Origin: a virus
Strand: one strand, 5' to 3'
IMG/VR virus record: IMGVR_UViG_3300027917_000023
Length of the DNA: 48,816 nucleotides
How positions within the stretch are numbered: position 1 is the stretch's first letter; each line of letters starts with the position of its first letter. The notes beneath the pieces were generated by a model. It was not told the origin of the DNA and searched no databases. It worked only from the letters and a program-made list of their open reading frames with translations. This document shows positions 1 through 48,816 of the stretch, one piece after another. The position numbers and the translations under genes were made by a program.

Positions 1-618
1 TATTAGGTCGCCAGCCTCCAATTCAGCAGCCTTGGCCCACTCACGCCCCTGCACCATCACTCTGTGCATCGGGGTGCATTCTAATTCATACCCCATCAGC
101 GTCTTGATCTTAATCGTCTCTTGCTTATTCTTACGGATAAAAGCATCGATCTTATTAAGGCCATCAATCCCTATCACACTACATGCATTATCTTCAATGT
201 CGCCGATTGCTATGACACCACCGCTTGTCAGCAAAATGGTGTCTGGCGCTACACACCACATGTTGAATACTTTGGTGTGCCCAGGAGACCAATCAAACTT
301 GTACAATACCGATTCTATCTGCACCCACGCAACTTGAAAAAGATCACCAAACGAAGCTTCGTCAGAACCAGGATAAATATTGTGAAAATTATGGGTGCGT
401 ATAATCTGCCGAATCAACTCAGCAGCATGGCTCATTATCTCATCGCGTAGTTTGACATTGACGCACCCATCCTTAACATATTTAATCAAAAGTTGCTCGA
501 CTAAATGATTGTTAAAATAGTGCCCGAGCCTAGCAGCTTCTGTGCTAGGATCATTTATGTCTAGTTTTTCATCTTCTGAACTGCTATCTGATTCTTTTTT
601 CTTGTTTTTCTTTGGCAT
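1..618 (-). CDS. Late-transcription sigma factor, T4 gp55-like (N-terminal part), interrupted by an intein; truncated by the window edge
   Basis: Reverse-strand ORF starts at ATG (rc of 616-618), MPKKNKKK..., and stays open to position 1. 'HYFNNHLVEQLLI', 'RTHNFHNIY' and 'KFDWSPGHTKVFNMW' match T4 gp55 blocks 'YVNNKELLQAII', 'RFNFSGY' and 'NFDETKYKNPHAY'. Directly after ...FNMW comes 'CVAPDTILLTSGGVIAIGDI' (intein block A) and later 'LECTPMHRVMV' (block B, TxxH). Confidence 0.55.
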   Translation of the reverse strand, partial: MPKKNKKKESDSSSEDEKLDINDPSTEAARLGHYFNNHLVEQLLIKYVKDGCVNVKLRDEIMSHAAELIRQIIRTHNFHNIYPGSDEASFGDLFQVAWVQIESVLYKFDWSPGHTKVFNMWCVAPDTILLTSGGVIAIGDIEDNACSVIGIDGLNKIDAFIRKNKQETIKIKTLMGYELECTPMHRVMVQGREWAKAAELEAGDLI

Positions 619-712
619 ATAAATTCCTAACCCCTTTGATTATATTTACTCATAGACCGCCACACTTAATTATAGGAGTTTAACGTCATTATTAGAAATG
701 AGATGGGAAGTG

Positions 713-2218
713 CTACTTTGGTCTTCTGAAGCGAGATTTTACGTATGCTTTACCGTCGAGAGTGCCATTTTTAAATATGACCTTTGACTCATAACCAAGC
801 GATATAAGAGCCTTTAACTGTTCACGACTGTGGCGATACAGATAATAATTGTTCAAGAACATAAAACTAAAAACCCTGGCCCATCCTCTGGCATTATTAC
901 GAACAGCCCTTCCTATCTTTTGGTCGAATTCTGTCCAGAGTTTCCCGCCGCCAATCAATATGAGATTTTCGACACCACCTTTAAGATCTAGGCCTCTCTT
1001 GATTATTTTCCCACCAATAAGGCATTTTATTTTTCTATCTTGAAAGTCTTGTACAGCTTTCCTTCTTTTGGTTTGTGCAGTCTTACCATAAATAAATACC
1101 GAATTTGGTATCAATTTTTCTAATGCTTTGCCAATATCTTCAATGTTTAATGTGTCAAGTAATACAAGCGTACCATCATCAGGAAAGGCTTGTATTATCT
1201 GCAATACCCTCTTGTGAAATTTAGGGTTGTCAATTATGATCTCTCTCTCAGCGATATCCAAAGCAATTTTGTCCTGAGCATCGCCGCCCTCTCCATATGC
1301 AAACATGTAAAACTTAATTGGGATAATCCTACCAATCTTTTCTAATTCGGATCTTTCTGTATGACTTATTATATTGCCAAGATTCTCTCTAAGTAATAGT
1401 CCCTCGACCGGCTTTTTGACATCGAAAGGGGTACCTGAGAAACCGAATCTCCTTCTTCCTCCGAAATGATATCTGAACAGATTCTTGTATTGTTGGCTTG
1501 TTGCCTTATCCGCCTCATCAACCATAAGCAGATCAGCATTTTTAGCGATCAGTTGGAATTGTTTGGCTCTCTTAGCTCTTTTCTTGTATACTTCAGGATC
1601 TTTTCTTCTCAACGACGCTGGTGGCGATGAGATAGATTGGATCGAACCAACAACAATCAATTGGCCGCTAGGGGTAGCGCCGCCGTAAAATAACCCAACT
1701 TCATCTATTACATCCCTAAGTTCAAGCCTTTCTTTGATTTGCTCAATTATAATTCTCTTATCAGCTAAAATGACAGTCGGACAGTTATACATTTTAGCAA
1801 TACCAGCCATCACCTCCGTTTTGCCGCCACCCGTTGACATACTCACAAGACCTATCTCATTAACGCATGCAGCCCTTATCGCCCTTATCTGATGTGGTTC
1901 AAGAGTAATGCCATGCAGGAGGTCGTCTTTTACATCGTCCGGGTTTGGTACATATTTTGGTGGAGGCCTCTCATCAATAATCTCAAGTGGTATGTCCTTT
2001 ACGTCGCATAAATCGGATAAATCTTGTAAGAATGGCAGAGCCAACCGCTGCTTATTGGCATCATATCTTCTATAGTAACCATCCCAACTCTGTTCTTCAA
2101 CGTTTATGAACCTTATCCTTGGATGCCGTGCGCTAAAATAGTCGTTGAGGATTCCTTCGTGATATACATCTACATGCTCCAACTGTATAACCCGGTTGCT
2201 TACTATCCTGGCAAGCAT
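713..2218 (-). CDS. SF2 DEAD/DEAH-box helicase (UvsW/RecG-like)
   Basis: 501-aa ORF. Motif I 'MSTGGGKTEV', motif II 'LLMVDEADKA' (DEAD), motif III-like 'FSGTP', motif VI 'QKIGRAVRN'. Confidence 0.7.
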   Translation of the reverse strand: MLARIVSNRVIQLEHVDVYHEGILNDYFSARHPRIRFINVEEQSWDGYYRRYDANKQRLALPFLQDLSDLCDVKDIPLEIIDERPPPKYVPNPDDVKDDLLHGITLEPHQIRAIRAACVNEIGLVSMSTGGGKTEVMAGIAKMYNCPTVILADKRIIIEQIKERLELRDVIDEVGLFYGGATPSGQLIVVGSIQSISSPPASLRRKDPEVYKKRAKRAKQFQLIAKNADLLMVDEADKATSQQYKNLFRYHFGGRRRFGFSGTPFDVKKPVEGLLLRENLGNIISHTERSELEKIGRIIPIKFYMFAYGEGGDAQDKIALDIAEREIIIDNPKFHKRVLQIIQAFPDDGTLVLLDTLNIEDIGKALEKLIPNSVFIYGKTAQTKRRKAVQDFQDRKIKCLIGGKIIKRGLDLKGGVENLILIGGGKLWTEFDQKIGRAVRNNARGWARVFSFMFLNNYYLYRHSREQLKALISLGYESKVIFKNGTLDGKAYVKSRFRRPK

Positions 2219-2230
2219 ATTAATTAAATA

Positions 2231-2641
2231 CTATTCGAATCTGACTAAGCTAATTTGATAATCTGATGTGATATAAGTCCCGCTCTTGTCACTGAATACG
2301 AATTGATCAGACAATGGGAAAATAATCGGGATACCATTTTTACTATAGGATTCTGGACGCAAAACTTTCACATTCTCAAATGACATGTCACCGCTTACTG
2401 TAAGCCTTTTAACAAGTATGCCGTCTTTCATTTGAGTGTTATTGAGTTGTATAAGCGTTACAGCATAATACGGCACAGAAAATGTGCCCATCTTATCTCT
2501 AAATGAAAAATTGGAATCCTCGAAGAAATTTGGATATCCAAATGATTCTCCGTGCTCGGGTATAGAAACATTTTCATATGGCTTGTCACTATCTACTGTC
2601 AGTCTTTGTACTTTTATCATACTTAGGGCCCTTATAAACAC
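2231..2641 (-). CDS. Hypothetical protein (136 aa)
   Basis: ORF directly upstream of the helicase on the same strand. Confidence 0.5.
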   Translation of the reverse strand: MFIRALSMIKVQRLTVDSDKPYENVSIPEHGESFGYPNFFEDSNFSFRDKMGTFSVPYYAVTLIQLNNTQMKDGILVKRLTVSGDMSFENVKVLRPESYSKNGIPIIFPLSDQFVFSDKSGTYITSDYQISLVRFE

Positions 2642-2764
2642 CTTTTGAGCTTCCTTTATTCACAGAATACGACGGGCTGTTAGACACACGCCCTTTAGAT
2701 ATCTTACCAGTGTGTAATGATGCTAATTTCATCTGTTTTACGTTTGACCTAGCAAAAATACACT

Positions 2765-2941
2765 ATGAGCCACAATTACATTATCGCAACAGCTAAGCGT
2801 TTGGCCGATTTATATGGTATATGGTACAACAACAGCGATCCAAATAGGTTTGAAAAATTCATCGAAATGCTTAGCGGCCAACCAAATCCAAAGATAAGAG
2901 AGAAAGCCAGAAATTTAGTTAAATATAGATACGGTGAATAA
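2765..2941 (+). CDS. Small hypothetical protein (58 aa, MSHNYIIATAKRLADLYGIW...)
   Basis: ATG..TAA ORF below the 60-aa cutoff of the ORF track, in a divergent intergenic region. No strong SD. Confidence 0.3.
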   Translation: MSHNYIIATAKRLADLYGIWYNNSDPNRFEKFIEMLSGQPNPKIREKARNLVKYRYGE

Positions 2942-3104
2942 TTCAAAATCATCTGCTCGTCGGCTAATAATACCTCGCGCTCGTCATTGCAACCTCACTT
3001 ATCAACTCATTTGTTGGTTTCCCACATTGGCAGGGCGATGTAGCGAAAAACGGCTACACCGACCACAACCCCAACGAGAAAAACAATCATCTTCACTCTC
3101 CAAA

Positions 3105-3365
3105 TCATTTGTGTGACGAAGTGCATTTGGGTCCACCACGACACCCACGAAACCCTGCACCGCAACAGTTGTCTTCCCCAATGAGCACGCGATACGGCCC
3201 ATACCTCAGAAGTTTGTCGCAGTCGAGGCAAACCTCTTCCCCCTGATTTGTCCCGTCCATTCTGCGCCTTACTTTCTTCTGGTTGTGTGGGCATCGCTTT
3301 TGTATCGCGGCCACTTTGCGGTAGCACTCGTCCCTCGCTCGTTGGATCTGCTTTCTGTAATTCAC
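3105..3365 (-). CDS. Small Cys-rich (zinc-finger-like) protein
   Basis: 86-aa ORF just downstream of the RNR on the same strand, with CxxC/CC clusters. It overlaps a 141-aa alternative ORF that runs into the RNR 3' end, which I judge spurious. Confidence 0.35.
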   Translation of the reverse strand: MNYRKQIQRARDECYRKVAAIQKRCPHNQKKVRRRMDGTNQGEEVCLDCDKLLRYGPYRVLIGEDNCCGAGFRGCRGGPKCTSSHK

Positions 3366-3389
3366 TTTCGTCCTCTTTGATCAATACCA

Positions 3390-6300
3390 TTATGGTGAGC
3401 ATCCGCCCAATGCAGCTCCGCAACGCAAGCATGTTTCACATGGATATAGCTGTATATTCGTTGATCCGCATTTTGGGCATGAATTCTCGATAACTTTCAG
3501 CAAATCTATATTCTTCTCCTCTAATTTGACCTTCTCTTCTTTGCCATTGCCTTTCTTTTTCTTAAACTTGCCGCACCTAATCATATGCACTGGTGGTTTC
3601 CTTCTGCAGAATGTGACATCACCTTGATACTCCAGCATGGCTAGCTTAATCGCTAGATCGATCACGCTTTTACAATACGTAATATACGGATGGTCTGTCG
3701 GACCGCCAGGACCACCCTCTTCATTCGCATATGACCTATGGATGTCCTCAAGCGGTGTGCCATATTGGATCGCATTAGAAATGGCGCGAGAAGCCCATTT
3801 CATAGCAAAGTGGAATGATGGATTGTCCTTTGTCACTTCAATCCAAATTTCAGACAAGTCTCCGCTCTCATATTCACCAAACTTTATGATTACTTTCTGG
3901 TATTGAGCTGGATTCTTTATCAACACTTCATGGGCTATCATATTTCTACGTTTAGGTGGCCTTTTGCGTGACCCACGCGTATACACAGTGCCATTTTTCT
4001 TTTGGTCCCACCAGTCAACATTGTATGGATTTACCATCGGCTGTGCATTCTTGGACCCATCACGATATATAGCGATACATTTAGCACCACCATTATATGC
4101 CTCTATGATCGCTTGGTTGATATCGTTCTTAGTTGCCTCAATTGGCATATTCAACGTCTTGCTGATGCCACCAGAAATAAATGGCGACACTGCGTTAATC
4201 ATCCTGACGTGCGCACGCCAGCTAAGAAACCTATTGCCAAAACCGGATCTTATGGCACAATCGAAGATTGGTAAATGTTCTCGTTTTAGATGTGGTGCTC
4301 CTTCTAAAGTCCCATGTCCGCATATCCATTTAGTAGCCGCAATATATTGGTCTTTTGTGAAATTCATCTGCTTGAATAAGTTTATATCACGATCGAAGCT
4401 TGGTGGCAACCCTATTTTCTCAATCGACTCTGCACTAAGTTTGTTAGTGTCAAAAGCATCTCTCAATTGCACGACTCCATCCAGTTTATTTTCTATGGCG
4501 TCCAAATCTTTTTCACTTATACCAGCTTCTAGTAACGACGTAGAATTTATGAATGGTGCATCATCCAAAGTGTTATTGCCAGTGATGTAAATTTCAATAT
4601 CTTCGATTTGATTCCCTGAGTATCCAAGATTCCTTAATGCTTGTTCGATTGACTGATTGACAATCTTCATAACACCGCCACCAGATAACCTTTTCATCTT
4701 GATCGCCGAATAATCAGGTTCTATCGACGTTGTGTCACATCCCATAAGCAACCCAACCGTGCCAGACGGCTGTATTAATGTCGTAAATGCATTCCTGTAT
4801 CCATGCCGTTTCCCAAGCCTAACTGCATCATTCCATGACTTCACAATTGCCTTACTAAGTTCATGACCGATAATAGAATGATTTATCTCCCAAGGCACGA
4901 TCGGCACACCATCATATGGTTCATTCTTTGGGTTGCCAATAGATGCAAGCCTATGGTTGTTTATGACCCTCATCATGTCTTTTTTGTTTTCTTTGAACCT
5001 TTCGAACACTCCAAGATGTGATGCTAGCTTAGCACTCATTGAATAGCATTGGGCAGTCATCAGACTTGTTATGGCAGCCGCAAGGTGGCAAGCATCGTCA
5101 CTATCATATGGTATCCCAGACCTTTCAAGAACCGCGCCTAGACCGGTATGCCCAAGACCGGTAGTTCTGTACATTGCAGTCCCGTGAGCCAATTGCTTTG
5201 ATGGCAGTTGTGCTGCATCCACTGATATATCAAGCACCATCAACCAGTGCTTACATGCATATTCAAAATCACTTATGTTTAATTTATCGCTGTCGTCGTC
5301 GAAAAAGTTTTGTAAATTGAGGCTCGCCAAATTGCAAGACGTGTTGTCTTTAAAGATAAATTCGGCGCATGGATTGGTAGCCCTGATTCTGCCATCTTTA
5401 GGACATGTATCCCATGCCTGGATTGTAGAGTCGAATTGTACACCTGGGTCACCACTACTCCAGCAAGATTTTATCATTAAATCCCACAGATCCTTTGCCT
5501 TAATCCTTCGCACAATCTCACCAGTTGTCCTGCTTGTCATAAACCAGTCTTCGTCTGTGTCTATTAAACTCATGAATTTGTCTGGTATCCTAACCGAATT
5601 ATTGGAGTTTTGGCCAGACACTGTTTTATATGCTTCTCCTTCCATTCTAGCACTGTAACCAGCGGCCATCAAAGCACTTACTTTCTTCTCTTCTACAGCC
5701 TTCCACTCGATGAACTCAATTACTTCCGGATCATCCATATCCTTAATAACCATCTTTGCGGCCCTTCTCTGTCCGCTACCACTCTTTATGGTGCCTGCAC
5801 TCCTGTCATCTATTACAGCGAACTCCATAGAGCCACTAGCCTGGCTACCAGTTCTAAGAAATTCATATTTTGATCTAATATTGCTAGTATTCTTACCGAC
5901 GCCACCACCTATAGCAAACGCTTTGGCTTCGATGGTTAAATTGTCATATATGCCACCATTTTCGAATAACGAATCGCTCACACTAATTATATGACAAGCA
6001 TGTAACCCAGGATATTCATAAAAATTTTGTGTTTCTTCAATCTTCTTCTTTTCGCTGTTATATCTCCAAAAGCCCTTCTTCTCGCCATCAATACCGTATG
6101 CCCAGTATAATCCAGAATTGAACCATTGAGGAGTATTTGGCGCAGCCATCTGGTGAGTTAACATGTAAATTGATTCATCATAGAATGCCAACGCATCATC
6201 TTCACTGTCGAAATAACCATTCATCCATCCCCAATAACACCAGAACCCAGCTAACCTTCTGAAGACTTGCTTGGCACTATTTTCGTGCGTGAAACTTTTG

Positions 6301-6722
6301 TTTGCTTCTATCCTAAGTTCTGTTATTCTCCTCCTGACTTCCTTGAGCTCTTCTTCTACTTCGTCGTTATCACAATTTAGCCTCAAATAGTCTTCTCTGT
6401 TTCTGTGCTTGGCCAACTCAGCTTTTATTTTCTTGACTTCTTCAGTCGGTTCTCTTCTTCTAAGCCAATCAGGAACTTTCTGTCCCAGCTTGTTTGTCTC
6501 ATCAACAGGCACCGTCTTAAGCGGAACCTCAGTCATCCTGAAGTACTTTGATGCCAATATCTCGCGAGCGTTTTTACCAAATAGCAGAGGCAATTCTGCT
6601 TCATTTATCTTGAAGAAGACTTTACCTGTAACTTCGTTCTTAAGTATTATATCTTCTTTGATCCAATCAATATATTCAAATGGATCAGTGTTTGATGCGG
6701 TAAAGTGCCTCTTAACCTTCAT
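3390..6722 (-). CDS. nrdJ: Ribonucleotide reductase, class II (adenosylcobalamin-dependent NrdJ-like), with C-terminal CxxC zinc-ribbon tail
   Basis: 1110-aa ORF. Active-site region 'TNPCAEFIFKDNTSCNLASLNL' matches the NPCGE / SCNLGSINL hallmark. Also 'ISGGISKTLN' and glycine-rich 'GGGVGKNTSNIRS'. C-terminus carries CPKCG...CETCLRCG. Confidence 0.85.
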   Translation of the reverse strand: MKVKRHFTASNTDPFEYIDWIKEDIILKNEVTGKVFFKINEAELPLLFGKNAREILASKYFRMTEVPLKTVPVDETNKLGQKVPDWLRRREPTEEVKKIKAELAKHRNREDYLRLNCDNDEVEEELKEVRRRITELRIEANKSFTHENSAKQVFRRLAGFWCYWGWMNGYFDSEDDALAFYDESIYMLTHQMAAPNTPQWFNSGLYWAYGIDGEKKGFWRYNSEKKKIEETQNFYEYPGLHACHIISVSDSLFENGGIYDNLTIEAKAFAIGGGVGKNTSNIRSKYEFLRTGSQASGSMEFAVIDDRSAGTIKSGSGQRRAAKMVIKDMDDPEVIEFIEWKAVEEKKVSALMAAGYSARMEGEAYKTVSGQNSNNSVRIPDKFMSLIDTDEDWFMTSRTTGEIVRRIKAKDLWDLMIKSCWSSGDPGVQFDSTIQAWDTCPKDGRIRATNPCAEFIFKDNTSCNLASLNLQNFFDDDSDKLNISDFEYACKHWLMVLDISVDAAQLPSKQLAHGTAMYRTTGLGHTGLGAVLERSGIPYDSDDACHLAAAITSLMTAQCYSMSAKLASHLGVFERFKENKKDMMRVINNHRLASIGNPKNEPYDGVPIVPWEINHSIIGHELSKAIVKSWNDAVRLGKRHGYRNAFTTLIQPSGTVGLLMGCDTTSIEPDYSAIKMKRLSGGGVMKIVNQSIEQALRNLGYSGNQIEDIEIYITGNNTLDDAPFINSTSLLEAGISEKDLDAIENKLDGVVQLRDAFDTNKLSAESIEKIGLPPSFDRDINLFKQMNFTKDQYIAATKWICGHGTLEGAPHLKREHLPIFDCAIRSGFGNRFLSWRAHVRMINAVSPFISGGISKTLNMPIEATKNDINQAIIEAYNGGAKCIAIYRDGSKNAQPMVNPYNVDWWDQKKNGTVYTRGSRKRPPKRRNMIAHEVLIKNPAQYQKVIIKFGEYESGDLSEIWIEVTKDNPSFHFAMKWASRAISNAIQYGTPLEDIHRSYANEEGGPGGPTDHPYITYCKSVIDLAIKLAMLEYQGDVTFCRRKPPVHMIRCGKFKKKKGNGKEEKVKLEEKNIDLLKVIENSCPKCGSTNIQLYPCETCLRCGAALGGCSP

Positions 6723-7336
6723 GAAGGGACTCCTGAATCCATTAAATCGTTACCCATGACAGACTTTAGGCCATTATATCTGTCACGATTCAACAAAATA
6801 CCAATCCTAATTCTAAGCAAATCGATATCAGACGGATGCATTGCTCTTTCACCATCGTCGAGTTTTTGCAAAGCTTCGTTACACTTCTTCGAAATGGCAA
6901 GCATCTCGCTTGGAAGGCTACCGTTATTTACTAGGTGGGTCAGCTTCGAATAACCGCCAAGTGATTGCTGATCGGCCAGGTTGTTTATATTTGCTATCAA
7001 CTTGTGTGATTCGATAATCGAAGCATATGCTAACTTGGTCATTTCCAGTGTTGCTTCCATCTGGCGGCAACCGATTTCAAACACATCAGCCATATTAAGT
7101 ACAGTAATGCCTTTATGCAATAGTCTGTTCTTTTTAGCGTATTTCACTATTTCTGACATTAGTTCAGCCATCTGTTCTATATCTAGACCAATTTCTTTCG
7201 ATTTATCAACAAACTTGGATGCAGCTCTATATTGGTAAGTTTTGGTAATGTCTGAGTATCTGGCTTTAGATATTTTACGCCCAACAGACTTCATAAGTTC
7301 ATTAAACCGTTCGTATATAAATAAAGCAGCATCCAT
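6719..7336 (-). CDS. Hypothetical protein (205 aa)
   Basis: ORF overlapping the RNR start by 4 nt (translational coupling). Confidence 0.55.
   Translation of the reverse strand: MDAALFIYERFNELMKSVGRKISKARYSDITKTYQYRAASKFVDKSKEIGLDIEQMAELMSEIVKYAKKNRLLHKGITVLNMADVFEIGCRQMEATLEMTKLAYASIIESHKLIANINNLADQQSLGGYSKLTHLVNNGSLPSEMLAISKKCNEALQKLDDGERAMHPSDIDLLRIRIGILLNRDRYNGLKSVMGNDLMDSGVPS
7314..7321 (+). promoter_or_regulatory. T4-type late promoter motif TATAAATA, ~45 nt upstream of ORF 7366
   Basis: Exact TATAAATA on the + strand. The phage encodes a gp55-like late sigma factor. Confidence 0.3.
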
Positions 7337-7365
7337 AGAAGTGAAATACTGTTAAAGGGTAAGAG

Positions 7366-7605
7366 ATGAACGAACAAGAAATAGATCAGGTTTCACCAAA
7401 TGAAAATTTTGAAGAGATCTTTAAGGACGTAGAAAAACTAATTAAAAAACACAAAATAAATAAAGCCGTGTTGATATTTACTTCAAAGGGAGGCAAGGAA
7501 CCAGCATTTTGGTTCAATCACGGGCATTTTTATGACGCGGCAAGCCTGATGGCATCGTGTGTAAAGATGATCAAGGGGCGGGTGGCGTCTGACTTGGACT
7601 GTTGA
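7366..7605 (+). CDS. Hypothetical protein (79 aa)
   Basis: ORF with SD-like 'aagggtaagag' upstream. An isolated +-strand gene inside a minus-strand block. Confidence 0.5.
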   Translation: MNEQEIDQVSPNENFEEIFKDVEKLIKKHKINKAVLIFTSKGGKEPAFWFNHGHFYDAASLMASCVKMIKGRVASDLDC

Positions 7606-7777
7606 TATCACAATGGAGCGCTTGCCCACAACTAGGGCATATTCTTACAAATCCAGTGTCTCTTGGGTTGTTTGGTAGCTTATCAGACTTCCAGTGGGTG
7701 GGAAGCCTCTCACCACAATTCGGGCAAACCCCTTTATGTGTGTGGTAAGCATTCATTAGTATATCCAAACAGTGCAT
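7571..7777 (-). CDS. Small zinc-ribbon protein (68 aa)
   Basis: Two CxxC pairs (CPNCG ... CPSCG). Confidence 0.45.
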   Translation of the reverse strand: MHCLDILMNAYHTHKGVCPNCGERLPTHWKSDKLPNNPRDTGFVRICPSCGQALHCDINSPSQTPPAP

Positions 7778-8150
7778 CTAGCATCTTATTTATCACATTA
7801 GGATCTGCGACACTAATTGTATTGGTAGAATAGTAGCGCGGCACTTCCCTATAACATACAATTAAATCATCTATAATGTGTATATACATTGCAACTGTGC
7901 GGTCAGATTTCTTGGCTATAAATAGCGCTGGCCCGTAAGTATGTGGAGCGCGTGTAACCCCCCGTTCAGCATAAAAATTACCAAACCTGTCAGAACGTGC
8001 CAATTCATCTAACACGTACTGTATGACAATCTCATGATCGTCAAGGCGTTCCTTTATGCTTCCCTTATGCTTCCCTTGGCTTTCGCGCATCTCTTGCATT
8101 TCGAAATATCCATCTGGCGCTTGGCGGAAGCTCTCGCTCCCGCCAAGCAA
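7734..8150 (-). CDS. Hypothetical protein (138 aa)
   Basis: ORF. Contains a short tandem nucleotide duplication (ttatgcttccc x2) at about 8047-8070. Confidence 0.5.
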   Translation of the reverse strand: MLGGSESFRQAPDGYFEMQEMRESQGKHKGSIKERLDDHEIVIQYVLDELARSDRFGNFYAERGVTRAPHTYGPALFIAKKSDRTVAMYIHIIDDLIVCYREVPRYYSTNTISVADPNVINKMLDALFGYTNECLPHT

Positions 8151-8341
8151 TTTTATTGGATCTCAAATAAGATCGGAGAGTCAATCCTCTCCCTTGGATA
8201 CCTGTCCCCTGGAGGCTTTGTTCCATCGGGAGTCAGGCTCAATAAAATTTTGAGTGCCTAAGGCTAACTCCTAACGAGCCCTGGTCCAACATTTGAGATG
8301 GTAAGGCTGAAGGGTTGTCGGCAGCCAATCCCATCGAGATC

Positions 8342-8722
8342 CTACTCAAAAACTTCACTGATTATCTTACTTCGTACGAATTCTTCAATGTCTTTATCTA
8401 ATGGTCGTTTGTGTTTTATAGCATGCAGCACATCTGCAGAATTAGTCCAACCGCCCACCCCGAAAGTACTTCCCTGCGTGGTTCCGACCCAATTCGCATC
8501 TATAATCTCATCGCCATCAGTAAGCAATTTATATTGTCTCTTTGGACCATTCCATTTGCCAAAGCTTGCTTCAATGAACAACCATAATTCCCCATCGTGC
8601 GGAACGTATGCCTTATCTATCGATTCACGTAAAATTCTATCACCGTCTACATAAAACAGCTCAAGCTTTTCAACCCCACCGAGCCCAATAGGATCGTATA
8701 ACTTAAGCAACTTCTTAGCCAC
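8342..8722 (-). CDS. Hypothetical protein (126 aa)
   Basis: ORF only. Confidence 0.55.
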   Translation of the reverse strand: MAKKLLKLYDPIGLGGVEKLELFYVDGDRILRESIDKAYVPHDGELWLFIEASFGKWNGPKRQYKLLTDGDEIIDANWVGTTQGSTFGVGGWTNSADVLHAIKHKRPLDKDIEEFVRSKIISEVFE

Positions 8723-8731
8723 TTGGTCCTC

Positions 8732-8848
8732 TTAGGTACCCCTTGGCGAAACCGATCGGAACAGGCCCAAATCGTTTCCTGTTGATTTTCTTTTTGCCGC
8801 TGATAACCTTCTTCGATACTTTACCAGCAATTTCCCCTTGCTATTCAT
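8732..8848 (-). CDS. Small highly basic protein (38 aa, MNSKGKLLVKYRRRLSAAKRKSTG...)
   Basis: Short ORF with good SD (aaagaggaagacaATG) in a 190-bp intergenic gap. Below the ORF-track cutoff. Confidence 0.25.
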   Translation of the reverse strand: MNSKGKLLVKYRRRLSAAKRKSTGNDLGLFRSVSPRGT

Positions 8849-8914
8849 TGTCTTCCTCTTTAAATACAATTATGGAAGTTCTACAGTAGTTTTGCGCGGA
8901 TTATTATAGATTCA

Positions 8915-10486
8915 TTATTCGAAATAGAATCTAACCTGCTGTTCGCCAAGCACGATCATTTCGTTGATACCTATTCCGAACGCAGATTGATCTGCCAATT
9001 GGTTCGTCTTGAGGATATCGTCGGCAGGGTCAAATACTCTGGTAAATTTAACACCATCAATCATCTTCACTGGAGTAGTGATATCGTCTAGGTATAATTC
9101 TTTACCAAGTTCAAAATTGGCAGAATCAAAGAAGTTTGTTATGGCTGTTTCAACTTGGTTCTTAACAGCTGGAGCATCAGCGTCCTTATCCATAATAACA
9201 TCCATCTCCAGCCTTACTCTTTTTATTTCACCATCTAGAACACGCACCTCGTCTGTCGGAGCATTGATTTCTTCTAAAAAAACACTCAAACCATTCTTAA
9301 GCCCAAGACTTGGCTTTACAGGCCCAGACTCGCCTTCTGCAAGAACATACATCTCAACAATATTTGCGTTAAGCGACGTGCGTACAGTAGCAACCGCTTT
9401 TAGAACACTGCCAAATACTGGGTGACTATATCCAGATGCTTTCTGAGCATAATCGGGCCCAGAAACAGCGGCATTGAGAGTGGCCGATTCTCTCGGCGCT
9501 CTTTTCTTCGCGTCTTCAATATCTTCTTCATCTAGCCCACCCTGCGACGGTTTGAGATTCCTGAATGTCACCTCAACTGGCGCAGATGCTGGCGGATCTG
9601 GCTGGAACGGTCTGCTTTCATTTATCCTGCCTGATCCAATCCTGCCCCTGATACCACCACCGACACGATACGTAACAGTAACTTCTTCACCTGATATCGG
9701 TTCTTTACCAGCCTTATTGTCACCAAATATTATTCTTATGCCATTTTCAATCCTAACAACTTCATAAACTTCATTTTCAGGTCCAGCCCTCTGGATTACG
9801 GCTGTTTGTGACCATCTTCTGGTGACTGATCCGCTTCTGACATCAACAAATATTGGCGCACTAAGTATGTTTTTGTCATTGACTATATCTATTGTTTGGC
9901 CAGGCCCGCCAGCAGATACTACGACTTTTGGAGTGTCAAATTTACCCTCAATACCAAATCCCACCACACCACGTTTGGTTGGTAAAATCTGGATTGGATC
10001 AGTCCAGTTATTAGGAGCTCGATATATCTCATATGTCAACAATTTACCATCAGGACCGGTAAGGTTGAACGCTGTACCAGCAGGAATTTGCAATGCAGTA
10101 GGAAGAGCACTAGGCACACTGACTTCAATATCTACAACGGCAGAAGTTGCAGCTCTCAGCGCCTCATTAATTATTTTAAGATGTTCGCTAGTAGCTTCCA
10201 CAGTAAATGAAGATGGTAGGAATGACTCCTGAGCCAAAACTTCACCGCGTTCACTAATAATCGATCCTATAAATGATAGTAGGTCAACCAACATTATAAT
10301 GCCGTTATTATCAACGAAATCATTAAACTGGGTTGGATAATAAGTTCTAATATATTCTATTGATACTCTAAGGAGAGTATCGTAGTCTAAGGCGGTAAAT
10401 TGTATACGTCTTAAATCGGCTGTCGGTAGCTTGACGCCAAAATCGTCAGGCACATTTGGCAAATTGAAGAAAGTTTCTTCCGGCAT
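8915..10486 (-). CDS. Baseplate protein (gpJ/gp6-like, putative)
   Basis: 523-aa ORF immediately downstream of the gp25/W-like gene in a V-W-J-like order. Confidence 0.4.
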   Translation of the reverse strand: MPEETFFNLPNVPDDFGVKLPTADLRRIQFTALDYDTLLRVSIEYIRTYYPTQFNDFVDNNGIIMLVDLLSFIGSIISERGEVLAQESFLPSSFTVEATSEHLKIINEALRAATSAVVDIEVSVPSALPTALQIPAGTAFNLTGPDGKLLTYEIYRAPNNWTDPIQILPTKRGVVGFGIEGKFDTPKVVVSAGGPGQTIDIVNDKNILSAPIFVDVRSGSVTRRWSQTAVIQRAGPENEVYEVVRIENGIRIIFGDNKAGKEPISGEEVTVTYRVGGGIRGRIGSGRINESRPFQPDPPASAPVEVTFRNLKPSQGGLDEEDIEDAKKRAPRESATLNAAVSGPDYAQKASGYSHPVFGSVLKAVATVRTSLNANIVEMYVLAEGESGPVKPSLGLKNGLSVFLEEINAPTDEVRVLDGEIKRVRLEMDVIMDKDADAPAVKNQVETAITNFFDSANFELGKELYLDDITTPVKMIDGVKFTRVFDPADDILKTNQLADQSAFGIGINEMIVLGEQQVRFYFE

Positions 10487-10885
10487 TTATTCAACTCTCA
10501 CCAAAGTCACACCACCATTCGAAACATTTATTTCGATAACAAATCTTTCGTTTGGATTCAAATTTACTGTACCATATATATTTATAATTACTGTTGCATT
10601 ATCTGGCTTCATCTTGACAATCACATCTTGTAACGTAATTCTTGGTTCAAACTCAGATGTGATAGAAAATACCTCAGACCTGATTCGAGAAATATCTTGG
10701 TCTATCAAGTTCTCGAATTGTAGCCCTGGTATTGGGCTGCCATAGTCTGGTTTCATTACCCTTTCGCCGTAGTTAGTCAATAATAACTGAATATAATCAT
10801 TTTTTATGAGCCTAACATCCTGCTGTACAGGAAGCACACCATCTGGCCCAAGAAAAGGCGGATTGTATCCAGTCCATATAGGCAT
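10487..10885 (-). CDS. Baseplate wedge protein, gp25/GPW-like
   Basis: 132-aa ORF of the expected size and position. Call rests on family resemblance, not a search. Confidence 0.55.
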   Translation of the reverse strand: MPIWTGYNPPFLGPDGVLPVQQDVRLIKNDYIQLLLTNYGERVMKPDYGSPIPGLQFENLIDQDISRIRSEVFSITSEFEPRITLQDVIVKMKPDNATVIINIYGTVNLNPNERFVIEINVSNGGVTLVRVE

Positions 10886-10887
10886 TA

Positions 10888-11595
10888 TTATCTCACCAGC
10901 TGCGAAATCGCCAACAATTTATCTCTTAAACTAGCTGACTGCGCTATTAGAACATTAGTCTCATTTATTTTAAGTGTCTGTGCCGCAATCGTCTCATCAC
11001 GTACTTTTGTGACTTTGCTTGTCAGTTCTTCGTCTTCTAAGACACCAAGAGCATCAAGCACTTTATTGGCTTCGTTGATTCTTTTTTGTTGGCTTTCTAT
11101 TATTGATTTATTGTCGGCTATTTGATTTTGTATTGCAGTTAGCTGTTCTTCTATGATGCTCATCGAGCTTGCAGAGTCCTTAACAAGCTCGTTTATTTCT
11201 TCTTGTGTAAGATCGAGACTTTCAAGATCAAGCATGTTGGTATTATGCTGAATTTGTATGCGATTGGGCACTACATTAGTAGAAACACCCTCGACTATTT
11301 GATCGGTAAAATTAAGTATCTGCCCAACTTCAAATAGCTTCTGGGAATTACCCTCTTTTGATTCACCACCTGCTGTCATGGAATAAACCAGCTCACCTAT
11401 TCTATCACGCCTTTCCTCATCTGACCAAACCCTGTTTGGCCTAGTTTTAATCCTCTCTGCTATTGGAAATATTATAAAACTCTCGCCAGACACAGTAGGG
11501 TCTTCGTTAGAAACAGTAAACGTAACATTGCCAACATCGCTTGGTTCTGTTGGTATTTGTCTTTTATACAAACCAGTTGGGTATCGAATTATCAT
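10888..11595 (-). CDS. Baseplate-associated coiled-coil protein (putative)
   Basis: 235-aa ORF with a heptad-like C-terminal region, between the hub and the gp25-like gene. Confidence 0.45.
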   Translation of the reverse strand: MIIRYPTGLYKRQIPTEPSDVGNVTFTVSNEDPTVSGESFIIFPIAERIKTRPNRVWSDEERRDRIGELVYSMTAGGESKEGNSQKLFEVGQILNFTDQIVEGVSTNVVPNRIQIQHNTNMLDLESLDLTQEEINELVKDSASSMSIIEEQLTAIQNQIADNKSIIESQQKRINEANKVLDALGVLEDEELTSKVTKVRDETIAAQTLKINETNVLIAQSASLRDKLLAISQLVR

Positions 11596-14150
11596 TCTAT
11601 CACTTCCAGATAGACATTCTTAATCGAATCTCCATTATATCTAATTATTTCATCGTCAGGATCGTCGCCAAGCAAAGCACCGTCATCAACAGCGACAATC
11701 CTAATTATCAAATTCTCCCCTCCATATTTTTGTACACTGAGTTCCGCAAATTTTTCTCCTTCGGCAACACCATTAGATATAGCCAGAGGAATATACTCAG
11801 ACGTATTATCTTCATCATTTAAAGGATTGGCCAATGACCTCCTCAGTATGCCCTGAGTTATTATTTCATTCCTAAAGTTCGTTGATGTCCCAAACCACAA
11901 CACGCCACTACCGGAAAATTGGTCTATCGGATCAACGACAGGATCTGCCGGTGGCGGAGGACCGCCACCATCTGGTGTTTCATTAACTATATCGGGTGGC
12001 CCACCAGACGGATCAAACACGTCTGGGTTATTACCATTGCTGTCAGTTTGCGGAGGATTGTTGTTCCTACCCCCTTCACCAGGACCACAATGCACAACCT
12101 TTGGGTCTACCGGGCCTTTCTGCGGTTTAGTGGGATCACAGCCCCTTTCTTTATCAAAATCTTCTGGCTTCAGCGGTTCACACTGCATCGGTGACGGCGG
12201 AGAAGGCGACGGAGTGGAACCACATGGCGAAGCAAACCCAGTGGGGTGCAATGGTTTTTGCAGCTCTTTATGTTTACCACACATTGTATTGGTATAAAAG
12301 TCCATAGTCCTCAATGTAGGGCCGACCTTCACGTCAGCACCTTTAATGTTGACAAGCCCACCAGCAAGCATATCAATGTTGCCGCCAGCTTGCATCTTGA
12401 TGTTGCTTTGGGCTATGATTTCTACATCTTGCTGGGCAAAGATTTGTACATTCTTAATACCATTTCTAATTATGATATAGTCAGTATCATCATTGATACA
12501 AATATACTTCTTTTTCTTCTTGCCCCTCCATACAGCAAAGTTATTGTCTTTCGACAGCCAAATACCTCTGTCGTCCTCATCTCTCATTTCCATCCATGTT
12601 CCGCCGCACCCGTCGTCACCACCGCCATCTCTTGCTTCTATGCCTTGAAATTTGGGCGTCTTGAGACGGATATACTTGTTTTTCTCATCGAGTATCAAAT
12701 GATATGAATACTTTTCAACATTCAGACCCTTGAATGTCTTTAACGCCCAAGGTACTCTTTTATATGGTCCGTCAAACTTTCTTGCGATCGTCTGTGGAGG
12801 CTTTGTCGTTAGGGCAATATAATCCCATCTTTGGTTTATTTCTAAACCATGGCCGCTTGATGTATACATAGCCCATCTTTGGAGTTCATCTTTAAGGTTG
12901 AATTCACATCCAAAGAAATGGCCATCCCGCCTACCGCCCATAAATATACCATTGCCGTAAGGCTGCTCTTTATTTTGAGGGTCCTTTGGGTCAGATCCAG
13001 CATCATCGCCAGCAAATGTGATTTGATAAGATGTACACCAGTACCATCCTCTAGCGTCTTTTTGGCCATCTCCCCATTGTTCGTCATTAAACGGTCTTAC
13101 ACCAACATCAGATTTGTTGAGCCTCTTTATAAAATTATGTTTTTCCATATCAGCACCTTTAGACCACATGCGCATATACATGCCGTCTTTAGATGCTATT
13201 CTTATCCACGCCTGGTTTTCCTCATCTTTACCTTGTACATCAGTCAATTCTATTTGATCATCAAATTCACCATCTCTTGATTTATTCCACCCAACATCTC
13301 GCATTTCAATCTTGTGTCCGAATCTAGTTCGCCACTCCATTCTACGCTGGTCATAACCTTCTGCATCTCCTTCGCTAAGAAGTTTTTGCATATATTTCCA
13401 GCGTTTAATTTCAAAATCTTCATCCTCGTCAAAATCGCCGTCGAATTCATTCTTCCATTTAAAACCAACATCAGAAAACACACCATAATTCCCATATTTT
13501 GAGACGTGCGTGATAAGCTTGAAATCTGGTTTGTTTTCTTCTGGTGATTTGGTTGAGGCTTTGAACGCCCCTTGTGTTACTGGATCAGTACCAACGGGAG
13601 CAGCTTTTTCTGCGTGTTCCTTTGGAAAGAATCCAGTGGATCCCATATAGAATAAGTTGCCATATCTATCTCTAAATCCGGTGCTCTTTGGCCTTTCATC
13701 TTTTGGAAGATAATCTTCATCATAATCATCTGGAGCTTCAGCAGGTTCACCTTTTTCATTTACTGCAATTTGTGTCTTGCCATAAATAGACTCTAGTGCA
13801 TAAAATTTCCTTCTTGTAGGATCTGCAGCACCTCTATAAATAAGGCCATATGGGTGATTCTTTTCGAAGTCAACCCAAACATAGTCGCCGATATTTATAT
13901 CGTACCATGATCCAGCTCTCTTGCCACCCATATCTGGTGCTGGAACAGCCCACGGGCATTGCTCAGGCTTAAGATCCTCGTCATGTAGTTCAGGTATCTT
14001 AACTCTAACGCGGAAATCACGCAACGGATCATTAGTTTCAACAACCTTGGCCCTATATGGTGGTTTGAATCTATCGCCAAGTCTCTTTGTGCGATCTTTG
14101 AAGAAATCGCCAAAAAGTTTATCCATCGTAGTGACAGCACCGTCACTCAT
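11592..14150 (-). CDS. Baseplate central hub/spike protein (gpV/gp5-like N-terminal OB domain), with Pro/Gly-rich C-terminal region
   Basis: 852-aa ORF. N-terminal 'YRAKVVETNDPLRDFRVRVKIPELH' resembles the spike OB domain. Gene sits between the tape-measure side and the wedge genes. Confidence 0.55.
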   Translation of the reverse strand: MSDGAVTTMDKLFGDFFKDRTKRLGDRFKPPYRAKVVETNDPLRDFRVRVKIPELHDEDLKPEQCPWAVPAPDMGGKRAGSWYDINIGDYVWVDFEKNHPYGLIYRGAADPTRRKFYALESIYGKTQIAVNEKGEPAEAPDDYDEDYLPKDERPKSTGFRDRYGNLFYMGSTGFFPKEHAEKAAPVGTDPVTQGAFKASTKSPEENKPDFKLITHVSKYGNYGVFSDVGFKWKNEFDGDFDEDEDFEIKRWKYMQKLLSEGDAEGYDQRRMEWRTRFGHKIEMRDVGWNKSRDGEFDDQIELTDVQGKDEENQAWIRIASKDGMYMRMWSKGADMEKHNFIKRLNKSDVGVRPFNDEQWGDGQKDARGWYWCTSYQITFAGDDAGSDPKDPQNKEQPYGNGIFMGGRRDGHFFGCEFNLKDELQRWAMYTSSGHGLEINQRWDYIALTTKPPQTIARKFDGPYKRVPWALKTFKGLNVEKYSYHLILDEKNKYIRLKTPKFQGIEARDGGGDDGCGGTWMEMRDEDDRGIWLSKDNNFAVWRGKKKKKYICINDDTDYIIIRNGIKNVQIFAQQDVEIIAQSNIKMQAGGNIDMLAGGLVNIKGADVKVGPTLRTMDFYTNTMCGKHKELQKPLHPTGFASPCGSTPSPSPPSPMQCEPLKPEDFDKERGCDPTKPQKGPVDPKVVHCGPGEGGRNNNPPQTDSNGNNPDVFDPSGGPPDIVNETPDGGGPPPPADPVVDPIDQFSGSGVLWFGTSTNFRNEIITQGILRRSLANPLNDEDNTSEYIPLAISNGVAEGEKFAELSVQKYGGENLIIRIVAVDDGALLGDDPDDEIIRYNGDSIKNVYLEVIE

Positions 14151-14473
14151 AATTCTCTCCAGACTACTGAGTTCTTAGGTGCCTCTATGGTGGTTGATGT
14201 CTTCGGCCATCCATCGAATGGATTGATCACGTTGTTAAATAAAATAAGAATCCACTTGAATTGCGTCGTGCCGTAAAGATCATTCGATATTAAATCTGGT
14301 CTTCCAGCCCTATTATTCTTTATTTCGACACGCACGATATCGTTGTCGCTCAGTTTGTCCCTCTGTAGGAACTGATACTTCTTCATTAGTCCAGGGACGA
14401 TTTTGCCGTCGAACTCAACCAGCTCAGTCAATTTAAATCTAGAAGTCGATTTAAAGATCGACATTAGTACCAT
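14147..14473 (-). CDS. Tail protein X-like (LysM-like motif)
   Basis: 108-aa ORF. Segment 'RPDLISNDLYGTTQFKWILILFNNV' resembles LysM. Confidence 0.4.
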   Translation of the reverse strand: MVLMSIFKSTSRFKLTELVEFDGKIVPGLMKKYQFLQRDKLSDNDIVRVEIKNNRAGRPDLISNDLYGTTQFKWILILFNNVINPFDGWPKTSTTIEAPKNSVVWREL

Positions 14474-15090
14474 TCCTTCCTTGGGACATTAGGTACGAAT
14501 TGTGTGTCCTTTAATTGTCTGACCGATTCAGCATCGCTTGCGTCAGCACCAATCTTGGTCACCATCTGCAGGTCCATCTTGATAGTTGTTATTTGTGGGT
14601 ACGCCTTAGTCAGATCCAAAATTAGCTCGTCAGAATGCGACACCGAAGCTTGGTCTAAACGCCATGTGCTCATTTTGGTAATTGCTGGTGCAGTTTCATA
14701 CAAAATCAACTGAATCAACGGAGGAGCAACTTTCTGTTTCCCTTGCACTGGCCTATAAAAATAACCCATAATGGTGTGCACGGTCTTGGATATTTTGTCT
14801 GCACCCCATGGTCCACCAGTAAGAACGTACTTTAGCTCGATCGACAACTTAGTTGCGGAAGAACCCATCCAGAATGCTATTGGTTCATACGACGTTACAT
14901 CTTCTTCTTTCCACCTTGATGCTTTACTGTTAGACAGAATTCTTGGTGGAAACTGTAATTCTATACGGCCCCTACTCGGTAACGGCCATTCATCGATCGG
15001 ATCGGCACCGCCGCCAGCTATCGAATTATCAACGATAAAGATTTGCACCTTATCGACTATATTACGATCTGCTTCAATCTGTTCAAACAT
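14464..15090 (-). CDS. Tail/baseplate assembly protein (putative)
   Basis: 208-aa ORF between the tape measure and the hub. Confidence 0.45.
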   Translation of the reverse strand: MFEQIEADRNIVDKVQIFIVDNSIAGGGADPIDEWPLPSRGRIELQFPPRILSNSKASRWKEEDVTSYEPIAFWMGSSATKLSIELKYVLTGGPWGADKISKTVHTIMGYFYRPVQGKQKVAPPLIQLILYETAPAITKMSTWRLDQASVSHSDELILDLTKAYPQITTIKMDLQMVTKIGADASDAESVRQLKDTQFVPNVPRKEWY

Positions 15091-15094
15091 TTAT

Positions 15095-18000
15095 CTATCC
15101 CCAAGCAGCATAAATTGGACCAAGCTTTGGTGGAGTTTCAGCCATTTTCGGAAGATAGGTCTGCAGAATCGCAATTATATTCTTGACGTCCTCACCATCC
15201 TTTATGAGCGACAATATTGCTTCCAACGGTGTCGCCAATGACCCAAGCTTATCCACCAACTGTTTGAGCTCTTTCTCAGATTTAGTGTCACGACCCATTT
15301 CCTGATCTAATGTTTGGGCCACTGGTCTGGTTGGAGGTGGAGTGCCGGTTATGGCGTATTGTATTTTCTCAAGTGGCGTCATAACCTCAGATATATCGAC
15401 TGGTCCGCCATGGCTACGCCTATCACGCCCAACCATCTTGTCAACTTCGCCCATCGGGTCTAATATTCTTTTAAAAAACCCGCCAACAACTGGAAATTGG
15501 CTCATGATGGCCCTACCTATGCCAGACCATGGCATAACCAGTTGGGTCAAGAACGGTAAAGCCGCTTTTACACCAGTATCAATGCCCAAAAGACCTGACC
15601 CGAATAGCTTACTTTTTACCCAGGATGCAGCTTTGCCAACAACTGGAACTTTCTCAGCCAAACCAAGCATGCTCTTAGCGGCACCCTTGGCACCATCCAC
15701 GATAGCCTTAAATGGCTTCGATATGATTTCGCCAGCTTTCTTCGCAATGTCCGCTACTTTAGAAAAGGCATCAATCACCCAGTTTACTGGCCCCATTATG
15801 GTGGCTATACCCTCTTTAATATGCAAGAAACTTGACCCAAATAATGCTTCTTTTACACTTATTATTGCACCCCATATTTTCTCAAATAATGGAATAAAAT
15901 ATTGAATAATATTGAATACGGCGACAATTGGATTAACCATACCGATCACTAATCTAGTAATTACTCCAAGTGCCTTGCCTACCCATTTTACCCCTTCTAG
16001 TATCTTGCCCCACCACTCGGGTGCTTTGTTATCACCACCAAATAGAGCAAGTAAGGCGTCCATTTGTTTCTTAATCCACCCAAGACCATCTACAATCGGC
16101 TTGATCATCTCGTTGTAAATAGGCTCACCAAATCCCTCCCATAACGCTGTCGCAACATCTTTCACCACTGAGTAGAGACCTTTGAGTGTTGCCCACAGTA
16201 ACTTCACACCAAAGATTATTGGGGCAAAAACAACCTTAGCAATTTTCCCTATTACCCAAAATGCTGCACCTATAGCTGCCATATAAGCGACCACTGGTGC
16301 CAGCAACGAACCAATAGCGACGATAGCTGCACCAACCGCAACGAGTGCTGGCTTCAGAATAGTAGTAGCAGCGAATACTACACCTTCTATTACATGAAAT
16401 TTCTCCATCATATCTAGCACAGTTGTTATAATTGATACAAACGGTTTAACCGATTTAACCACTGACTCAAACGCGCTCACTATCGGCTTCATGATCTTGG
16501 TAGCCATCGCTAGCAGCGGCTCGAATATCCTTACTAATTGCTGTTTAAATGTGCCAAGTGATTCTTCATATCTCTTATTGATTTCTTGGTTCTTCTCTGC
16601 TTCTTTGGCCAGATCTTGATACCTTTTCGTGATCTCAGCCATCGACTTGCCCTGTTCTTTCATCTGATGAATCATGTCGATAGTGGAAGCTTTTAATCCA
16701 GTAACCCCGGCCATAACCTTCTTTTGCACAGGGTCCATATTTGCCCAGCCAGCAGTAATTTGCATCACACCATCAGCCATCATTTGGGCTCTCATGGCCG
16801 GATCTTTGAGATTCTGCCCGACCACACCAGTTACCATGGCCAGTTTACTTAATGGGTCTTCAGTCATTTTCATCAAGTCTGCAGCTTGTTCTGCACCACC
16901 ACCAAGCTTCTTGAATTCTTCTGTCAACCCAAACACTGCACTGGCATACTGTTCAACTGCTTCCGGGGCGAACATTGCCCTTAATTCTGGACCTTTGGCA
17001 AGCAGGTCGCCAAGAATTTTGTCCAATTCAGCAGCAGACATGCCCATTCTGGTCATTGCTACTGTAGCCATACCAAACATTCTATCAGTGGCCGACGAAT
17101 CCTTCGTCAATCCCTGCATCATATGGGCCATTTTGGCGCTTTTGTCTTCGCTAATACCAGTCGCGATACTGAATTTAGCCACTGATTTTGTTAGATTGTC
17201 AAACTGTTTGCCAGAAGCCACCATGGTCACACCAGCATCAACCATAGCTTTCATGGTTTTGTTGGCTTCAGCAGCAGTGAGGCCAAGCTCAGCCCTTAGG
17301 TCCTGCGATCTGGCTACCGCCTCATCAATCGATCCTATCGCTCTGTACGTCGCAGTCCTAAATTCTTCTTGCGCCCCAGAAAAGTTCTTGATTGCTTCGG
17401 TTACTAAGATCAACGATGCCTTAAGAATATTTCCAGTCTTTGCGGCTCTTATGAAAGCGCCAGTAGCTCCTTCATTAGCCCCAACTGCAGATGCCAATCC
17501 TTCAAACGCCGCAAACGCAGTGGAAGCAGCTTTTTTGGTTAAATCAATTGCCGCAGCCGCAGCAGCTCCATATGGTCCTAATTTAGATAAAGTACCTCCA
17601 AGAGCGCCAGCACTACCAGCCGCACCACTCATCCCCTTAGACAACTTACCCATCGTGTCTGCAGACGCAATATTGCTAATGCCTGAGAACGATTTTGGCA
17701 ATACGTCGCCAAGTTCAGCGAATGACAAACTGCCTTTCTTTCCAAGATTAGCAACATCATTTATAGATTTCTGAGCGCCCTGGCCGATACTGTCAATTCC
17801 AACCAGCAATTGGTCAGCACCTTCTGGCAATACACCAAATGCATCCGCTATTTGTGCTACTTGCCCAATACTCTCTTTACTAACAGGTGATATCTGATCG
17901 AATATCGACCAAAAAATGCCAGCTCGTTCTTTAGTCTCATTAAGAGCATTAGTAGCCTGTGTTTTCCATTGATCCCACTGCTTTGCATTCTTCTCAACTT

Positions 18001-18445
18001 CCATAGTCGAGATTGCTTGTTCAACATTTAGCCTAGACAACTCATCACCCATTTGCTGGAATTCTTCTGGCAGAGCAACTCCAGCCTTTTGCAACTGGTT
18101 GACTGACTTGCTGACCAGATCAAGTGTCTTCCCATGATCTTCCATATGCTCATTGAAGCTAATATATCCATCATCAACTTTCTGTATGCTTTCTTTATAA
18201 AGGTCCATTTGCTCTTGCAGTTTTTGGTATGTTACACGCACATCTTCGCTAGCATCTTTCATCTTTACTGTGCTAGTCGCTATTTCTTCATATTGGCCAG
18301 TACCAACATCTATTTTGATTTTCTGTGACAAAGACTTGTTGATCGTAGCTATTTTAGAAGCAATATCCTGCAGCATGTTCATTGCAGGACCGGCATCAAG
18401 CTTGAATTCAAGCCCAAGGCTATATGTGTTTATATCACCTGGCAT
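15095..18445 (-). CDS. Tail tape-measure protein
   Basis: 1116-aa ORF, Ala/Gly/Met-rich with hydrophobic segments near the C-terminus, inside the tail module. Confidence 0.7.
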   Translation of the reverse strand: MPGDINTYSLGLEFKLDAGPAMNMLQDIASKIATINKSLSQKIKIDVGTGQYEEIATSTVKMKDASEDVRVTYQKLQEQMDLYKESIQKVDDGYISFNEHMEDHGKTLDLVSKSVNQLQKAGVALPEEFQQMGDELSRLNVEQAISTMEVEKNAKQWDQWKTQATNALNETKERAGIFWSIFDQISPVSKESIGQVAQIADAFGVLPEGADQLLVGIDSIGQGAQKSINDVANLGKKGSLSFAELGDVLPKSFSGISNIASADTMGKLSKGMSGAAGSAGALGGTLSKLGPYGAAAAAAIDLTKKAASTAFAAFEGLASAVGANEGATGAFIRAAKTGNILKASLILVTEAIKNFSGAQEEFRTATYRAIGSIDEAVARSQDLRAELGLTAAEANKTMKAMVDAGVTMVASGKQFDNLTKSVAKFSIATGISEDKSAKMAHMMQGLTKDSSATDRMFGMATVAMTRMGMSAAELDKILGDLLAKGPELRAMFAPEAVEQYASAVFGLTEEFKKLGGGAEQAADLMKMTEDPLSKLAMVTGVVGQNLKDPAMRAQMMADGVMQITAGWANMDPVQKKVMAGVTGLKASTIDMIHQMKEQGKSMAEITKRYQDLAKEAEKNQEINKRYEESLGTFKQQLVRIFEPLLAMATKIMKPIVSAFESVVKSVKPFVSIITTVLDMMEKFHVIEGVVFAATTILKPALVAVGAAIVAIGSLLAPVVAYMAAIGAAFWVIGKIAKVVFAPIIFGVKLLWATLKGLYSVVKDVATALWEGFGEPIYNEMIKPIVDGLGWIKKQMDALLALFGGDNKAPEWWGKILEGVKWVGKALGVITRLVIGMVNPIVAVFNIIQYFIPLFEKIWGAIISVKEALFGSSFLHIKEGIATIMGPVNWVIDAFSKVADIAKKAGEIISKPFKAIVDGAKGAAKSMLGLAEKVPVVGKAASWVKSKLFGSGLLGIDTGVKAALPFLTQLVMPWSGIGRAIMSQFPVVGGFFKRILDPMGEVDKMVGRDRRSHGGPVDISEVMTPLEKIQYAITGTPPPTRPVAQTLDQEMGRDTKSEKELKQLVDKLGSLATPLEAILSLIKDGEDVKNIIAILQTYLPKMAETPPKLGPIYAAWG

Positions 18446-19670
18446 TCGGTCCTACTTTCCTTGCCGAGGCGTCAAAATCAAGCCTGTTGAGATACAAGGT
18501 AGTGTGCCAGCCACCAGGATATATCGTATGATAAAACCCACTTAACATCCAATGACCTGCCATGAAGTATGGTTCGTTATCAGTACCAATCCACTGCAAC
18601 GAAGCAGTCGAGACGCCTAATTCCGTTGGGTCATCAAACTCAGGCTCGCCTTGCACATTAAGTGCTATCCTGGTAATAAACCCAAGCATATTCAAATATT
18701 CTCTTCTATTCCTACCGTCGATATATTCCTTATAGTTTAAACCAATATTTCCGGCAGAGTCCTCTGGTATAGAGTGTACGAACGTCGCGAATTCTTTGCT
18801 TGTAACTTTATATCCTCTATCCTGGCCGAATACAGTGTTGGCCTTGTTGCCAGTGTTTTTGTCATAAACTTTAACCTTGTCAGGTTCCGTGATTTTATCT
18901 AAATAATGCCCTGACACAGCAGACATACCAGCTGTGTGCTCTTCGGAATACAAAACATGCGAGAAATTGTCGAATAACGCTTCATAACTAATTACGTTAT
19001 CCGCACCTGGGTCCTTCGCGCTGACTTTGTATGTCTTGAAATCTTTACTTACTAAGTCATATTCTTCTTTTATGACTAACTTCTCATCTTTTGAATTTAT
19101 AACCCACTTAGTCTTATTTGGTGTAATAGATGAAGACCACTCAAGCAGTGATTGGATGAATGTCTTTGGATCCTGCCGCATCATCCACCAGCTGCCTTTA
19201 GTGTTGTCAATCGTTTTGGTGATTTCTACATCAGAAACGCCATTCTCTTGGCAAACCTGCCTGATAACGTCAGAAACAGAGCCCTCATAGTATTTGCCTT
19301 CCGCCTTACCACGACTAAGCAACCATGTCGGTGGGTCCATCGCTATAAATTCGACCTTAGCATTTTCATTTTGGCCGCTGATGTATACGTTGACCAAATA
19401 GGCTATCCTGTCTTCAGTTTTAATTGTCTTCGGACCCTTCCACTCCAACCTAAAAATTACTTTTACTGGCTCATTCCTGGCATTCTTAAGATAATATTGC
19501 TCCATTACCTCTTTAAACATGTTGAAATATGGATCGGTCAGTTTTGCCCTAATAACATACCCATTGTTGATCATCGCTTTCCACTCTAGACGTATCCATT
19601 TAGGCGCGACGTTGATATCTTCGATGATCAACTTGATATCTGTTGCATGACCAGTTGTTGGCTCACCCAT
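18435..19670 (-). CDS. Tail-associated protein (411 aa)
   Basis: ORF overlapping the TMP start by 11 nt. Confidence 0.45.
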   Translation of the reverse strand: MGEPTTGHATDIKLIIEDINVAPKWIRLEWKAMINNGYVIRAKLTDPYFNMFKEVMEQYYLKNARNEPVKVIFRLEWKGPKTIKTEDRIAYLVNVYISGQNENAKVEFIAMDPPTWLLSRGKAEGKYYEGSVSDVIRQVCQENGVSDVEITKTIDNTKGSWWMMRQDPKTFIQSLLEWSSSITPNKTKWVINSKDEKLVIKEEYDLVSKDFKTYKVSAKDPGADNVISYEALFDNFSHVLYSEEHTAGMSAVSGHYLDKITEPDKVKVYDKNTGNKANTVFGQDRGYKVTSKEFATFVHSIPEDSAGNIGLNYKEYIDGRNRREYLNMLGFITRIALNVQGEPEFDDPTELGVSTASLQWIGTDNEPYFMAGHWMLSGFYHTIYPGGWHTTLYLNRLDFDASARKVGPNAR

Positions 19671-19947
19671 TTACCACATATTCTTTCTGTATCTTATAAC
19701 GCCCTTTTTTAAGAGTAACCAAGGCATTTCTGAATGATGGTACATTTTTGTCAAGCCAATTCATCATATCCTTCGGAGACATGTTGGCTAGTTCCTCGAT
19801 TTTATTCCTCATTCTCTTAATGTCGTTATCGTTCAGTTTAGACGCTTTTAACCCAACTAGAATACCCTTATTGTCCATCTCTATTGGCACAATAAGGGTA
19901 TTCTCCTTACTCTTCCCAACCCAATACTGTACATCCAGTAAGCGCAT
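19663..19947 (-). CDS. Hypothetical protein (94 aa)
   Basis: ORF. The TATAAATA motif (rc of 19951-19958) lies just upstream. Confidence 0.45.
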   Translation of the reverse strand: MRLLDVQYWVGKSKENTLIVPIEMDNKGILVGLKASKLNDNDIKRMRNKIEELANMSPKDMMNWLDKNVPSFRNALVTLKKGRYKIQKEYVVNG

Positions 19948-19976
19948 TCTATTCTTATTTATATTTGAAATGGACC

Positions 19977-20990
19977 CTATCTGGAATTACGAAGCATGAC
20001 CAATGAGGTAGGTGTAGCTGGTTTCATATGCGCTTCGATATATTGTTGTGGATCTATGCCAGCCACTTTTAGGTCATTCCAGTCTTTATACGGGTCTTTA
20101 GGAAATGCGAAATATATTTCGAAGTATGGTCTCAACAGTTCATAATTATCCAGAACTGCATTTACACCAGGCCTTATACCCCTTGCGTCTGGTTGATCAT
20201 TATCACCACCAAGAATTACAACACTAGGGTTAAGTGATCTAGCCTTCCTAACCTGGCGTTTCGATATTGTTGCTCCCCCAGTAGCAACCGCTCCTGGGCC
20301 TATGCTTATTGAATCAATCGCAGCTTCCACAACAATTAGTGGATCTCCTGGTTCAGCATTGTCAAATCCATACAAAAATTCAGTTTTAGATGAGCCTTCT
20401 GGATATTCAAAAATCTTACCAACTAATGACCTCCGCATCCAATAAACCACCACACCAAATTCAACATACGGCAATATAATAGAAGTACTATCATAATGAA
20501 TAAAAGCCTGTTTTGCCTCTTCCAACGTTATAGCACGTGATTTTAAATAATTAACTGCCATATTATATGCAGTAGAGTCCGATTCATCCGCGATACTTCT
20601 GGCTGAGTTTGGCAATGCAACTTCAACTTCTTCTGGCAGCTTTTCTTCTGTCTCATTTTCTTTGTTGAAGAATGTTCTTGGATCAATTGCGATCCCACAT
20701 ACTTCCTTTACAGCATCTCGGTATGTGATGTTTTTATAATCAGAAACAAACCTGAAAAACGAGCCGTCATGTTCTTGATGCCCCGGTCTCCAATCATGAA
20801 CCCAATACCCCTTTCTTTTATCCTTTCCAGTACCTATCTCCTTTTCCACAAGACTTATATTAAAATGCTTGCCACTATCACCCCATGGATTAGCTATAAC
20901 AACTTCTACACCATTTTTCCTCACTTTATAGTCATCAAAATGCTTTTTTAACCAGGTGAGGATGTGATCACCAGTGAGATGCATATTCAT
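19977..20990 (-). CDS. DnaG-like primase / TOPRIM-domain protein
   Basis: 337-aa ORF. 'VNYLKSRAITLEEAKQAFIHYD' is a DnaG polymerase-domain-like motif. 'IVVEAAIDS' (E) and 'VVILGGDNDQPDARG' (DxD) form a TOPRIM. Confidence 0.5.
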   Translation of the reverse strand: MNMHLTGDHILTWLKKHFDDYKVRKNGVEVVIANPWGDSGKHFNISLVEKEIGTGKDKRKGYWVHDWRPGHQEHDGSFFRFVSDYKNITYRDAVKEVCGIAIDPRTFFNKENETEEKLPEEVEVALPNSARSIADESDSTAYNMAVNYLKSRAITLEEAKQAFIHYDSTSIILPYVEFGVVVYWMRRSLVGKIFEYPEGSSKTEFLYGFDNAEPGDPLIVVEAAIDSISIGPGAVATGGATISKRQVRKARSLNPSVVILGGDNDQPDARGIRPGVNAVLDNYELLRPYFEIYFAFPKDPYKDWNDLKVAGIDPQQYIEAHMKPATPTSLVMLRNSR

Positions 20991-20996
20991 GAAATA

Positions 20997-21341
20997 CTAC
21001 ACCGGCTTGTCTTTGGTGTACATTGGTGTAGGCGCGTCCATATTTGAATAATTTGTCATGGATGGCATAGTCGATGTTACATTGTACATCCATTTGATTC
21101 TCTTTCTGAGTTCATACGGTAACCCAGATAATGGGTGCTGTGTTTTGTGTAATAAGTCTAACTTGAGCTTCTTTGATTCAGTCGACAGTGAATGCTGGAG
21201 GACTGGTTTTTGCCGTATGGGGTTTTCCCTTTGGTTTAGATTGAAACCGACTTGTTGGCTTGACTCTGGTTCCCATGGCAAAGTATTCTTCGGAATCGGT
21301 AGTTCTTTGTTTTGAAATCCTGATTTCTTTTTCTTGGGCAT
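20997..21341 (-). CDS. Hypothetical protein (114 aa)
   Basis: ORF only. Confidence 0.45.
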   Translation of the reverse strand: MPKKKKSGFQNKELPIPKNTLPWEPESSQQVGFNLNQRENPIRQKPVLQHSLSTESKKLKLDLLHKTQHPLSGLPYELRKRIKWMYNVTSTMPSMTNYSNMDAPTPMYTKDKPV

Positions 21342-21342
21342 A

Positions 21343-22134
21343 TCAAGCCACTGTAAATCGCATGTCGCCGGAAGTCCTTGACTCGCCGTTAGGCAGCATA
21401 AGTGTTACGCGATACTTATATGTCCCAATGAGGAATTGTGCAGTGTCCACTTCATATTGTACAACATACGGAACCGTTCTATAGCTGCCCTGCTTCAGAC
21501 CTATCTTAGCAGGATCGTTTTCAACAAGCACTTCACCATTCTCAGTTTCGATGTGGATAAATGGTTGTATTTGCGGTATGAGTGGAACCACTCTGTTGTA
21601 ATCAAAATCGTACAGGGGCAATGGGATTATACCGACCTCCAGATTGCGGGCCTCTGGCTTCATAAAATGTTTATCTAGTGCTTCAAATCCGAGCCTGATT
21701 GTAACTAGCTCGTCATCCACGAACCAATTATCAGGGTAAACCCAAAACCTATTACACTGCTGAATCCAGGCAGATTCATCCTCATCGTCTACATCAATCG
21801 TCCCACCAGGTGATTCTCCAATAAACCTCCACACGTCAAAATAAACATCAGTATCCCAATCTGATGGTATATCAAGCGGTAAGTAATACTGCCCAGGAAG
21901 AGGATCGCCTGTGCTGCCAGCGTCTAGTTCCTGAATTACCGGATATGGATAAGTGGGATCACTCGGCAGTGGTATAATTATAGAAGCCTCAAGATTTTCG
22001 TCCCTCACAGACCCCTTATAAATATCTATCTGCCTTATAGCATATGGATCGGCTGCCTCACCATTATGATAAAATGTAACATCAAGCTTAACTATATTAT
22101 TAACTCTTCCTGATATTCTATTATATGTAGCCAC
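21343..22134 (-). CDS. Hypothetical virion protein (263 aa)
   Basis: ORF in the tail block. Confidence 0.5.
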   Translation of the reverse strand: MATYNRISGRVNNIVKLDVTFYHNGEAADPYAIRQIDIYKGSVRDENLEASIIIPLPSDPTYPYPVIQELDAGSTGDPLPGQYYLPLDIPSDWDTDVYFDVWRFIGESPGGTIDVDDEDESAWIQQCNRFWVYPDNWFVDDELVTIRLGFEALDKHFMKPEARNLEVGIIPLPLYDFDYNRVVPLIPQIQPFIHIETENGEVLVENDPAKIGLKQGSYRTVPYVVQYEVDTAQFLIGTYKYRVTLMLPNGESRTSGDMRFTVA

Positions 22135-22179
22135 AGCAATCCTCCAGATATTCTCAAATTATTTTTGATTATGGCGTGA

Positions 22180-22368
22180 CTAAATAGGCGGCTGTCCGGG
22201 AGTGTGATCTCGTTTACCAGCTGGCATATTTGTCGATTTGTTGTTGCTCTTTTCTATTTCTTCGTTAATACGCCTAATCCACCATCTGCGATCTTCAGCA
22301 CTCATTCTGTCTTGCTCTGCCAGAGACAGATTGCCATGATGTTTCAGCAGAAACGATTCATTCATCAA
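22180..22368 (-). CDS. Small hypothetical protein (62 aa)
   Basis: ORF filling the gap between neighbouring genes. Confidence 0.3.
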   Translation of the reverse strand: MMNESFLLKHHGNLSLAEQDRMSAEDRRWWIRRINEEIEKSNNKSTNMPAGKRDHTPGQPPI

Positions 22369-22378
22369 TGCCCAATAC

Positions 22379-23365
22379 TCATTCTCCAGAGTCTCCGGGT
22401 CCCGTTGGACGAAAAAAACTTTCGGTTATTGGTAAGTCCATCGTCATATTGTTCCCACATTCGCCGCATTCAACCTCTATGCTGGTTTCAATACCAGGTG
22501 AATTGTCACGTAGGAATTCCCTAATAGTAGCAGTATCTGCGGCATGCATCTTGTTGACTAGATTTTCAATCGTAGCCGGGCCACGGTCACCTAATGCTTC
22601 AACGATAACCATCCTAAGGTTTTCACTTACACTCTGATCAAGTTCCTCCTTAGACGGTGCACTACTTTTAACAGCCTTTGCCCTAGATCTTGCCCTGGCC
22701 CTAGCTGTAGGCCTGATCTTTCTTCCAATCCTACGCTGTTGCATAATCGCAGCAAGATCATACCCCCTTAACAACCTGACTCCAACCCAGAAATTAATTT
22801 TCTCTCCCATTTCTGTTGACGCCAACTTACTCATATATGGCAGAGTGACTTTAAATGGCTCACTCCCAAGCTCCGGGTTCGGGCGCATGATAGTAGAGGC
22901 CAGCAAATTCAAGTCGTATGTCTCTGTCCATACGTTCGTACAATCCTCATTGCTGCATTCAACTAGAAATTCATACATATTGCCATATGTGATGCCCCTG
23001 AGGTAATATAGCAGGAACACTCTATCGCCAACTAATAGGTTCATGTGGTCAAATTCGTTTGGCAGCCTTACGCAATTCTTAATGACATAATCCAATGCCT
23101 GCCCTGTCTGTGCCAAACGCTGAGTGGCAAGAATTTTGTCTGTATTAATGCCCCATGCTCTAACTTCAACCTCGCCGTTTGGAATTTGGCCATCATAATA
23201 CACGCCAAGACTAGGTAACACAGTCTTTTCCCATGGAATTATATCTTCGCTAGTTTTAGCCAAAACCCTACTAAGAATTTCCTGTTCTTTAGTCTTATCT
23301 GTCTTAGCACTGGTATCAGCATGTTCTTCGGTGTGCTCAGATTCACCCGGCATATTATCCTCCAT
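22379..23365 (-). CDS. Hypothetical protein (328 aa)
   Basis: ORF with an Arg/Ala-rich C-terminal stretch. Confidence 0.5.
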   Translation of the reverse strand: MEDNMPGESEHTEEHADTSAKTDKTKEQEILSRVLAKTSEDIIPWEKTVLPSLGVYYDGQIPNGEVEVRAWGINTDKILATQRLAQTGQALDYVIKNCVRLPNEFDHMNLLVGDRVFLLYYLRGITYGNMYEFLVECSNEDCTNVWTETYDLNLLASTIMRPNPELGSEPFKVTLPYMSKLASTEMGEKINFWVGVRLLRGYDLAAIMQQRRIGRKIRPTARARARSRAKAVKSSAPSKEELDQSVSENLRMVIVEALGDRGPATIENLVNKMHAADTATIREFLRDNSPGIETSIEVECGECGNNMTMDLPITESFFRPTGPGDSGE

Positions 23366-23401
23366 ATTAAATGCTATCTGTATTTACTCGTAGGTGTGAA
23401 T

Positions 23402-23980
23402 TTATGGAAGGGTCGCCACTGGGCCAATAACTCCACCAGAAGCTGCGCCAACTTCTGGGTATTCAATCCAATCATAAGATACCGTCACTGTGATCAATTT
23501 GAATTCGCTACTATCATACGTTAGTTCACCATGGTTGATGATCTTTGGCCATGCATTTTTGAATAACCAAGAACTATCGACTGGATTACCTCGCCCGTCC
23601 GTTAGATATAATTGAACTTCTGATTTATAATCGTTAGGTTTACCAACCCCCCTATCTGTACCCCATACTAATGATTGCCATTCTCTTATTTTAGGTTCCA
23701 GACCTTCGAGATCATAAAAAGCTACCACCAAATCACTAAATTTTGGTTGAGTCGCAAATTTATATGCTATCGAACCTCCTAGAACTTCTTTCTCAGAGAA
23801 ACCAATAGTCGGCATCTCTACGGACTTGGCAAATAGCATCTCATTTGGTGTAAGGATTGGGTTGCCAAGTATGTCGGAGCCGAATTTGTATATACGCCAA
23901 CGATGTGCTCGTTTGACGTCCTTTTCAAACGCGACGGAATTGATGTCGTCTGCGTTTGGTCCGATCCTAAATCCTGGCAT
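23402..23980 (-). CDS. Tail tube protein (paralog 2)
   Basis: 192-aa ORF immediately downstream of a paralog that also starts MPGF, next to the sheath gene. Confidence 0.5.
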   Translation of the reverse strand: MPGFRIGPNADDINSVAFEKDVKRAHRWRIYKFGSDILGNPILTPNEMLFAKSVEMPTIGFSEKEVLGGSIAYKFATQPKFSDLVVAFYDLEGLEPKIREWQSLVWGTDRGVGKPNDYKSEVQLYLTDGRGNPVDSSWLFKNAWPKIINHGELTYDSSEFKLITVTVSYDWIEYPEVGAASGGVIGPVATLP

Positions 23981-23982
23981 TA

Positions 23983-24501
23983 TTACCCAGTTTCACGTGT
24001 GGCTCTATCGAACCTGATTTTAACTTCAATAACCTGAAGCTCACTGCTGGTGTAATCCAGGTCTGACCAGTTGGTATCCTGTGGCCACGTGTTGTATAAG
24101 GTCCACTTTTCAGTTGCTGTTCCTTGGCCATCGGTCATGCTAATAGTAGTCTGTTTCTTATAATCCCTCGGAGGAGCTACCGTAGCCTGTGGAACAGTTG
24201 ATACCTGCTGAGTCCAGTCCCAAATAGCCTTACTAGCATCTGGGTCTTGTTCAACATCATACCATGTAAGGGTTATTGGCTGCCATTCCGTACGTCCAGC
24301 GTAGTAGGCTCTTTCCTGGTCGTGATGCATCACAGCTTCTTCAAACTGATATTGCGGTCTAGCTGATTTCTGCAAATACACCACAATCCTTCGCATGTCG
24401 GATGGCTCATCGATTGTCCATAGCCATCTATGCTTCCTGCGGACTTCCGCTAAAGCATTAGGATTGTTGCTGCTAGCTTGGTCGATAGAAAAACCAGGCA
24501 T
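23983..24501 (-). CDS. Tail tube protein (paralog 1)
   Basis: 172-aa ORF directly downstream of the sheath. N-terminus MPGFSID resembles MPGFRIG of the neighbouring ORF. Confidence 0.5.
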   Translation of the reverse strand: MPGFSIDQASSNNPNALAEVRRKHRWLWTIDEPSDMRRIVVYLQKSARPQYQFEEAVMHHDQERAYYAGRTEWQPITLTWYDVEQDPDASKAIWDWTQQVSTVPQATVAPPRDYKKQTTISMTDGQGTATEKWTLYNTWPQDTNWSDLDYTSSELQVIEVKIRFDRATRETG

Positions 24502-24516
24502 CGCGTTCTCCTCTCA

Positions 24517-27396
24517 TTACTGCGCGATTACGACTCCACCGGCCTGGAGGACTTCTTCGGACGTGAAGCTCTGTTCCGTCCTCATCACCACCAGGTTCAA
24601 CACGATGAATTCTGCAGCCCTCGTAGGCTTGATGAAGACCGAGACCCACAGCTCGTTCCGATCGATTCTTTCAGGAGTATTGTTCGTCTCGTCGCAGACG
24701 ATCTTGTATGCCGTCACACCCCTTCTAGACATTACGTCATTAAGGAGCGGATTCAGTGTGTTCACAACCGCAAGACGCAGGAATCTGTCGTTAGGCTCGA
24801 AGAGGAAGAATCTAAGCGTCCTGATTAAAATTTTCTTGAGGTAAATCAGTAGCATCCTGACGTTGATTCTGTCAAGAGCGCTGTCCACCCTCTGCAACGT
24901 TCTCTGGCCCCAGATCGTAATGCCATCCTGCGGGAAGTTCACGATGGGATTGACGGCGTTATTGAAGCCGTAGAGGAGATCCCTCTCGCCCTGTGTCGGG
25001 CTGTATTCAACATCCAGGGCCGTTAACAAGTGCCCCCTGTTGAGACCGGCTGGTGCAAACCACATCTCGGCCTCACGGCTCGTCCTGGCGATAACCTGAG
25101 CGGCATAACCGGACGGCGGGATAAAGATTTCACCACCATTAAACTGATCGAAAATCTTCAGCCATGACCAGTGTAATGCACCGTAGCTTGAATTGATAGC
25201 GGCTGAAAGATCGCTCAGCAGCATACCATTATGCCAGTCAACGACCTGTTGCGGCCTGAGACCAAATGGCGGGTCGATCAGATAAAGACAGTCACCACGG
25301 CTCTCGCACAACTGGAGGCCTTGAGCAATGACCGATCCAGAGCTATTCCCAGGAATGCTCAAGAGCGTAATGTCAATCGTCTCAGGATTGGCGAGTGAGT
25401 AAATCCCAGTGGCCAAGGCCGGGTTTCCAATGATTGCCCTATCCAGCTCAGAGCTGTAAGCCGGATCGGTCGGGATGCCGTTGGCTGCACCAGTAAAGGC
25501 CTTGTTGGCGAACAGGCCCGGCTGCCTCACCTCAAGGCTGGTTGGATCAGTAAGATCGTTGCCAAGGTAAGTAGGCCTCTCCTCCCAATTGATCCATTTG
25601 TTACCATTTATACCACCGTAATTGGAATCAGGATTGATAATGTTGGCGATGTACCTATCGGCCAGCTGATCGAATGAAACCTCATCAATTCTTTCGACCT
25701 CAATTCCAGCCGAGTCAAAAATCCTGATCGTATATGTCCCAGGTTCATCGTTGAAATTCTCCAGGGTCATCACGTAGTCATTGATCCACGTGCCTGGCGT
25801 CTTAGCAACAAAAAATCCGACAATGTTCTGGAAGTAAGCTGAGTCAGCAGCACACTCGTCGCTAGCTGGATCAGTTTCACATGAAAGAGGTGAAGATGGA
25901 GTTACTGACCCACCTGTAGGCATTACAACCCTTAGGTCAGAGAATGGGGTGTAAGACCTTGTGTATGGGAATGGGATATCAAGCTCTTCCGCAAACCTCA
26001 GCGTCTGAATGTGGCTGTAATCTGCCTGCATCTTCAGGTTATCAAATTGATGGCCAACAGAAGTAACAATCGTCACTTTGTAATCATCATCCGTAACCTG
26101 CAGAGCGAATGCCTCATAATATCTATCGCCACCAGTGACACCACCGATGTCGAGATAACCCGCCACCGTCGATGCTGTGAGGCCGAGACCTACCGGAATT
26201 GTCGTCTCAAGCTCGGTAGTCTCATCTTCACCAACCGCCAGGATGTTCACCCTGTTATTTGCAGATGTGATGTTGAACGGTCCAGTATCTTCACCCATCA
26301 GATAGCTTCTAGGGATGTCATAAGCCCACTTGGAAATACCAACTTCCAGAGCCCATGCCTCCGTGTCTACCACCTGGATCCGCTCGCCAGCTGTGTCAGT
26401 TCTTAAGCAAATTTCCTCGGCACCAGATTCACACGCAGTAGACTGATCTACATAAACTGCTCTAAAATCTACACCAGCACCAACCAGCGTGTTGATCGCG
26501 TCGGCGAGGTCAGAGCCTGAAGTATAGGTGTCACCATCGGTGAAACAGAAGCTGCCCTGGCTAACACCTTCGACCTCGACTTCAAAACACCTGTTGTCCG
26601 GACGTGCCTTAAAGCAGAATGTGTCTCCCTCTTCAATCGGGGAAGAACCCGTAACCACAATGGACGTGATCAGGCATGTATCATCATCCCCAGATCCAAT
26701 AGGAATTGGTGTCGAGGTGCCGGGAACGGCACTCTCCACGATCGTACCGGAGGAAATAATAGCACCATCGCTATTCCTAATAATTTCATATTCGGCACCG
26801 TCGATTGTAGATCCACTTGATTCATCCGGCCCCTTGGTGATCAAAATGCAGAAGCTATCATCAATAGATCCACAGTAATCATCACTGAGGCCACTGGCAG
26901 AAAATGTCAAAGTGGCATCGGTCGGGCCAAATGTCGTACTAACATCGATATCATTGTATTCGATATCGAAAACGTCAGCCGCATGGAATTCAACAGGGCT
27001 GGCCGCTGTTGGGACACGTAGGCAGATTTTGCCGAAATCAATGCCAGAATAAACAGCAATCCTACCCCACCCAGTGGTCTTGGCACCAGTCGTGTCAATG
27101 CAGATACAGGCCAGATCGCTGACCTGACCATCTTCGCATTCAACACCAACACGCAGGACCCAGGCACCATTGCCTTCTTCAAGATATGCGATTACAGCAT
27201 ACCCGAGGTTGGACTCCTGGATTGGTTCGCCGAAGACGTCGATAAACTGCTCAGCATTGGTGATAAACGTCGGATCATTGATAGGACCTTTCTTGGCCGT
27301 ACCAATGAACGCAGGGATGATATCGCTATTCTGAGCCGGTAATACACTGATATCGACTTCCCGCGCAAAAACCCCAGGGCTAAGGAAGACTGCCAT
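24517..27396 (-). CDS. Tail sheath protein
   Basis: 959-aa ORF upstream of the tube genes, with strong SD ggagga. Confidence 0.65.
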   Translation of the reverse strand: MAVFLSPGVFAREVDISVLPAQNSDIIPAFIGTAKKGPINDPTFITNAEQFIDVFGEPIQESNLGYAVIAYLEEGNGAWVLRVGVECEDGQVSDLACICIDTTGAKTTGWGRIAVYSGIDFGKICLRVPTAASPVEFHAADVFDIEYNDIDVSTTFGPTDATLTFSASGLSDDYCGSIDDSFCILITKGPDESSGSTIDGAEYEIIRNSDGAIISSGTIVESAVPGTSTPIPIGSGDDDTCLITSIVVTGSSPIEEGDTFCFKARPDNRCFEVEVEGVSQGSFCFTDGDTYTSGSDLADAINTLVGAGVDFRAVYVDQSTACESGAEEICLRTDTAGERIQVVDTEAWALEVGISKWAYDIPRSYLMGEDTGPFNITSANNRVNILAVGEDETTELETTIPVGLGLTASTVAGYLDIGGVTGGDRYYEAFALQVTDDDYKVTIVTSVGHQFDNLKMQADYSHIQTLRFAEELDIPFPYTRSYTPFSDLRVVMPTGGSVTPSSPLSCETDPASDECAADSAYFQNIVGFFVAKTPGTWINDYVMTLENFNDEPGTYTIRIFDSAGIEVERIDEVSFDQLADRYIANIINPDSNYGGINGNKWINWEERPTYLGNDLTDPTSLEVRQPGLFANKAFTGAANGIPTDPAYSSELDRAIIGNPALATGIYSLANPETIDITLLSIPGNSSGSVIAQGLQLCESRGDCLYLIDPPFGLRPQQVVDWHNGMLLSDLSAAINSSYGALHWSWLKIFDQFNGGEIFIPPSGYAAQVIARTSREAEMWFAPAGLNRGHLLTALDVEYSPTQGERDLLYGFNNAVNPIVNFPQDGITIWGQRTLQRVDSALDRINVRMLLIYLKKILIRTLRFFLFEPNDRFLRLAVVNTLNPLLNDVMSRRGVTAYKIVCDETNNTPERIDRNELWVSVFIKPTRAAEFIVLNLVVMRTEQSFTSEEVLQAGGVVIAQ

Positions 27397-27479
27397 CTTG
27401 TTTCCTCCGATAGCTTAGTCAAATTTTCTGTAATATGTTTGCTTCTAAATTATTCCATCTGCCACTTTACTTTTGACAG

Positions 27480-27782
27480 CTATCTTGCAGCTTCAATTCT
27501 TATTCTGCCAGACTTCTGCAGGTTCCGCAGCTGCTCGTCTCTTAACCTGCTCTTGGGAAATCTTCCAGACTTACCTTTATAAAGATTGATGGTCTGCTCA
27601 CCCTGGAAGAAATCCACCCCGACAGGTGGTCGAAGCTGAATCGGGATTAGCTGTTTGGATATGTTATAAATCATAACAAATCCTTCGTTCTCGCGCTGTC
27701 TCTTGGTTTGCCTAATTTCGCGTTGCGTCAGGGGCCTCTTAGCCATCATCATTCTCCTCAATTGGGGATGCTGTAGTTCCAC
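27480..27782 (-). CDS. Hypothetical protein (100 aa)
   Basis: ORF. Overlaps the upstream gene by 44 nt, so the start may be internal. Confidence 0.4.
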   Translation of the reverse strand: MELQHPQLRRMMMAKRPLTQREIRQTKRQRENEGFVMIYNISKQLIPIQLRPPVGVDFFQGEQTINLYKGKSGRFPKSRLRDEQLRNLQKSGRIRIEAAR

Positions 27783-28617
27783 CTATGAGACCAGCATTAA
27801 TACCGCCAGTCTCATTAAACTCTGCTATATCTAGAATTACACCACTATCTTCAGCAACTATACCAACTCTGCCAAGTATTGTCGGCACGACTTTTTCTGG
27901 CAACGGCAGCCATGCTTCCCACGTTGAACTCAAATCATATCTCACCTTGGCCAATTCGTTAGCGCCAATATCAATATCGCTGCTGTCAGTAACATCTCCT
28001 AGTTTTCCTCTGATGTTCCCTTTGACTGTTTCGTACTCTATCTTCAATTCGGCTAGTGGGTTAAATCTTGTGACTATCTGATAGGTAGCATATTCAACAT
28101 CTCTTTTTCTTTCACCCCATATCGAAAAAGTGTAATCAACTTGGCACGGCCATGGTCTATACATAAGGGCCGCTCTGCTACCGTCACTATTCACAAATCG
28201 CTGCTTAGTCCACCGATATGGCGGCGTAAATCTGGTAGCATCCCATCTGAACCCAGTCCTGTTTATAGACATAACAGGCAACTGAATCCTATTCGCATCT
28301 AGTTGCTGCTTCCAATACAAGAAAGTTTTGTCGCCACCGGCTATTCTAACCTTCATTTCTCTCTGGTCGTCTTTTGTTGGAATTATGATTCCGCTGAAGT
28401 ACTTCAACACACCTTCATCAACGCCATAGAATCCAATCGGTAAGATGCTTCTAATGTCTTCTGGGGTATTGGTGTTGATCGGATCGAATGTTATAGTTGT
28501 TTCTTTATCTAAATCCGGATGCCCAGGTATCTTCTTTGGTATAGACGGAGTAGTTTCAGTCACCTGGCCTGCAGTATGTGGTTTCCTTGGTCTGAATGAA
28601 AAATCATGTACTGGCAT
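27739..28617 (-). CDS. Hypothetical virion protein (292 aa)
   Basis: ORF only. Confidence 0.5.
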   Translation of the reverse strand: MPVHDFSFRPRKPHTAGQVTETTPSIPKKIPGHPDLDKETTITFDPINTNTPEDIRSILPIGFYGVDEGVLKYFSGIIIPTKDDQREMKVRIAGGDKTFLYWKQQLDANRIQLPVMSINRTGFRWDATRFTPPYRWTKQRFVNSDGSRAALMYRPWPCQVDYTFSIWGERKRDVEYATYQIVTRFNPLAELKIEYETVKGNIRGKLGDVTDSSDIDIGANELAKVRYDLSSTWEAWLPLPEKVVPTILGRVGIVAEDSGVILDIAEFNETGGINAGLIGGTTASPIEENDDG

Positions 28618-29069
28618 TACTTAGCCTTATTCCTAACAGTTTCCCTGTGTTTATTTATTATATCGGCGAATTCATTCCTCATGAGTGATTTCAACCTGCC
28701 CCACGGCCTACATCCAAAAGTTTCTTGTAATTTAGCTGATCGTTCTAATTTGCCATCTTTGTCATGACCATCAAAGTCAAGCCAAATCCTAGCGATCCTA
28801 ATATCGCCATCGCTTGAGTACATCTCGTTCAGATATCTTATTAAATTTTCTGGTGCTTCATCATCGGTAAACTCTTCACCAGTAACAGGATCCTTGATCT
28901 CTTGACCATCAATCTGTAATGGCCAAAAGGCCGGACAAATCTTGGTGTAGACATTTCTTATAAAGTTACTTGAATAATCAAGCGCCAACGATATAGTATG
29001 GTCGGCGGCTGAGTTTATACTATCTCTCAGCCTGTTGACCAAATCATCCTGGTTTCTTACATTGATCAT
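28617..29069 (-). CDS. Hypothetical protein (150 aa)
   Basis: ORF coupled to its neighbours by a 1-nt overlap. Confidence 0.5.
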   Translation of the reverse strand: MINVRNQDDLVNRLRDSINSAADHTISLALDYSSNFIRNVYTKICPAFWPLQIDGQEIKDPVTGEEFTDDEAPENLIRYLNEMYSSDGDIRIARIWLDFDGHDKDGKLERSAKLQETFGCRPWGRLKSLMRNEFADIINKHRETVRNKAK

Positions 29070-29689
29070 TCGTGTAAAACCTGTACAGCCTTATCGCCAG
29101 TAAGCAATTCGGTTTCAGCCGTGTAGTATAACCAACGATACCAGAAATTCCCAGAGTCATACACATTTAATACCCTGAAGTACATAGGGTTCCTATTAGG
29201 ATCAAGAAGCACTTTGGCCGCATTATACGGCACTTTTATTACATCACCAAGCGCAAGTAACCGGCTATTCAATTTTTCTACAAGAGTCCCCCTGTGGAAA
29301 ACTATTGATAATTTTAATGGGTTATCAATGCCCCACCTGGTTAATTCATATGCCACTGTATCAAGCTTTATGTAAGCCTTCATCTCAATGCCGGATCTGT
29401 AGATCGGATCGGCATCTTCCTCCCACACCTCAATCTCTTCGCTATCGGCCTTCACTTCTTTCAGATAAACCGTCACCCAAGCACCATTAATGTTTATAAG
29501 TTCAGCCGACAATCTCTCTGCATAAGCAATATCAGGTTTTTCATGATCATATATTGCAAGCGGGGTAAATTGCTGCTCGACAGAACTGCGAAAATCAGGT
29601 ATGGAGTCAAACGTTGACACCTGTTCATTCTTAGAATTAAAATTATACACTGGCATCGAACAGTCCTTCGGCCCCACAGTTACTAGCAA
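29066..29689 (-). CDS. Hypothetical protein (207 aa)
   Basis: ORF only. Confidence 0.5.
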   Translation of the reverse strand: MLVTVGPKDCSMPVYNFNSKNEQVSTFDSIPDFRSSVEQQFTPLAIYDHEKPDIAYAERLSAELININGAWVTVYLKEVKADSEEIEVWEEDADPIYRSGIEMKAYIKLDTVAYELTRWGIDNPLKLSIVFHRGTLVEKLNSRLLALGDVIKVPYNAAKVLLDPNRNPMYFRVLNVYDSGNFWYRWLYYTAETELLTGDKAVQVLHE

Positions 29690-31895
29690 TCAACTTAACT
29701 TGTTCATATTTGTCTGCGATGACTGGTCTGCCACTAATTAATGCATCCCAGATAATGCCTATCGACCGTGAAATTTCGTTAGAATTCTCTCTAATTGCAG
29801 CAGTACTCATCTTGCTAAGAAACTCCCATGCCCAAGGAGCTTGCATTTGCATTCCTTCTTTGAATGTCATTCTTGTTTTATTGGCATTGATAACGGTGCT
29901 AGCCGGATAATCTTCTATTAGTATGCCATTAATAATATTCGCCCAACACTGTACAGACGATGGGTCAAACAAACTAGAAGGCGTAGGAACAATCTTTAAC
30001 AACTTAGTGGTCGGCATCGACTTCTCTAACAGAACGTTGAACTTGCCTTCGGCTATCCTATAGGTATTATTAAATTCTGCAGATTCACGATATATCGGAT
30101 CATCAATGAATAATTTATCGTTGAGCTTTGAGATTGTCCAATACAACCTGTTTGCTTCATCAGATCCGAGATCAATAACCAGGGAAGAAGCTACATAATC
30201 TATTGCACTATTGTCAGTACCTTCGCGCAACATATTGTCATTGTACTCCTTAGCTTCTTTGGCTAATTGCTCGATATCGTCAGCATCAATAATCTTTATG
30301 ATATTTAATGCTTTAATTGCATCATCAATATTCAAGCGATCAAAATCAAACGGCTTTTCAAACGAACCAAGGCTATCCATGTATTTCCCGACAGCTACTT
30401 CCATATCAACACTATCAATCCCGGCATCATCTGCCAATTCACCAACAAATTTGTCCCAATATTCATACTTTGGGCCTGCCCATTCTCTCCTCGATCTCTC
30501 TAACTTTTTCTTTTCTTTCTTCGGCTTGACGAATTTCTCATAATACTCAGGAGTCTGCTTATAAGTTTCAGCAGCTTTTTCAGATCTCTCCGACCTTCTT
30601 TGTGCAGAATATCCCTTTATGTGCCTAATTATATCCTGCCATTCATCACTACGTTGTGGTGTTGATAGCGGGATTGGGAATTTCTTGGATTCGTCATCAT
30701 CTTTTTTATCTTGCCCAGGCTTAACTTCGCCACTAAGAACCTGCATGAGCGTATACATATCTACAGCCCCGCTCCTTACTGGTTCTTCCATTGTTCTGTT
30801 TGCGTTGCCACATCTTGGGCACTCGACAACATGCCCAGAGTATGAAGATGGAAGCATCGTGACGATACCACAGTTCTTGCATGCATAATTGTGTGGTGGT
30901 AATATATCAAACGGCTCTAGCCCGATATCCTCGGCAGCTCCAGGGGTCTCAACTCTTCCAGTCACATAAAAAGCCCTATTTTCCTCTACCCATTCGTCGA
31001 AGCCCTTCCTACCACTCTGTTCTTCTCTTGCTTTGTCTTCCACACCCTTGGCGGGCCATCTTTCTAGATTGAATGGCTTCAGCGTATCCGAAGCCTTGTA
31101 TAAGACCTGCGCCAGATTCTCAAAGACTCGCCTATTATTAGTCCCAAGGGACTTGGTGGCAATTTTTATTGACCTCTTGATATCGCTGTCTTTGCTAGCA
31201 ATCTCTAACCCATATTTGTCATCTGGGCCATCAAACCCAGCTTCTGTAGGATCAACCGCTCCCTGTATCGGCGATAGATTGGCTGCTTCCAGTGTATCCC
31301 ACAACCACGTCATTACCTTCTTCCATGGAGTCTTTGCTTTTTTCTTTGTCTTAGGATCCTTATAATCCTCTACATCTATCCATTCCATACCGCTACAAAC
31401 TGGGCATATAATTTCTTCATCAACATCTTTCAGTCTTTCCGCCATATCAATGAAAAAATCTATGTCGTTTTCATACGCCTTAATACGATTCTCTCTATCA
31501 CGTACCGCAGTCTGGCTCATTTTGCCTTTAGCTATTTCTCCCTTCATGAACTCAATTCTGTCTTTGAAATAATCGATTCTAGCCATGACGGCTTTGTTTA
31601 ATTTAACCTTCTTAGCTCCGCCGCACATCTGGCAAGCTTCCCTTTGCCCACTAACCCATTTCTTCTGTGTGCCAGCCCATCCCTTTGATCCACTCTCAAG
31701 TGTGCCGTAAACATTGATATATGTTTCATATGACCTCTGCTCTTTGTCTTCTGGGACCCTAGGCTCTATAATGACGAATGACAGATCTTCAACCGATTCA
31801 TTCAATGACAGAGAAAATTGTTTCCTAATCTCTGTAATCAATTGAAGTTCTGCTTTGTTCATCAAAAGATCCCCTTGAGTGGCAGGGTCTGGCAT
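29643..31895 (-). CDS. Large hypothetical protein with two CxxC...CxxC zinc-ribbon motifs (750 aa)
   Basis: Zinc-ribbon motifs CQMCGG...CPVCSG and CKNCG...CPRCGN. No assignable function. Confidence 0.55.
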   Translation of the reverse strand: MPDPATQGDLLMNKAELQLITEIRKQFSLSLNESVEDLSFVIIEPRVPEDKEQRSYETYINVYGTLESGSKGWAGTQKKWVSGQREACQMCGGAKKVKLNKAVMARIDYFKDRIEFMKGEIAKGKMSQTAVRDRENRIKAYENDIDFFIDMAERLKDVDEEIICPVCSGMEWIDVEDYKDPKTKKKAKTPWKKVMTWLWDTLEAANLSPIQGAVDPTEAGFDGPDDKYGLEIASKDSDIKRSIKIATKSLGTNNRRVFENLAQVLYKASDTLKPFNLERWPAKGVEDKAREEQSGRKGFDEWVEENRAFYVTGRVETPGAAEDIGLEPFDILPPHNYACKNCGIVTMLPSSYSGHVVECPRCGNANRTMEEPVRSGAVDMYTLMQVLSGEVKPGQDKKDDDESKKFPIPLSTPQRSDEWQDIIRHIKGYSAQRRSERSEKAAETYKQTPEYYEKFVKPKKEKKKLERSRREWAGPKYEYWDKFVGELADDAGIDSVDMEVAVGKYMDSLGSFEKPFDFDRLNIDDAIKALNIIKIIDADDIEQLAKEAKEYNDNMLREGTDNSAIDYVASSLVIDLGSDEANRLYWTISKLNDKLFIDDPIYRESAEFNNTYRIAEGKFNVLLEKSMPTTKLLKIVPTPSSLFDPSSVQCWANIINGILIEDYPASTVINANKTRMTFKEGMQMQAPWAWEFLSKMSTAAIRENSNEISRSIGIIWDALISGRPVIADKYEQVKLIASNCGAEGLFDASV

Positions 31896-32320
31896 ATTTC
31901 CTCAAGAGTTGGTTCCCTAGTAACTTCTTCTAGTGCATCTGTGCTAGCTATATCTCTTAAGATTTGATACCAGTCTTGTACGAGCGTCGCACACGGGTTA
32001 TTGCAGGTACTTGGCGGCCCAGGTGGCCCACTAGGTAAGACAAACCAAGCCTCCCTTGGGTTAGTGGTGAACTCTATCGTCGCACCAGGGATCGCTTCCA
32101 AAGCAGCGTCAACATCAACAGCAGACGCATTACATTCCCAATTGGCGGCAAGCGTTGGGGATGTGAATGCCGATATGGGCTCGCAACCTGGCACGATCAT
32201 TTTCCAGCCGCGCAAAATTCTAAGTTTATTCTTTATCGTTATCGACATCAAAAATTCACCGCAAAAGTAAATAAAGCAAGCCCAGAAAAAGCGACCGCCC
32301 AGCCGCTCCATTAAAGCCAC
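31862..32320 (-). CDS. Hypothetical protein (152 aa)
   Basis: ORF only. Confidence 0.45.
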   Translation of the reverse strand: MALMERLGGRFFWACFIYFCGEFLMSITIKNKLRILRGWKMIVPGCEPISAFTSPTLAANWECNASAVDVDAALEAIPGATIEFTTNPREAWFVLPSGPPGPPSTCNNPCATLVQDWYQILRDIASTDALEEVTREPTLEEICQTLPLKGIF

Positions 32321-32350
32321 CCATTACCGCATGATAATTCGGCGGTGTTT

Positions 32351-33184
32351 TTAAAATAGTAGATCCAACAGATTCCATACTGTATCTTTGGAAAAATGAG
32401 CCAATCCAAGTAATACTGGTACAAAACTCCACAAGTAAACTCCCATGGGTTCCCCATGATTTATTGCTGTTTCTACGATTTTATTATACTCCTCTATGCC
32501 TTCCTTGGCCATTGACTCACCATCGAAATTAATTGCGCCACCATCTGGCCCAGGTATACTGCCAAATTTGCGCCGTGCATTCCCAAGAGCAATTTTCATT
32601 TGTGCAAGAACCGCTCTATATGTGATCTCCCTGGCTTGTGGCGACCTGAATTCCGTCACTGACGGCACGTACTCAATTATTACCGGATATGAACTCTTCG
32701 GTGTAGGGTATAACCTAATTGTATCACCACCTAATTCACCTGAGCTCTTATGATATCCCCATTGCCCTTCAGTTCCAAGAATTTTCTGGCTGAATTTCCT
32801 ATAGGCCAGAAGCAAGTGGTAGTCAGTCAACAAATTTTGAATGCCAGAGATGTTGCCGATATTAAAAAGGAAGCTCTCAGCCCCGAAAATTTCATCTATC
32901 CTCGTAGTTGCCGGATCCCAAGAAACTTTCCTAATCCAGTAAGCGTCAGAAGGAACCGGATACTCCGACACAAGAGGTGTCGTATTAAAAAATGCAAATT
33001 TCTCCTCAAGCGGGAAATATGTCGATATAAAATCGCCAGTTGACCTAAGAACTGATTCTATCTGCGGTTCTACGATTTCAACATTGATAACTGGATGCCC
33101 AAGCTGTGATAAGACGTGCATCTTTAGTGGGTTACTATCCGCTCGCATAACCACTGGCAAATCGGCTGGGCCTATTATTGCCAT
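32351..33184 (-). CDS. Hypothetical virion protein (277 aa)
   Basis: ORF only. Confidence 0.5.
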   Translation of the reverse strand: MAIIGPADLPVVMRADSNPLKMHVLSQLGHPVINVEIVEPQIESVLRSTGDFISTYFPLEEKFAFFNTTPLVSEYPVPSDAYWIRKVSWDPATTRIDEIFGAESFLFNIGNISGIQNLLTDYHLLLAYRKFSQKILGTEGQWGYHKSSGELGGDTIRLYPTPKSSYPVIIEYVPSVTEFRSPQAREITYRAVLAQMKIALGNARRKFGSIPGPDGGAINFDGESMAKEGIEEYNKIVETAINHGEPMGVYLWSFVPVLLGLAHFSKDTVWNLLDLLF

Positions 33185-33199
33185 AGTTAACCCCCCCCC

Positions 33200-33751
33200 T
33201 TATGTGTTAGGCCAGCTTCTAAATCTTCTGTTGTACTCAGCCCCATATTTCACACCGTTGTATTCGATGAAGAATACTTCTGCTATATAATCGCTGGCAG
33301 ATTCCAATGCATTCTTTAGCCAAGCTACTTCCTGGTCTATCTTCAACAAAGGTTCCTGACCCCAGCTGACAGACCCACCTGTTGGTCCTTCGGTAACCGC
33401 TGTCTTCTCGCCAGGTACGGTCCCACTGTGGATCAACCTTGGAAGAGTGGTCGGTGGTTCATTTGGAGTACGTGCCCTGCTAACATCAATAAACCCAATT
33501 ATTGTCAACCTAGCCGGACTCTGGCCAACCTGGGCCGTATACGCGACTGGCTTAGCTATATTAAAACCGGAGGCTTCGAGATCATTCTCTGCCAGCCCAG
33601 CAGTCTTGGCCAGGTCCCTCTGGTGTGTCATTCTTCTGCCATCTGTCGCTGGCACGACACCAACATATGCCCTAAATGGCACATGTTTTGTCGGCTGCCC
33701 AGCATTTATCCCAGGCGAGAATTGGTCTGAACTATAATGATTAAGTCCCAT
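33200..33751 (-). CDS. Hypothetical protein (183 aa)
   Basis: ORF only. Confidence 0.5.
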   Translation of the reverse strand: MGLNHYSSDQFSPGINAGQPTKHVPFRAYVGVVPATDGRRMTHQRDLAKTAGLAENDLEASGFNIAKPVAYTAQVGQSPARLTIIGFIDVSRARTPNEPPTTLPRLIHSGTVPGEKTAVTEGPTGGSVSWGQEPLLKIDQEVAWLKNALESASDYIAEVFFIEYNGVKYGAEYNRRFRSWPNT

Positions 33752-33793
33752 TATACCCCTCCTACGCTAAGATCCATATTATATTTGAGCAGA

Positions 33794-34543
33794 TTAACCA
33801 ATGTAGGTGTGAATGCCTATGATGAAGTCTATCGCAGATCCGGCTGTAGAGCTTTGTACGCTCACCCATAACCCGTCACTCGTGTTGCGCCTACCAAATA
33901 TGACATCCTGCGGGGATACTCTAGATGCCGTCGCAACCCTATACGGAACAGTAGTTATGACACTGGCAGAACCAGCTGTTGGCCCACACAAAAACCTAAT
34001 TAAATATGTATTGTTATTAGTTGCGACATTGCTTATGAATATTCTATGGACATCATATTTGACCTGCGGGAACGTATTTGGCGCAGCCAACTGCGTTGGA
34101 GTGCTGAATGTGTCTGCTGGAGTCCCAGATGATATAGACCATGGCGTGGTATTGTTTTCCTCAGCCAATCCGCCACCGCCAGATCCATACCACTTTTCTT
34201 CATTGTGGAAATGCTTCTCTATTTCGTGTACTTTGTATGCGAGACTATCGTCGGCACCCAACAACCCATCGACAGCTTCACTGTCTATTTTGCTTGCATC
34301 GTTCTTAATAGTCATCACCATATTCTGGTCTACATGTCTGACTTCATAATTTGATGCGGCCTCAAGCAGCAGGTATTGGGCCAGTGTTGGATAATTTGCC
34401 GTATTTGGCAGTGAACTGTCAGGTATAATCCTAAATTCCGTTGAAAAATTTAGGTGCGATGATAGTGGGTCATTGCCCGTCAATACTTGGCCAACCGCAT
34501 TCACTTTGGTTAGCTTCATATACGCTATATGCGTGTCAACCAT
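33794..34543 (-). CDS. Hypothetical protein (249 aa); first gene of the minus-strand late block
   Basis: ORF. Near-late-promoter motif TATAAAATA ~20 nt upstream on the minus strand, in the divergent region 34544-34556. Confidence 0.5.
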   Translation of the reverse strand: MVDTHIAYMKLTKVNAVGQVLTGNDPLSSHLNFSTEFRIIPDSSLPNTANYPTLAQYLLLEAASNYEVRHVDQNMVMTIKNDASKIDSEAVDGLLGADDSLAYKVHEIEKHFHNEEKWYGSGGGGLAEENNTTPWSISSGTPADTFSTPTQLAAPNTFPQVKYDVHRIFISNVATNNNTYLIRFLCGPTAGSASVITTVPYRVATASRVSPQDVIFGRRNTSDGLWVSVQSSTAGSAIDFIIGIHTYIG

Positions 34544-34556
34544 ATATTACTTTTGA

Positions 34557-35138
34557 TTGTATTTTATAGATATGTTCATAACTGCCGAAGACCACATCAA
34601 ATATCTACACGAATTGATTTCACAGCGTCCCAAAAACGTTTATATTGCCACATTCAACATATTCGCAGGGATAATGTTTGATGGTGCTGATATCAACAAT
34701 TGGGGCGCAAAATACAACAATGAAATGCATGGGGTGCTTGACAATTTGCAGGACTCCAGAGCAAACACCAGGATATTGGTTGGTATACCAGACCTAATTC
34801 CATGCAGGCCTGGCTGCGAAAGTTGCTTGGAGAAATATGTTAAATTATTGACAAGAACGTTGAAACATGCCGAAAAATGGGCATTTAATTGGAAATATGT
34901 CGAAAGATTCCACATGAAGAGTTACATTTTCGATTATGGAGACACCATTAAGGGTGTGGTTGGTGGTAGAAATTTAACGACAAGCAATTATGCTGATTTA
35001 ACCTTCAAAATAGGAGCAGACAAATGCAAAGTGATTAGACATATATTCAATAGACATTGGGATAATTCCAAGGAAATCACACAAGAAAACATCAATAATA
35101 CTATTCTTGAACAAATGGATTACTTGAACAAAGAGTGA
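34557..35138 (+). CDS. Phospholipase D-family (single HKD) nuclease, Nuc-like
   Basis: 193-aa ORF with 'HMKSYIFDYGDTIKGVVGGRNLTTSN', matching the HxKxxxxD...GxxN signature of the PLD/Nuc endonuclease family. Confidence 0.55.
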   Translation: MYFIDMFITAEDHIKYLHELISQRPKNVYIATFNIFAGIMFDGADINNWGAKYNNEMHGVLDNLQDSRANTRILVGIPDLIPCRPGCESCLEKYVKLLTRTLKHAEKWAFNWKYVERFHMKSYIFDYGDTIKGVVGGRNLTTSNYADLTFKIGADKCKVIRHIFNRHWDNSKEITQENINNTILEQMDYLNKE

Positions 35139-35350
35139 TGGTTTTAGCGACAGTAGCAATCAAGGCAGTGGCAGTCACAGCAGCAATAGCCATTGGATAT
35201 CTGATTTTCTATGCAACTATAGAAAATTGTTTGAGCAAATGGGGCAGAACAGAGTTTGACCGAGATTTTGGCGCTTTTATGACAATTGTAGCATTTGCTG
35301 TGCTTGTTGGCGACCTAGTCTGCCTCATAATCTGGCTGGTCGAGACATGA
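35135..35350 (+). CDS. Small two-TM membrane protein (paralog A)
   Basis: 71-aa ORF MMVLATVAIKAVAVTAAIAIGYLIF...LIIWLV. Resembles ORF 38647. Confidence 0.5.
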   Translation: MMVLATVAIKAVAVTAAIAIGYLIFYATIENCLSKWGRTEFDRDFGAFMTIVAFAVLVGDLVCLIIWLVET

Positions 35351-35365
35351 TAGGAAATATACGAC

Positions 35366-35908
35366 ATGTATGGAATACGTATAGAATACGACATGTATGA
35401 TATGTGGGCAATAACGTCCGAACTACGAGCAAAAGACCCAATAAAGATCGTCACTGTAAAAGAAATATTTGGGCCGTTAGCTCAGCGATTCGTTGACCAG
35501 ATTGGTGGGCGTACTAGAATGGGATGGGTGCTGCAAGATAACACAGGTGATGCTGTCAAATTAAGTCGCAAATTCGGGATTGAAGAGTGTAAGTTGTGTG
35601 TAGAAAGCAGGTTGACCGGCTGGCATGTACTTGGTGACACCAAAGAATCGTTAGATATCACGGTTGTGGTCGAAGCAAGCCCAAAAGTGCTAAGCAACCC
35701 TGACCGTAAAAGCGTATGGATTAGAATGGTAGTCGTCGACGAGGCAAATGGGTATCAACGACACATATTCTATAGTGATGGGACACTTTTTTATTATTGG
35801 GGGCGCACCAATTCTATAGTGTTCACCCACGCCCTCAGGTATGGTGCAGTATTAGATTTGGAACTGGTAGCCATATTAAGAGAAAAGATGGAGTCGCATG
35901 AATTGTAA
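35366..35908 (+). CDS. Hypothetical protein (180 aa)
   Basis: ORF only. Confidence 0.5.
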   Translation: MYGIRIEYDMYDMWAITSELRAKDPIKIVTVKEIFGPLAQRFVDQIGGRTRMGWVLQDNTGDAVKLSRKFGIEECKLCVESRLTGWHVLGDTKESLDITVVVEASPKVLSNPDRKSVWIRMVVVDEANGYQRHIFYSDGTLFYYWGRTNSIVFTHALRYGAVLDLELVAILREKMESHEL

Positions 35909-36407
35909 AGAAGAAGAAGACGAGCTTGCCACAATAGTGTATGAATTCCTTATCGAAAATGGATATAAAAAGGCTCCAGGCCCGCATAAAGTAATCATCA
36001 GAGGAAGAACGTTCCACATAAGCACAAGGAAACCAGGTTGCGTTTCGTTGAGTACATGTGCGCCGTTAACGTGTAGCATAGTCTCGTGGTTGTATGAACC
36101 AAATGGGCTACAAAGGCTGCTTGACAAAGTAAAAGAGTGTGAAAACAGAAACTGTCATTCATGTGATAATTCAATATTATATAAGATGTACGCTTCATCG
36201 AGCCAGGCGATAGCCATTTTGACAGCATCTATGTCAAAATATTCAATATCTATGTCAAAATTGGCCGTAAAATCAATGTCGCTACAATCTATAGTTAAAA
36301 TATTCAAACAAAAGCAAGCCATGGACAAAGCAATGGCTGAATACTTGACAAGAAGGGCTTTGCCTGTTACCATGTTTTTCAAAGGAGGGGAAAATGGACT
36401 TTCTTGA
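35898..36407 (+). CDS. Hypothetical protein (169 aa), related to the small paralog family
   Basis: N-terminal 'IVYEFLIENGYKK' and internal 'LYEPNGLQRLLDKV' resemble the family motifs. Confidence 0.5.
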   Translation: MNCKEEEDELATIVYEFLIENGYKKAPGPHKVIIRGRTFHISTRKPGCVSLSTCAPLTCSIVSWLYEPNGLQRLLDKVKECENRNCHSCDNSILYKMYASSSQAIAILTASMSKYSISMSKLAVKSMSLQSIVKIFKQKQAMDKAMAEYLTRRALPVTMFFKGGENGLS

Positions 36408-36582
36408 TTGGATTGGGGCATTATTTGGTTCCTTCATCTTTTCAGCCATTGGATTATGTCCTGGAATGCATGATGACGACGATGAGCCCGAACGTTGTCC
36501 AGCAACTGGGTGGGTCATCACCAACACTGACGAAGATGGGAACGAATATACGATGAAAGATGGACCTGGCGGTACTAAATAA
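36394..36582 (+). CDS. Small membrane/acidic protein (62 aa)
   Basis: ORF with a hydrophobic N-terminus and a DDDDE stretch. Confidence 0.4.
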   Translation: MDFLDWIGALFGSFIFSAIGLCPGMHDDDDEPERCPATGWVITNTDEDGNEYTMKDGPGGTK

Positions 36583-36808
36583 TGCCAATGCGTTCCCGAT
36601 GTATTTAATGTGTCAGGTTCTGGTCAAATGTAAATAGGGTGGGATTTCCCACCACGTTCAGAGAGATTCTAAGAAGTGGAATTCAGACCCTTACAGCCCG
36701 AACGACTTAGGTCACGGCATTGGCTGCCAACAGGTAGCCCGTGTGTCGTGGCCGAGGTCGCGACGACCAAGATTAAAGGATATGATTCCTTTAATCAAGG
36801 CTCGGCAG

Positions 36809-36888
36809 GGCCGTAAGGGGTTAAGAACATTCTGGAAACCAATCAAGACCCCTTGCGGCCAACCGGCCTCAAGGGGTCTTGCTTTATT
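36809..36888 (+). promoter_or_regulatory. Attenuator-like element: intrinsic terminator hairpin with an overlapping, mutually exclusive upstream helix
   Basis: 36844-36855 (caagaccccttg) pairs perfectly (12 bp) with 36870-36881 (caaggggtcttg), followed by ctttatt..ttttt. But 36849-36860 (ccccttgcggcc) can instead pair 12 bp (one G-U) with 36809-36820 (ggccgtaagggg). Confidence 0.35.
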
Positions 36889-36898
36889 AGGACTTTTT

Positions 36899-36972
36899 GC
36901 GAGCATCGTTCAATGGTAGGACGTGAGACTTCCACTCTCAAAATGAGGGTTCGATCCCCTCTGCTCGCACCA
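36899..36972 (+). tRNA. tRNA-Gly (anticodon TCC)
   Basis: Acceptor gcgagca/tgctcgc. Anticodon arm tgaga-cttccac-tctca. T arm gaggg-ttcgatc-ccctc. 3' ACCA. Confidence 0.8.
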
Positions 36973-37014
36973 GGACAGACGTGGGATCTGGAGCGGTTTA
37001 GTCACCGTTAAGGA

Positions 37015-37040
37015 TACTCACGGCGGGTGAGGTGTTTTTT
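37015..37040 (+). terminator. Putative intrinsic terminator (weak stem) after tRNA-Gly
   Basis: ctcac-ggcgg-gtgag hairpin followed by gtgtttttt. Confidence 0.3.
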
Positions 37041-37187
37041 CTGTGCCTTTTGGGACCACCAGCGTTCACTCAAAAAAGGCACCGTGTTATGAAAGGACTC
37101 AGAAACGGGGACGCAAGGCGTGAGATTTGCTAGACTGGCACTTGGATCGCTGGTGCTCTCGTGGAGACCCAAGTAATAGCACGTTAT

Positions 37188-37263
37188 GGGCGTGTAGCTC
37201 AGTTGGGAGAGCGCTTGCTCGGCAGGCAAGAGGGCGTCGGTTCGATTCCGATCACGTCCACCA
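37188..37263 (+). tRNA. tRNA-Ala (anticodon GGC), with G3:U70
   Basis: Acceptor gggcgtg/cacgtcc gives G3:U70. D arm gctc-agttggga-gagc. Anticodon arm cttgc-tcggcag-gcaag (position 33 is C, unusual). T arm gtcgg-ttcgatt-ccgat. 3' ACCA. Confidence 0.75.
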
Positions 37264-37278
37264 GAAAGGAGGTGAAAG

Positions 37279-37377
37279 ATGTCAAGGAGAGCAAAGAAGG
37301 AGGAGAGGAACAGGCGTCGTAAGATGCAGAAGAAGGAAGAGGATGCTAAGAGGAAAGAGAAGAAAGCTAAAGACTGA
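37279..37377 (+). CDS. Tiny highly charged peptide (32 aa, MSRRAKKEERNRRRKMQKKEEDAKRKEKKAKD)
   Basis: Perfect SD aaaggaggtg 8 nt upstream of the ATG, wedged between two tRNAs. Confidence 0.25.
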   Translation: MSRRAKKEERNRRRKMQKKEEDAKRKEKKAKD

Positions 37378-37434
37378 GCTAGGTAGGAAGCTTTGGGCAA
37401 TCAGACAGAAAATTGCTTTAGAAAGGCATGGAAT

Positions 37435-37506
37435 GGGTCGCGCTCTGGGTAAGCGGGTCGGTCTCCAAAACCGACAGCCTGCGGGGTTCGATTCCTCGGC
37501 GGCCTG
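37435..37506 (+). other. tRNA-like element with a Trp-type (CCA) anticodon arm and canonical T arm but no convincing acceptor pairing; possible pseudo-tRNA
   Basis: D-like arm cgct-ctgggta-agcg. Anticodon arm tcggt-ctccaaa-accga. T arm cgggg-ttcgatt-cctcg. The 5' end does not pair with the 3' end. Confidence 0.25.
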
Positions 37507-37547
37507 TTAGAAATGGCTACGAATTTCTGGTGGATTCTAAAATTTAC

Positions 37548-37624
37548 GGCCCCGTAGCCAAATGGATGAAGGCACCGGATTACGAATCCGGCAATTGCAA
37601 GTTCGAATCTTGCCGGGGTCACCA
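37548..37624 (+). tRNA. tRNA-Arg (anticodon ACG)
   Basis: Acceptor ggccccg/cggggtc. Anticodon arm ccgga-ttacgaa-tccgg. T arm gcaag-ttcgaat-cttgc. 3' ACCA. Confidence 0.8.
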
Positions 37625-37758
37625 CGCTCTTGAGTGAGCGAGTTCTTTGACAATTATGGCCGTGGGTGCGCTTGCGGCAACGGGCCAAACGCGGCATGCG
37701 TGTCGTAGGCTCTGAAAGTAAGCATCCGGGCTAGGAGCAATCCTAGCCCTTATGGGGA

Positions 37759-37791
37759 CGGGCCGGGTAACTCCCGGCCCTCCCCTCCTTT
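37759..37791 (+). terminator. GC-rich hairpin (gggccggg-taact-cccggccc) followed by a C/T-rich tract; weak terminator candidate
   Basis: 8-bp GC stem, but the T-run does not start until 8 nt after the stem. A second hairpin gggctagg-agcaat-cctagccc lies at 37727-37748. Confidence 0.25.
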
Positions 37792-37817
37792 TACCTCCAA
37801 TAGATATTATCAAAGCT

Positions 37818-37893
37818 GGGGCAGTGGTGTAGTGGCTAACACACTGGCCTGTCAAGCCAGAGATCGCGGGTTCAAGTCCCGTCTGTCCCGCCA
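37818..37893 (+). tRNA. tRNA-Asp (anticodon GTC)
   Basis: Acceptor ggggcag/ctgtccc. Anticodon arm ctggc-ctgtcaa-gccag. T arm gcggg-ttcaagt-cccgt. 3' GCCA. Confidence 0.85.
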
Positions 37894-38346
37894 GGCCCAG
37901 AGATTTGGGTTCAAATCCCATGACCAGCAGGATGAGTAAGCCTGTTGTGATAGCTTAATCTGGTAAAGTGCTGGGCGTGATTACGAAGCCAGAAAATACT
38001 GGCACAATATAGAGAGAAACCGGAAGCGGGGGTTCGAATCCCTCCCATCGCAGGATGAATAAACCTGTTCGGGTGGCCTAGTCATGAGTTGGCTTGCAGA
38101 ATGAATAACTCTGCTTGGGGCTATACCTGGTGGTAGTTTAGCGGCAGAACGCCGGTTCGAAAATGAAGCCAGAGGCGCGGGTTCGATTCCCGCCTCCCCC
38201 CTCATCTAGAGGGCTAGGATGAGTAAGCCTACGCAGCGGGGAGTAGCTCAGTGGTAGAGCACTGGCTAAAAGAAAAGCCAGAGATAACCCCTGGGCAAGC
38301 AGTGGGATGAGTAAGCCCACTCAGGTAGGATTAACTCTGGCATTAA
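37894..38346 (+). repeat. Array of degenerate tRNA-like units (5' and 3' half-like pieces related to tRNA-Asp/Arg) separated by a conserved 13-nt motif GGATGAGTAAGCC (4 copies)
   Basis: Motif at 37930-37942, 38053-38065 (ggatgaataaacc), 38217-38229 and 38305-38317. Each is preceded by variable/T-arm/acceptor-3'-like sequence and followed by acceptor-5'/D-arm-like sequence (e.g. 38231-38262 cggggag-ta-gctc-agtggta-gagc-a-ctggc). No unit folds into a complete cloverleaf. Confidence 0.5.
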
Positions 38347-38421
38347 TCCGGCGTGGCCTAACGGAAAGGCGGCGAGCTGTTAACTCGTAAGATGGTGGTT
38401 CAACTCCACCCGCCGGAGCCA
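38347..38421 (+). tRNA. tRNA-Asn (anticodon GTT)
   Basis: Acceptor tccggcg/cgccgga (U1-A72). D arm gcct-aacggaa-aggc. Anticodon arm gcgag-ctgttaa-ctcgt. T arm ggtgg-ttcaact-ccacc. 3' GCCA. Confidence 0.75.
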
Positions 38422-38439
38422 ACCAGCGTGGTCCTCTAC

Positions 38440-38545
38440 AAGAATTTCAGACGTTCTCTTTGGGAGGTTGCAGGTTCGAGTCCTGTCCCCCGGATCATCC
38501 GGGGGTAGCTCAATTTGGTAGAGCGCTAGTCATTTTATTCTTGTT
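38440..38545 (+). other. tRNA 3'-half (T arm + acceptor 3' strand) joined through a 3-nt loop to a tRNA 5'-half (acceptor 5' strand + D arm): candidate circularly permuted tRNA or decayed tandem duplicate
   Basis: gcagg-ttcgagt-cctgt then cccccgga (38487-94), tca, tccggggg (38498-505), then ta-gctc-aatttggta-gagc-g-ctagt. The 8-bp acceptor complement forms a hairpin across the junction. Confidence 0.4.
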
Positions 38546-38646
38546 CAATGACCCGCATTTTTAATAATTTTTCATCGGGCTCCGCGCCGGACTTAGTCTC
38601 CATAAGTATTTTAATCATAGAATTACGTTAAGGACAAAAGAGGTGT

Positions 38647-38877
38647 ATGATGGTCAGGATCGGTGCCGTTGCGGGAACCGCTGCAGTAGCAGTAACATAC
38701 CTCATAATCTTCTTCATCATGTCTAACCTAGAGCGAAAGCATGGGCAGACACCTAACTCTGATTACATGGCAGGTGTATTGGGTGTGCTTCTGGCGTGTG
38801 GGGTTCTATTGATAGATCTAATCTTCTTCATCGTATGGATCGTGAGCAATTTTGGGGCGGTAGCTCAGCCTGGTTAG
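38647..38877 (+). CDS. Small two-TM membrane protein (paralog B of 35135..35350)
   Basis: 76-aa ORF MMVRIGAVAGTAAVAVTYLIIFFIM...LIFFIVWIV, with SD aaaagaggtg. Confidence 0.5.
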   Translation: MMVRIGAVAGTAAVAVTYLIIFFIMSNLERKHGQTPNSDYMAGVLGVLLACGVLLIDLIFFIVWIVSNFGAVAQPG

Positions 38878-38884
38878 AGCATAT
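38855..38884 (+). pseudogene. tRNA 5' fragment (acceptor + D arm, ggggcgg-ta-gctc-agcctggtta-gagc) with no downstream anticodon or T arm
   Basis: Canonical 5' third of a tRNA, overlapping the end of ORF 38647 and the RBS of ORF 38907. Confidence 0.35.
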
Positions 38885-38906
38885 GGTAAAACATTGGAGA
38901 TAACAA

Positions 38907-39119
38907 ATGAATATCATCCTACCATTCGAATCATTTCCTTTACTATACGAATCACGAACCAGGACCCTCAAAAATGGTCAGAAATACAGGATCATTATGT
39001 ATCGCAATGGACGCCAGAGAATAATCGGGTTCTACGTAAAAGATTATAATGATGGTTGGTGTGTCTCACATTCAATTGGCGTTACTAAAAACGACCTAAA
39101 ACGAATGTTAGAATGTTAA
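38907..39119 (+). CDS. Hypothetical protein (70 aa)
   Basis: ORF with SD ggagata. Confidence 0.45.
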   Translation: MNIILPFESFPLLYESRTRTLKNGQKYRIIMYRNGRQRIIGFYVKDYNDGWCVSHSIGVTKNDLKRMLEC

Positions 39120-39193
39120 TTGCCCCGTCGTCTAATGGTAGGACGCCAGGTTCTGGCCCTGGCAGTGAGGGTTCGAAACCTTCCGGGGCAACC
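39120..39193 (+). tRNA. tRNA-Gln (anticodon CTG)
   Basis: Acceptor tgccccg/cggggca (U1-A72). Anticodon arm ccagg-ttctggc-cctgg. T arm gaggg-ttcgaaa-ccttc. 3' ACCA. Confidence 0.8.
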
Positions 39194-39265
39194 AAATGGA
39201 TGTTGATTGCTTATAAATATGGCCTTGATTTTTTCCACTTTACTTCATATATCAGAGGGACAATT

Positions 39266-39619
39266 ATGGATAGAGAACCATGCAAACTAGTGGTAGCGTG
39301 GTTGCAAGAAAAAGGAGTACAAGCTTTTTTGTCCCCAAGTGGCTTGGCAATTCATAAAAACGGCAAACCAGTAGTGATGTTCATTATTGACTTAGATCTG
39401 AATTTAATCGTCGTATCGTCGCATAAAAAATTTATCAATCTATCAAGAAACTACGACTTAAATAATCCAGATAGTTTGCCAAATTTATACGACAGATTGG
39501 TAAGCCTGGGCTATCACAATTACAAGCCAACAGAACGCGACTATCACTATTGCTATGATAAAAACTTTGAAATTAGGTTAAACGGCAACGCAGAGCAAGA
39601 CGAATGTGGATACAAATAG
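39266..39619 (+). CDS. Small paralog-family protein (117 aa; C-terminal ...LNNPDSLPNLYDRLVSLGY...)
   Basis: ATG with SD agaggg. The ORF-track start 39113 overlaps tRNA-Gln and is rejected. Family motifs present. Confidence 0.55.
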   Translation: MDREPCKLVVAWLQEKGVQAFLSPSGLAIHKNGKPVVMFIIDLDLNLIVVSSHKKFINLSRNYDLNNPDSLPNLYDRLVSLGYHNYKPTERDYHYCYDKNFEIRLNGNAEQDECGYK

Positions 39620-39621
39620 GA

Positions 39622-39638
39622 GCGGTGGCGTAACGAGA
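39622..39638 (+). pseudogene. Truncated copy of the tRNA-Phe 5' end (gagcggtggcgtaacg), identical to 40047-40062
   Basis: A 17-nt exact match follows a TAG stop, exactly as at the intact tRNA-Phe. The downstream sequence does not fold. Confidence 0.4.
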
Positions 39639-39719
39639 TGGACGGGGCTTCCGGCAAGAACCTGCATGATCAGGATAGTTTCCAAAAATACTCAATTTTA
39701 TTGAAGAAGAACTGAATCC

Positions 39720-40046
39720 ATGGTAGAAATCGAAAGGTTGGTGATGGAGTTCCTTCGCGAGAAAGGATATTGGGTTATCCACGAACCCCGGTACAATAGG
39801 TTTCGGGTTATTAAAGTAACAAGAGGCGAGCATTTTGAAACACAAATATTATTGGCAATTTACACAATTGTTGGTGATAAAATATGTATAATGTACGCAA
39901 AATTTCACCCAAAGCCGTTTAGCATTTACAGCAAAGAAGATTTCGCTAAAATGCTCAAGTTTTTGAAACAAAGGGAACGCGATAGCGCAGATGTCATGCA
40001 TTCAACATCGACTGGCTGGGATACACAACACTACACAGCGGTATAG
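39720..40046 (+). CDS. Small paralog-family protein (108 aa; N-terminal MVEIERLVMEFLREKGYWV...)
   Basis: ORF. Its stop codon overlaps the first base of tRNA-Phe. Confidence 0.55.
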   Translation: MVEIERLVMEFLREKGYWVIHEPRYNRFRVIKVTRGEHFETQILLAIYTIVGDKICIMYAKFHPKPFSIYSKEDFAKMLKFLKQRERDSADVMHSTSTGWDTQHYTAV

Positions 40047-40121
40047 GAGCGGTGGCGTAACGGAAGCGCAGCGCACTGAAAATGCGCAGGTGATCGGGTT
40101 CGACTCCCTCCCGCTCCACCA
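40046..40121 (+). tRNA. tRNA-Phe (anticodon GAA)
   Basis: Acceptor ggagcgg/ccgctcc. Anticodon arm gcgca-ctgaaaa-tgcgc. T arm imperfect (tcggg-ttcgact-ccctc, 3 bp plus mismatches). 3' ACCA. Confidence 0.65.
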
Positions 40122-40216
40122 GATCCACCTGCTAAAAGTCTAACAGAAATAAAAAATGCTCAGTAAGATGCGCTCATAGATTCACAATGGAAGAAATTGA
40201 TTGCACAACACTTCGA

Positions 40217-40292
40217 GGGCGGGTAGCTCAGTTGGGAGAGCGTCTGGTTTGCAACCAGAAGGTCGTCGGTTCGATTCCGATCCTGTCCACCA
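40217..40292 (+). tRNA. tRNA-Ala (anticodon TGC), with G3:U70
   Basis: Acceptor gggcggg/cctgtcc gives G3:U70. D arm gctc-agttggga-gagc. Anticodon arm tctgg-tttgcaa-ccaga. T arm gtcgg-ttcgatt-ccgat. 3' ACCA. Confidence 0.85.
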
Positions 40293-40358
40293 GAGATGAG
40301 GTCTTCACACTTACAATCCTTCTACGTGACCTACATGGATATTATAGAATACATTTAT

Positions 40359-40445
40359 GCGTCGGCTGAGCATTGGCGAGCTCAAGTGGCTGTAACCCAC
40401 CCGCCCTTTGCGGCTTTGGGGGTTCGACTCCCTCCCGGCGCACCA
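40359..40445 (+). tRNA. tRNA-Tyr (anticodon GTA), class II with long variable arm
   Basis: Acceptor gcgtcgg/ccggcgc. Anticodon loop ctgtaac. Variable arm ~13 nt (cgccctttgcggc). T arm ggggg-ttcgact-ccctc. 3' ACCA. Confidence 0.7.
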
Positions 40446-40473
40446 GAATTGGCCCCCAGGCTCCATTATCTAC

Positions 40474-40618
40474 GGCTGGGGTTGAGTCGAGATGCTCGTA
40501 GCAGCTCGGCAGCGCATAAACTAGTGGGAGACACCGTTGAGACTCTGTTGAAACTCGACAGGTCGCTAAACCGGCCCCCTCAATGTTGTGACGCTTGCAC
40601 AAGCTATCGACCCCAGCC
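40474..40618 (+). ncRNA. Structured non-coding element (~145 nt) closed by an 8-bp helix
   Basis: ggctgggg (40474-81) pairs with ccccagcc (40611-18). Nested helices gtcgag/ctcgac and cgag-atg-ctcg. No plausible ORF. Sits between tRNA-Tyr and a tiny ORF. Confidence 0.3.
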
Positions 40619-40654
40619 AACCAGCGAAGACCTATTAGCGAAAGGAGGTGTCGA

Positions 40655-40726
40655 TTGAAGTGTACTTGCTACGACAGAGAACAAACTGCTGTTCCTTTGT
40701 GTCCAATACACGGTTCACCAATGTAA
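40655..40726 (+). CDS. Tiny Cys/His-containing peptide (23 aa, (M)KCTCYDREQTAVPLCPIHGSPM), TTG start
   Basis: Strong SD aaaggaggtg 6 nt upstream of TTG. Too short for any assignment. Confidence 0.2.
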   Translation: MKCTCYDREQTAVPLCPIHGSPM

Positions 40727-40802
40727 TCTTGGGGGTTGCGCATCCATAACACGCAAATGGGAGTTGTTCCACGACCAGCCACCCATTTATCATTAAAGGC
40801 CA

Positions 40803-40848
40803 CGAGTTTTGCAGACTCGCGTGGAAAGTTCGATTCCTTCAACTCTCA
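40803..40848 (+). pseudogene. tRNA 3'-part-like fragment (Ala-type anticodon arm cgagt-tttgcag-actcg + T arm) lacking a 5' acceptor
   Basis: Anticodon-arm and ttcgatt T-loop features are present, but there is no pairing 5' strand. Confidence 0.3.
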
Positions 40849-40852
40849 TAAA

Positions 40853-40926
40853 TGCCCCGTAGTGTAATGGAAGCACGAGCGGCTTTGACCCGCTTAGCGA
40901 AAGTTCGAACCTTTCCGGGGCAACCA
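40853..40926 (+). tRNA. tRNA-Gln (anticodon TTG)
   Basis: Acceptor tgccccg/cggggca. Anticodon arm agcgg-ctttgac-ccgct. T arm gaaag-ttcgaac-ctttc. 3' ACCA. Confidence 0.8.
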
Positions 40927-41115
40927 GATCACCCGAGCCACCGCTGGAAACAGAGGAAGGTCAGGACACCACTGCTTAAGGTGGGAGGGAATTTTCCCGC
41001 TTACCACCAAGGGTGCAATCTCAAGCAGGCTGAGAGTGTGAGCAGCTCTACGAAAGCCGGGTAGAGAGCAAAGATTAATGGTGGCATAGAACAGAATCCT
41101 GCCTACTGGGTGATC
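40927..41115 (+). ncRNA. Structured non-coding element (~190 nt) closed by an 8-bp helix
   Basis: gatcaccc (40927-34) pairs with gggtgatc (41108-15). Internal helices ggtgg/ccacc and gctctac/gtagagc. Contains ggaaggtcagg. Starts at the base after tRNA-Gln. Confidence 0.3.
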
Positions 41116-41175
41116 TTTGATATTAAAGTATTTTATTACTCGTTTATATGATTCACATCAAAACCTGATAACTAT

Positions 41176-41326
41176 GGGGAAGTAGCTCAACAGGATAGAG
41201 TTAGTATGGCGGACCTACATCTTGTAGTCCTATCTATCGGCTAGTGCAGATAGGCAACGCCAGATGGACGGACCGTCAGAATACCCCGTATGGGTGACGT
41301 GGGTTCGAGTCCCACCTTCTCCACCA
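41176..41326 (+). tRNA. tRNA-like element (151 nt) with canonical acceptor stem (G3:U70), D arm, T arm and ACCA end, plus a ~75-nt internal insertion in place of or within the anticodon region
   Basis: 5' ggggaag-ta-gctc-aacaggata-gagt. 3' gtggg-ttcgagt-cccac-cttctcc-a-cca. The 7-bp acceptor includes G3:U70. The insertion forms hairpins ggacctac/gtagtcc and cctatct/agatagg. A possible class-II-like variable hairpin ccc-gtat-ggg is present. Confidence 0.35.
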
Positions 41327-41623
41327 ATGGAAACAACAGAAATATTGAAAGAATTAATCGATGAGCTTGGATATCAAGCCATAATTTATGATCTCATACC
41401 GCATTGGATCGGCGAATGTTACCGAACTATTGATGTAATCAGCCCCAGTACGTGGCCACGCAATAACGTAATCGCTACTATCAAGGTTGACGGCGTCTTC
41501 ATACATATCTTTAAGCGTGTTCTCGGAGGCCGGGGGCGTATAGAATCTAGCCATCAGCTAAGTTTATACGAACCGGATTCATTCTGTAGAATAAAAGAAA
41601 TATTAGCTGAATTAAATGACTAA
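41327..41623 (+). CDS. Small paralog-family protein (98 aa; METTEILKELIDELGYQAI... / ...LSLYEPDSFCRIKEILAELND)
   Basis: ATG immediately follows the CCA of the upstream tRNA-like element (0-nt spacer, no SD). The ORF-track start 41264 lies inside the tRNA-like element and is rejected. Confidence 0.55.
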   Translation: METTEILKELIDELGYQAIIYDLIPHWIGECYRTIDVISPSTWPRNNVIATIKVDGVFIHIFKRVLGGRGRIESSHQLSLYEPDSFCRIKEILAELND

Positions 41624-43067
41624 AAAGAAACAAAAAGAACTTGATTTCATGAACGATCCACGGTACCATTACCAAAGGTCGCATGTGTCTGATGTCGTTG
41701 GAACGATCGATATTGATCGTTATCTCAAATGGTGTAAAGACAATGGATTCAAGGCTACCATATACAAAAGTTGGTTTGACATGAAGAAGGAAAAGTTGTA
41801 CATCGCCAGAAAGAAATGCGACGAAAAACTGTTGGCCAGAAGGAAATTCAAGAATCCAAGGAAAGCACTGGATCTCGTGTTCGACTCAGACATCGTCGGC
41901 GCTGACGCGGCGTACAAAAATTTATACTCTAGAATAAAAACACTCAACAAGAAAGACAAAACCAAGTTCAAAAAGCTTATTACACATATCTACAAACATT
42001 CTGATATCCTCAAAGACCCGCCGTTGATAACGGGACTCCTGAACATCATGAAGTGGGAGCCTTATTACATAAATCGCCCAACGGAGTGGATGCCTAAGAC
42101 ACATAACACAAGAAGACAATTTTCTGATTTGCTTAGGCATTCTTTCTGCAAATACGATGTGCCAAAATTCATGGACGAGGTGTGGTTCTCCGAATATGAC
42201 GGAGCAATAGCCGGAGCAATAGCTGCTGAACTCAAGAGGGAATGGTTCATTTTCATTGGCCAGGGAGGAAATCTTAGGAAGGCTAGGAAACTACCATTCG
42301 AGGTGACGAAGAAGATCGCGCATTATTTTATGCAGGCTCCTGGCAATTTTTCAGTTGAAAACGCACTAATATGGGGAGTCGTGCACAGCATGGGCGGCGA
42401 CAAACGAACCGTCGAGGGCATCCTCAGCACCAAAAGAAACGGACAGCTTAATCGACACAATTTCTGGGTAACGGTCTATAGATTCTTCGTCAACAACCCG
42501 ATGCTAGACACAGCCCAATACAACCCAATCGTCGACTATATCGATGCCATGAAATATCAACCGCAATATGAATGGACGGAACCAGGCATCAGAGTGGAGC
42601 GCCCGCCGATTCAGCCGAATTTTATGATGCGTGGAAGAACCGCTTTCTCGCTGTTAAGGCAAGTGGAAGCCTGGCATAAGAAACTCGGCAAAGAGAAGAA
42701 AGGTGGGAAACTACAATGGGAGAAGAGTAAGTATAATGGATTTGAGTGCCAGACCGGTGAAAGAAGGAACGTCAAAATTTGGACTATCAACGAATTGTTG
42801 TCAAGCGATGAGCTAATACAAGAAGGGAAAACAATGCGGCATTGCGTGGCGTCTTACGCTCGTTCCTGCCAGAGCCAAAGGGTCAGCATTTGGTCGATGA
42901 AGGTAGATACATGGGAAGGCAAGAAGAACGTACTGACCATCGAAGTCAGAGATGGAACAATCATGCAGGCCCGTGGCAAGAGAAACGAAAGACCCACAGA
43001 GGAAGCCAAGAACATCATAAAAAAGTGGAAGAAAACCCAAGGTCTCGGAATCAGTTCTTATATTTAA
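41616..43067 (+). CDS. PcfJ-like domain protein (483 aa)
   Basis: C-terminal region 'ELIQEGKTMRHCVASYARSCQSQRVSIWSM' resembles the conserved core of PcfJ-like proteins. This is an inferred family resemblance, not a search result. Confidence 0.45.
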   Translation: MTKKKQKELDFMNDPRYHYQRSHVSDVVGTIDIDRYLKWCKDNGFKATIYKSWFDMKKEKLYIARKKCDEKLLARRKFKNPRKALDLVFDSDIVGADAAYKNLYSRIKTLNKKDKTKFKKLITHIYKHSDILKDPPLITGLLNIMKWEPYYINRPTEWMPKTHNTRRQFSDLLRHSFCKYDVPKFMDEVWFSEYDGAIAGAIAAELKREWFIFIGQGGNLRKARKLPFEVTKKIAHYFMQAPGNFSVENALIWGVVHSMGGDKRTVEGILSTKRNGQLNRHNFWVTVYRFFVNNPMLDTAQYNPIVDYIDAMKYQPQYEWTEPGIRVERPPIQPNFMMRGRTAFSLLRQVEAWHKKLGKEKKGGKLQWEKSKYNGFECQTGERRNVKIWTINELLSSDELIQEGKTMRHCVASYARSCQSQRVSIWSMKVDTWEGKKNVLTIEVRDGTIMQARGKRNERPTEEAKNIIKKWKKTQGLGISSYI

Positions 43068-44707
43068 AACATATTCACAAGTACAGACGTTGTGAAAACC
43101 GAATCGTCATAATCAACTACTTCGCCATCTTTCACGATGACATAATATAGAGTATTGTCTGGCGGCACACCAAGCTTTGGGTAAAAATGCTCACCACCGA
43201 ATGCTGCGTCTTCATCGTGCGCAATAGGGGTGAAGTAAAATAATGCCTTAAAATTATTTGGGAAGTCGTAATTATGCCTAATGGTATTCAAAAAATCGGT
43301 TAACCCAGATGGTGGCTCACCGTCTCTGGTGCGCTCAAATGCCGAAGCAAACTCTTCTCTATATAATTTGTTGAGATCAGCTGTAGCATAGTCTAAACTA
43401 GTGAGCACACTAGTTAGCTTTGTCACCAACCCAGACTGCCCTTGGGCATGCAGAAACTCACGAGGTGTAAATGACGTACCCTTTGGTGCGTCAAGCACAT
43501 CTTCCATTTCTCTTTGTCTATATTCTCTGTATCTATACGTCTTTTGAGCTATATCCTTGGCTTCGTCCTCTCTGTCCTTGTAATTATCGTACGTAAATCT
43601 GATATCAAAATGCTTGACTTCTTCTTTTTCACCAGTAACTATCGTCATAAGTATCGTAAATACCGATGGATCCTTGAAAACAAGAGGAAAGTGAATATAC
43701 CACGGTTCATTACTATTTGGTGGTTCCGGATATGGTGCTACTTTAACAACCGTGGCATCCCCTTCTTCGTCATCGCCGTATGCGTCAGAGTATGCCATAC
43801 CATACATCTTGTCCCTGATGCCCGTCTCAAATCCTAGTTGCCCTTTGCTCTTAATCCAATCTCTAGCTATGCCTTCTAAGTTGTTTGTAGTATCTTCACC
43901 ATATGCTTCGTCTTCTGGCATTGCTTTGAATCTAACATCACCAGTTGCCGGATTTATAAACATAAATTTTCTTATCATTATCCTGGCGGTTGGATCTTGG
44001 ATACCTTGCTCCGGATGGATTCCATTTTTCCTAAGAACATCTTTCTTAACAAGATACATTATGAAACCACCACACATTATTTCATACCATGCCTTGGTTG
44101 CTTCTCTTATATTAGTACATGATGTCCACCCTCGGTCTTCGCTCATCCTTAGAATATCAACTGGGCTTTTGGAGACTATAACCCAATAATCATTTGGGTT
44201 GACAATTTCTCTGTGCTCAAAATCATCTGCCATCCGTTGTAGGTGCTCTTGATAATTTTCGTAGTTTATACCTTCCATTTCACCATCAACAAATTTTCCG
44301 CCATATTTGTCTACATACCCATATGTGAATAAATTCTTTTCATGTGGCTTCTTAGCTTTTCTCAGTATTTTACCGATTCTTAGCAGATTGCCTCTATAGT
44401 TAACATAACCCTTAATAAGATCAACACCACCAAGCCCAACAGCATATTCAAGTGTGTCTTCCAGCCTCTCCAACCAAATAGTTCTTTCGACAGCTGGTTC
44501 GGCATCAAACTCCTTTATTAAAACCCTATCTTCATCAATCTTATTTGGATCATTCTCAAACCATTCATCAAAGACAGACTGATCGCGTGCTAGCCTATAG
44601 AGGGTGTGAAGCTCTTCCTTGCTGAGATCCTCAAGGATAGGGTCAACAAGAAAGCTGACGTATTCTGGGTCAACCATCTCCCTTATATTTTCCAGAAAGT
44701 ATTTCAA
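43064..44707 (-). CDS. Large hypothetical protein (547 aa), encoded opposite to the surrounding island
   Basis: Long ORF. 'KYGGKFVDGEMEG' weakly resembles a ligase/nucleotidyltransferase KxDG motif, but this is unproven. Confidence 0.55.
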   Translation of the reverse strand: MKYFLENIREMVDPEYVSFLVDPILEDLSKEELHTLYRLARDQSVFDEWFENDPNKIDEDRVLIKEFDAEPAVERTIWLERLEDTLEYAVGLGGVDLIKGYVNYRGNLLRIGKILRKAKKPHEKNLFTYGYVDKYGGKFVDGEMEGINYENYQEHLQRMADDFEHREIVNPNDYWVIVSKSPVDILRMSEDRGWTSCTNIREATKAWYEIMCGGFIMYLVKKDVLRKNGIHPEQGIQDPTARIMIRKFMFINPATGDVRFKAMPEDEAYGEDTTNNLEGIARDWIKSKGQLGFETGIRDKMYGMAYSDAYGDDEEGDATVVKVAPYPEPPNSNEPWYIHFPLVFKDPSVFTILMTIVTGEKEEVKHFDIRFTYDNYKDREDEAKDIAQKTYRYREYRQREMEDVLDAPKGTSFTPREFLHAQGQSGLVTKLTSVLTSLDYATADLNKLYREEFASAFERTRDGEPPSGLTDFLNTIRHNYDFPNNFKALFYFTPIAHDEDAAFGGEHFYPKLGVPPDNTLYYVIVKDGEVVDYDDSVFTTSVLVNMF

Positions 44708-44712
44708 TAAAT

Positions 44713-45072
44713 ATGGAGATACATGACTTAATTGCTGAAGCGTTAAAGGATTTAGGCCACACAGAGATTCTAAAGAGTGGAAAGATTAGAGTCACTACTG
44801 GTATAGGATCTGCCAGATTCAAAATAACCGATATGAAATTCACGTGCTGTTCAGCAACTACTGACGCTGGCAATACACTTGAAATAGATCTGCATGAACC
44901 AGACAGCATAAGAAAAGTCGCAATAATGGTACTAAAATGTTTACATCGTCGTCATGCTTGGGATATCTATTACTTGCCATGCTCATCATGCCCATTTAAT
45001 CTAGAATCTAAAAATGGGCCAGTGATCGCATCACCAGAAAGACACCTTAGAAATAATCCAAATAAATTATGA
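44713..45072 (+). CDS. Small paralog-family protein (119 aa; MEIHDLIAEALKDLGH... / ...IDLHEPDSIRKVAIMVLKCL)
   Basis: ORF with family N- and C-terminal motifs. Confidence 0.55.
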   Translation: MEIHDLIAEALKDLGHTEILKSGKIRVTTGIGSARFKITDMKFTCCSATTDAGNTLEIDLHEPDSIRKVAIMVLKCLHRRHAWDIYYLPCSSCPFNLESKNGPVIASPERHLRNNPNKL

Positions 45073-45389
45073 AAGACATAGAAATAATTGTGCTGGCCAT
45101 AAACAAAATGGGTTACAGAATACGCAGTACAACCCGAAACAGTAGCAACGACGACATTGTAGTGTCGCTCGAAGGCTTCAATGACGAAACTGAATATAGG
45201 TTTGTTTCAATCACAGTTAGAGGTTCAAGACTCAGGCTATCTAACTGCCAATACGAAATAGACCTGTGTGACCCTGATAGCCTTAGGCTCCTAAACAAAG
45301 CAATCGACTATCATGGAACATTGCCTAAAAATTATTCGTGCAGCAAATGCCCGTTAAATATTTATTTGATTGGCACTACGTTCATGTAA
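45069..45389 (+). CDS. Small paralog-family protein (106 aa; MKDIEIIVLAINKMGY... / ...IDLCDPDSLRLLNKAIDYHG)
   Basis: ORF overlapping the previous gene by 4 nt. Family motifs present. Confidence 0.55.
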   Translation: MKDIEIIVLAINKMGYRIRSTTRNSSNDDIVVSLEGFNDETEYRFVSITVRGSRLRLSNCQYEIDLCDPDSLRLLNKAIDYHGTLPKNYSCSKCPLNIYLIGTTFM

Positions 45390-45391
45390 AT

Positions 45392-45463
45392 GCGGCTATG
45401 GTGTAATGGTAACACGTCGGTCTGCCAGTCCGGAGATGCTGAGTTCGATTCTCGCTAGCCGCT
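45392..45463 (+). tRNA. tRNA-Gly (anticodon GCC)
   Basis: Acceptor gcggcta/tagccgc. D arm gtgt-aatggta-acac. Anticodon arm tcggt-ctgccag-tccgg (4 bp plus a 31:39 mismatch). T arm 4 bp (tgag-ttcgatt-ctcg). No encoded CCA. Confidence 0.6.
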
Positions 45464-45465
45464 TA

Positions 45466-45538
45466 AGGTCAGAGATCCGGGTTCAAATCCCGGCGGTACC
45501 GGCCATACTGTAGCTTAACTTGGTAGAGCGCTGGCCAC
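45466..45538 (+). pseudogene. tRNA fragments: 3'-half-like (gtcagagat-ccggg-ttcaaat-cccgg-cggtacc) followed by a 5'-fragment gtagcttaacttggtagagcgctggcc
   Basis: The 5' fragment is near-identical to 38506-38532. The 3'-half resembles the fragment following tRNA-Asp at 37894-37930. Confidence 0.3.
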
Positions 45539-45540
45539 GA

Positions 45541-45614
45541 GTCCCTGTGGTGTAACGGTAGCACGGCACTCTGATAAGGTGTAGGCGAAGGTTCAACTCC
45601 TTCCAGGGGCACCA
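45541..45614 (+). tRNA. tRNA-Ile (anticodon GAT)
   Basis: Acceptor gtccctg/caggggc. D arm gtgt-aacggta-gcac. Anticodon arm gcact-ctgataa-ggtgt. T arm gaagg-ttcaact-ccttc. 3' ACCA. Confidence 0.8.
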
Positions 45615-45926
45615 ATGAACGAATGTGAAATGATAGCAAAAGAGCTACGAATCCATGGCGTCAAAGCGTTCTATAACGACGAACATATGTTTGGGATAAT
45701 CAAACCGCACACGCCAATGTATAGCAGTAGCAAATACGGAGATAGTGGCTTCGGGAGGTTGGTCACATTCACGGTTAAGGATGGGATAATAATCTGCTCA
45801 GATAAAGACCGGATTTATAATTTACACGAACCAAGATCATTGGGTCAGCTCATAAAGTCAATCAAGTTGTGTGAACAAAGGACAAGTTGCCATCAAAAAT
45901 GCGAGTTTAAAAGCCGAAATATGTGA
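45615..45926 (+). CDS. Small paralog-family protein (103 aa; ...IYNLHEPRSLGQLIKSIKLCEQ...)
   Basis: ATG directly abuts the CCA of tRNA-Ile (0-nt spacer, no SD). Confidence 0.55.
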   Translation: MNECEMIAKELRIHGVKAFYNDEHMFGIIKPHTPMYSSSKYGDSGFGRLVTFTVKDGIIICSDKDRIYNLHEPRSLGQLIKSIKLCEQRTSCHQKCEFKSRNM

Positions 45927-46200
45927 AATCTTGGAGAAGTCGCTTATATACCACGGCTTTGTCGTCGTATGGAGTGACAACAGCCTCGGGCCCTATATAA
46001 TTTATAAGCAACAATCATCCCTTATTGGTGGGAAAATAGTTGATTCTTTCCCGCATGGCACGGTGCACATAATTATTGATAATTTAGTGTTAAATAGATT
46101 CCCATCCAACCACACAGTGCCAGCAAAAATACCACTTGCCGATCCGGATTGCTTCAATAAAGCAGTTGAATTTATAGTATTTGACAGGTTGCGATTGTAG
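45871..46200 (+). CDS. Small paralog-family protein (109 aa; ...PLADPDCFNKAVEFIVFDRLRL)
   Basis: ORF. Its last codons and stop (ttg cga ttg tag) form the 5' acceptor of tRNA-Gly(CCC). Confidence 0.5.
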   Translation: MNKGQVAIKNASLKAEICEILEKSLIYHGFVVVWSDNSLGPYIIYKQQSSLIGGKIVDSFPHGTVHIIIDNLVLNRFPSNHTVPAKIPLADPDCFNKAVEFIVFDRLRL

Positions 46201-46261
46201 TTCAATGGTAGAACATGAGCTTCCCACGCTCAAGACGGCGGTTCGATTCCGCTCAGTCGCT
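46191..46261 (+). tRNA. tRNA-Gly (anticodon CCC)
   Basis: Acceptor gcgattg/cagtcgc. D arm gttc-aatggta-gaac. Anticodon arm tgagc-ttcccac-gctca. T arm ggcgg-ttcgatt-ccgct. No encoded CCA. Confidence 0.75.
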
Positions 46262-46264
46262 TCA

Positions 46265-46339
46265 GGTGGCTGTAGCTCAGTGGTAGAGCGTCGGGTTGTG
46301 GCCCCGAAGACGGCGGTTCGATTCCGCTCAGTCGCCCCA
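46265..46339 (+). tRNA. tRNA-His (anticodon GTG) with encoded G-1 and C73
   Basis: g-gtggctg/cagtcgc. D arm gctc-agtggta-gagc. Anticodon arm tcggg-ttgtggc-cccga. 3' half (agacggcggttcgattccgctcagtcgc) identical to tRNA-Gly(CCC). 3' CCCA. Confidence 0.85.
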
Positions 46340-46366
46340 GATGATTAGTGAAAACTTTCTATTTGA

Positions 46367-46453
46367 TTGCAGAGAAGACGCACAAAGCTGAATCTTTATG
46401 ACCCAGAATCATTACCACACTTATTGAGAGCAATTAAGAATGGCAATCGATGA
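46367..46453 (+). pseudogene. Remnant of a paralog-family gene: C-terminal 28 codons only (...KLNLYDPESLPHLLRAIKNGNR*)
   Basis: The family C-terminal motif reads in frame after a stop codon with no start. It overlaps the start of the intact copy at 46440. Confidence 0.3.
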
Positions 46454-46826
46454 TGGTTATATAATTTATGGCAACAAAACCATTATATGCAACAGTACTA
46501 AAACACCGAATTATACGGTTTCCCAGTTATACAAATGGTTGTCACACACGTGGAATGATGACAACGCATTAAGCAGGCAAGAAGTAGCTAGTTTGATAAC
46601 CGCATGGTTGTCAGAGAAAGGCTATAATGTTAGAGTTGACAGCCAATGTGGCTGGTCGTTAAACATTGTCAATGGAAACAACAAAGCGAATTTGTATGTC
46701 GAGTCAAACGCTGTGACGATAGAAGTCGATACATATAATAAGATCAAAAGCTATAATCTATATAATCCAGATAGCCTGCAGAAAATATTAGAGCATATAA
46801 GTGTTCTCGGAAGCGGCATGAAGTAG
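46440..46826 (+). CDS. Small paralog-family protein (128 aa; ...SYNLYNPDSLQKILEHISVLGSGMK)
   Basis: ORF with family motifs, including internal 'WLSEKGYNV'. Confidence 0.55.
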   Translation: MAIDDGYIIYGNKTIICNSTKTPNYTVSQLYKWLSHTWNDDNALSRQEVASLITAWLSEKGYNVRVDSQCGWSLNIVNGNNKANLYVESNAVTIEVDTYNKIKSYNLYNPDSLQKILEHISVLGSGMK

Positions 46827-46844
46827 TGGTTGAGGACGGCTCCA

Positions 46845-46919
46845 CGGGCCTTAGTGAAGTTTGGTTATCACGCCACATTTGGGATGTGGAGAGCGCGGGT
46901 TCGACTCCCGCAGGCCCGA
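46845..46919 (+). tRNA. tRNA-Pro (anticodon TGG) with C1:G72 and A73
   Basis: Acceptor cgggcct/aggcccg. D arm gtga-agtttggtta-tcac. Anticodon arm ccaca-tttggga-tgtgg. T arm gcggg-ttcgact-cccgc. No encoded CCA. Confidence 0.8.
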
Positions 46920-46925
46920 TCAATC

Positions 46926-46999
46926 CGCGCCGTGGCCTAATTTGCTAAGGCACCCGGTTCGGGTCCGGGGGATTGCTGGTTGGAATCCAGTCGGCGCGA
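46926..46999 (+). tRNA. tRNA-Pro (anticodon CGG) with C1:G72 and A73
   Basis: Acceptor cgcgccg/cggcgcg. D arm gcct-aatttgcta-aggc. Anticodon arm cccgg-ttcgggt-ccggg. T arm gctgg-ttggaat-ccagt. No encoded CCA. Confidence 0.8.
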
Positions 47000-47076
47000 T
47001 TAGTAGGAGAGACGGCAATGAAACCGCTCAGAAATGTCCAACAGCCCTGAATAATTGCCACAATGACAACCTAATC

Positions 47077-47152
47077 GCCCCCGTAACTCAATGCACAGAG
47101 TAACCGGCTTCTATCCGGTAAGTTGCAGGTTGAAATCCTGCCGGGGGTACCA
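47077..47152 (+). tRNA. tRNA-Arg (anticodon TCT)
   Basis: Acceptor gcccccg/cgggggt. D arm actc-aatgcaca-gagt. Anticodon arm accgg-cttctat-ccggt. T arm gcagg-ttgaaat-cctgc. 3' ACCA. Confidence 0.8.
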
Positions 47153-47190
47153 GAAATGACGGTCGAATATTGCATTTGAATGTGCGGTCA

Positions 47191-47571
47191 ATGGTTTGGA
47201 ATAATGGGAAATTCTTGACTTCTTCACCTACGAAGTATGCTTCCCTTGGCTTTAAATTTACATTGGCAGAAGAACACAAGCTAATAACAACTGTGCTGCA
47301 TGAATTGCAAAATCATTTGCGTACATCTTTACCACTCGGCTACCAATTCTGCTACATCGTAAAGCACGCAGATGAGTCCTGGTTTGAAATGTTTTGTGTA
47401 GTAAGAACAGATTACAACCATCACTGGCGAGTGCGTATCACAATCAGCGGCAATATTATCATAGAGATGGATGGCACACGGACGTACAAATCGACCATAG
47501 CCAATCCAAATTGCTTTGAAGAGATAACTGAACTAATCTGCCATAATGAAGCCAAACAGCTTAGAACATAA
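47191..47571 (+). CDS. Small paralog-family protein (126 aa; ...EHKLITTVLHELQNHLRTSLPLGY... / ...STIANPNCFEEITELICHNE)
   Basis: First ATG in frame. The ORF-track TTG start 47170 is less likely. Family motifs present. Confidence 0.5.
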   Translation: MVWNNGKFLTSSPTKYASLGFKFTLAEEHKLITTVLHELQNHLRTSLPLGYQFCYIVKHADESWFEMFCVVRTDYNHHWRVRITISGNIIIEMDGTRTYKSTIANPNCFEEITELICHNEAKQLRT

Positions 47572-47794
47572 AATCATGGTCGAAGCAGCGTTGAATATCC
47601 GAGATTTACTCGAAGTATGCTTGCCAGAAAATTTTGAATGCGGCCAAATCCACAGCCGCACGGGTCGCTGCGGATACGTTAAATTCATGGTGATACCAGA
47701 CGTAAATTTCGGCGGTGGATATATGGTTGTAATAAAAGATGGCGTCATAAACGTGTATTTCGGGGAGAGGCATGCATTACCAACAGCAGCATGA
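47546..47794 (+). CDS. Small hypothetical protein (82 aa), possibly a divergent family member
   Basis: ORF overlapping the previous gene by 26 nt. Confidence 0.4.
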   Translation: MKPNSLEHKIMVEAALNIRDLLEVCLPENFECGQIHSRTGRCGYVKFMVIPDVNFGGGYMVVIKDGVINVYFGERHALPTAA

Positions 47795-48071
47795 ACCCGT
47801 AAAAAATCAACATGTGCGCCAACCAACGGAAAAAGGATTCTTTCAAAATTCGGTGTTGCAGCAAGACATCCAACAGGAAGGCGTTTAGAAGCGGGAGTAT
47901 CCTCGGGCTGAAAATTACTTGAATAATGCCCTGGGCGGCGGACACCACTCGTTGAGACGTTTTGATGTTTTTCCCTAAGATACCGATATTCTTTGTGAAC
48001 CAGGTTGAAATCTTGTAGATTAAGCCAAGGAGGAAAACAGTGAGAGCGGTAAAGAAGAGGAAATCGAACAT
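47745..48071 (-). CDS. Hydrophobic small protein (108 aa, putative membrane protein)
   Basis: ORF with several hydrophobic segments. Weak, distant SD. The alternative longer ORF 47533..48138 looks like antisense noise. Confidence 0.3.
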   Translation of the reverse strand: MFDFLFFTALTVFLLGLIYKISTWFTKNIGILGKNIKTSQRVVSAAQGIIQVIFSPRILPLLNAFLLDVLLQHRILKESFFRWLAHMLIFYGFMLLLVMHASPRNTRL

Positions 48072-48205
48072 TATTTGGCGACACCATCCTTAAGTTATTC
48101 AAACACAAGCGCATTGAAATCTTAGGAATGTCAGGCAACCGAGTTAATTTTCACACAGTAACCAATTCGTGGCCAAGGATCAAATTAGAATCTTCAGTGG
48201 CGTCC

Positions 48206-48679
48206 TTATCGATCGGACTGAGATGCCTTATTAGCCCAATCTTTTTCAATTTCTTTTTTCCATTTCGGGCTACGTTTACGTTTTTCCGCTTTTTGGATCA
48301 CTTCCGGAATCATCTGAAGCAACCGTTGCTTATCAACCGGTTTATCTAAAAAAGCGTCCGGGCTGAAATAATCATGGTCCGGCCATTGGCGGTAATTGAT
48401 GTTTAACTCCTCTCCTATGGCGGAAACGCCAATGATAGGAATATCCTTAAGATCATCATTGGATCGTACTTGCTTGCAAACCTCAAAACCAGAGAACAGC
48501 GTCTCCATCATGATATCGAGCATGATCAAGTCGGGACGCTCTTTTCGGATTAATTCCAATCCTTTTTGACCTTCATCGGCCGTCAATACCTCAAAGCCAT
48601 TTCTTTTTAGAAATGTTTCCATCGTAAAAAGGAAATCGGTATTGTCATCGACTATTACGATTTTGAGGCTCTTTTTCAT
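48206..48679 (-). CDS. Response-regulator receiver (CheY-like REC) domain protein
   Basis: 157-aa ORF 'KIVIVDDNTDF...PDLIMLDIMM...IPIIGVSA...' carries the acidic pocket (DD), phospho-acceptor Asp (LIMLD) and the conserved Thr/Ser and Lys positions of REC domains. Lies in GC-richer sequence. Confidence 0.65.
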   Translation of the reverse strand: MKKSLKIVIVDDNTDFLFTMETFLKRNGFEVLTADEGQKGLELIRKERPDLIMLDIMMETLFSGFEVCKQVRSNDDLKDIPIIGVSAIGEELNINYRQWPDHDYFSPDAFLDKPVDKQRLLQMIPEVIQKAEKRKRSPKWKKEIEKDWANKASQSDR

Positions 48680-48816
48680 GATATTCTCCTCTTGGCATCA
48701 TGTTAAAATAGTGATGAGGTCACGGCCTTTGGTCCAGATAGATCCATACCCTAGTTGGACGCTATGATATTATCATTCAGAACATTTCGTCAAGTTAAAA
48801 GATAAATTGAGATTCG

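Follow-up and report, generated by a model that had tools for sequence, protein, structure and literature searches.

A family of divergent small proteins in a phage tRNA array

A large uncultivated phage encodes at least 16 highly divergent copies of one small protein, which together with their relatives form a real, conserved and previously undescribed family; 15 of the 16 solid copies lie inside an array of 27 tRNA genes. The analysis covered a window of 48,816 nt (IMG/VR record IMGVR_UViG_3300027917_000023) and its parent contig k141_869270 (261,688 bp). The array that holds the copies spans positions 36899 to 47152 of the window (plus strand, ARAGORN and Rfam), where 18 tRNA genes were called by ARAGORN, and it runs on to 27 tRNA genes on the parent contig. 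Small ORFs embedded in phage tRNA arrays have been ignored so far, and here a single family supplies at least 16 in one genome.

The first-pass annotation of the sequence had proposed a paralogous family on the basis of shared motifs. Profile tests assigned all 11 named ORFs between 35898 and 47794 to one protein family. In a leave-one-out test with profiles built from the window copies alone (n = 11), 8 of 11 copies were recovered at E ≤ 2e-3 (best decoy E ≥ 0.13), 39720 and 45069 gave marginal results, and the truncated 47546 was missed. A stricter test used a 31-member profile from which the target and all its BLASTP relatives with E < 1e-4 had been removed. All 16 copies of the phage then scored 16.7 to 43.5 bits. 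Among 500 composition-matched shuffles the highest score was 4.9 to 10.4 bits, and in every case none of the 500 attained the score of the target. Thus, the proposed family was confirmed for all 11 named ORFs, with copies aligning far above composition-matched shuffles. Identity between paralogues is extremely low (15–30%). The aligned copies also bear out the shared motifs, with the consensus xExxxxIxxxLxExG[YHF] at the N terminus and LxxPDS[LF] at the C terminus.

Individual copies and neighboring RNAs

The copies in the array region are all encoded on the plus strand; bit scores below are from the strict leave-out test, each followed by that of the best shuffle. The copy at 35898–36407 (169 aa; 32.1 versus 4.9 bits) comprises the domain at approximately residues 8 to 100 followed by a C-terminal extension, belongs to a Cys-knuckle subtype (KEC...CHSC), and carries the motifs ELATIVYEFLIENGY and LYEPNGL. 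The copy at 39266–39619 (117 aa; 21.9 versus 8.4 bits) is of the plain subtype and matched 46440 by BLASTP (E = 2.7e-7); its stop codon is followed by 16 nt that duplicate the 5′ end of tRNA-Phe (exact repeat, 20 nt). Also of the plain subtype, the copy at 39720–40046 (108 aa; 18.1 versus 7.5 bits) has a divergent C-terminal motif (IYSKEDF), and the first base of tRNA-Phe lies within its stop codon. Its orthologue at L003 2051–2389 (43% amino acid identity) likewise lies directly upstream of tRNA-Phe.

Two stable RNA candidates precede the next copy. An RNase P RNA-like element at 40925–41121 (197 nt, plus strand) contains the catalytic-domain motifs only and matched RF00010 (E = 5e-20) at 66.5 bits, short of the gathering score of 100; its homologous core was found at L002 601–939. 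It is followed by a tmRNA-like or tRNA-like RNA at 41176–41326 (plus strand), which matched RF00023 (E = 5e-11) at 31.7 bits, again short of the gathering score (47), has a counterpart at L002 940–1070, and received no call from ARAGORN. The ATG of the copy at 41327–41623 (98 aa; plain subtype; 31.7 versus 6.5 bits) is located directly 3′ of the ...CCACCA end of this RNA.

The copy at 44713–45072 (119 aa; 43.5 versus 6.2 bits) is of the Cys-knuckle subtype (FTCC, KC, CSSC) and has an orthologue at L001 832–1197 with 73% amino acid and 69% nucleotide identity. Its stop codon overlaps the start (ATGA) of the copy at 45069–45389 (106 aa; Cys/His-knuckle subtype; 29.2 versus 7.7 bits), which ends 2 nt upstream of tRNA-Gly(gcc) and has an orthologue at L002 1157–1507 (49% amino acid identity). 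The encoded CCA of tRNA-Ile (45541–45614) is followed at the very next base by the ATG of the copy at 45615–45926 (103 aa; Cys-knuckle subtype; 43.5 versus 8.3 bits). The copy at 45871–46200 (109 aa, GTG start, domain from approximately 45913; plain subtype; 17.6 versus 7.0 bits) overlaps the end of 45615 on one side and tRNA-Gly(ccc) on the other, where it covers the first 10 nt of the tRNA.

A decayed copy had been reported at 46367–46453, and such a remnant indeed exists between tRNA-His (ending at 46339) and ORF 46440: the plus-strand frame 2 translation of 46364–46450 reads LQRRRTKLNLYDPESLPHLLRAIKNGNR followed by a stop, with the C-terminal motif and helix (TKLNLYDPESLPHLLRAIKNGNR and the stop) as sole survivors. 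The copy at 46440–46826 (128 aa; plain subtype; 31.2 versus 10.4 bits) holds the domain in residues 47 to 128, and that at 47191–47571 (126 aa, or 133 aa from a TTG at 47170; plain subtype; 21.3 versus 8.6 bits) in approximately residues 33 to 126. The last copy in the window, 47546–47794, is an 82-aa stump because the window departs from the parent contig (first mismatch at 47790). Its full-length form on the contig has 104 aa, carries the C-terminal motif, ends in ...EFNMADPDCFDRVVDHIMDAEGL, and scored 16.7 versus 5.5 bits. At least four further copies are encoded just beyond the window end on the parent contig. One copy lies 27 kb from the tRNA array, on the minus strand among replication and baseplate genes (7734–8099, P0008, 121 aa; 24.2 versus 8.4 bits), and was the top non-member match in 10 of the 11 leave-one-out runs.

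The earlier statement that every copy neighbors a tRNA holds only roughly: the gap is 0 nt for 45615, downstream of tRNA-Ile, but as large as 491 nt for 35898. Copy 44713 adjoins another copy, and the neighbor of 41327 is the tmRNA-like RNA.

Distribution and conservation

Searches with 31 family members against Pfam-A, PHROGs, NCBIfam and PADLOC gave no consistent match to a curated family. Only LisH drew matches from several members (three, E = 0.02–0.06), with 13.7 to 14.3 bits versus a cut-off of 21.6 for the two matches with listed scores; PADLOC gave no matches and PHROGs two single-member matches. The family profile matched no PDB sequence, and among 1.84 billion representatives only eight outside clusters were found, mostly from related phages with arrays of 25 to 31 tRNAs. 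The family is therefore phage-specific and uncharacterized, as had been suspected.

Independent members, from the parent contig and from related phages, were identified at L012 11870–12331 (E = 1e-11), L001 793–1194 (E = 8e-18) and L002 3683–4057 (E = 7e-13). Copies inside tRNA arrays recurred in four related phage lineages. Since all related arrays belong to one phage clade, this recurrence reflects shared ancestry and does not count as independent evidence. Copies without nearby tRNAs comprise the window copy 7734 and those in L015 (no tRNA in 2.9 kb), L005, L006 and L014.

Two orthologue pairs had amino acid identities of 73% and 67% versus nucleotide identities of 69% and 66%, with dN values of 0.2 to 0.25 and saturated synonymous sites. 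The orthologues are under purifying selection, and the conservation of each paralogue across related phages implies that the phage keeps the copies for a reason.

Predicted fold and conserved residues

AlphaFold2 models of 46440 (m42e0ac1fdd2f, pLDDT 76.5) and 45615 (m37366b22e0d6, pLDDT 71.4) both gave the order helix, five strands, helix; the predicted fold class is a two-layer sandwich in which a five-strand antiparallel sheet is preceded by one helix and followed by another. Conserved residues are structural only: the hydrophobic helix positions, a Gly after helix 1, and the Pro-Asp-Ser that caps helix 2. Loops and surface positions are freely variable, and no conserved polar or catalytic column was found in the family alignment. 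Two positions of helix 1 are commonly acidic (consensus xExxxxIxxxLxExG), and eight members have N-terminal extensions of 8 to 46 residues ahead of this helix. Most members have a pI of 4.6 to 6.8; a few are basic (pI 8.3–9.2).

A Cys in strand 4 combined with a Cys or His at motif position +16 and a CxxC tail was present in 16 of 31 members; neither the +16 Cys nor the CxxC tail occurred in any of the other 15. The resulting four-Cys C-terminal knuckle of about half the copies probably binds zinc.

The structural neighbors of the family are protein–protein interaction modules, and a Foldseek search against viral structures returned nothing with E ≤ 1e-3. Frataxin/CyaY (PF01491) has the same helix, five-strand sheet, helix two-layer sandwich, but no family member matched its profile. 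Frataxin/CyaY and the YbjN/type III secretion chaperone-like sandwiches share only 3 to 17% sequence identity with the family, no match of a member to their Pfam families was found, and they lack its C-terminal Cys knuckle. The fold class is generic and so names no function. Tests for a HicA toxin/double-stranded RNA-binding-like fold (PF07927), by profile match, conserved catalytic His and helix–three strands–helix topology, were negative.

Possible functions of the family

Our preferred reading, held at somewhat below even confidence, is that the copies are diversified non-enzymatic binding proteins that arose by an ancient lineage-specific expansion and are expressed from a densely packed operon of tRNA genes. 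From these data we infer protein binding, host targets and the release of mRNAs by tRNA processing. The family would constitute a binder repertoire with a different partner for each copy; the partners would most likely be host proteins to be neutralized or redirected, for example defense or translation factors. The position between tRNAs would then be this clade's way of building and expressing a tRNA operon rather than a sign of tRNA-directed activity. Identifying the partners could bring to light a new class of proteins for host takeover or anti-defense.

A tRNA-directed role along the lines of the first-pass annotation, in which each copy would bind, protect, chaperone or help mature the adjacent phage tRNAs, appears unlikely, and tRNA binding found no support. 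It would account for the 15 of 16 solid copies in the 27-tRNA array, for the same arrangement in three other phage lineages, and for the neighbors kept in three orthologue groups (39720-type before tRNA-Phe, 45069-type before tRNA-Gly(gcc), and L012 12011-type after tRNA-Glu(ctc)). However, the proteins are mostly neutral to acidic with no conserved Lys/Arg column, no RNA-binding domain is among the top structural neighbors, and structural matches to synthetases score no higher than those to dozens of unrelated sandwiches. Moreover, the tRNA neighbor differs between phages in two of five orthologue groups (44713-type and 45615-type), copies occur away from tRNAs as described above, and array ORFs unrelated to the family adjoin tRNAs in a like manner. 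For phage tRNA arrays, a role in countering tRNA-targeting defenses is documented (PMC10264068, PMC11555353, PMC11464382). An anti-defense role of the family is possible. In its specific form, protein inhibitors of host tRNA-cleaving defense nucleases (PrrC, Retron/PARIS effectors, Schlafen-like and similar) co-expressed with replacement tRNAs, it is distinctly unlikely: diversified binders encoded alongside the tRNAs would make sense as a second counter-defense layer and the predicted fold resembles immunity or inhibitor proteins such as TriTu and PsiB, but the case is purely contextual, homology to known inhibitors was not detected, and no member matched PADLOC-listed partners.

It is very unlikely that the zinc-knuckle copies are nucleic-acid-binding regulators of array transcription, processing or translation. 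The co-varying four-Cys cluster in half of the members and the few basic copies are in line with such a role, but the knuckle is wholly absent from the other half, a basic patch is not conserved, and no repeated DNA motif was found in the array beyond tRNA-derived sequence. We give slightly less weight still to packaged internal proteins of the T4 IPI–III kind, which ride in the capsid by means of a targeting helix at their N terminus and, once injected, disarm the host. Tail sheath and baseplate genes mark the phage as T4-like, and the T4 proteins are likewise small, polymorphic and multi-copy, with ipI, ipII and ipIII flanking the T4 tRNA cluster. Some family N-termini, among them MEIHDLIAEALKDLGH and MNFAEIIAKEL, bear a loose resemblance to the T4 targeting sequence MKTYQEFIAE|A. 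Against this, homology is undetectable (family profile E ≥ 0.1 on T4 IPI–III), the family's N-terminal helix is integral to its predicted fold, the T4-type peptide sits at the extreme N terminus and ends in [LI]-x-Glu before an Ala whereas Phe, Tyr or Leu mostly follows the Glu in the family, and the extended members have 8 to 46 residues ahead of the helix. That the ORFs are chance products or decaying filler without function is scarcely credible: the decayed remnant, the 15–30% paralogue identity and the absence of a Shine-Dalgarno motif from most copies would agree with it, but each paralogue has orthologues in other phages with higher amino acid than nucleotide identity and saturated synonymous sites, profile scores lie far above shuffles, and two AlphaFold models share a confident topology.

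Junctions between tRNAs and ORFs

The ATG of an ORF of at least 60 codons was located 0 to 3 nt downstream of 22 of 92 tRNA 3′ ends versus 2.4% of random positions (binomial p = 4e-16), and non-family ORFs were among them. All 14 zero-gap junctions followed an encoded CCA. A Shine-Dalgarno-like motif was found for only 2 of 11 family ORFs versus 15 of 28 large genes, a weak difference (Fisher p = 0.07). Promoter and terminator scans showed no rise above shuffles, so that co-transcription of the array is an assumption. With ORFs of any kind packed 0 to 3 nt from tRNAs, and the ATG often at the CCA, tRNA processing could release the ORF mRNAs. In mitochondrial tRNA punctuation, excision of flanking tRNAs frees mRNAs that are often leaderless; the array resembles it in having ATGs directly 3′ of tRNAs and stop codons that touch or overlap tRNA 5′ ends. 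It differs in that only about one-quarter of the junctions are this tight and in that bacteria carry out the 3′ maturation of tRNAs with encoded CCA in another way. Maturation of such bacterial tRNAs usually involves a downstream cut and then exonucleases, a route by which an mRNA starting at the CCA would be destroyed rather than released.

A tRNA-punctuated operon in the full sense, as a phage parallel to gene expression in mitochondria, is rather doubtful; in it, tRNA excision would yield many small leaderless mRNAs from the AUG, perhaps helped by the phage's miniature RNase P-like RNA (40925–41121), and the family would be the main cargo, acting as diversified binders against host translation or tRNA-targeting defense factors. 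The CCA|ATG zero-gap junctions and the conserved RNase P-like RNA pose the question of whether phages produce leaderless mRNAs via tRNA processing.

The tRNA region of phage T5 (NC_005859, approximately 28–41 kb) is similar to the array in its long same-strand tRNA run, small uncharacterized ORFs and tRNA-like stable RNAs. It differs in lacking a family match (positions 20000–60000, best E = 0.45), in its homing endonucleases and many mapped promoters, and in spacings of 11 to 34 nt from a tRNA to the next ORF, which are often 0 to 3 nt in this clade.

A family of small, divergent proteins in a large tailed phage

The window is a portion of a large uncultivated tailed phage, with genes for a helicase, a class II ribonucleotide reductase, baseplate J and V proteins and a tail sheath on the minus strand (1-34,500). 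Best cultured matches of the tail sheath were from Listeria phage LIS04 (43.3% identity) and Bacillus phage SP-15 (39.9%), the remaining ones mostly from T4-type phages; with a maximum of 43% identity, the phage thus has no close cultured relative. The coding strand switches at approximately 34.5 kb, and after this flip 18 tRNA genes are interleaved with small ORFs (36899-47152). Positions 1-47789 are identical to the 261,688-bp contig k141_869270 (ENA ERZ27279932), referred to as the parent contig, on which the array reaches 27 tRNAs. Beyond 47789 the two sequences are wholly different, and the break at 47790 cuts the ORF starting at 47546 short. The segment 47790-48816 appears to be a chimeric join or to stem from another assembly; it encodes a minus-strand membrane protein and a response regulator (48206-48679), both known only from short contigs of other assemblies.

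The first-pass annotation had proposed that small ORFs among the tRNA genes form one diverged family with shared terminal motifs. All eleven ORFs named there (copies are designated by their start in the window) are present, and the aligned copies gave the consensus xExxxxIxxxLxExG[YHF] ... LxxPDS[LF]. Pairwise BLASTP similarities among the copies were weak (best E = 2.7e-7, most pairs >0.01), and family membership was therefore assessed by profile tests. Leave-one-out profiles built from window copies only supported 8 of 11 copies, with 39720 and 45069 being marginal and 47546 failing. The latter failed because the window truncates the ORF; on the parent contig its product comprises 104 amino acids and contains NMADPDCF. 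In a stricter test, the family was enlarged with independent members, and the target together with every BLASTP relative at E < 1e-4 was taken out. All 16 copies of this phage, as counted in approximately 75 kb of the parent contig, then scored 16.7-43.5 bits versus 4.9-10.4 bits for the best of 500 composition-matched shuffles, so that the proposed relationship holds well above composition. The remnant reported at 46367-46453 proved genuine, representing a relic of the C-terminal helix, and one additional copy, overlooked before, was found on the minus strand at 7734-8099, 27 kb from the array.

Orthologues of every paralogue occur in other phages. In the two closest orthologue pairs, amino acid identity (73% and 67%) exceeded nucleotide identity (69% and 66%), with dN values of 0.2-0.25 and synonymous sites that were saturated, for which reason a dN/dS ratio is not calculable. 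Hence the paralogues are old, each one being maintained in its own right, and by these sequence comparisons the family ORFs qualify as genes.

Distribution of the family

A profile search run exhaustively over 1.84 billion representative proteins yielded 17 matches. Nine of these were proteins of the window itself, and through the remaining eight, all outside clusters, contigs L001-L009 and L014-L016 were identified. Three further phage lineages are found among these contigs (L001/L016, L002-L004 and L007-L009), with 25-31 tRNAs within 12-15 kb, a partly shared tRNA order and several extra family members outside the training set (E = 1e-6 to 8e-18). Four short contigs carry the family without tRNAs, one of them (2.9 kb) beside a BNR-repeat protein. 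IMG/VR scans with single members as query gave no relatives, one scan of JGI metagenomes gave a single extra short contig, and none of 50,697 phage records was matched when the array was compared with them by megablast; word-indexed protein searches returned chiefly the window's own proteins. No report of the family was found in the literature. At the sequence level the family is new and very rare.

The 1-kb contig L014 encodes two adjacent family proteins (113-1005) on a strongly A/C-rich coding strand. The first contains two clear tandem family domains, the second one clear and one weak domain; these were the only multi-domain forms seen.

Predicted fold and cysteine pattern

In line with the first-pass view that the family may be uncharacterised, no consistent match to Pfam, PHROGs, NCBIfam, PADLOC or PDB sequences was obtained, and the family profile gave nothing below E = 0.28 against PDB sequences. 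A LisH-like dimerisation helix was considered and set aside, as just three sub-threshold matches were observed. AlphaFold predicted a helix-five strands-helix arrangement both for a plain copy (46569-46823, pLDDT 76.5) and for the Cys-rich copy 45615 (pLDDT 71.4), a fold that is common. Foldseek searches against viral structures gave no match at E ≤ 1e-3, with only other uncharacterised phage proteins appearing. Conservation in the family is confined to structural residues; loops differ widely in length, and the family alignment contains no conserved polar column. In 16 of 31 members a Cys at the end of strand 4 is accompanied by a Cys/His 16 residues past the start of the C-terminal motif and by a CxxC tail, while the other 15 have neither the +16 Cys nor the CxxC tail; this pattern points to a putative, optional zinc knuckle in half of the members.

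Packing of ORFs against tRNA genes

In four non-redundant arrays, the ATG of an ORF of at least 60 codons lies within 0-3 nt after 22 of 92 tRNA 3' ends (random expectation 2.4%, p = 4e-16), and the stop codon of an upstream ORF touches 20 of 92 tRNA 5' ends. All 14 zero-gap tRNA/ATG junctions follow an encoded CCA. Tight packing characterises the array and not the family, and many of these ORFs are unrelated to the family. Tight junctions are located at 45614/45615, 41326/41327, 40046 and 45389/45392 in the window and, among others, at 1156/1157, 1583/1584 and 1913/1914 in the related phage contig L002. At these sites, array ORFs start directly after the encoded CCA, and their stop codons lie at or overlap the first base of the next tRNA.

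The array sequences suggest that mRNAs may be freed by tRNA processing and would possibly be leaderless. A Shine-Dalgarno-like motif precedes 2 of 11 family ORFs versus 15 of 28 large genes (p = 0.07), and scans for promoters and terminators gave nothing above shuffles. In phage T5, the closest known arrangement, tRNA-ORF gaps are 11-34 nt, whereas gaps of 0-3 nt are frequent in the arrays described here. Small ORFs in phage tRNA regions are already known from T5 and T4; what is new here is that one family has expanded to at least 16 copies and that ORFs adjoin tRNAs without any gap. No report of phage tRNA punctuation was found in the literature.

Direct repeats are nearly all tRNA-derived. 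The exact 20-nt repeat ATAGGAGCGGTGGCGTAACG, comprising a stop codon and the first 16 nt of tRNA-Phe, occurs after both ORF 39266 (39616-39635) and ORF 39720 (40043-40062), which suggests that ORF cassettes may have been inserted or exchanged with tRNA ends as joints. An orphan 5' fragment of tRNA-Phe remains behind ORF 39266.

Possible functions of the family

We favour reading the family as a diversified repertoire of small proteins with an inferred binding function, which would be expressed from the tRNA operon. That these proteins bind tRNAs, as the first-pass annotation had suggested, is not supported because of their charge, their fold neighbours, the variable tRNA pairing and the copies outside arrays. 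Most copies are neutral to acidic, and the same tRNA neighbour is kept in three of five orthologue groups and changed in two; the 44713-type, for instance, precedes tRNA-Gly(gcc) in the window and L001 and follows it in L002. From context, a putative anti-defence role is plausible, given that phage tRNAs counter tRNA-targeting immunity (PMC10264068, PMC11555353, PMC11464382).

A role like that of the T4 internal proteins was also considered, given that ipI-III flank the T4 tRNA cluster and that the targeting peptide of the internal proteins resembles the family N-terminus. The lack of homology counts against it, as do N-terminal extensions in the family and the residues flanking a putative cleavage site; neither the ORFs of the T4 tRNA region nor the internal proteins matched the family.

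RNA elements and other genes of the arrays

A 197-nt RNase P RNA-like element was detected on the plus strand at 40925-41121 (66.5 bits, E = 5e-20, below the Rfam gathering score of 100). It has kept the catalytic-domain motifs GAGGAAGGUCAGG, AGAUUAAUGG and ACAGAAUCCUGCCUAC and is without the specificity domain. Counterparts are found in L002 (601-939) and L003 (3124-3421), and a near-identical core occurs at the same relative position in a phage with protein identities of just 35-50%. Literature searches gave no report of an RNase P RNA encoded by a phage. Downstream, at a distance of 54 nt in the window and immediately next to the element in L002, lies a tmRNA-like or tRNA-like RNA (41176-41326, plus strand, 31.7 bits, E = 5e-11; L002 940-1070) with an acceptor stem and T-arm and a 111-nt insert, for which ARAGORN gave no call. 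Its CCA end abuts the ATG of family ORF 41327.

A second paralogous pair of 71-76 amino acids (35135-35350 and 38647-38877, plus strand, BLASTP E = 3.5e-11) had no Pfam match; judged by eye from long hydrophobic stretches, the two look like putative two-pass membrane proteins. In the tRNA-free gap between tRNA-Asp and ORF 38647, plus-strand matches at 38437-38548, 38176-38260, 37944-38052 and 38133-38194 comprise a sub-threshold Y RNA-like one (YrlA; 44.5 bits, E = 3e-7) and additional weak tRNA-like ones. T-arm-like and 5'-acceptor-like repeats occur at 38030, 38179, 38237 and 38854.

In L007 (11066-11530) and L008 (8610-9044), an array ORF of 144-154 amino acids aligns with the beginning (positions 3-51) of the Pfam Gp23 major-capsid profile (E = 5e-9) and is joined to an unrelated C-terminal part. 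These positions presumably correspond to the N-terminal part of mature T4 gp23, outside the cleaved propeptide, and a capsid-targeting propeptide was set aside for this reason. The related phages L002 (1914-2004) and L003 (4392-4482) further encode a selenocysteine tRNA (RF01852, 74.3 bits, above the gathering score of 47), located within the array directly after a family ORF.

Follow-up and report, generated by a model that had tools for sequence, protein, structure and literature searches.

Phage tRNA arrays are usually seen as constitutive accessories, serving either to fit codon usage or to make up for host tRNAs that disappear in infection. The locus described here raises the question of whether such an array can be placed under transcriptional control, since a conserved attenuator before a phage tRNA array would make tRNA expression conditional. 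The window (the whole 48,816-nt stretch of DNA that was analyzed) is part of a 261,688-bp metagenomic contig from an uncultivated jumbo myovirus with T4-like sheath, gp15, and gp13 genes, and its array consists of 18 tRNAs, all on the + strand, ending at 47152. The original prediction held that a terminator/antiterminator switch upstream of this array possibly regulates read-through into it. Judged from the sequences compared here, this prediction is supported, with both helices conserved through compensatory changes. We consider it probable that the locus carries a conserved cis-acting terminator/antiterminator attenuator, taking ribosome-mediated and riboswitch-like readings together. That 36583-36898 is, specifically, a conserved transcription attenuator worked by a translating ribosome and gating read-through into the tRNA array is, in our judgment, an evenly balanced proposition.

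To compare leaders, we used two handles, the conserved gp13-like protein and a 19-nt core pattern searched against metagenomes. Four further distinct homologous leaders (L005, L006, L010, and L019) were recovered in related phage contigs, all of them homologous to window positions 36560-36898. The leader sample comprises five distinct sequences in three lineages, namely the window, L019, and a clade formed by L005, L006, and L010 (the L005 clade). In the window and the four relatives, each leader adjoins, on the 5' side, a tRNA array that opens with tRNA-Gly(UCC). The conservation in related phages that had been suggested as a check was borne out, the switch being kept in all three lineages. 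Matches in the INPHARED phage collection were limited to tRNA-Ala, with no close deposited phage, and the sole relatives found for proteins o180, o169, and o193 belong to a short contig lineage (L003/L004) that ends before the leader. Exact and degenerate DNA patterns searched in viral, metagenome, and genome collections returned the same lineages only, plus matches that we rejected as chance (L011, L014-L018, L041, L042, and L044). Also set aside were homologues of a 249-aa structural protein, whose contexts are unrelated to the leader, and more distant relatives of gp13 (a T4 gp13-like protein) and of o193, which have no nearby tRNA array.

The first component of the candidate switch is a hairpin whose arms, 36844-36855 (CAAGACCCCTTG) and 36870-36881 (CAAGGGGTCTTG), are perfectly complementary over 12 bp, exactly as first described. 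Past one C.U mismatch the stem resumes as GGCC/GGCC (36857-60/36865-68), which gives an extended terminator hairpin of 17 positions and approximately -31 kcal/mol. Such hairpins exceed chance expectation, with two perfect hairpins (stem of at least 12 bp, loop of at most 20 nt) in the window versus 0.075 expected from dinucleotide shuffles. From the GC-rich hairpin and the U tract, a terminator scan predicts Rho-independent termination. The elements at this end of the leader are as follows:

36844..36860, + strand: segment 3, the terminator 5' arm, of which 36847-60 doubles as the antiterminator 3' strand.
36865..36881, + strand: segment 4, the terminator 3' arm, with 7 compensatory pairs.
36882..36898, + strand: U-rich tail, CUUUAUUAGGACUUUUU; in the L005 clade the tail is a canonical UUUUUUAUUAU.
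36899..36972, + strand: tRNA-Gly(UCC), the first gene downstream of the putative attenuator.

In all five leaders, a terminator hairpin followed by a U-rich tail lies 16-37 nt 5' of tRNA-Gly (17 nt in the window). The U tract claimed to follow the hairpin is indeed present, but in the window (CTTTATTAGGACTTTTT) it is moderate, with five U in eight positions. The L019 tail is mediocre, its U4 starting three nt past the stem, and the L005 clade has a canonical U6. Compared with shuffles, the leader as a whole is strongly structured, with z = -7.3 for window positions 36583-36898 and z = -7.4 for the L019 leader. A promoter scan found no promoter-like site between the hairpin and tRNA-Gly.

Farther upstream, L019, L005, and L006 have a TTGACA-17-TATAAT/TAAAAT consensus promoter directly 5' of the leader. 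The window promoter at 36339-73 has 3 mismatches to the relatives' promoter motif (AAATACTTGACAGAAA) and lies at a greater distance, as the following elements show:

36339..36373, + strand: sigma-70-type promoter from the promoter scan, consisting of GAATAC-TTGACA (36345-50), a 17-nt spacer, and TGt-TACCAT (36368-73).
36394..36582, + strand: o62, a 62-aa ORF between the window promoter and the leader, with the Shine-Dalgarno (SD) sequence AGGAGG at 36384-89.
36545..36583, + strand: degenerate second promoter copy, with ATGAAA at 36553-58 and TAAATAAT at 36576-83, which aligns with the relatives' consensus promoter.
36598..36608, + strand: conserved 5'-leader motif GATGTATTTAA, present as GAYGTATTTAA in L019, L005, and L006 and occurring once in the window.
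36638..36653, + strand: upstream hairpin GGUGGG-AUUU-CCCACC, from fold prediction.

We found no homologue of o62 in the relatives and no Pfam or PHROG match, and it appears from this comparison to be a small gene inserted between promoter and leader in the window. At the position equivalent to 36638-36653, the single-sequence folds of L006 and L010 also have a GC-rich hairpin, of different sequence.

The promoter arrangement bears on one possible explanation for the hairpin, namely that it is the ordinary terminator of the upstream operon and that its alternative pairing arose by chance. Its position after the + strand ORFs at 34557-36582 fits this explanation, and GC-rich repeats readily give alternative helices. 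However, in the relatives the consensus promoter separates the element from the upstream gene, no separate promoter was found for tRNA-Gly, and the hairpin is one of only two that stand against the 0.075 expected. Given that the alternative helix also covaries, as described below, we disfavor this explanation and regard it as extremely improbable.

A second explanation starts from the conserved motif near the transcription start. Here, the leader would be a processive antitermination signal (an HK022 put RNA or an rrn-type boxA/Nus leader) that modifies polymerase to pass this terminator and later ones, and the array does contain several hairpin-plus-T sites. GAYGTATTTAA is loosely like boxA (…CUUUAA…), but only at ~6/10 positions by eye, and L010 is without the TTTAA part of the motif. 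Since the resemblance is too weak, we set aside a boxA-like identity for the motif. There is also no put-like or other Rfam match, and processive antitermination would leave both the covariation of the alternative helix and the ORF described below unexplained, which makes it very unlikely.

The alternative helix, i.e., the antiterminator, is formed by 36809-36821 (GGCCGTAAGGGGT) with 36848-36860 (ACCCCTTGCGGCC) and has 12 Watson-Crick pairs and 1 G.U pair. It had been proposed as a pairing of 36809-36820 that shares 7 nt with the terminator; it holds up and is longer than proposed, reaching 14 bp and -28.7 kcal/mol when 36809-22 is paired with 36847-60. The overlap with the terminator amounts to 7 nt of the 12-nt arm and 14 nt of the extended arm. 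Both structures need the apical part of the terminator 5' arm and are therefore mutually exclusive, as had been claimed. Across the leaders, the antiterminator spans 13-16 bp over this apical part.

Absent from the first reading was a further helix, P1, in which 36808-19 pairs with 36688-99 and closes a three-way junction with two hairpins, P2 and P3. Since P1 is found beside the other two helices, the leader comprises four interacting segments with the pairings 1:2 (P1), 2:3 (antiterminator), and 3:4 (terminator). The additional elements are:

36688..36699, + strand: segment 1, the P1 5' strand, CCCUUACAGCCC; an extension, 36682-87, pairs with 36831-36.
36703..36760, + strand: P2 hairpin of the three-way junction, from the predicted fold.
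36764..36804, + strand: P3 hairpin, tip GAUUAAAGGA / UCCUUUAAUC, from the predicted fold and comparison.
36808..36822, + strand: segment 2, the P1 3' strand and antiterminator 5' strand, which contains the leader ORF stop TAA (36814-16).

Folding had been named as a check on the upstream helix, and its outcome depends on how much of the RNA is present. In the full-length equilibrium fold of the window leader, the terminator has a probability of ~1 and the antiterminator of ~0, since 36808-19 is engaged with 36688-99. The antiterminator wins when the 3' part of the window leader is folded in isolation, and in nascent transcripts ending before segment 4 its probability is 0.99 for the window, 0.88 for L019, 0.76 for L005, 0.20 for L006, and 0.01 for L010. 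For the full-length leaders, P1 plus terminator has a probability of at least 0.9 in all five.

To assess covariation, a gapless segment alignment was built by hand from the excised helix segments, with the register fixed by the helices, the variable interior and the linker replaced by A6 spacers, and one extra apical A-U pair of L010 trimmed. Across these five sequences from three lineages, which amount to few independent substitution events, the terminator (3:4) has 94% of cells paired with 7 pairs changed on both sides, the antiterminator (2:3) has 91% paired with 4 such pairs, and P1 (1:2) has 92% paired with 1 such pair among the five leaders. Where P1 of the window has an A.C mismatch, L019 has G-C and the L005 clade A-U, and stem P2b differs between the window and this clade by 3 compensatory pairs. 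The antiterminator score was reached by none of 500 shuffles, and slid controls were at most 59% paired, with no double changes. Two of the covarying antiterminator pairs lie outside P1; therefore, P1 alone cannot account for them.

The energetics are likewise conserved. The antiterminator is kept with strands whose sequence is specific to each lineage: within a lineage they pair at -27 to -29 kcal/mol, whereas cross-lineage combinations with the L005 clade reach only -15 to -22 kcal/mol. All three lineages share one stability order, with P1 at -17 to -22.5 kcal/mol, the antiterminator at -27 to -29 kcal/mol, and the terminator at -30 to -31 kcal/mol. For nascent transcripts lacking segment 4, the gap between P1 and the antiterminator is +3 to -11 kcal/mol, and findpath places the barriers at 4-16 kcal/mol. 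In these models, such a small gap before segment 4 is transcribed is the signature of a poised switch.

What, then, would throw the switch? The original prediction described the leader as gene-free, which is incorrect, since it contains an ORF at 36676-36816:

36676..36816, + strand: leader ORF of 46 codons plus TAA (VEFRPLQPERLRSRHWLPTGSPCVVAEVATTKIKGYDSFNQGSAGP), with an equivalent ORF in L005, L006, L010, and L019.
36660..36678, + strand: SD-like AGAGAGA (36660-66) and GTG start (36676-78) of the leader ORF, with aligned counterparts in all five leaders.
36685..36712, + strand: near-invariant block AGACCCTTACAGCC[C/A]GAACGACTTAGGT, identical at 27 of 28 positions and covering codons 4-12.

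The ORF has 43-49 codons among the five leaders. It starts with GTG in the window and ATG in the relatives, 7-12 nt 5' of segment 1 (12 nt in the window), and in all five leaders an SD-like, GAG-containing element (GAGAG, GGAG, GAGC, or GAGG) lies 6-9 nt upstream of the start. In each of the five, too, the stop codon (TAA or TAG) falls within segment 2, in the motif GGCC/UG-UAA/UAG-GGG. L019 keeps this start and stop placement although its interior sequence is unrelated to that of the window. According to dinucleotide shuffles in which the P1 strands were held fixed, the chance of an open frame together with a start within 15 nt and an SD-like 4-mer is ~0.002 per lineage. The indels within the ORF leave its frame intact. 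The window and the L005 clade differ by +6 and -15, L006 has a change of -3, and L010 a compensated +1/-1, and the flanking non-coding parts differ in length by 1, 2, 4, 5, 10, or 17 nt, none of them a multiple of 3. The block at 36685-36712 is 96% identical to L005 and L006, with diverged flanks; it reads AGA CCC TTA CAG CCN GAA CGA CTT AGG over codons 4-12, and its lone difference is synonymous. Otherwise, the peptide is poorly conserved and has no Pfam match, and the stems inside the ORF covary at the cost of amino-acid identity. Such a combination, as judged from these sequences, would be typical of leader peptides and not of functional proteins.

It counts against a translated leader ORF that other reading frames of the GC-rich leader region are likewise long and open, and that the GTG start of the window ORF is accompanied by a weak SD.

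The presence of a conserved small ORF in the leader makes a ribosome the likely trigger, and we infer that it is the best-supported one. Before following this reading, we consider whether the element could be an independent small gene that is transcribed from its own promoter up to a leaky terminator and produces either an sRNA of ~300 nt or the mRNA of a ~46-aa protein. The tRNAs would then be made by constitutive read-through and RNase P, and the alternative pairing would be non-regulatory. A consensus promoter and a strong hairpin do bracket the element, its fold is very stable, and further non-coding RNA-like elements lie within the same array. In phage T4, the tRNAs share their transcript with stable RNAs of unknown function, and the likeness to the T4 tRNA cluster (species 1 and 2) extends to a phage tRNA operon transcript that carries an extra structured RNA, freed by tRNA-processing enzymes. 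Unlike these RNAs, which are not known to serve as terminator switches or to carry a leader ORF, the phage leader here has a candidate terminator switch and a leader ORF. Moreover, a small gene gives no reason for segment 2 to resemble segment 4 in every lineage while keeping 4 compensatory pairs with segment 3, or for the stability order to be conserved and the stop codon to fall inside segment 2, and the peptide is poorly conserved. As such, we consider a stand-alone small gene unlikely.

In the ribosome-mediated reading, transcription would start at the sigma-70-type promoter, which is directly 5' of the leader in the relatives and at 36345-73 in the window, before the small gene. If no ribosome were present, segment 2 would be held in P1, the 3:4 pairing would form, and transcription would end. 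The outcome would be the same with a ribosome that keeps pace with polymerase and reaches the stop codon, where it would mask segment 2 and leave 3:4 to form. A ribosome lagging or stalled with its A site at approximately codons 4-13, in the near-invariant block, would, however, mask segment 1, and segment 2 would capture segment 3. The resulting 2:3 pairing would block nucleation of the terminator, and polymerase would continue into the tRNA genes, after which RNase P would free tRNA-Gly from the leader.

We folded four leaders under a 28-nt ribosome mask. Without a ribosome, L005 and L010 favor P1 (0.84-0.99), and with the A site at codons 4-13 their fold switches from P1 to the antiterminator (~0.9). 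A ribosome at the last codons or on the stop codon abolishes both P1 and the antiterminator in all four leaders, which leaves segment 3 available for the terminator. The window and L019 favor the antiterminator except with a ribosome at the ORF end. The geometry is also compatible with attenuation, as modeled here: a ribosome on the stop codon (36814-16) would reach ~36826, the hairpin occupies 36844-81, and polymerase would then be at ~36890.

Two observations weigh against the ribosome-mediated reading. The window and L019 combine a mediocre U tract with an antiterminator that is preferred even without a ribosome, and termination there may be leaky. A ribosome on the leader ORF must also pass approximately -50 kcal/mol of P2/P3 structure.

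The three-way junction allows for another kind of trigger. The switch could be real but sensed by the junction RNA itself, as a riboswitch-like element or a protein- or RNA-binding aptamer whose ligand stabilizes or opens P1, with the ORF being incidental. Several features fit such a sensor. P1 encloses a three-way junction with covarying stems, and the block that the window and the L005 clade share at 27 of 28 positions extends over the P1 5' strand and the junction. In nascent RNA, the energies of P1 and the antiterminator are nearly equal, as in riboswitch expression platforms, and a 3-nt toehold (36820-22) would permit strand displacement. Three-way-junction riboswitches of the purine and TPP classes similarly have a junction closed by P1, a P1 3' strand that serves as the antiterminator strand, and near-isoenergetic states. 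On the other hand, L019 retains all three helices as well as the ORF, while its junction, P2, and P3 sequences are unrelated; therefore, there is no conserved ligand-binding core. Compared with the purine and TPP riboswitches, the phage leader is thus without a conserved junction core, and it has a long P1 (11-12 bp) and an ORF running through the junction. Nor would a sensor of this kind account for indels that keep the frame or for start and stop codons at conserved places. No Rfam family matches any of the five leaders at E <= 10, the hairpin giving only chance-level miRNA and rnk-leader alignments. Altogether, we consider an aptamer sensor doubtful.

The same searches bear on the suggestion that the leader might be riboswitch- or T-box-like, which found no backing, as neither the window leader nor the four relatives has an Rfam match. 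A T-box riboswitch resembles the phage leader in tying a terminator/antiterminator decision in a ~300-nt leader to tRNA supply. However, the phage leader is without the Stem I/specifier architecture and the T-box sequence and has an ORF, and the T-box covariance model gives no match to it at E <= 10. We also considered T-box-like tRNA sensing through a stretch of 10 nt, 36675-84, that is complementary to the tRNA-Gly anticodon arm; this candidate was rejected, as the complementarity is absent from the relatives.

For the ribosome-mediated reading, the closest mechanism is that of the leader-peptide attenuators of enterobacterial amino-acid operons (trpL, hisL, leuL, thrL, ilvL, and pheL) and pheM of pheST. 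Common to these leaders and the phage leader are a promoter-proximal intrinsic terminator (predicted in the phage), overlapping helices 1:2, 2:3, and 3:4, a short SD-preceded ORF over segment 1 with its stop placed to block segment 2, and the expectation of termination without translation. They differ in that the phage leader precedes phage tRNA genes whereas the amino-acid-operon leaders precede biosynthetic or synthetase genes, and in ORF length (43-49 codons versus 14-32), the phage ORF being 3-4 times longer than classical leader peptides. In addition, the phage leader, unlike the amino-acid-operon leaders, has two long hairpins between segments 1 and 2 and a stop within segment 2. It has 3-4 scattered Arg codons among the first 14 in place of a homopolymeric run of regulatory codons, and it shows no sequence or Rfam similarity to the amino-acid-operon leaders.

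Leader-peptide attenuation is so far known mainly from amino-acid biosynthesis operons. We know of no tRNA operon under such ribosome-stalling attenuation, and a full-text literature search turned up no tRNA operon or phage tRNA cluster with described attenuation or antitermination, a result that does not by itself prove novelty; the leader RNA and small-ORF family is also absent from Rfam, Pfam, and PHROGs. As a plausible though tentative extension of the ribosome-mediated reading, the phage may gauge decoding capacity via the leader ORF, such that stalling on the Arg-/Pro-rich block switches on the 18-tRNA array. Stalling could follow host tRNA scarcity, degradation during infection, or cleavage by anticodon-nuclease defenses. 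If a stalled ribosome is the trigger, decoding capacity would be the signal, and classical attenuation would provide demand-driven feedback on tRNA supply. It would also link tRNA depletion, whether by host shut-off or by tRNA-cleaving defenses, to phage tRNA expression. Leader-peptide attenuation, if this holds, would extend to RNA genes and viruses.

A weaker analogous pair had been suggested after tRNA-Gly, at 36999-37040, where a 5-bp hairpin is followed by six T. The spacer that contains it is no more structured than shuffles (z = -0.8) and is missing from the relatives, in which tRNA-Trp lies 5-7 nt after tRNA-Gly, and we reject a second switch at this site.

Finally, the codon content of the leader ORF may hint at which signal would be sensed. 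The window's rarest codons (CCC twice, CGA, and CGG; RSCU 0.14-0.22) are confined to codons 5-14 (4/13 versus 0/32, p = 0.005), with the caveat that GC-rich structure confounds codon rarity. As this clustering at the start of the ORF was not found in L005 and L006, we reject rare codons as a general trait of the control region and treat them as a property of the window only. In all three lineages, 3-4 Arg codons (AGA, CGA, AGG, or CGG) occur within the first 14 codons, with no tandem run. CGA and AGA are read by two tRNAs of the array, tRNA-Arg(ACG) and tRNA-Arg(UCU), and we take the Arg and rare codons, together with these matching array tRNAs, as hints to the sensed signal and not as evidence for it.

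The tRNA array of the window carries an element resembling RNase P RNA, located directly 3' of tRNA-Gln(UUG), and a similar element is found in the related phage contig L010:

Window 40925-41121, plus strand: RNase P RNA-like element of 197 nt, matching RF00010
L010 86-290, minus strand: RNase P RNA-like element, 60.5 bits

The window element matches RF00010 with 66.5 bits (E = 4e-20), against a gathering score of 100. It retains P1-P4 plus the CR-I and CR-V motifs (GAGGAAGGUCAGG; ACAGAAUCCUGCCUAC), and the whole specificity domain is missing. It may be a minimal, phage-encoded RNase P RNA that consists of the catalytic domain only.

Other RNA-like matches were found within the tRNA arrays of the window and of related contigs:

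Window 41176-41326, plus strand: tmRNA match, sub-threshold
L013 49-122 and L019 75-148: tmRNA matches, sub-threshold
Window 38437-38548 and 38176-38260, plus strand: YrlA (Y RNA-like, RF02553) matches, sub-threshold
L009 1463-1527 and L010 1539-1599: YrlA matches, sub-threshold
Window 37944-38052 and 38133-38194, plus strand: tRNA covariance-model matches, 30.2 and 29.0 bits

The tmRNA matches of the window, L013, and L019 score 31.7-41 bits, below the gathering score of 47, and those of L013 and L019 are tRNA-Ala by ARAGORN. Such matches may represent tmRNA-like tRNA-like domains, or they may just be Ala tRNAs. The gathering score of RF02553 is 69, and the matches to it reach 44.5 and 33.5 bits; the position of the YrlA-like matches is kept among the tRNA arrays of the relatives. 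Both tRNA-model matches lie at or slightly over threshold and were not called by ARAGORN; the first spans 109 nt and may be an insert-bearing or degenerate tRNA.

In the related contigs L005 (2025-2032) and L006 (1345-1351), only 5-7 nt separate tRNA-Gly from tRNA-Trp, whereas the window has a 215-nt spacer (36973-37187), in which a 5-bp hairpin precedes a run of six T (37017-31), and tRNA-Ala(GGC) inserted at this junction. Therefore, array composition is fluid between relatives.

Upstream of the tRNA array, the window contains the following features:

Window 34557-35138, plus strand: o193, with an HxK(x)4D motif (HMKSYIFD)
Window 36339-73: family promoter (GAATACTTGACA…TGtTACCAT), upstream of o62
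Window 36394-36582: o62, with the Shine-Dalgarno sequence AGGAGG
Window 36545-83: degenerate second copy of the family promoter

Given a promoter 5' of o62 and a degenerate copy at its 3' end, this ORF resembles an insertion between promoter and leader, and its arrival looks to have been accompanied by promoter duplication. In L005, L006, and L019, the promoters are flanked by an inverted repeat, of which the TAAATAC half adjoins the -35 element on its 5' side and the GTATTTA half lies ~15-25 nt past the -10 element. The downstream half corresponds to the conserved motif GAYGTATTTAA, which occurs at 36598-36608 in the window and twice in L019. A DNA-binding regulator could use the repeat bracketing the promoter as its operator; alternatively, the repeat could act as an RNA signal.

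The motif of o193 is typical of PLD-family nucleases/phosphodiesterases, and a search of this ORF against PHROGs returned no match. L005 and L006 keep its homologue (37-40% identity) as the neighbor immediately 5' of the leader, and further homologues occur in L019 (48%) and the short contig L003 (69%).

Besides the leader terminator, the window has a sole other long perfect hairpin, probably also a terminator:

Window 19859-19904: perfect hairpin with 16-bp arms (19859-74 / 19889-904), between two minus-strand ORFs

Follow-up and report, generated by a model that had tools for sequence, protein, structure and literature searches.

A minimal RNase P RNA of bacterial type A descent within the tRNA array of an uncultured jumbo phage

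The ribozyme RNase P RNA trims precursor tRNAs. Its bacterial type A form (rnpB, Rfam RF00010) is 340-420 nt long, and bacterial enzymes deprived of the specificity domain (S-domain) bind substrate with lower affinity (PMC4919922). The isolated bacterial catalytic domain (C-domain) cuts pre-tRNA with or without RnpA, and engineered C-domain constructs do so with reduced rate and affinity (PMC4919922). An RNase P RNA that naturally lacks the S-domain is the type T or type P RNA of Pyrobaculum, of about 200 nt (Lai et al. 2010, via PMC4919922 and PMC13462272). Among viruses, a camelpox virus RNA is said to resemble RNase P RNA but has no activity (PMC3001073). The tRNA clusters of T4, T5 and jumbo phages contain many same-strand tRNA genes with small interspersed ORFs, and the large structured noncoding RNA GOLLD sits in a phage-derived cluster of 32 tRNAs (PMC6582537). 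YrlA-like RNAs are also known in phages (PMC4201824). Two reviews of jumbo phages (PMC7824862, PMC13282480) make no mention of RNase P.

The window analysed here is the whole 48,816-nt stretch of IMG/VR record IMGVR_UViG_3300027917_000023, and its tRNA array resembles these phage clusters in having many same-strand tRNAs with small ORFs among them. A preliminary description had placed about 18 tRNAs at 36899-47152. ARAGORN finds 18 in this interval, all on the plus strand: the 17 recognized by eye, each with the same anticodon, plus a tRNA-Trp(CCA). With covariance models, 16 of the 18 exceed the Rfam tRNA gathering score (53-71 bits, threshold 29), and the array thus consists of 16 solid and two doubtful tRNAs. 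Thirteen encode the 3' CCA: Gly(TCC) (36899-36972, 66.5 bits), Ala(GGC) (37188-37263), Arg(ACG) (37548-37624), Asp(GTC) (37818-37893), Asn(GTT) (38347-38421), Gln(CTG) (39121-39194), Phe(GAA) (40046-40121), Ala(TGC) (40217-40292), Tyr(GTA) (40359-40445), Gln(TTG) (40853-40926), Ile(GAT) (45541-45614), His(GTG) (46266-46339) and Arg(TCT) (47077-47152). CCA is not encoded in Gly(GCC) (45392-45463), Gly(CCC) (46191-46261), Pro(TGG) (46845-46919), Pro(CGG) (46926-46999) or Trp(CCA) (37434-37507). The first 17 nt of tRNA-Phe are duplicated at 39619-39635, within a 20-nt direct repeat at 39616 and 40043.

The two doubtful cases are unusual in structure. In Tyr(GTA), the variable arm is long (class II), the D stem has 3 bp and the anticodon stem contains one mismatch; this tRNA matches only tRNA-Sec in Rfam (22 bits). 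Trp(CCA) is an atypical tRNA-like element with an 8-bp acceptor, a weak D arm and a 6-bp anticodon stem, and its top Rfam match is also tRNA-Sec (30.5 bits, E 0.011). The identity elements are as first described: G3:U70 in both tRNA-Ala (with A73 in the GGC isoacceptor), G at -1 (46265) and C73 in tRNA-His, and C1:G72 and A73 in both tRNA-Pro. Because the array, anticodons and identity elements are correct, it is a reasonable inference that the phage tRNAs would be charged by host synthetases.

Upstream of the array are genes for tail sheath, baseplate, tape measure, ribonucleotide reductase (RNR), primase and helicase. Positions 31616-47789 of the window are 100% identical to a 261,688-bp ENA contig in which at least six further tRNAs continue the array. 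The region is one stretch of a long plus-strand tRNA array in an uncultured jumbo myovirus whose genome spans at least 262 kb, and the array is probably split into several transcription units.

The preliminary description also reported many fragments between the tRNAs. Fragments are indeed present, but Rfam covariance models show that several are other structured RNAs rather than mere debris, and these were the most interesting content overlooked: a minimal RNase P RNA, Y-RNA-like mimics and an alanine-identity tRNA-like RNA. The first, at 40926-41116 on the plus strand, is a 191-nt RNA with the catalytic domain only. It matches Rfam RNaseP_bact_a end to end (model 1-367) at 66.5 bits, against a threshold of 100, with E values of 1e-18 to 4e-20; its own covariance model gives 201.9 bits. 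In the alignment, a 110-nt S-domain block and P18 are deleted, and CR-I, J5/15 GCAA, L15 (CCGGGUAG), CR-IV (AGAUUAAUG) and CR-V are aligned.

Like type A RNA, the phage RNA has P1 (40926-40934/41108-41116), P2, P3, P5, CR-I (40953-40967), P4 (40958-40966/41097-41104) with its bulged U (40961), the P6 pseudoknot (40972-40977/41040-41045), J5/15 GCAA (41015-41018), P15 with the L15 GGU (41060-41062), the pairing partner of the tRNA 3' RCCA, P16/P17, CR-IV and CR-V (41091-41105). The active-site and CCA-binding elements are thus retained. Unlike type A RNA, it has a 35-nt stub, made up of a 5-bp P7-like helix (40980-40984/41004-41008) and a small hairpin, in place of the specificity domain (P8-P14, CR-II/III). 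It also lacks P18, and P3 is cut to 3 bp and a tetraloop. Three P4 pairs are swapped, and reading of the sequences shows that these double compensatory changes are the sole differences from the bacterial P4 consensus. Engineered minimal RNase P constructs keep the same parts but are laboratory deletions, whereas the phage RNA belongs to a natural family maintained by selection. The Pyrobaculum RNA likewise keeps the catalytic domain with nearly all of the specificity domain gone; however, as an archaeal RNA it functions with proteins of the Pop5/Rpp30/L7Ae type, and it lacks both the bacterial L15 GGU and P6. Because the phage RNA is clearly derived from bacterial type A, its reduction was independent of that in Pyrobaculum. 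The camelpox virus RNA comes from a eukaryotic virus and shows loose structural similarity only, whereas the homology of the phage RNA is unambiguous in both sequence and covariation.

Thirty distinct relatives, with 34 to 65% GC, were gathered; the viral and metagenome contigs that carry them reach 525 kb. Standard pairs occupy 95.6% of pair positions (one sequence by one base pair; n=30), compared to 34-43% in controls with slid partners. Both sides change in compensatory fashion in 40 of 52 pairs, and none of 500 shuffles reached the observed values. The P6 pseudoknot, which was left out of the model used to align the family, is 93% paired with compensation at every pair, and RNAalifold independently finds P1, P2, P3, P5, P7, P15, P16 and P17. 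The L15 GGU is invariant. The invariance of P4 within the main family is an artefact of its use as the search pattern; two further phage mini-versions (L148, L149) carry a bacterial-type P4, and so P4 covaries within phages.

A same-strand tRNA array surrounds the RNA in about 25 of 41 loci, with array spacers of 3-6 nt. In about 16 loci its start lies 0-2 nt 3' of a tRNA, and in eight its end lies 3-5 nt ahead of the next one. In one subclade (L019, L051, L113, L137, L121, L125) the flanks covered contain no tRNA. Encoded CCA is uncorrelated with the presence of the RNA: some phages have it in nearly all of their tRNAs, others in none. Genuine matches are confined to viral and metagenome contigs, with none among 185,579 bacterial and archaeal species genomes; two matches in that set lie within coding DNA and are due to chance. 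Every family member falls below the Rfam threshold. Rfam has no model of the family, and a search of the freely accessible literature found no report of it, so the term unreported is provisional. From sequence comparison, we conclude that this is a conserved family, seen in phage contigs only, that derives from bacterial type A RNase P RNA.

Several other array RNAs are permuted tRNA mimics resembling bacterial Y RNA. The element at 38437-38548 has the same order of parts as YrlA (RF02553), namely outer stem, T arm, 7-bp closed acceptor (CCCCCGG/CCGGGGG) and D arm. It aligns to the full model but scores below threshold (44.5 versus 69 bits, E 2e-8), and the ORFs scanned and the gene table of a 21-kb contig stretch contain no Ro60/Rsr (TROVE) gene. 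A partial module at 38176-38260 (33.5 bits, E 3e-5) runs from T arm to an acceptor with a 37-nt closing loop to D arm. A smaller one (45464-45540; partial match, 27.1 bits, E 0.027) fills the gap between tRNA-Gly(GCC) and tRNA-Ile(GAT) with a closing stem (GGUCAG/CUGGCC), T arm, short closed stem and D arm; both the closing stem and the T arm form in its minimum-energy fold.

The alanine-identity RNA (41176-41326; G3:U70, A73, CCA) scores 35.9 bits as tRNA and 31.7 as tmRNA. It has normal D and T arms, a predicted branched rod of roughly 72 nt in place of the anticodon arm, and ends resembling tmRNA; ARAGORN makes no tmRNA call, only a poor forced intron model. In another tRNA-like element (37944-38052, 30.2 bits), the anticodon region carries an insert of 45 nt and the acceptor stem has two mismatches; again ARAGORN gives only a forced intron model. 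Four hairpins interleaved with the tRNA-like pieces (37925-37947, 38050-38069, 38213-38233, 38301-38321) share the 9-nt loop AUGAGUAAG on stems that differ but compensate. The spacer 37625-37817 is strongly structured (fold z-score -4.9) and holds a GC-rich, terminator-like hairpin followed by a U-run (37754-37792). All of these are on the plus strand.

Protein genes in the array include a PcfJ-like gene (41616-43067, plus strand; PF14284, E 3e-15) and a 547-aa ORF (43064-44707) that has no family match and is the sole long minus-strand gene. Between the tRNAs, from 39266 to 47571, are at least nine small plus-strand ORFs, recognized as paralogs by shared motifs and alignment (39266-39619, 39720-40046, 41327-41623, 44713-45072, 45069-45389, 45615-45926, 45871-46200, 46440-46826, 47170-47571), with a further member upstream of the array (35898-36407). 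The family has no match in Pfam or PHROGs. Its confident alpha-beta5-alpha structure model has no significant match in the PDB.

What might the minimal RNase P RNA do? On balance, the phage most likely encodes its own pre-tRNA-processing ribozyme, working with host RnpA. The RNA and the tRNAs most likely share a transcript, from which the tRNA-processing machinery excises the RNA, because position 40926 is both the final base of the tRNA-Gln(TTG) CCA and the first base of P1, and relatives end just before the next tRNA. We assume a host-encoded protein partner because neither the window nor 42 related loci contain an RnpA-like gene. We infer that the RNA is transcribed, excised, bound by RnpA and catalytically active; the assembled RNase P would most likely remove 5' leaders from phage pre-tRNAs and tRNA-like RNAs. 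Efficient activity is not guaranteed, since S-domain loss lowers the affinity of bacterial enzymes for substrate.

A rather unlikely variant is that the ribozyme is active but has the unusual array RNAs, not ordinary tRNAs, as its real substrates. Loss of the T-loop-measuring S-domain would widen specificity, and the enzyme would cut the tightly packed junctions between tRNAs, the closed acceptor stems of Y-RNA-like elements, tRNA-like RNAs or phage mRNAs. Consistent with this variant, the window contains YrlA-like modules with a 7-bp closed acceptor, and RNase P cuts M. smegmatis YrlA, which has a stem of this kind (PMC4201824); the narrow spacers of related arrays and the tRNA-less subclade point the same way. 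However, YrlA-like elements were undetected in six other large arrays carrying the RNA, and standard tRNAs are its most constant neighbours.

We consider it improbable that the RNA is a non-catalytic decoy or regulator that has kept its RnpA-binding core to sequester host RnpA or to compete for pre-tRNA, with the result that maturation of host tRNAs is shut down or processing is re-routed. The missing S-domain, the lack of a phage protein partner in the loci searched and the inactive camelpox virus precedent would all suit a decoy. Yet a decoy needs no P4 bulged U, CR-I/CR-V, J5/15 GCAA, L15 GGU or P6 pseudoknot, and in the 30 sequences each of these is either invariant or preserved by compensatory change, despite the wide range of GC content. 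Sequestering RnpA would also hurt maturation of the phage's own tRNAs, at least 24 in number. Finally, it is most improbable that this is an ordinary tRNA array strewn with decaying remnants of captured host genes and duplicated tRNAs, the RNase P-like stretch among them: the tRNA-Phe 5' duplicate (39616-39635), an isolated T-arm (37894-37929), a tRNA 5' half (38854-38890) and the mismatched-acceptor element at 37944-38052 do look like debris, but for 40926-41116 this is excluded by conservation and abundant compensatory change across many unrelated phage contigs.

For the array as a whole, the preliminary description suggested codon-usage compensation and/or replacement of host tRNAs cleaved by anticodon nucleases. 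Every Gly, Ala, Pro and Gln codon is readable by the phage tRNA set. Of the phage Arg codons, 77% are AGA or AGG, and the array has a tRNA-Arg(TCT). This codon reading is better fitted by a near-complete replacement set than by supplementation of a few rare codons. If the phage does process its own pre-tRNAs, its tRNA supply would not depend on how much host RNase P RNA is present during infection, or on what becomes of it.

The tRNA array of the window comprises 18 tRNA genes in the ARAGORN output, all on the plus strand between 36899 and 47152. Each of the 17 tRNA species named in the preliminary description was reproduced with an identical anticodon, and the extra call is a Trp(CCA) candidate at 37434-37507. 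Sixteen of the 18 pass the Rfam tRNA covariance model, scoring 53-71 bits against a gathering threshold of 29. Two candidates are called by ARAGORN alone: Tyr-GTA, whose long arm is of class II and whose D stem spans 3 bp, and Trp, in which the acceptor has 8 bp, the anticodon stem has 6 bp, the D arm is weak and CCA is lacking. The identity elements are also as first described (G3:U70 in both Ala tRNAs, G-1 and C73 in His, C1:G72 and A73 in both Pro), and together with the 18 genes and their Rfam scores they confirm the array. It can fairly be inferred from these elements that host synthetases would charge the phage tRNAs. CCA is encoded in 13 of the 18 genes.

All codons for Gly, Ala, Pro and Gln can be read by the tRNA set. 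A tRNA-Arg(TCT) is also present, and AGA and AGG account for 77% of the phage's Arg codons. This composition fits a broad replacement set, although a choice between codon compensation and replacement of cleaved host tRNAs, as suggested earlier, would depend on the host. A related phage array (locus L114, 571-644, minus strand) contains an amber-suppressor-type tRNA with anticodon CTA, labelled Pyl by ARAGORN, which hints at stop-codon recoding in that phage.

The remaining pieces of the array had been described as tRNA fragments. That holds for some of them, which look like debris (for example, the duplicated 5' end of tRNA-Phe at 39616), but others are structured RNAs, including a homologue of RNase P RNA. 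In a permissive Rfam scan, window positions 40925-41121 align end to end to bacterial type A RNase P RNA at 66.5 bits (E 1e-18 to 4e-20), which is under the Rfam gathering threshold of 100 for that model. The alignment retains P1, P2 and a tiny P3; CR-I (GAGGAAGGUCAGGAC); P5 and the GCAA of J5/15; P15 with CCGGGUAG, including the GGU of L15; CR-IV (AGAUUAAUG); and CR-V (ACAGAAUCCUGCCUAC). In bacteria, the L15 GGU pairs with the 3' RCCA of tRNA (PMC4919922). CR-I and CR-V pair to form the P4 helix, which by direct reading of the sequence is AGG(U)CAGGA / UCCUGCCU, with 8 bp and a bulged U; compared to the bacterial consensus AAG(U)CCGGG / CCCGGCUU, the bulged U is kept and there are three double compensatory changes. 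The P6 pseudoknot between L17 and J5/7 can be formed as CUGCUU/GAGCAG. In contrast to bacterial type A, the specificity domain (S-domain; P8-P14 with CR-II and CR-III) is absent, 110 model positions being replaced by 15 nt in the Rfam alignment with only a 5-bp helix and a hairpin as remnant, and P18 is deleted. The 191-nt element (40926-41116, plus strand) is accordingly classified as a bacterial-type RNase P RNA that is naturally cut down to the catalytic domain (C-domain) and carried by a phage.

Relatives of this mini RNase P RNA were gathered from IMG/VR and JGI metagenomes by means of the CR-I and CR-V motifs. Chance accounted for most of the 106 viral matches to the 15-mer CR-I motif, and a match was retained only if CR-V was also present. 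Loci L107 and L108, with CR-V only and a weak model score, were discarded as chance, as were L117, L122, L142 and L143, which are chance matches in coding DNA. The resulting family consists of 30 distinct sequences with 34-65% GC, from contigs that reach 476 kb and 525 kb. Nine of the sequences were used to build a covariance model, and this model matches all 40 copies with 74-210 bits. Scores against the Rfam model (threshold 100) are 37-77 bits for every member, and annotation at the gathering threshold therefore misses the whole family. When the same pattern was run over 185,579 bacterial and archaeal species, one genome each, the only two hits were chance matches in coding DNA, and a sensitive blastn search of 50,697 deposited phage genomes with the mini RNase P RNA gave no match.

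The secondary structure of the family is strongly supported by covariation. Standard pairs occupy 95.6% of pair positions (one sequence at one base pair) in the family alignment, versus 34-43% in a control where the 3' partners were slid by 1-3 columns, and none of 500 shuffles attained the observed values. Changes on both sides were found in 40 of the 52 pairs, among them all pairs of P1, P2 and P5 and two of the three pairs of P3, with 93-99% of pair positions in these helices paired; P15 also covaries across the family. The P6 pseudoknot lay outside the model used for the alignment, which could not include it, and it is 93% paired with compensation at every position. RNAalifold independently yields the same helices, including P1, P2, P3 and P5. 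The GGT of L15 and the GCAA of J5/15 are invariant.

The invariance of P4 in the main set simply reflects its use as the search pattern. When short-spaced versions with a bacterial P4 were scanned for separately, two more phage contigs were recovered, of 124 kb (L148) and 191 kb (L149). Each has an RNA of about 200 nt with a bacterial-type P4 inside a tRNA array (680-884, minus strand, in L148; 10596-10798 in L149). The P4 of these RNAs is AAG(U)CCGGA / UCCGGCUU, and so P4 covaries too and the minimal form is not restricted to one sequence family. A further relative (L094, 4369-4742, minus strand) is 374 nt long, with a partial S-domain and a P18-like insert. It may be an evolutionary intermediate, and what it retains suggests that the reduction was stepwise. 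We regard it as all but certain that the element in the window is a true homologue of RNase P RNA and that purifying selection acts on it.

In most loci of the family the RNA sits in a tRNA array on the same strand, with 28 tRNAs in three cases (L058, L134 and L140), 27 in L139, 22 in the array adjoining the longer L094 RNA and 19 in L127. In about 16 loci its start lies 0-2 nt past the 3' end of the upstream tRNA, and in eight its end lies 3-5 nt short of the next tRNA; in the window, the first base of P1 is the A of the CCA of tRNA-Gln(TTG). Such a layout would be expected of an RNA that is cut out of a polycistronic precursor, one of its ends being made by tRNA 3' processing and the other by RNase P cleavage. 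In one subclade the flanks that were fetched contain no tRNA, and the neighbors are ThiF-like, methyltransferase and Lar-like genes. The idea that arrays with the RNA always encode CCA to match the L15 GGU was not supported, the encoding of CCA being all-or-none by phage. A phmmer search of the window and 42 related loci, using approximate RnpA query sequences, revealed no RnpA-like ORF, and the ORFs flanking the RNA gave no Pfam hit to RnpA. The protein subunit is presumed to be supplied by the host.

The mini RNase P RNA has kept its active-site parts and those that bind the acceptor stem, the CCA end and (in bacteria) the protein subunit; it has lost the S-domain, which reads the T and D loops. 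On its own, a bacterial C-domain can cleave pre-tRNA whether or not RnpA is present, albeit less efficiently, and the domain missing from the phage RNA has also been lost naturally in Pyrobaculum (PMC4919922). The best explanation, which we regard as somewhat more probable than its competitors taken together, is that the phage would provide a compact catalytic RNA, that this RNA would borrow host RnpA, and that the two would mature the phage's own tRNA precursors. We infer along these lines that the RNA is transcribed, excised, partnered with host RnpA and active. A rival explanation is that the RNA is a ribozyme specialized for unusual substrates. The proposal that it is a non-catalytic sponge for RnpA fits poorly, as the catalytic and substrate-binding elements are strictly conserved.

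Several other structured RNAs lie within the array. The segment 38437-38548 aligns to the full YrlA model, with the outer stem, the T arm, a 7-bp loop-closed acceptor and the D arm, and two shorter modules have the same permuted order (38176-38260 and 45464-45540). The three elements score 44.5 (the full-length one), 33.5 and 27.1 bits, all under the Rfam gathering score of 69. Phages are known to carry YrlA-like RNAs, and the M. smegmatis YrlA is an RNase P substrate by virtue of its 7-bp closed acceptor (PMC4201824). Neither the array ORFs nor the genes tabulated for the 21-kb contig stretch include a Ro60/Rsr (TROVE) gene.

Another RNA, at 41176-41326, has a perfect alanine-type acceptor (GGGGAAG/CUUCUCC, with G3:U70, A73 and CCA) and normal D and T arms, and a branched rod of about 72 nt, with small hairpins, replaces the anticodon arm. 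It shares with tmRNA a tRNA-Ala-type domain with G3:U70 and a CCA end, but the resemblance is confined to the ends (31.7 bits versus an Rfam threshold of 47), and the assignment to tmRNA was rejected since there is no tag frame (ARAGORN calls no tag). The intron mode of ARAGORN only forces poor anticodon stems on this segment and on 37944-38052, and therefore neither is an intron-bearing tRNA. Four hairpins between 37925 and 38321, each located between tRNA-like pieces, share one 9-nt loop (AUGAGUAAG), and their stems differ in sequence with compensating changes; they may serve as a signal for processing or protein binding. Two GC-rich, ORF-free spacers fold unusually stably and may be further non-coding RNAs: 37625-37817 (z -4.9), which ends in a terminator-like hairpin at 37754-37792, and 40446-40852 (z -2.85). 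A scan for promoter and terminator consensus sequences gave matches not above the shuffled expectation.

The spaces between tRNA genes also contain at least 10 small paralogous ORFs of about 100 aa (window 39266-47571 and 35898-36407), and others are found in a related locus (L146, 19900-21115). They have in common an N-terminal motif, 'L..L.E.GY', and a C-terminal one, 'x-L-x-x-P-D-S-L'. Searches placed them in no Pfam or PHROGs family, and a high-confidence AlphaFold model (pLDDT 88) has an alpha-beta5-alpha fold, for which the PDB offers no significant neighbor. An exact 20-nt direct repeat, ATAGGAGCGGTGGCGTAACG, at 39616-39635 and 40043-40062, contains the tRNA-Phe 5' end, and each copy comes after one of two adjacent small ORFs. 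This arrangement suggests that an ORF cassette was duplicated, or inserted, at the tRNA gene.

The genes around the array are of the myovirus type (tail sheath, baseplate wedge and hub, tape measure, RNR, primase and helicase). An exact-protein look-up showed that window 31616-47789 is 100% identical to part of a 261,688-bp ENA metagenome contig, and the source is therefore a jumbo phage. The array continues in that contig with tRNA-Glu, Val, Thr, Met, Cys and Thr and two class-II-like candidates. The last kilobase of the window (47768-48816), which includes a minus-strand ORF with a response-regulator domain, does not adjoin the array in the 262-kb contig and matches two separate contigs of about 1 kb; an assembly junction or a strain variant lies at the shared 22 nt (47768-47789). 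By tail sheath, the nearest isolates are Bacillus phage SP-15 and Listeria phage LIS04, with only about 40% identity over less than half of the protein. The whole array had no megablast match in the 50,697 deposited phage genomes, no relatives were found through the PcfJ-like protein (41616-43067, plus strand) and the 547-aa protein (43064-44707, minus strand) encoded within it, and the collections searched contain no close relative of this particular phage.

Full-text literature searches, covering papers open without subscription, returned no report of a phage-encoded RNase P RNA. In a history of RNase P from 2024, phages figure only as suppliers of tRNA substrates (PMC11143913), and two jumbo-phage reviews make no mention of RNase P (PMC7824862, PMC13282480). 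The only viral precedent found is the RNase P-like RNA of camelpox virus, which is inactive (PMC3001073). We consider it an even bet that large phages carry an RNase P ribozyme of their own that would be the first catalytically competent one from a virus, the smallest natural one of bacterial type, free of the S-domain and excised from tRNA operons by tRNA punctuation.

RNase P RNA is usually seen as a universal, essential ribozyme of cells. On the practical side, the sub-threshold Rfam scores mean that current annotation pipelines overlook these phage RNAs. If the proposal is correct, tRNA 5' processing would join the translation functions brought by jumbo phages, and the fast maturation of 20-30 tightly packed phage tRNAs would be accounted for. 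The roughly 30 natural sequences would then define the smallest bacterial catalytic core that evolution tolerates, and they would bear on the long-running question of the purpose of the S-domain. For the phage itself, such a ribozyme may give independence from the host in tRNA maturation, or relaxed substrate rules.

What the first reader, a model, noticed from the sequence alone, without database searches (positions are those of the whole stretch)
37894..38346. Degenerate tRNA-like repeat units punctuated by a conserved 13-nt motif GGATGAGTAAGCC (4 copies)
The motif recurs at 37930, 38053, 38217 and 38305, at 123/164/88-nt spacing. Left of each copy is sequence resembling a tRNA 3' part (variable region, agagat, T arm, acceptor 3' strand). 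Right of each copy is sequence resembling a tRNA 5' part (acceptor 5' strand and D arm, e.g. cggggag-ta-gctc-agtggta-gagc). Unit 3 has an Asp-like 5' portion with an oversized 8-10-nt anticodon loop and no T arm. None folds into a standard cloverleaf. This could be decayed tandem tRNA duplications with a conserved spacer or processing signal, or an unusual split or permuted tRNA organisation whose motif marks processing or ligation sites.
Basis: seen in the sequence. Interest (0 to 1): 0.65.

Follow-up and report, generated by a model that had tools for sequence, protein, structure and literature searches.

The report
Phage array of permuted tRNA mimics
The "broken tRNA" repeats are a tandem set of tRNA-shaped non-coding RNAs of the known Y-RNA-like (YrlA) kind, with a closed acceptor arm and no anticodon loop, that are unusual because each carries the same conserved 9-base hairpin loop at the tip of that arm.

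Summary
GGATGAGTAAGCC occurs three times exactly and once with two mismatches, at the stated positions, all on the + strand. I found a fifth, degenerate copy whose loop starts at 38101.

The motif is a hairpin. Variable, mutually complementary stems of 4-7 bp close a conserved 9-nt loop, AUGARUAAN.

The flanking tRNA pieces are not wreckage. They assemble into circularly permuted tRNA-like modules. Each has a closing stem, a T arm, an acceptor-like stem closed by a loop, and a D arm. This is the architecture described for bacterial YrlA (Y RNA-like) RNAs.

- U1, U2 and U3 are complete modules.
- U4 is a rod without T and D arms.
- Two further modules lack the motif: Y (38437-38548) and U5 (45467-45536).

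U1 is 94% identical in a related metagenomic contig, against 70% for the adjacent tRNA-Asp, and shows a compensatory change in its closing stem. U5 and Y have syntenic orthologues with compensatory changes.

Similar modules are common in tRNA arrays of other large phages. None carries this loop.

No Ro60/TROVE gene, Ro60-binding stem or GNCGAA motif was found here, so membership of the Y RNA family is unproven. The function is inferred: a tRNA mimic that displays five copies of a ligand-binding loop.

Verdict: a new variant of a known kind, of moderate interest.

The parts
37818..37893 (+). tRNA-Asp (GUC), the 5' neighbour. One nucleotide separates its encoded CCA from U1.
   Evidence: ARAGORN. 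Rfam tRNA 71.1 bits.
37895..37976 (+). U1, a permuted tRNA-like module. Closing stem GCCCAG/CUGGGC; V region AGAU; T arm UUGGG-UUCAAAU-CCCAU; acceptor-like helix capped by motif copy 1; UA; D arm GCUU-AAUCUGGUA-AAGU.
   Evidence: Element map and pair counts: closing 6/6, D 4/4, Levitt A15-U48. The MFE fold reproduces this structure. Model R1 gives 41.2 bits. It is 77/82 identical in L132, with a compensatory closing-stem change.
37925..37947 (+). Motif hairpin 1: CAGCAGG / loop AUGAGUAAG (37932-37940) / CCUGUUG.
37988..38003 (+). Linker hairpin GCCAG-AAAAUA-CUGGC between U1 and U2.
   Evidence: Compensatory change to GUCAG-GACA-CUGAC in L132.
38019..38156 (+). U2, a permuted tRNA-like module. 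Closing stem ACCGG/CCGGU; T arm GGGGG-UUCGAAU-CCCUC; acceptor-like stem CCAUCGC/CUGGUGG; D arm GUUU-AGCGGCA-GAAC. A 75-nt insert (38052-38126) at the acceptor tip holds motif copies 2 and 5. The boundaries are less certain than for U1 and U3.
   Evidence: closing 5/5, T 5/5, AS 6/7, D 4/4, Levitt G15-C48. Model R1 sees only the T arm, because of the long insert.
38050..38068 (+). Motif hairpin 2: GCAGG / AUGAAUAAA / CCUGU.
38096..38114 (+).
38167..38267 (+). U3, a permuted tRNA-like module. Closing stem AGCCAG/CUGGCU; T arm GCGGG-UUCGAUU-CCCGC; acceptor-like stem CUCCCC/GGGGAG; D arm GCUC-AGUGGUA-GAGC. A 36-nt insert at the tip forms two hairpins, one of which is motif copy 3.
   Evidence: Rfam YrlA 33.5 bits, E 2e-5. 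Model R1 gives 46.0 bits. Pair counts. The MFE fold equals the proposed fold.
38215..38231 (+). Motif hairpin 3: UAGG / AUGAGUAAG / CCUA.
38277..38341 (+). U4, a rod-shaped module. Closing stem GCCAGAG/CUCUGGC, then an irregular long helix capped by motif copy 4. It has no T or D arm.
   Evidence: MFE -25.6 kcal/mol, z = -3.18. Coordinates checked.
38301..38321 (+). Motif hairpin 4: AGUGGG / AUGAGUAAG / CCCACU.
38347..38421 (+). tRNA-Asn (GUU), the 3' neighbour. It starts 5 nt after U4.
38437..38548 (+). Y, a full YrlA-like RNA without the motif. Terminal stem ACAAGAAU/AUUCUUGU, V stem-loop, T arm, 8-bp closed acceptor-like stem with loop UCA, D arm.
   Evidence: Rfam YrlA 44.5 bits, E 1e-8, model positions 1-114. 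Model R1 gives 65.1 bits. z = -3.13. An orthologue lies directly after tRNA-Asp in L223, with compensatory changes.
45467..45536 (+). U5, a compact permuted tRNA-like module without the motif, between tRNA-Gly(GCC) and tRNA-Ile(GAU).
   Evidence: Model R1 gives 46.8 bits. Pair counts. A syntenic orthologue in L223 (149-218) has three compensatory pairs.

Best explanation
The segment 37894-38346 encodes a tandem array of tRNA-shaped non-coding RNAs. Their topology is that of YrlA (Y RNA-like) RNAs, that is, circularly permuted tRNAs.

**Module architecture.** Each complete module (U1, U2, U3) starts with the 3' strand of an anticodon-stem-like helix. It continues through a 4-nt variable region and a T arm. 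Next comes an acceptor-like helix that is closed rather than open. A U8-A9 dinucleotide and a D arm follow. The module ends with the 5' strand of the same anticodon-stem-like helix. There is no anticodon loop and no free CCA end, so these RNAs cannot decode or be charged.

**The motif.** The 13-mer is the tip of the acceptor-like arm. It is a hairpin whose stem sequence is free to vary and whose 9-nt loop AUGARUAAN is fixed. Five such loops are displayed: one on U1, two on U2, one on U3, and one on the T/D-less rod U4.

**Inferred mechanism.**
1. The array is co-transcribed with the surrounding + strand tRNA genes.
2. It is released when tRNA-Asp (1 nt upstream) and tRNA-Asn (5 nt downstream) are matured.
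3. Each module folds into an L-shaped tRNA mimic that can engage factors recognising the tRNA elbow.
4. The repeated loop binds a second, specific partner, either protein or RNA.
5. The array therefore works as a multivalent tether or decoy, in the way Y RNAs couple a Ro60-binding module to an effector-binding module.

**Shown versus inferred.**
- Shown: the motif, its hairpin context, the permuted fold, its conservation and compensatory evolution, and its kinship with YrlA-like RNAs of other phages.
- Inferred: transcription, processing, the partner and the biological role.
For: **Motif**
- Three exact copies against none in 100 shuffles.
- Five loops are closed by 4-7 bp stems of unrelated sequence, while four other ATGARTAA octamers in the window have no such closure.
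- Module cores are 57-68% identical, yet the loop differs only at positions 5 (G/A) and 9.

**Fold**
- Rfam YrlA hits at 38176-38260 (33.5 bits) and 38437-38548 (44.5 bits, full model).
- Scripted element map: closing stems 5/5 to 6/6, T stems 4/5 to 5/5, D stems 4/4.
- The Levitt 15-48 pair covaries: A-U in U1 and U5, G-C in U2 and U3.
- Isolated U1 and U3 give the proposed fold as their MFE structure.

**Selection**
- U1 is 77/82 identical in L132, against 70.5% for tRNA-Asp and 70% for the linker. Two of the five differences form one compensatory pair, and two lie in the T and D loops.
- U5 and Y have syntenic orthologues in L223 with compensatory changes in the T, acceptor-like and terminal stems.

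**Family**
- Twelve IMG/VR phage loci carry the same architecture: 92.4% of cells paired, 16 of 21 pairs with changes on both sides, and 0 of 500 shuffles reaching the observed value.
- Some of these loci lie next to TROVE-domain genes.
- Many lie inside large tRNA arrays, often with 2-3 units per array.
- A model built from them scores Y 65.1, U5 46.8, U3 46.0 and U1 41.2 bits.

**Literature**
- YrlA RNAs have T, D and closed acceptor-stem elements and a covarying Levitt pair, and were reported in 22 phages (PMC4201824).
- They are described as resembling circularly permuted tRNAs (10.1101/312249).
Against: - No Ro60/TROVE-like gene lies in the window or the 4 kb beyond it.
- U1-U5 have only a 5-7 bp closing stem, not a long Ro60-binding stem, and the GNCGAAN0-1G motif is absent.
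- All Rfam YrlA scores are below the gathering score of 69.
- Covariance-model scores alone do not separate the units from junctions of ordinary tandem tRNAs. The Pro-Pro junction scores 39.5 bits and the Gly-His junction 36.4 bits.
- U1's acceptor-like stem has three non-canonical pairs next to the T stem, and the one substitution there in L132 breaks an A-U pair.
- U2's boundaries rest on one sequence only.
- U4 lacks T and D arms.
- The motif-bearing units are absent from the closest relatives found apart from L132, so they are dispensable for the clade.
- No expression data exist, and no partner for the loop has been identified.
Confidence: 0.7

Rival explanations
1. Decayed tandem duplications of a tRNA gene (pseudogenes). 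Repeated (tRNA + spacer) units lost their anticodon regions, and the motif is simply the inherited spacer.
For: - The closing stem plus V region (GCCAG-AGAU) matches the 3' anticodon-stem side of the adjacent tRNA-Asp.
- U4 has lost its T and D arms, and U2 carries an internal partial duplication with a degenerate D-like hairpin.
- The complementarity of the two halves is also what tandem copies of one tRNA would show by descent.
- The units are missing from several relatives.
Against: - U1 is far better conserved than the functional tRNA next to it (94% against 70%), and it shows a compensatory closing-stem change.
- The stems flanking the loop have diverged completely while staying complementary, yet the loop is fixed.
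- The Levitt pair covaries.
- Motif-less paralogues U5 and Y are conserved with compensation in L223.
- The same architecture is under clear covariation in unrelated phages.
Confidence: 0.1
2. Bona fide Y RNAs. The modules bind a Ro60/Rsr orthologue, encoded elsewhere in the 261-kb phage genome or by the host, and tether it to an effector as in the Ro60-Y RNA-PNPase complex.
For: - Rfam's YrlA model is the best-matching family for U3 and Y.
- Structurally equivalent units in other phages lie beside TROVE-domain genes (L177, L174, L152) or DUF2828+VWA genes (L187, L178).
- Some jumbo phages encode a TROVE protein with a tRNA-like partner (PMC7824862).
Against: - No TROVE-like gene lies within about 37 kb upstream or 15 kb downstream of the array.
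- U1-U5 lack a long terminal stem, and GNCGAAN0-1G is absent.
- Scores are below the Rfam gathering threshold.
- YrlA-like units in the large phage tRNA arrays L175, L179, L161 and L192 also have no TROVE gene in the fetched flanks.
Confidence: 0.2
3. True split, permuted or intron-containing tRNA genes. RNase P and 3' processing cut at the motif, and the pieces are joined or reassociate into decoding tRNAs. One example would be the Rfam 'tRNA' at 37944-38052 with a 45-nt insert.
For: - The Rfam tRNA model scores 30.2 bits, just above its gathering score of 29, for 37944-38052, and 29.0 bits for 38133-38194.
- M. smegmatis YrlA, which has a 7-bp acceptor stem, is cut by RNase P and receives CCA (PMC4201824).
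Against: - In the linear reading the acceptor stems pair only 5/7 and 4/7, the 'anticodon loops' are 10-45 nt long, and the third unit has no T arm.
- ARAGORN calls nothing in the segment.
- L132 keeps U1 but has no downstream 3' half, so the linear reading is not conserved.
- There are no anticodon-loop nucleotides at the module ends and no CCA.
- The nucleotides 5' of the acceptor 5' strand are base-paired, which disfavours RNase P cleavage (established knowledge, not tested here).
Confidence: 0.03
4. A DNA-level repeat, such as a protein-binding, recombination or homing-endonuclease site, that happens to lie between tRNA fragments.
For: - An exact 13-bp repeat occurs three times.
- LAGLIDADG-like ORFs occur in the tRNA clusters of relatives (L132; L213), so the region is recombinationally active.
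Against: - All copies are on one strand.
- Each copy is flanked by a different inverted repeat, which is a constraint at the level of RNA hairpins.
- In copy 5 the GG/CC closing pairs are replaced by GA/UC, which keeps the pairing but not the DNA sequence.
- No promoter or terminator signal is associated with the copies.
Confidence: 0.04

Closest known systems
YrlA / bacterial Y RNA-like RNAs (Rfam RF02553; Chen et al. 2014, PMC4201824; Wang et al. 2018, 10.1101/312249)
   Same: - The order of elements is the same: stem, V region, T arm, closed acceptor-like stem-loop, UA, D arm, stem.
- T-loop and D-loop sequences are conserved.
- The Levitt 15-48 pair covaries.
[quoted passage not shown] - Such RNAs occur in phages, and several copies can occur per locus.
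   Different: - There is no Ro60/TROVE gene nearby.
- U1-U5 have no long Ro60-binding stem and no GNCGAAN0-1G motif.
- Scores are below the Rfam gathering threshold.
- Four modules lie head to tail between two tRNAs.
- The acceptor-like tip carries a conserved 9-nt loop, repeated five times, that was not seen in any other YrlA-like RNA examined.
YrlA-like units in tRNA arrays of other large phages
   Same: - They share the same permuted tRNA-like core.
- They are embedded among tRNA genes on the same strand.
- There are often 2-3 per array.
- They also fall below the Rfam threshold.
   Different: - Most have long terminal stems and U-rich 3' ends.
- Their acceptor-tip loops are short and unrelated in sequence.
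- None is in a direct tandem array of four.
Circularly permuted tRNA genes of Cyanidioschyzon merolae and other algae (own knowledge: Soma et al. 2007)
   Same: The 3' half lies upstream of the 5' half, and the acceptor strands are joined by an intervening sequence.
   Different: - Those genes mature through a circular intermediate made at a bulge-helix-bulge junction in the anticodon region.
- They end up as normal tRNAs with an anticodon loop and CCA.
- Here no anticodon-loop nucleotides, bulge-helix-bulge motif or CCA exist.
- Bacteria and their phages lack that splicing endonuclease.
tmRNA, including two-piece tmRNA from permuted genes
   Same: It is a tRNA-like domain built from a T arm and an acceptor stem, in a non-tRNA molecule. 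Permuted gene order exists in some lineages.
   Different: - tmRNA has an open, chargeable acceptor end and a tag reading frame.
- Only weak partial Rfam hits, caused by the T arm, are seen here (14.8 bits for tmRNA_permuted).
Phage boxB hairpins read by arginine-rich N peptides (a resemblance of the loop only; PMC12550061)
   Same: If U2 pairs with A8, the loop reduces to G-A-R-U-A, a GNR(N)A pentaloop closed by a U-A pair. The only variation inside it is purine for purine.
   Different: - This is a reading of the sequence, not a tested fold.
- No nut-site context or boxA is present.
- The Arg/Lys-rich small ORF nearby is also conserved in a relative that has no such hairpins.

Membership tests
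YrlA (Y RNA-like, RF02553) | T arm with a tRNA-type T loop, followed by a closed acceptor-like stem-loop, then a D arm with GG in its loop. | tested here: met
   U1, U2, U3, U5 and Y all show this. U4 does not.
YrlA (Y RNA-like, RF02553) | The 5' and 3' flanks pair to form the helix that stands in for the anticodon stem. | tested here: met
   All 36 closing-stem cells are paired across six sequences, with several pair types. There is a compensatory change between the window and L132.
YrlA (Y RNA-like, RF02553) | tRNA-type tertiary pairs, notably a covarying Levitt 15-48 pair. | tested here: met
   A15-U48 in U1 and U5; G15-C48 in U2 and U3.
YrlA (Y RNA-like, RF02553) | A long terminal stem carrying the Ro60-binding site, with GNCGAAN0-1G on the 5' strand. 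| tested here: not met
   The motif is absent from 37800-38600. U1-U5 have only 5-7 bp closing stems. Y has an 8-bp terminal stem but not the motif.
YrlA (Y RNA-like, RF02553) | Encoded within about 4 kb of a Ro60/TROVE gene, on the same strand. | tested here: not met
   Pfam found no TROVE domain in the large ORFs. tblastn with three phage TROVE/DUF2828 proteins found nothing in the window or in L149. The rest of the 261-kb genome could not be read.
YrlA (Y RNA-like, RF02553) | Reaches the Rfam gathering score of 69 bits. | tested here: not met
   Scores are 44.5 (Y), 33.5 (U3) and 27.1 (U5). U1 and U2 are not reported.
YrlA (Y RNA-like, RF02553) | Bound by Ro60/Rsr, and modified by TruB and DusA. 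| not testable with these tools
   This needs immunoprecipitation and modification mapping.
Ordinary tRNA gene | A cloverleaf with a 7-bp open acceptor stem, a 7-nt anticodon loop and a T arm, in linear order. | tested here: not met
   ARAGORN finds none in 37894-38346. The Rfam hits of 30.2 and 29.0 bits need a 45-nt insert or are partial.
Circularly permuted tRNA gene (algal type) | The termini of the permuted precursor carry the two parts of an anticodon loop at a bulge-helix-bulge junction, and the mature product has CCA. | tested here: not met
   The module ends are flush closing stems. The sequences flanking them differ between units and include no shared loop. No CCA follows the acceptor 3' strands.
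Tandem-tRNA junction (a known false positive of YrlA models) | The T arm and the D arm each belong to a complete neighbouring tRNA. | tested here: not met
   True junctions (Pro-Pro and Gly-His) score 39.5 and 36.4 bits with model R1 and overlap ARAGORN tRNAs. The arms of U1, U3, U5 and Y belong to no tRNA.

The most novel reading that the evidence does not exclude
The array is a tRNA-scaffolded, multivalent RNA sponge or decoy. Stable L-shaped tRNA mimics serve as carriers that display five copies of one conserved loop, possibly a boxB-like GNR(N)A pentaloop closed by a U-A pair. The loops would capture a specific host or phage protein during infection, for example a defence nuclease, a translation factor or an RNA-processing factor. 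This would be a new functional class of phage-encoded RNA, derived from Y-RNA-like ancestors but independent of Ro60.
Probability: 0.2. Interest if true: 0.8.

Novelty: new variant of a known kind. Interest (0 to 1): 0.55.

Why it matters
**Annotation.** Sequence that looks like tRNA debris in a jumbo-phage tRNA cluster turns out to be a set of conserved structured RNAs. Equivalent units are widespread in tRNA arrays of large phages but fall below the Rfam YrlA threshold. They are therefore missed in routine annotation, or occasionally miscalled as tRNAs.

**Biology.** The role of the tRNA-like domain of Y RNAs is still unknown. An expanded family in a phage gives a tractable system for finding what such mimics bind. 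Here the modules have no Ro60-binding stem but carry a repeated, invariant loop on the acceptor tip. The phage also carries many tRNAs, a miniature RNase P-like RNA and a tmRNA-like RNA.

**Practical handle.** If the loop is a protein-binding site, it is a ready-made bait for a pull-down.

Tried and rejected
**Searches for the motif elsewhere**
- A T-loop-plus-motif pattern found 0 hits in IMG/VR.
- The same kind of pattern found 18 metagenome hits and 8 genome hits, of which only L132 is a true relative. The others are tRNA or tmRNA 3' ends followed by a chance match.
- The bare 13-mer in IMG/VR gave only scattered single chance hits.

**Searches for related loci**
- The PcfJ-like neighbour gene has no IMG/VR relatives. 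Its 50%-identical homologue lies on contigs that do not reach a tRNA cluster.
- The exact 76-aa downstream ORF is not on record.
- The upstream conserved element found nothing in IMG/VR.
- The ORF downstream of the unit in L132 led only to unrelated tRNA clusters.

**T4 stable RNAs**
- Neither rnaC nor rnaD gives a YrlA-like match.
- The UGAGUAAG in rnaD lies in a stem, so the resemblance is coincidental.

**Readings of the loop considered and dropped**
- CsrA-type GGA sites: the GG is paired, and it is replaced in copy 5.
- Hammerhead core: there is no CUGA.
- UAA/GAN internal loop: the two strands are adjacent and cannot fold back on each other.
- Short ORFs starting at the AUG: there is no usable Shine-Dalgarno spacing.
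- Pairing to another RNA of the cluster: only chance-level 6-mers were found.
- T4 gp43 operator loop AAUAACUC: this rests on memory only, matches copy 5 alone in a different structural register, and a literature search gave nothing useful.

**Other checks**
- The minus-strand ORFs across the array have no PHROG match.
- The promoter and terminator scan was at background level.
- Covariance-model score alone could not separate the units from tandem-tRNA junctions.
Full report
**1. The observation**

The 13-mer GGATGAGTAAGCC is present exactly at 37930, 38217 and 38305. No exact copy appeared in any of 100 dinucleotide-preserving shuffles of the window. A copy with two mismatches, GGATGAATAAACC, is at 38053.

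Reading the flanks shows that the conserved part is a hairpin loop. I scanned the whole window for ATGARTAA and asked how many base pairs close it. Five sites have 4-7 closing pairs, all between 37932 and 38315 on the + strand. The four other occurrences in the window have at most two. The fifth site has its loop at 38101 and was not in the finding.

The five hairpins are (coordinates checked):

| Copy | 5' stem | Loop | 3' stem |
|---|---|---|---|
| 1 | CAGCAGG | AUGAGUAAG | CCUGUUG |
| 2 | GCAGG | AUGAAUAAA | CCUGU |
| 5 | GCAGA | AUGAAUAAC | UCUGC |
| 3 | UAGG | AUGAGUAAG | CCUA |
| 4 | AGUGGG | AUGAGUAAG | CCCACU |

The stems share no sequence but stay complementary. The loop varies only at position 5 (G or A) and position 9.

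**2. What the tRNA-like pieces are**

ARAGORN finds 18 tRNAs in the window, none of them in 37894-38346. Rfam in E-value mode gave two hits to YrlA (Y RNA-like, RF02553):
- 38437-38548: 44.5 bits, E 1e-8, covering the whole model.
- 38176-38260: 33.5 bits, matching a T arm, a closed stem with a 37-nt insertion that holds the motif, and a D arm.

In YrlA RNAs a T arm is followed by an acceptor-like stem closed by a loop, and then by a D arm. The 5' and 3' flanks pair in place of the anticodon stem (PMC4201824).

A scripted element-by-element map gives three complete modules. "AS" is the acceptor-like stem.

| Module | Coordinates | Closing stem | T stem | AS | D stem | Levitt 15-48 |
|---|---|---|---|---|---|---|
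| U1 | 37895-37976 | 6/6 | 4/5 | see below | 4/4 | A-U |
| U2 | 38019-38156 | 5/5 | 5/5 | 6/7 | 4/4 | G-C |
| U3 | 38167-38267 | 6/6 | 5/5 | 6/7 | 4/4 | G-C |

- U1 has a continuous 7-bp capped helix. In strict tRNA register only 4 of its 7 acceptor-like pairs are canonical.
- U2 has a 75-nt insert at the acceptor tip that carries motif copies 2 and 5.
- U3 has a 36-nt insert forming two hairpins, one of which is motif copy 3.
- U4 (38277-38341) has a 7-bp closing stem and a long irregular helix capped by motif copy 4, but no T or D arm (z = -3.18).

Folded on their own, U1 and U3 give the proposed structure as their minimum-free-energy fold.

Two more modules without the motif exist:
- Y (38437-38548) has terminal stem, V, T, AS and D elements (z = -3.13).
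- U5 (45467-45536) is wedged between tRNA-Gly(GCC) and tRNA-Ile(GAU).

**3. Is the permuted reading better than the alternatives?**

In the linear tRNA reading:
- The acceptor stems pair only 5/7 and 4/7.
- The "anticodon loops" would be 10-45 nt long.
- The third unit has no T arm.
- The Rfam tRNA hits, at 30.2 and 29.0 bits, barely reach the threshold.

The decisive comparison is with L132, a 1441-bp metagenomic contig and the only true relative found by pattern scans. It carries tRNA-Asp, then one unit, then a hairpin, then a protein gene. It has no downstream 3' half, so the permuted unit is the conserved entity.

Identities between the window and L132:

| Segment | Identity |
|---|---|
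| U1 | 77/82 (93.9%) |
| Adjacent tRNA-Asp | 70.5% |
| Linker | 70% |

Of the five differences in U1:
- Two form a compensatory pair in the closing stem (GCCCAG/CUGGGC becomes GACCAG/CUGGUC).
- Two lie in the T and D loops.
- One breaks an A-U pair in the acceptor-like helix.

The hairpin after U1 also changes compensatorily, from GCCAG/CUGGC to GUCAG/CUGAC.

The module cores are only 57-68% identical to each other, yet the loop is fixed. The motif is therefore under its own constraint rather than inherited passively.

**4. Relatives of the phage**

The window comes from a 261,688-bp contig of an uncultured myovirus with T4-type neck, sheath and baseplate genes. Its sheath protein is less than 45% identical to that of any cultured phage.

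Homologues of its gp13-like protein led to syntenic tRNA clusters.

L223 (gp13 81% identical) has:
- An orthologue of U5 in the same Gly(GCC)/Ile(GAU) gap, with three compensatory pairs.
- An orthologue of Y directly after tRNA-Asp, with compensatory changes in the terminal, T and acceptor-like stems.
- A third unit.

None of these relatives has the AUGARUAAN hairpin. In L213 and L220, tRNA-Asp is followed directly by genes or by other tRNAs.

So Y and U5 are older members of the clade's RNA set. U1-U4 are an insertion and expansion between tRNA-Asp and Y. That expansion is seen as four units in this phage and as one unit in L132.

**5. The wider family**

An IMG/VR scan for a T loop followed within 17-47 nt by this D arm returned 58 loci, which split in two:
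- About 14 have 6-7 of 7 pairs between the two acceptor strands and short non-CCA loops.
- The rest have 2-4 pairs and ACCA or TCCA, and are ordinary tandem tRNAs.

Twelve of the first kind align cleanly:
- 92.4% of cells are paired.
- 16 of 21 pairs show changes on both sides.
- No shuffle out of 500 reached the observed values. The acceptor helix was part of the selection criterion; the closing and T helices were not.

Their genomic settings:
- Several lie in large tRNA arrays, for example L175 with 36 tRNAs and a tmRNA, and L179 with 20 tRNAs.
- Such arrays often hold 2-3 units.
- Some lie beside TROVE-domain genes (L177, L174, L152) or DUF2828+VWA genes (L187, L178).
- None reaches the Rfam gathering score.

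A model built from them (R1) scores the window units as follows:

| Target | Bits |
|---|---|
| Y | 65.1 |
| U5 | 46.8 |
| U3 | 46.0 |
| U1 | 41.2 |
| Pro-Pro tRNA junction (control) | 39.5 |
| Gly-His tRNA junction (control) | 36.4 |

Two real tandem-tRNA junctions therefore score nearly as high as U1. The score alone is not discriminating. Chen et al. warn of exactly this artefact. What separates the units is that their T and D arms belong to no complete tRNA, and that their closing and acceptor-like helices pair and covary.

**6. Membership**

Met:
- The structural definition of the YrlA tRNA-like domain.

Not met:
- There is no long Ro60-binding stem.
- The GNCGAAN0-1G motif is absent.
- No TROVE-like gene lies in the window or in the 4 kb beyond it.
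- Rfam scores are below the gathering threshold.

I therefore describe these RNAs as working like the tRNA-mimic domain of YrlA, and do not file them as Y RNAs.

**7. Mechanism**

Shown:
- A conserved, covarying, permuted tRNA-like fold, with a closed acceptor arm and no anticodon loop.
- Five copies of one loop at the acceptor tips.

Inferred:
- Co-transcription with the + strand tRNAs. No internal promoter or terminator stands out.
- Release by maturation of the flanking tRNAs, which are 1 nt and 5 nt away.
- Binding of factors that recognise the tRNA elbow through the body of the module.
- Binding of a second specific partner through the repeated loop, so that the array acts as a multivalent tether or decoy.

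One structural reading of the loop is an A1·N9 mismatch, a U2-A8 pair and a G-A-R-U-A pentaloop of the GNR(N)A type. That is the kind of hairpin arginine-rich N peptides recognise in boxB RNAs (PMC12550061). This reading is untested.

A 32-codon Arg/Lys-rich ORF with a strong ribosome-binding site lies in the same cluster at 37279-37377. It is conserved in L223. L223 lacks the hairpins, so a dedicated peptide-hairpin pair is not supported.

**8. Verdict**

The kind of RNA is already known: YrlA-type tRNA mimics, also reported in phages. The new elements are:
- The head-to-tail array inside a tRNA cluster.
- The absence of a Ro60 module.
- The invariant loop displayed five times on the acceptor tips.

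This is a new variant of a known kind. The function is unknown, but there is a clear experimental handle.

Noticed in passing
window 40925-41121 (+): A miniature RNase P RNA-like sequence starts directly after tRNA-Gln. Rfam RNaseP_bact_a gives 66.5 bits (gathering score 100), E 4e-19. The match spans model positions 1-367 in only 197 nt, with most of the specificity domain missing.
   Followed up: no
window 41176-41326 (+): A tmRNA-like sequence (Rfam tmRNA 31.7 bits, gathering score 47, E 4e-10) has a T arm and a 3' end reading ...CUCCACCA. ARAGORN does not call it.
   Followed up: no
window 37626-37801 (+): A GC-rich structured element of about 175 nt lies between tRNA-Arg and tRNA-Asp. It is 86% identical in L132, and a shortened copy precedes tRNA-Asp in L213. 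No Rfam family matches it.
   Followed up: partly
window 37279-37377 (+): A 32-codon ORF with a strong Shine-Dalgarno sequence lies between tRNA-Ala and tRNA-Trp. It encodes MSRRAKKEERNRRRKMQKKEEDAKRKEKKAKD. A syntenic homologue, 71% identical, is in L223 (2342-2250). It is probably a real small basic protein gene inside the tRNA cluster, and it was not called by the gene finder of the source record.
   Followed up: partly
IMG/VR loci L175, L179, L161, L192, L177, L174, L152, L187 and L178: Permuted tRNA-like (YrlA-like) RNAs are frequent in tRNA arrays of large phages, often 2-3 per array. All fall below the Rfam YrlA gathering score. Some lie next to TROVE-domain or DUF2828+VWA genes; others have none in the fetched flanks.
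   Followed up: partly
L223 1648-1757: ARAGORN calls a 78-nt 'tRNA-Ile(UAU)' that overlaps the orthologue of Y. YrlA-like RNAs can evidently be miscalled as tRNAs.
   Followed up: no
L132 223-858; L213 1076-1759: LAGLIDADG-type homing-endonuclease-like ORFs are inserted in the tRNA clusters of two relatives. This fits the high gene turnover seen in this region.
   Followed up: no
window 40293-40358 compared with L223 870-1025: In L223 a third permuted unit lies between ...gaggtcttc and caatccttctacgtga. The window keeps these two flanks but not the unit, which suggests a deletion there.
   Followed up: partly
window 40820-40852 (+): An orphan T-arm-like sequence (GGAAAGTTCGATTCCTTC) lies just upstream of tRNA-Gln(UUG) and belongs to no tRNA call.
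   Followed up: no

What the first reader, a model, noticed from the sequence alone, without database searches (positions are those of the whole stretch)
38440..38545. tRNA 3'-half and 5'-half arranged tail-to-head with the acceptor strands forming an 8-bp hairpin (cccccgga-tca-tccggggg)
A canonical T arm (gcagg-ttcgagt-cctgt) plus acceptor 3' strand is followed after only 3 nt by the exactly complementary acceptor 5' strand and a canonical D arm. The D arm is followed by ctagt and a T-rich stretch, with no matching T arm downstream. This is the architecture of circularly permuted tRNA genes (3' half upstream of 5' half, as in Cyanidioschyzon merolae). Alternatively it is two decayed tandem copies of one tRNA. 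A permuted tRNA in a phage would be new.
Basis: partly seen in the sequence, partly recalled or inferred. Interest (0 to 1): 0.6.

Follow-up and report, generated by a model that had tools for sequence, protein, structure and literature searches.

The report
Phage Y RNA-like tRNA mimic (YrlA-type)
The "tail-to-head tRNA halves" are real, but they are not a permuted or decayed tRNA: they are the core of a conserved ~130-nt YrlA-type Y RNA, a known tRNA-shaped non-coding RNA, sitting in a jumbo phage's tRNA array with no Ro/Rsr partner gene nearby.

Summary
At 38470-38524 a T arm, an 8-bp closed acceptor hairpin and a D arm follow one another, and no tRNA is called there.

The element is larger than reported, 38426-38556. 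A V hairpin precedes the T arm, and the two ends pair in three stacked helices (P2, P1, P0). This is the YrlA (bacterial Y RNA) architecture, which the literature already describes as resembling circularly permuted tRNAs with closed acceptor stems.

Evidence for this reading:
- Rfam YrlA matches it full length, at 44.5 bits. That is below the gathering score of 69, but Rsr-adjacent phage controls score only 34-45.5.
- A covariance model trained only on Rsr-linked elements scores it 73 bits.
- The tertiary 15:48 pair covaries in 12 of 12 elements.
- The orthologue in a related phage keeps all 37 pairs, with 5 compensatory changes, while the flanks are scrambled.

No anticodon arm can be assembled, so a decoding permuted tRNA is rejected. 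Decay is rejected too.

Two features are unusual. No TROVE/Rsr gene lies in the 62 kb examined, whereas 55 of 80 phage Rsr loci have their best model hit within 1 kb upstream. The usual Rsr-recognition motifs are also absent or displaced.

Verdict: a new member of a known kind, of modest interest.

The parts
38426..38556 (+). Whole YrlA-type element (~131 nt): closing stem plus tRNA-like four-way junction
   Evidence: Rfam RF02553 hit at 38437-38548, full model. Model R1 hit at 38438-38536, 73.0 bits. MFE folds. RNAalifold consensus with L133.
38426..38433 (+). P0 5' strand, GCG-U-GGUC (bulged U). Pairs with 38550-38556. Candidate protein-binding helix.
   Evidence: Paired in the MFE of the window and of L133. 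The sequence is invariant between the two orthologues while the neighbouring P1 covaries. Near-match (GCGUGG) to the phage motif G[CU]G-N-AG.
38438..38445 (+). P1 5' strand, ACAAGAAU. Pairs with 38537-38544.
   Evidence: 8 bp. Three compensatory double changes against L133 (UGAGGAAU/AUUCCUUA).
38450..38452 (+). P2 5' strand, GAC (anticodon-stem analogue). Pairs with GUC at 38529-38531.
   Evidence: Invariant in L133.
38455..38467 (+). V hairpin, UCUCU-UUG-GGAGG (variable-arm analogue), followed by UU (U48).
   Evidence: L133 keeps the stem (UCUCU/AGAGA) with a longer loop. The V helix covaries in the family.
38470..38486 (+). T arm, GCAGG-UUCGAGU-CCUGU.
   Evidence: The T stem covaries across the family, 100% paired.
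38487..38505 (+). Closed acceptor stem-loop (AS), CCCCCGGA-UCA-UCCGGGGG.
   Evidence: Two compensatory changes against L133. All 8 AS pairs covary in the family.
38506..38525 (+). U8-A9, then D arm GCUC-AAUUUGGUA-GAGC, then G26.
   Evidence: Identical to the RF02553 consensus D arm. A15 pairs with U48 (Levitt pair), which covaries in 12 of 12 elements.
38529..38531 (+). P2 3' strand, GUC.
38537..38544 (+). P1 3' strand, AUUCUUGU.
38550..38556 (+). P0 3' strand, GACC-CGC, followed by a U-rich tract (AUUUUUAAUAAUUUUU).
   Evidence: The U tract is not conserved in L133.
38347..38421 (+). tRNA-Asn(GUU) ending in CCA, 4 nt upstream of P0. Same neighbour in the orthologous locus.
   Evidence: ARAGORN and Rfam. 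In L133, tRNA-Asn is directly followed by the orthologous element.
38168..38266 (+). Possible second, weaker module. GCCAG-AGGC; T arm GCGGG-UUCGAUU-CCCGC; 6-bp acceptor CUCCCC/GGGGAG with a 38-nt loop; UA; D arm GCUC-AGUGGUA-GAGC; A-CUGGC.
   Evidence: RF02553 partial hit, 33.5 bits. R1 gives 50.1 bits, within the range of tandem-tRNA junctions. By reading the sequence, position 15 is G and position 48 is C. It does not fold cleanly alone and is not conserved in L133.

Best explanation
Positions 38426-38556 encode a YrlA-type Y RNA, a non-coding RNA of about 130 nt.

Structure. The centre folds into a tRNA-like L made of a V hairpin, a T arm, an acceptor stem closed by a loop, and a D arm. 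The 5' and 3' ends pair into a three-part stem (P2, P1, P0) that takes the place of the anticodon arm.

Shown here:
- the fold;
- its conservation with compensatory changes in a related phage;
- its membership, by sequence and structure, in the RNA family that lies just upstream of Ro60/Rsr (TROVE) genes in many phages and bacteria.

Inferred:
- It lies on the same strand as the phage tRNA array, 4 nt after tRNA-Asn, so it is probably co-transcribed with the tRNAs and released by tRNA-processing nucleases.
- Its 7-8-bp acceptor stem has the length of the M. smegmatis YrlA acceptor (7 bp), which RNase P opens and which then receives CCA. The loop may therefore be cut to give a two-piece tRNA-like RNA.
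- It then acts as a tRNA-shaped adaptor or decoy. The invariant bulged terminal helix P0 (GCG-N-GGUC/GACC-CGC) would bind a protein, most plausibly an Rsr encoded elsewhere in the 262-kb genome or by the host. The tRNA-like domain would engage a tRNA-recognising factor.

My probabilities: about 0.85 that this is a functional YrlA-class RNA; about 0.4 that its partner is an Rsr protein.
For: Rfam: RF02553 (YrlA) aligns over the full model at 44.5 bits. The T arm, AS, UA and D arm are nearly identical to the consensus. Bona fide Rsr-adjacent phage elements score the same or lower: L002 45.5, L156 42.1, L142 36.8, L158 34.6, L001 34.2.

Independent model: R1 was built from nine Rsr-linked elements, with the window and L133 excluded. 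It scores the window 73.0 bits and L133 76.2 bits, ranks 16 and 10 of 188. That is above every tandem-tRNA junction seen (63.5 bits or less).

Family structure: 98% of cells are paired, against 27-50% in slid controls. 14 of 22 pairs show double changes, and 0 of 500 shuffles reach the observed values.

Tertiary fold: the Levitt pair 15:48 covaries in 12 of 12 elements (A:U in 8, G:C in 4). The window has A:U.

Orthologue: L133, from a related phage (neck protein 81% identical), has the same position after tRNA-Asn.
- 37 pairs: 30 unchanged, 2 one-sided changes, 5 compensatory, 0 broken.
- 79% identity within the element against about 47% downstream.
- RNAalifold independently predicts the same helices.

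Context: the closest structural relative, L142, shares GAGCGCUAGUCA. It lies in a tRNA array 1.07 kb upstream of a TROVE+VWA gene.

Literature:
- YrlA has a closed AS, lacks an anticodon loop, and resembles permuted tRNAs (10.1101/312249).
- YrlAs are reported in 22 phages.
- The 7-bp AS of M. smegmatis YrlA is cleaved by RNase P, after which CCA is added (PMC4201824).
Against: No TROVE/Rsr gene in reach:
- None was found in the 62 kb of the phage contig I could examine, 47.7 kb on one side of the element and 14.5 kb on the other. This used Pfam on the large ORFs and a phage-Rsr HMM on all ORFs.
- None was found in the orthologous loci L133 and L138.
- By contrast, in 55 of 80 phage Rsr loci the best R1 hit ends within 1 kb upstream of Rsr.

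Recognition motifs:
- The strict GNCGAA(N)G motif is absent.
- The phage-type motif G[CU]G-N1-2-AG, normally 10 nt before the V arm (31 of 48 Rsr-linked elements), is present only as a one-base variant. It is also displaced by the extra P1 helix.

Other limits:
- The Rfam gathering score is not reached.
- Only one diverged orthologue exists, so the covariation in P1, P0 and P2 rests on two sequences.
- There is no expression data.
Confidence: 0.8

Rival explanations
1. Rsr-independent tRNA-like element. The RNA descends from, or converges on, the YrlA fold but no longer works with Ro/Rsr. In the phage tRNA operon it could serve as an RNase P/RNase Z-recognised punctuation or 3'-end-forming signal. 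Alternatively it could be a decoy that titrates tRNA-binding host factors such as modification enzymes, the CCA-adding enzyme, or acceptor-targeting toxins.
For: - No Rsr gene in 62 kb, nor in the orthologous loci.
- The Rsr-recognition motifs are missing or displaced.
- The element sits at the end of a tRNA sub-cluster, immediately after tRNA-Asn and before protein-coding genes, in both phages.
- The acceptor stem has tRNA-like length, 7-8 bp.
- The phage carries its own RNase P-like RNA 2.4 kb downstream.
- tRNA-like RNase P substrates that form 3' ends are known, for example MALAT1/mascRNA as cited in 10.1101/312249.
Against: - About 200 kb of the genome could not be examined, and the host is unknown, so an Rsr partner is not excluded.
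- P0 is sequence-invariant between the orthologues while P1 covaries. This suggests a specific protein-binding site, as in Y RNAs.
- The U tract after the element is not conserved in L133, which argues against a terminator role.
- A mere processing signal would not need the V hairpin or the long closing stem.
Confidence: 0.3
2. Circularly permuted tRNA gene. The transcript is circularised or its ends are joined to make an anticodon loop. The acceptor loop is then opened, yielding a decoding tRNA.
For: - The 3'-half then 5'-half order, with the acceptor strands joined by 3 nt.
- The acceptor stem has tRNA length.
- The YrlA literature itself notes the resemblance, and raises the possibility that some YrlAs are processed further (10.1101/312249).
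Against: - No 3' anticodon-stem strand complementary to CUAGU exists upstream.
- Only 3 bp (GAC/GUC) sit at that position. They are followed by an internal loop and an 8-bp plus 7-bp closing stem, so no 7-nt anticodon loop can form.
- CCA is not encoded in the loop, although 13 of the 18 tRNAs in the window encode CCA.
- The splicing endonuclease that C. merolae uses has not been reported in bacteria (10.1101/312249).
- Homologous elements sit next to Rsr genes rather than filling gaps in tRNA sets.
Confidence: 0.03
3. Two decayed tandem copies of one tRNA: a non-functional remnant in which the outer halves were lost.
For: - Tandem paralogous tRNAs automatically give complementary acceptor strands. 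The window has a live example: tRNA-Gly(CCC) and tRNA-His at 46191-46339 share a 29-nt 3' stretch, and their junction scores 47 bits with R1.
- Degenerate tRNA-like pieces lie just upstream, at 37944-38260.
- This may well be how the YrlA fold originated.
Against: - The orthologue keeps every helix, with 5 compensatory changes and none broken, while the flanks have diverged to about 47% identity.
- The flanks form a conserved closing stem that decay would not create.
- No parent tRNA is present in the window.
- R1 scores the element above all tandem junctions.
Confidence: 0.04

Closest known systems
YrlA RNAs (Rfam RF02553): bacterial and phage Y RNA-like tRNA mimics, e.g. S. Typhimurium YrlA (crystal structure 6CU1), M. 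smegmatis YrlA, mycobacteriophage ET08 YrlA
   Same: - Same 5'-to-3' order: closing-stem strand, V, T arm, closed acceptor stem-loop, UA, D arm, closing-stem strand.
- The D arm is identical to the family consensus.
- The tRNA tertiary positions are kept, including the covarying 15:48 pair.
- The acceptor has tRNA-like length, as in M. smegmatis YrlA.
- It occurs in a large tRNA-rich myovirus.
(PMC4201824; 10.1101/312249)
   Different: - It is not within 4 kb of an Rsr gene: none in 62 kb.
- It lacks GNCGAA(N)G and the phage-type G[CU]GNAG motif at its usual spacing.
- It has an extra 8-bp helix (P1) between the terminal helix and the tRNA-like core.
- It lies directly behind a tRNA gene inside a tRNA operon.
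- It scores below the Rfam gathering score, as do the other phage YrlAs tested here.
Rsr-linked phage YrlA in L142 (JGI contig Ga0075029_100000003, 114 kb, tRNA-rich phage)
   Same: - Closest relative outside the lineage.
- Shares GGUAGAGCGCUAGUCA after the D loop, A15:U48, and an 8-bp closed acceptor.
- Has an AAGAAU-containing closing-stem 5' strand.
- Also lies inside a tRNA array.

   Different: - L142 has a TROVE+VWA gene 1.07 kb downstream and a second tandem module (70.5 bits). The window lineage has neither.
- The acceptor and T-stem sequences differ.
Circularly permuted tRNA genes of Cyanidioschyzon merolae (Soma et al. 2007, as cited in 10.1101/312249)
   Same: The 3' half lies upstream of the 5' half. 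The acceptor is initially closed by a loop. The transcript ends pair with each other.
   Different: Those precursors rebuild a full anticodon arm after circularisation by the eukaryotic/archaeal splicing machinery, and become decoding tRNAs. Here no anticodon arm can be assembled, and that machinery is not known in bacteria.
Dimeric/tandem tRNA genes (the known false positive for YrlA searches; Chen et al. 2014)
   Same: A T arm followed closely by a D arm. When the two tRNAs are paralogues, the junction is even self-complementary, as at window 46191-46339.
   Different: Both tRNA bodies are complete in true tandems. Here neither the upstream D/anticodon arms nor the downstream anticodon/T arms exist, and the flanks pair with each other instead.
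tRNA-like RNase P substrates such as mascRNA at the MALAT1 3' end, and the tRNA-like domain of tmRNA
   Same: tRNA-shaped modules recognised by tRNA enzymes without decoding. A tmRNA-like RNA lies 2.7 kb downstream in the same array.
   Different: Those have free acceptor ends (with CCA in tmRNA) and a different topology. The Rfam tmRNA and permuted-tmRNA models do not hit this element.

Membership tests
YrlA / bacterial Y RNA (RF02553) | tRNA-like domain in the order V region, T arm, closed acceptor stem-loop, D arm | tested here: met
   Read directly from the sequence. CM alignment. MFE. RNAalifold.
YrlA / bacterial Y RNA (RF02553) | Conserved tRNA tertiary-contact nucleotides, including a covarying Levitt pair 15:48 | tested here: met
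   U8, A14, G18G19, and UUCGA in the T loop are present. 15:48 is A:U here, and it covaries in 12 of 12 collected elements.
YrlA / bacterial Y RNA (RF02553) | 5' and 3' ends pair into a long stem in place of the anticodon arm | tested here: met
   P2 (3 bp), P1 (8 bp) and P0 (7 bp plus a bulge). P1 has 3 compensatory changes against L133.
YrlA / bacterial Y RNA (RF02553) | Reaches the Rfam gathering score (69 bits) | tested here: not met
   44.5 bits. However, six phage/metagenome elements scanned with the same model also fail, at 34.1-45.5 bits, and five of those are Rsr-adjacent. The threshold is therefore not discriminating for phage members.
YrlA / bacterial Y RNA (RF02553) | Recognised by a model trained only on Rsr-linked elements | tested here: met
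   R1 gives 73.0 bits (E about 1e-17), rank 16 of 188, above all tandem-tRNA junctions (63.5 bits or less).
YrlA / bacterial Y RNA (RF02553) | GNCGAA(N0-1)G motif near the 5' end (proposed Rsr contact) | tested here: not met
   None within about 1 kb. But only 3 of 52 Rsr-linked phage elements have it. The phage-type G[CU]G-N1-2-AG motif, found 10 nt before the V arm in 31 of 48, is present only as GCGUGG and is displaced.
YrlA / bacterial Y RNA (RF02553) | Encoded within about 4 kb of an Rsr/TROVE gene, on the same strand | tested here: not met
   No TROVE in contig positions 54.2-116.6 kb (Pfam; phage-Rsr HMM), nor in L133/L138. The remaining ~200 kb of the contig could not be read.
YrlA / bacterial Y RNA (RF02553) | Bound by Rsr; modified by TruB/DusA | not testable with these tools
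   Needs immunoprecipitation and modification mapping.
Circularly permuted tRNA gene | 3' half upstream of 5' half, with the acceptor strands joined by a short linker | tested here: met
Circularly permuted tRNA gene | The termini reconstitute a 5-bp anticodon stem and a 7-nt anticodon loop | tested here: not met
   No partner for CUAGU upstream. Only GAC/GUC pairs there, and it then leads into the closing stem.
Circularly permuted tRNA gene | Bulge-helix-bulge junction processed by a splicing endonuclease, via a circular intermediate | not testable with these tools
   Such enzymes are not reported in bacteria, according to 10.1101/312249. Testing needs RNA-seq junction reads.
Tandem (dimeric) tRNA genes | A complete tRNA body on each side of the junction | tested here: not met
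   ARAGORN and the Rfam tRNA model call nothing in 38422-38600. The internal positive control at 46191-46339 is called as two tRNAs.
tmRNA / permuted tmRNA | Match to the tmRNA tRNA-like domain, a CCA end, and a tag reading frame | tested here: not met
   No tmRNA or tmRNA_permuted hit overlaps 38426-38556.

The most novel reading that the evidence does not exclude
This lineage carries an Rsr-independent YrlA-type RNA that has become part of the phage's own tRNA-processing circuit. It would be transcribed with the tRNAs. Its 7-8-bp acceptor loop would be opened by RNase P, possibly by the phage's own specificity-domain-less RNase P RNA encoded 2.4 kb downstream. It would then receive CCA. The product would be a two-piece, anticodon-less tRNA-like RNA acting as a decoy or adaptor for a tRNA-binding factor other than Ro.
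Probability: 0.2. Interest if true: 0.6.

Novelty: new member of a known kind. Interest (0 to 1): 0.3.

Why it matters
The result turns an apparent oddity, a "permuted tRNA in a phage", into a recognisable member of the Y RNA world.

It also shows that annotation pipelines miss these genes or mislabel them. The element scores below the Rfam threshold. ARAGORN calls false tRNA-His and tRNA-Val genes over the YrlAs of L001 and L002.

The window lineage is a natural test case for a long-standing open question: what does the tRNA-like domain of Y RNAs do? Here the domain is fully conserved, while the usual Rsr gene neighbour and the Rsr motifs are missing.

Finally, the survey shows that YrlA-Rsr pairs are common in phages. 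At least 552 TROVE loci were confirmed in IMG/VR, and most of the 80 examined have a YrlA-like RNA just upstream. That is far more than the 22 phages reported in 2014.

Tried and rejected
- **blastn against deposited phages:** 37800-39300 returned only ordinary tRNA matches and nothing for the element.
- **14-mer probe:** the inter-tRNA hairpin loop (AGGATGAGTAAGCC) used as a lineage probe gave 120+ single chance hits. This was a wasted scan.
- **PcfJ-like neighbour as an anchor:** no relatives in IMG/VR. Its homologues on long contigs sit in bacterial chromosomes.
- **Identical-protein look-ups:** these found only the same phage in another sample, 100% identical and so uninformative.
- **My first Rsr test was too insensitive.** tblastn with two actinophage Rsr N-termini missed the TROVE genes in L142, L149, L156, L158 and L162. 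I corrected this with Pfam and a purpose-built HMM.
- **Two attempts to find an Rsr elsewhere in this phage were inconclusive.** None of the top 120 of 1,229 TROVE homologues lies on a 261,688-bp contig. None of the 80 listed IMG/VR TROVE loci is on a contig of this lineage.
- **Walking further along the contig** was not possible, because look-ups are restricted to proteins encoded in the window.
- **Specific DNA patterns** picked up ordinary tandem tRNAs, which I filtered out by acceptor self-complementarity: L136, L140/141, L143-148, L150-155, L159-161, L163-165, L169 and L173.
- **MAFFT split the base of the acceptor stem** across two columns, so I counted pairs with explicit coordinates instead.
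- **Promoter and terminator scans** showed no + strand signal flanking the element.
- **Pfam and PHROGs on the small ORFs** of the cluster found no RNA-related partner.

Full report
**1. What is there**

The window is mostly a stretch of a 261,688-bp metagenomic contig from a jumbo myovirus (ENA ERZ27279932 k141_869270). The contig encodes a tail sheath, baseplate proteins and a class II ribonucleotide reductase, and has no close relative among deposited phages. From 36.9 kb onward the + strand carries a tRNA array. There are 18 tRNAs in the window, and more beyond it.

- T arm GCAGG-UUCGAGU-CCUGU (38470-38486);
- an 8-bp hairpin CCCCCGGA-UCA-UCCGGGGG (38487-38505);
- UA, then the D arm GCUC-AAUUUGGUA-GAGC (38508-38524);
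- then G-CUAGUC and a U-rich stretch.

ARAGORN and the Rfam tRNA model call nothing here.

**2. What it resembles**

A permissive Rfam scan matches 38437-38548 end to end to RF02553, YrlA, the bacterial 'Y RNA-like' tRNA mimic. The score is 44.5 bits, with E of about 1e-7 to 1e-8. The T arm, closed acceptor, UA and D arm agree with the consensus almost base for base.

Folding the region alone gives the YrlA plan. A V hairpin, T arm, acceptor stem-loop and D arm sit on a closing stem built from both flanks: GAC/GUC, ACAAGAAU/AUUCUUGU, and GCG-U-GGUC/GACC-CGC.

The literature describes YrlA in just these terms. It has a tRNA-like L-shaped fold, the acceptor stem is a closed loop, and the anticodon loop is missing. 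[quoted passage not shown] Chen et al. reported YrlAs near Rsr in 254 bacteria and 22 phages. They warned that dimeric tRNAs are the main false positive (PMC4201824).

**3. Is it a real, selected RNA?**

Using the neck-protein gene as an anchor, I found a related phage in IMG/VR and JGI (L133 = L137 = L138; gp13-like protein 81% identical). It has the same gene order: Gly, Trp, Asp, Asn, then an orthologous element directly after tRNA-Asn.

Between the two orthologues, 37 base pairs give 30 unchanged, 2 one-sided changes, 5 compensatory double changes and none broken. Three of the double changes are in the 8-bp closing helix P1, and two are at the base of the acceptor stem. The element is 79% identical while the next 100 nt are about 47% identical. 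RNAalifold on the pair predicts the same helices on its own.

None of the 18 tRNAs in the window resembles either half beyond a generic D arm. This rules out decaying duplicates.

**4. Is it a member of the YrlA family?**

DNA-pattern scans of viral, metagenome and genome collections returned two kinds of hit. Some were ordinary tandem tRNAs. Others had a self-complementary 7-8-bp acceptor and no downstream tRNA body.

Pfam and a purpose-built profile showed a TROVE (often TROVE+VWA) Rsr gene next to the second kind in L001, L002, L142, L149, L156, L158, L162 (weak), L171 and L172 (weak). These Rsr-linked controls score only 34-45.5 bits with RF02553, so the window's failure to reach the gathering score of 69 is uninformative.

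I then built a covariance model (R1) from nine Rsr-linked elements only. Its structure is strongly supported:
- 98% of cells are paired, against 27-50% when partners are slid;
- 14 of 22 pairs show double changes;
- 0 of 500 shuffles reach the observed values.

I searched 80 phage Rsr loci fetched with the Rsr alignment, plus the window:
- In 55 of the 80 loci, the best hit ends 0-1000 nt upstream of Rsr on the same strand.
- The window element scores 73.0 bits and L133 scores 76.2 bits, ranks 16 and 10 of 188.
- Tandem-tRNA junctions score at most 63.5 bits.

The tertiary Levitt pair 15:48 covaries without exception in 12 elements (A:U in eight, G:C in four), and the window has A15:U48. By sequence, secondary structure and tertiary signature, the tRNA-like domain is a YrlA domain.

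**5. What is not typical**

No TROVE gene occurs in the 62 kb of the contig that I could read (record positions 54.2-116.6 kb). That is 47.7 kb on one side of the element and 14.5 kb on the other. The orthologous loci have none either. About 200 kb of the genome and the unknown host remain unexamined. Two indirect attempts to find an Rsr of this phage were inconclusive.

The strict GNCGAA(N)G motif is absent. That matters little, because only 3 of 52 Rsr-linked phage elements have it. Most phage members instead carry G[CU]G-N1-2-AG almost exactly 10 nt before the V arm (31 of 48). The window and L133 have only one-base variants, GCGUGG and GCGAGG. These lie further out, because an extra helix (P1) is inserted between them and the core.

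The outermost helix P0, GCG-N-GGUC/GACC-CGC with a single bulged base, is sequence-invariant between the two phages although the neighbouring P1 has changed three times. I read this as a protein-binding site. That is an inference. It recalls the bulged Ro-binding helix and the GGUCCGA contact mentioned by Chen et al., but the resemblance amounts to only a few bases.

**6. The permuted-tRNA reading**

None exists in 38422-38469, even allowing G-U pairs. The three 4-of-5 matches lie inside or overlap other helices. The anticodon-stem position holds only 3 bp, which lead into an open stem, so no anticodon loop can be made. The loop does not encode CCA, although 13 of the 18 tRNAs in the window do. 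So the topology is permuted-tRNA-like, but the product cannot be a decoding tRNA.

**7. Most likely mechanism**

Shown: a conserved structured RNA with a YrlA-type tRNA-like domain, on the tRNA strand, 4 nt after tRNA-Asn in two phages.

Inferred:
- It is co-transcribed with the tRNAs and released by tRNA-processing nucleases.
- Its acceptor has tRNA-like length (7-8 bp). M. smegmatis YrlA has a 7-bp acceptor that RNase P cleaves and that then receives CCA (PMC4201824). The loop here may be opened in the same way, leaving two base-paired pieces.
- The terminal helix recruits a protein, most plausibly an Rsr encoded elsewhere or by the host (about 0.4). The tRNA-like domain engages a tRNA-recognising factor.
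- The main rival is that the RNA works without Rsr, as a processing signal or decoy (about 0.3).

**8. Second module**

At 38168-38266 there is a T arm, a 6-bp acceptor with a 38-nt structured loop, a D arm, and flanking GCCAG/CUGGC strands, with G at position 15 and C at position 48. It scores 33.5 bits with RF02553 and 50.1 bits with R1, which is within the tandem-tRNA range. It does not fold cleanly on its own and is absent from L133. Tandem YrlA-like modules are common next to phage Rsr genes, for example two in L142 and several in L244 and L253. It may therefore be a degenerate second copy, but I do not count it as established.

**9. Verdict**

The element is a new, somewhat atypical member of a known RNA family, of modest interest. 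The atypical features are the orphan position and the divergent terminal module, and these are the only part that might prove new.

Noticed in passing
window 40925-41121 (+); also L254, L255/L256, L257, L258, L259, L260, L262, L264, L267: A ~197-nt RNA directly after tRNA-Gln aligns to bacterial RNase P RNA (RF00010, 66.5 bits, E about 1e-19). P1-P4, CR-I (GAGGAAGGUCAGG) and CR-IV/V (AGAUUAAUGG ... ACAGAAUCCUGCCUAC) are intact, but nearly the whole specificity domain is missing. About ten IMG/VR phage contigs carry full-length homologues with covarying P1 and P3. Most come from tRNA-rich loci, with up to 34 ARAGORN tRNA calls in 12 kb. The huge-phage paper in the library (PMC7162821) mentions tmRNA but never RNase P RNA. 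This may be more novel than the assigned finding.
   Followed up: partly
window 41176-41326 (+): A 151-nt tmRNA-like RNA (RF00023, 31.7 bits, E about 1e-10). It has both halves of the tRNA-like domain (GGGGAAG ... ACGUGGGUUCGAGUCCCACCUUCUCCACCA) with only 111 nt between them, against about 326 in the consensus. ARAGORN does not call it.
   Followed up: no
window 37930-37942, 38053-38065, 38217-38229, 38305-38317 (and a variant near 38098): A repeated hairpin with a conserved 9-nt loop (AUGAGUAAG or AUGAAUAAN) and covarying 4-6-bp stems. It lies between the tRNA-like pieces from tRNA-Asp to tRNA-Asn, and one copy sits inside the acceptor loop of the second module. Function unknown. It could be a processing or protein-binding signal.
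   Followed up: no
window 37944-38052 and 38133-38194 (+): Weak tRNA-model hits (30.2 and 29 bits) that ARAGORN does not call. One has an insertion of about 35 nt, and the other lacks an acceptor stem. They suggest degenerate or unconventional tRNA-like elements upstream of tRNA-Asn.
   Followed up: no
window 46191-46339 (+): tRNA-Gly(CCC) and tRNA-His are adjacent, 4 nt apart, and share an identical 29-nt 3' stretch (AAGACGGCGGUUCGAUUCCGCUCAGUCGC). Their junction therefore forms a self-complementary pseudo-acceptor hairpin and scores 47 bits with the YrlA-type model. This is a live example of how a T-acceptor-D module could arise from tandem paralogues, and of the known false positive.
   Followed up: partly
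window 47768-48816: The window is a composite. Bases 1-47789 are collinear with the 261.7-kb phage contig. Bases 47768-48816 match a separate 1.2-kb contig (k141_7246857) that encodes a response-regulator receiver protein, with a 22-nt overlap. On the true phage contig the sequence instead continues with a methyltransferase gene and further tRNA genes (L003).
   Followed up: yes
L001 710-782 (-), L002 3465-3540 (+): ARAGORN calls a 'tRNA-His' and a 'tRNA-Val' that overlap bona fide Rsr-adjacent YrlA elements. YrlA modules can therefore be mis-annotated as tRNAs in phage genomes.
   Followed up: partly
In 55 of the 80 examined, the best YrlA-model hit lies within 1 kb upstream. Many have two to five tandem modules (e.g. 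L244, L253). A conserved 5' motif, G[CU]G-N-AG, lies 10 nt before GUUACUUC in most. It differs from the published GNCGAA(N)G.
   Followed up: partly
L168 11601-13634 and 15241-17526 (upstream of the window on the phage contig): Two large ORFs just outside the window carry intein-splicing domains. One also has a LAGLIDADG domain and the other a weak PT-HINT match. So the phage has intein-containing genes next to its helicase.
   Followed up: no
L133 1660-1720 (-): Between tRNA-Asp and tRNA-Asn, the related phage has a lone T-arm-plus-acceptor-3'-strand piece ending in CCA (GAGAG-UUCGAAU-CUCUU-CGGUCCCGCCA). It is preceded by the same AAAUGCGAG(A/G)UCU leader that precedes its YrlA-like element. 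This suggests a repeated unit in the array.
   Followed up: no
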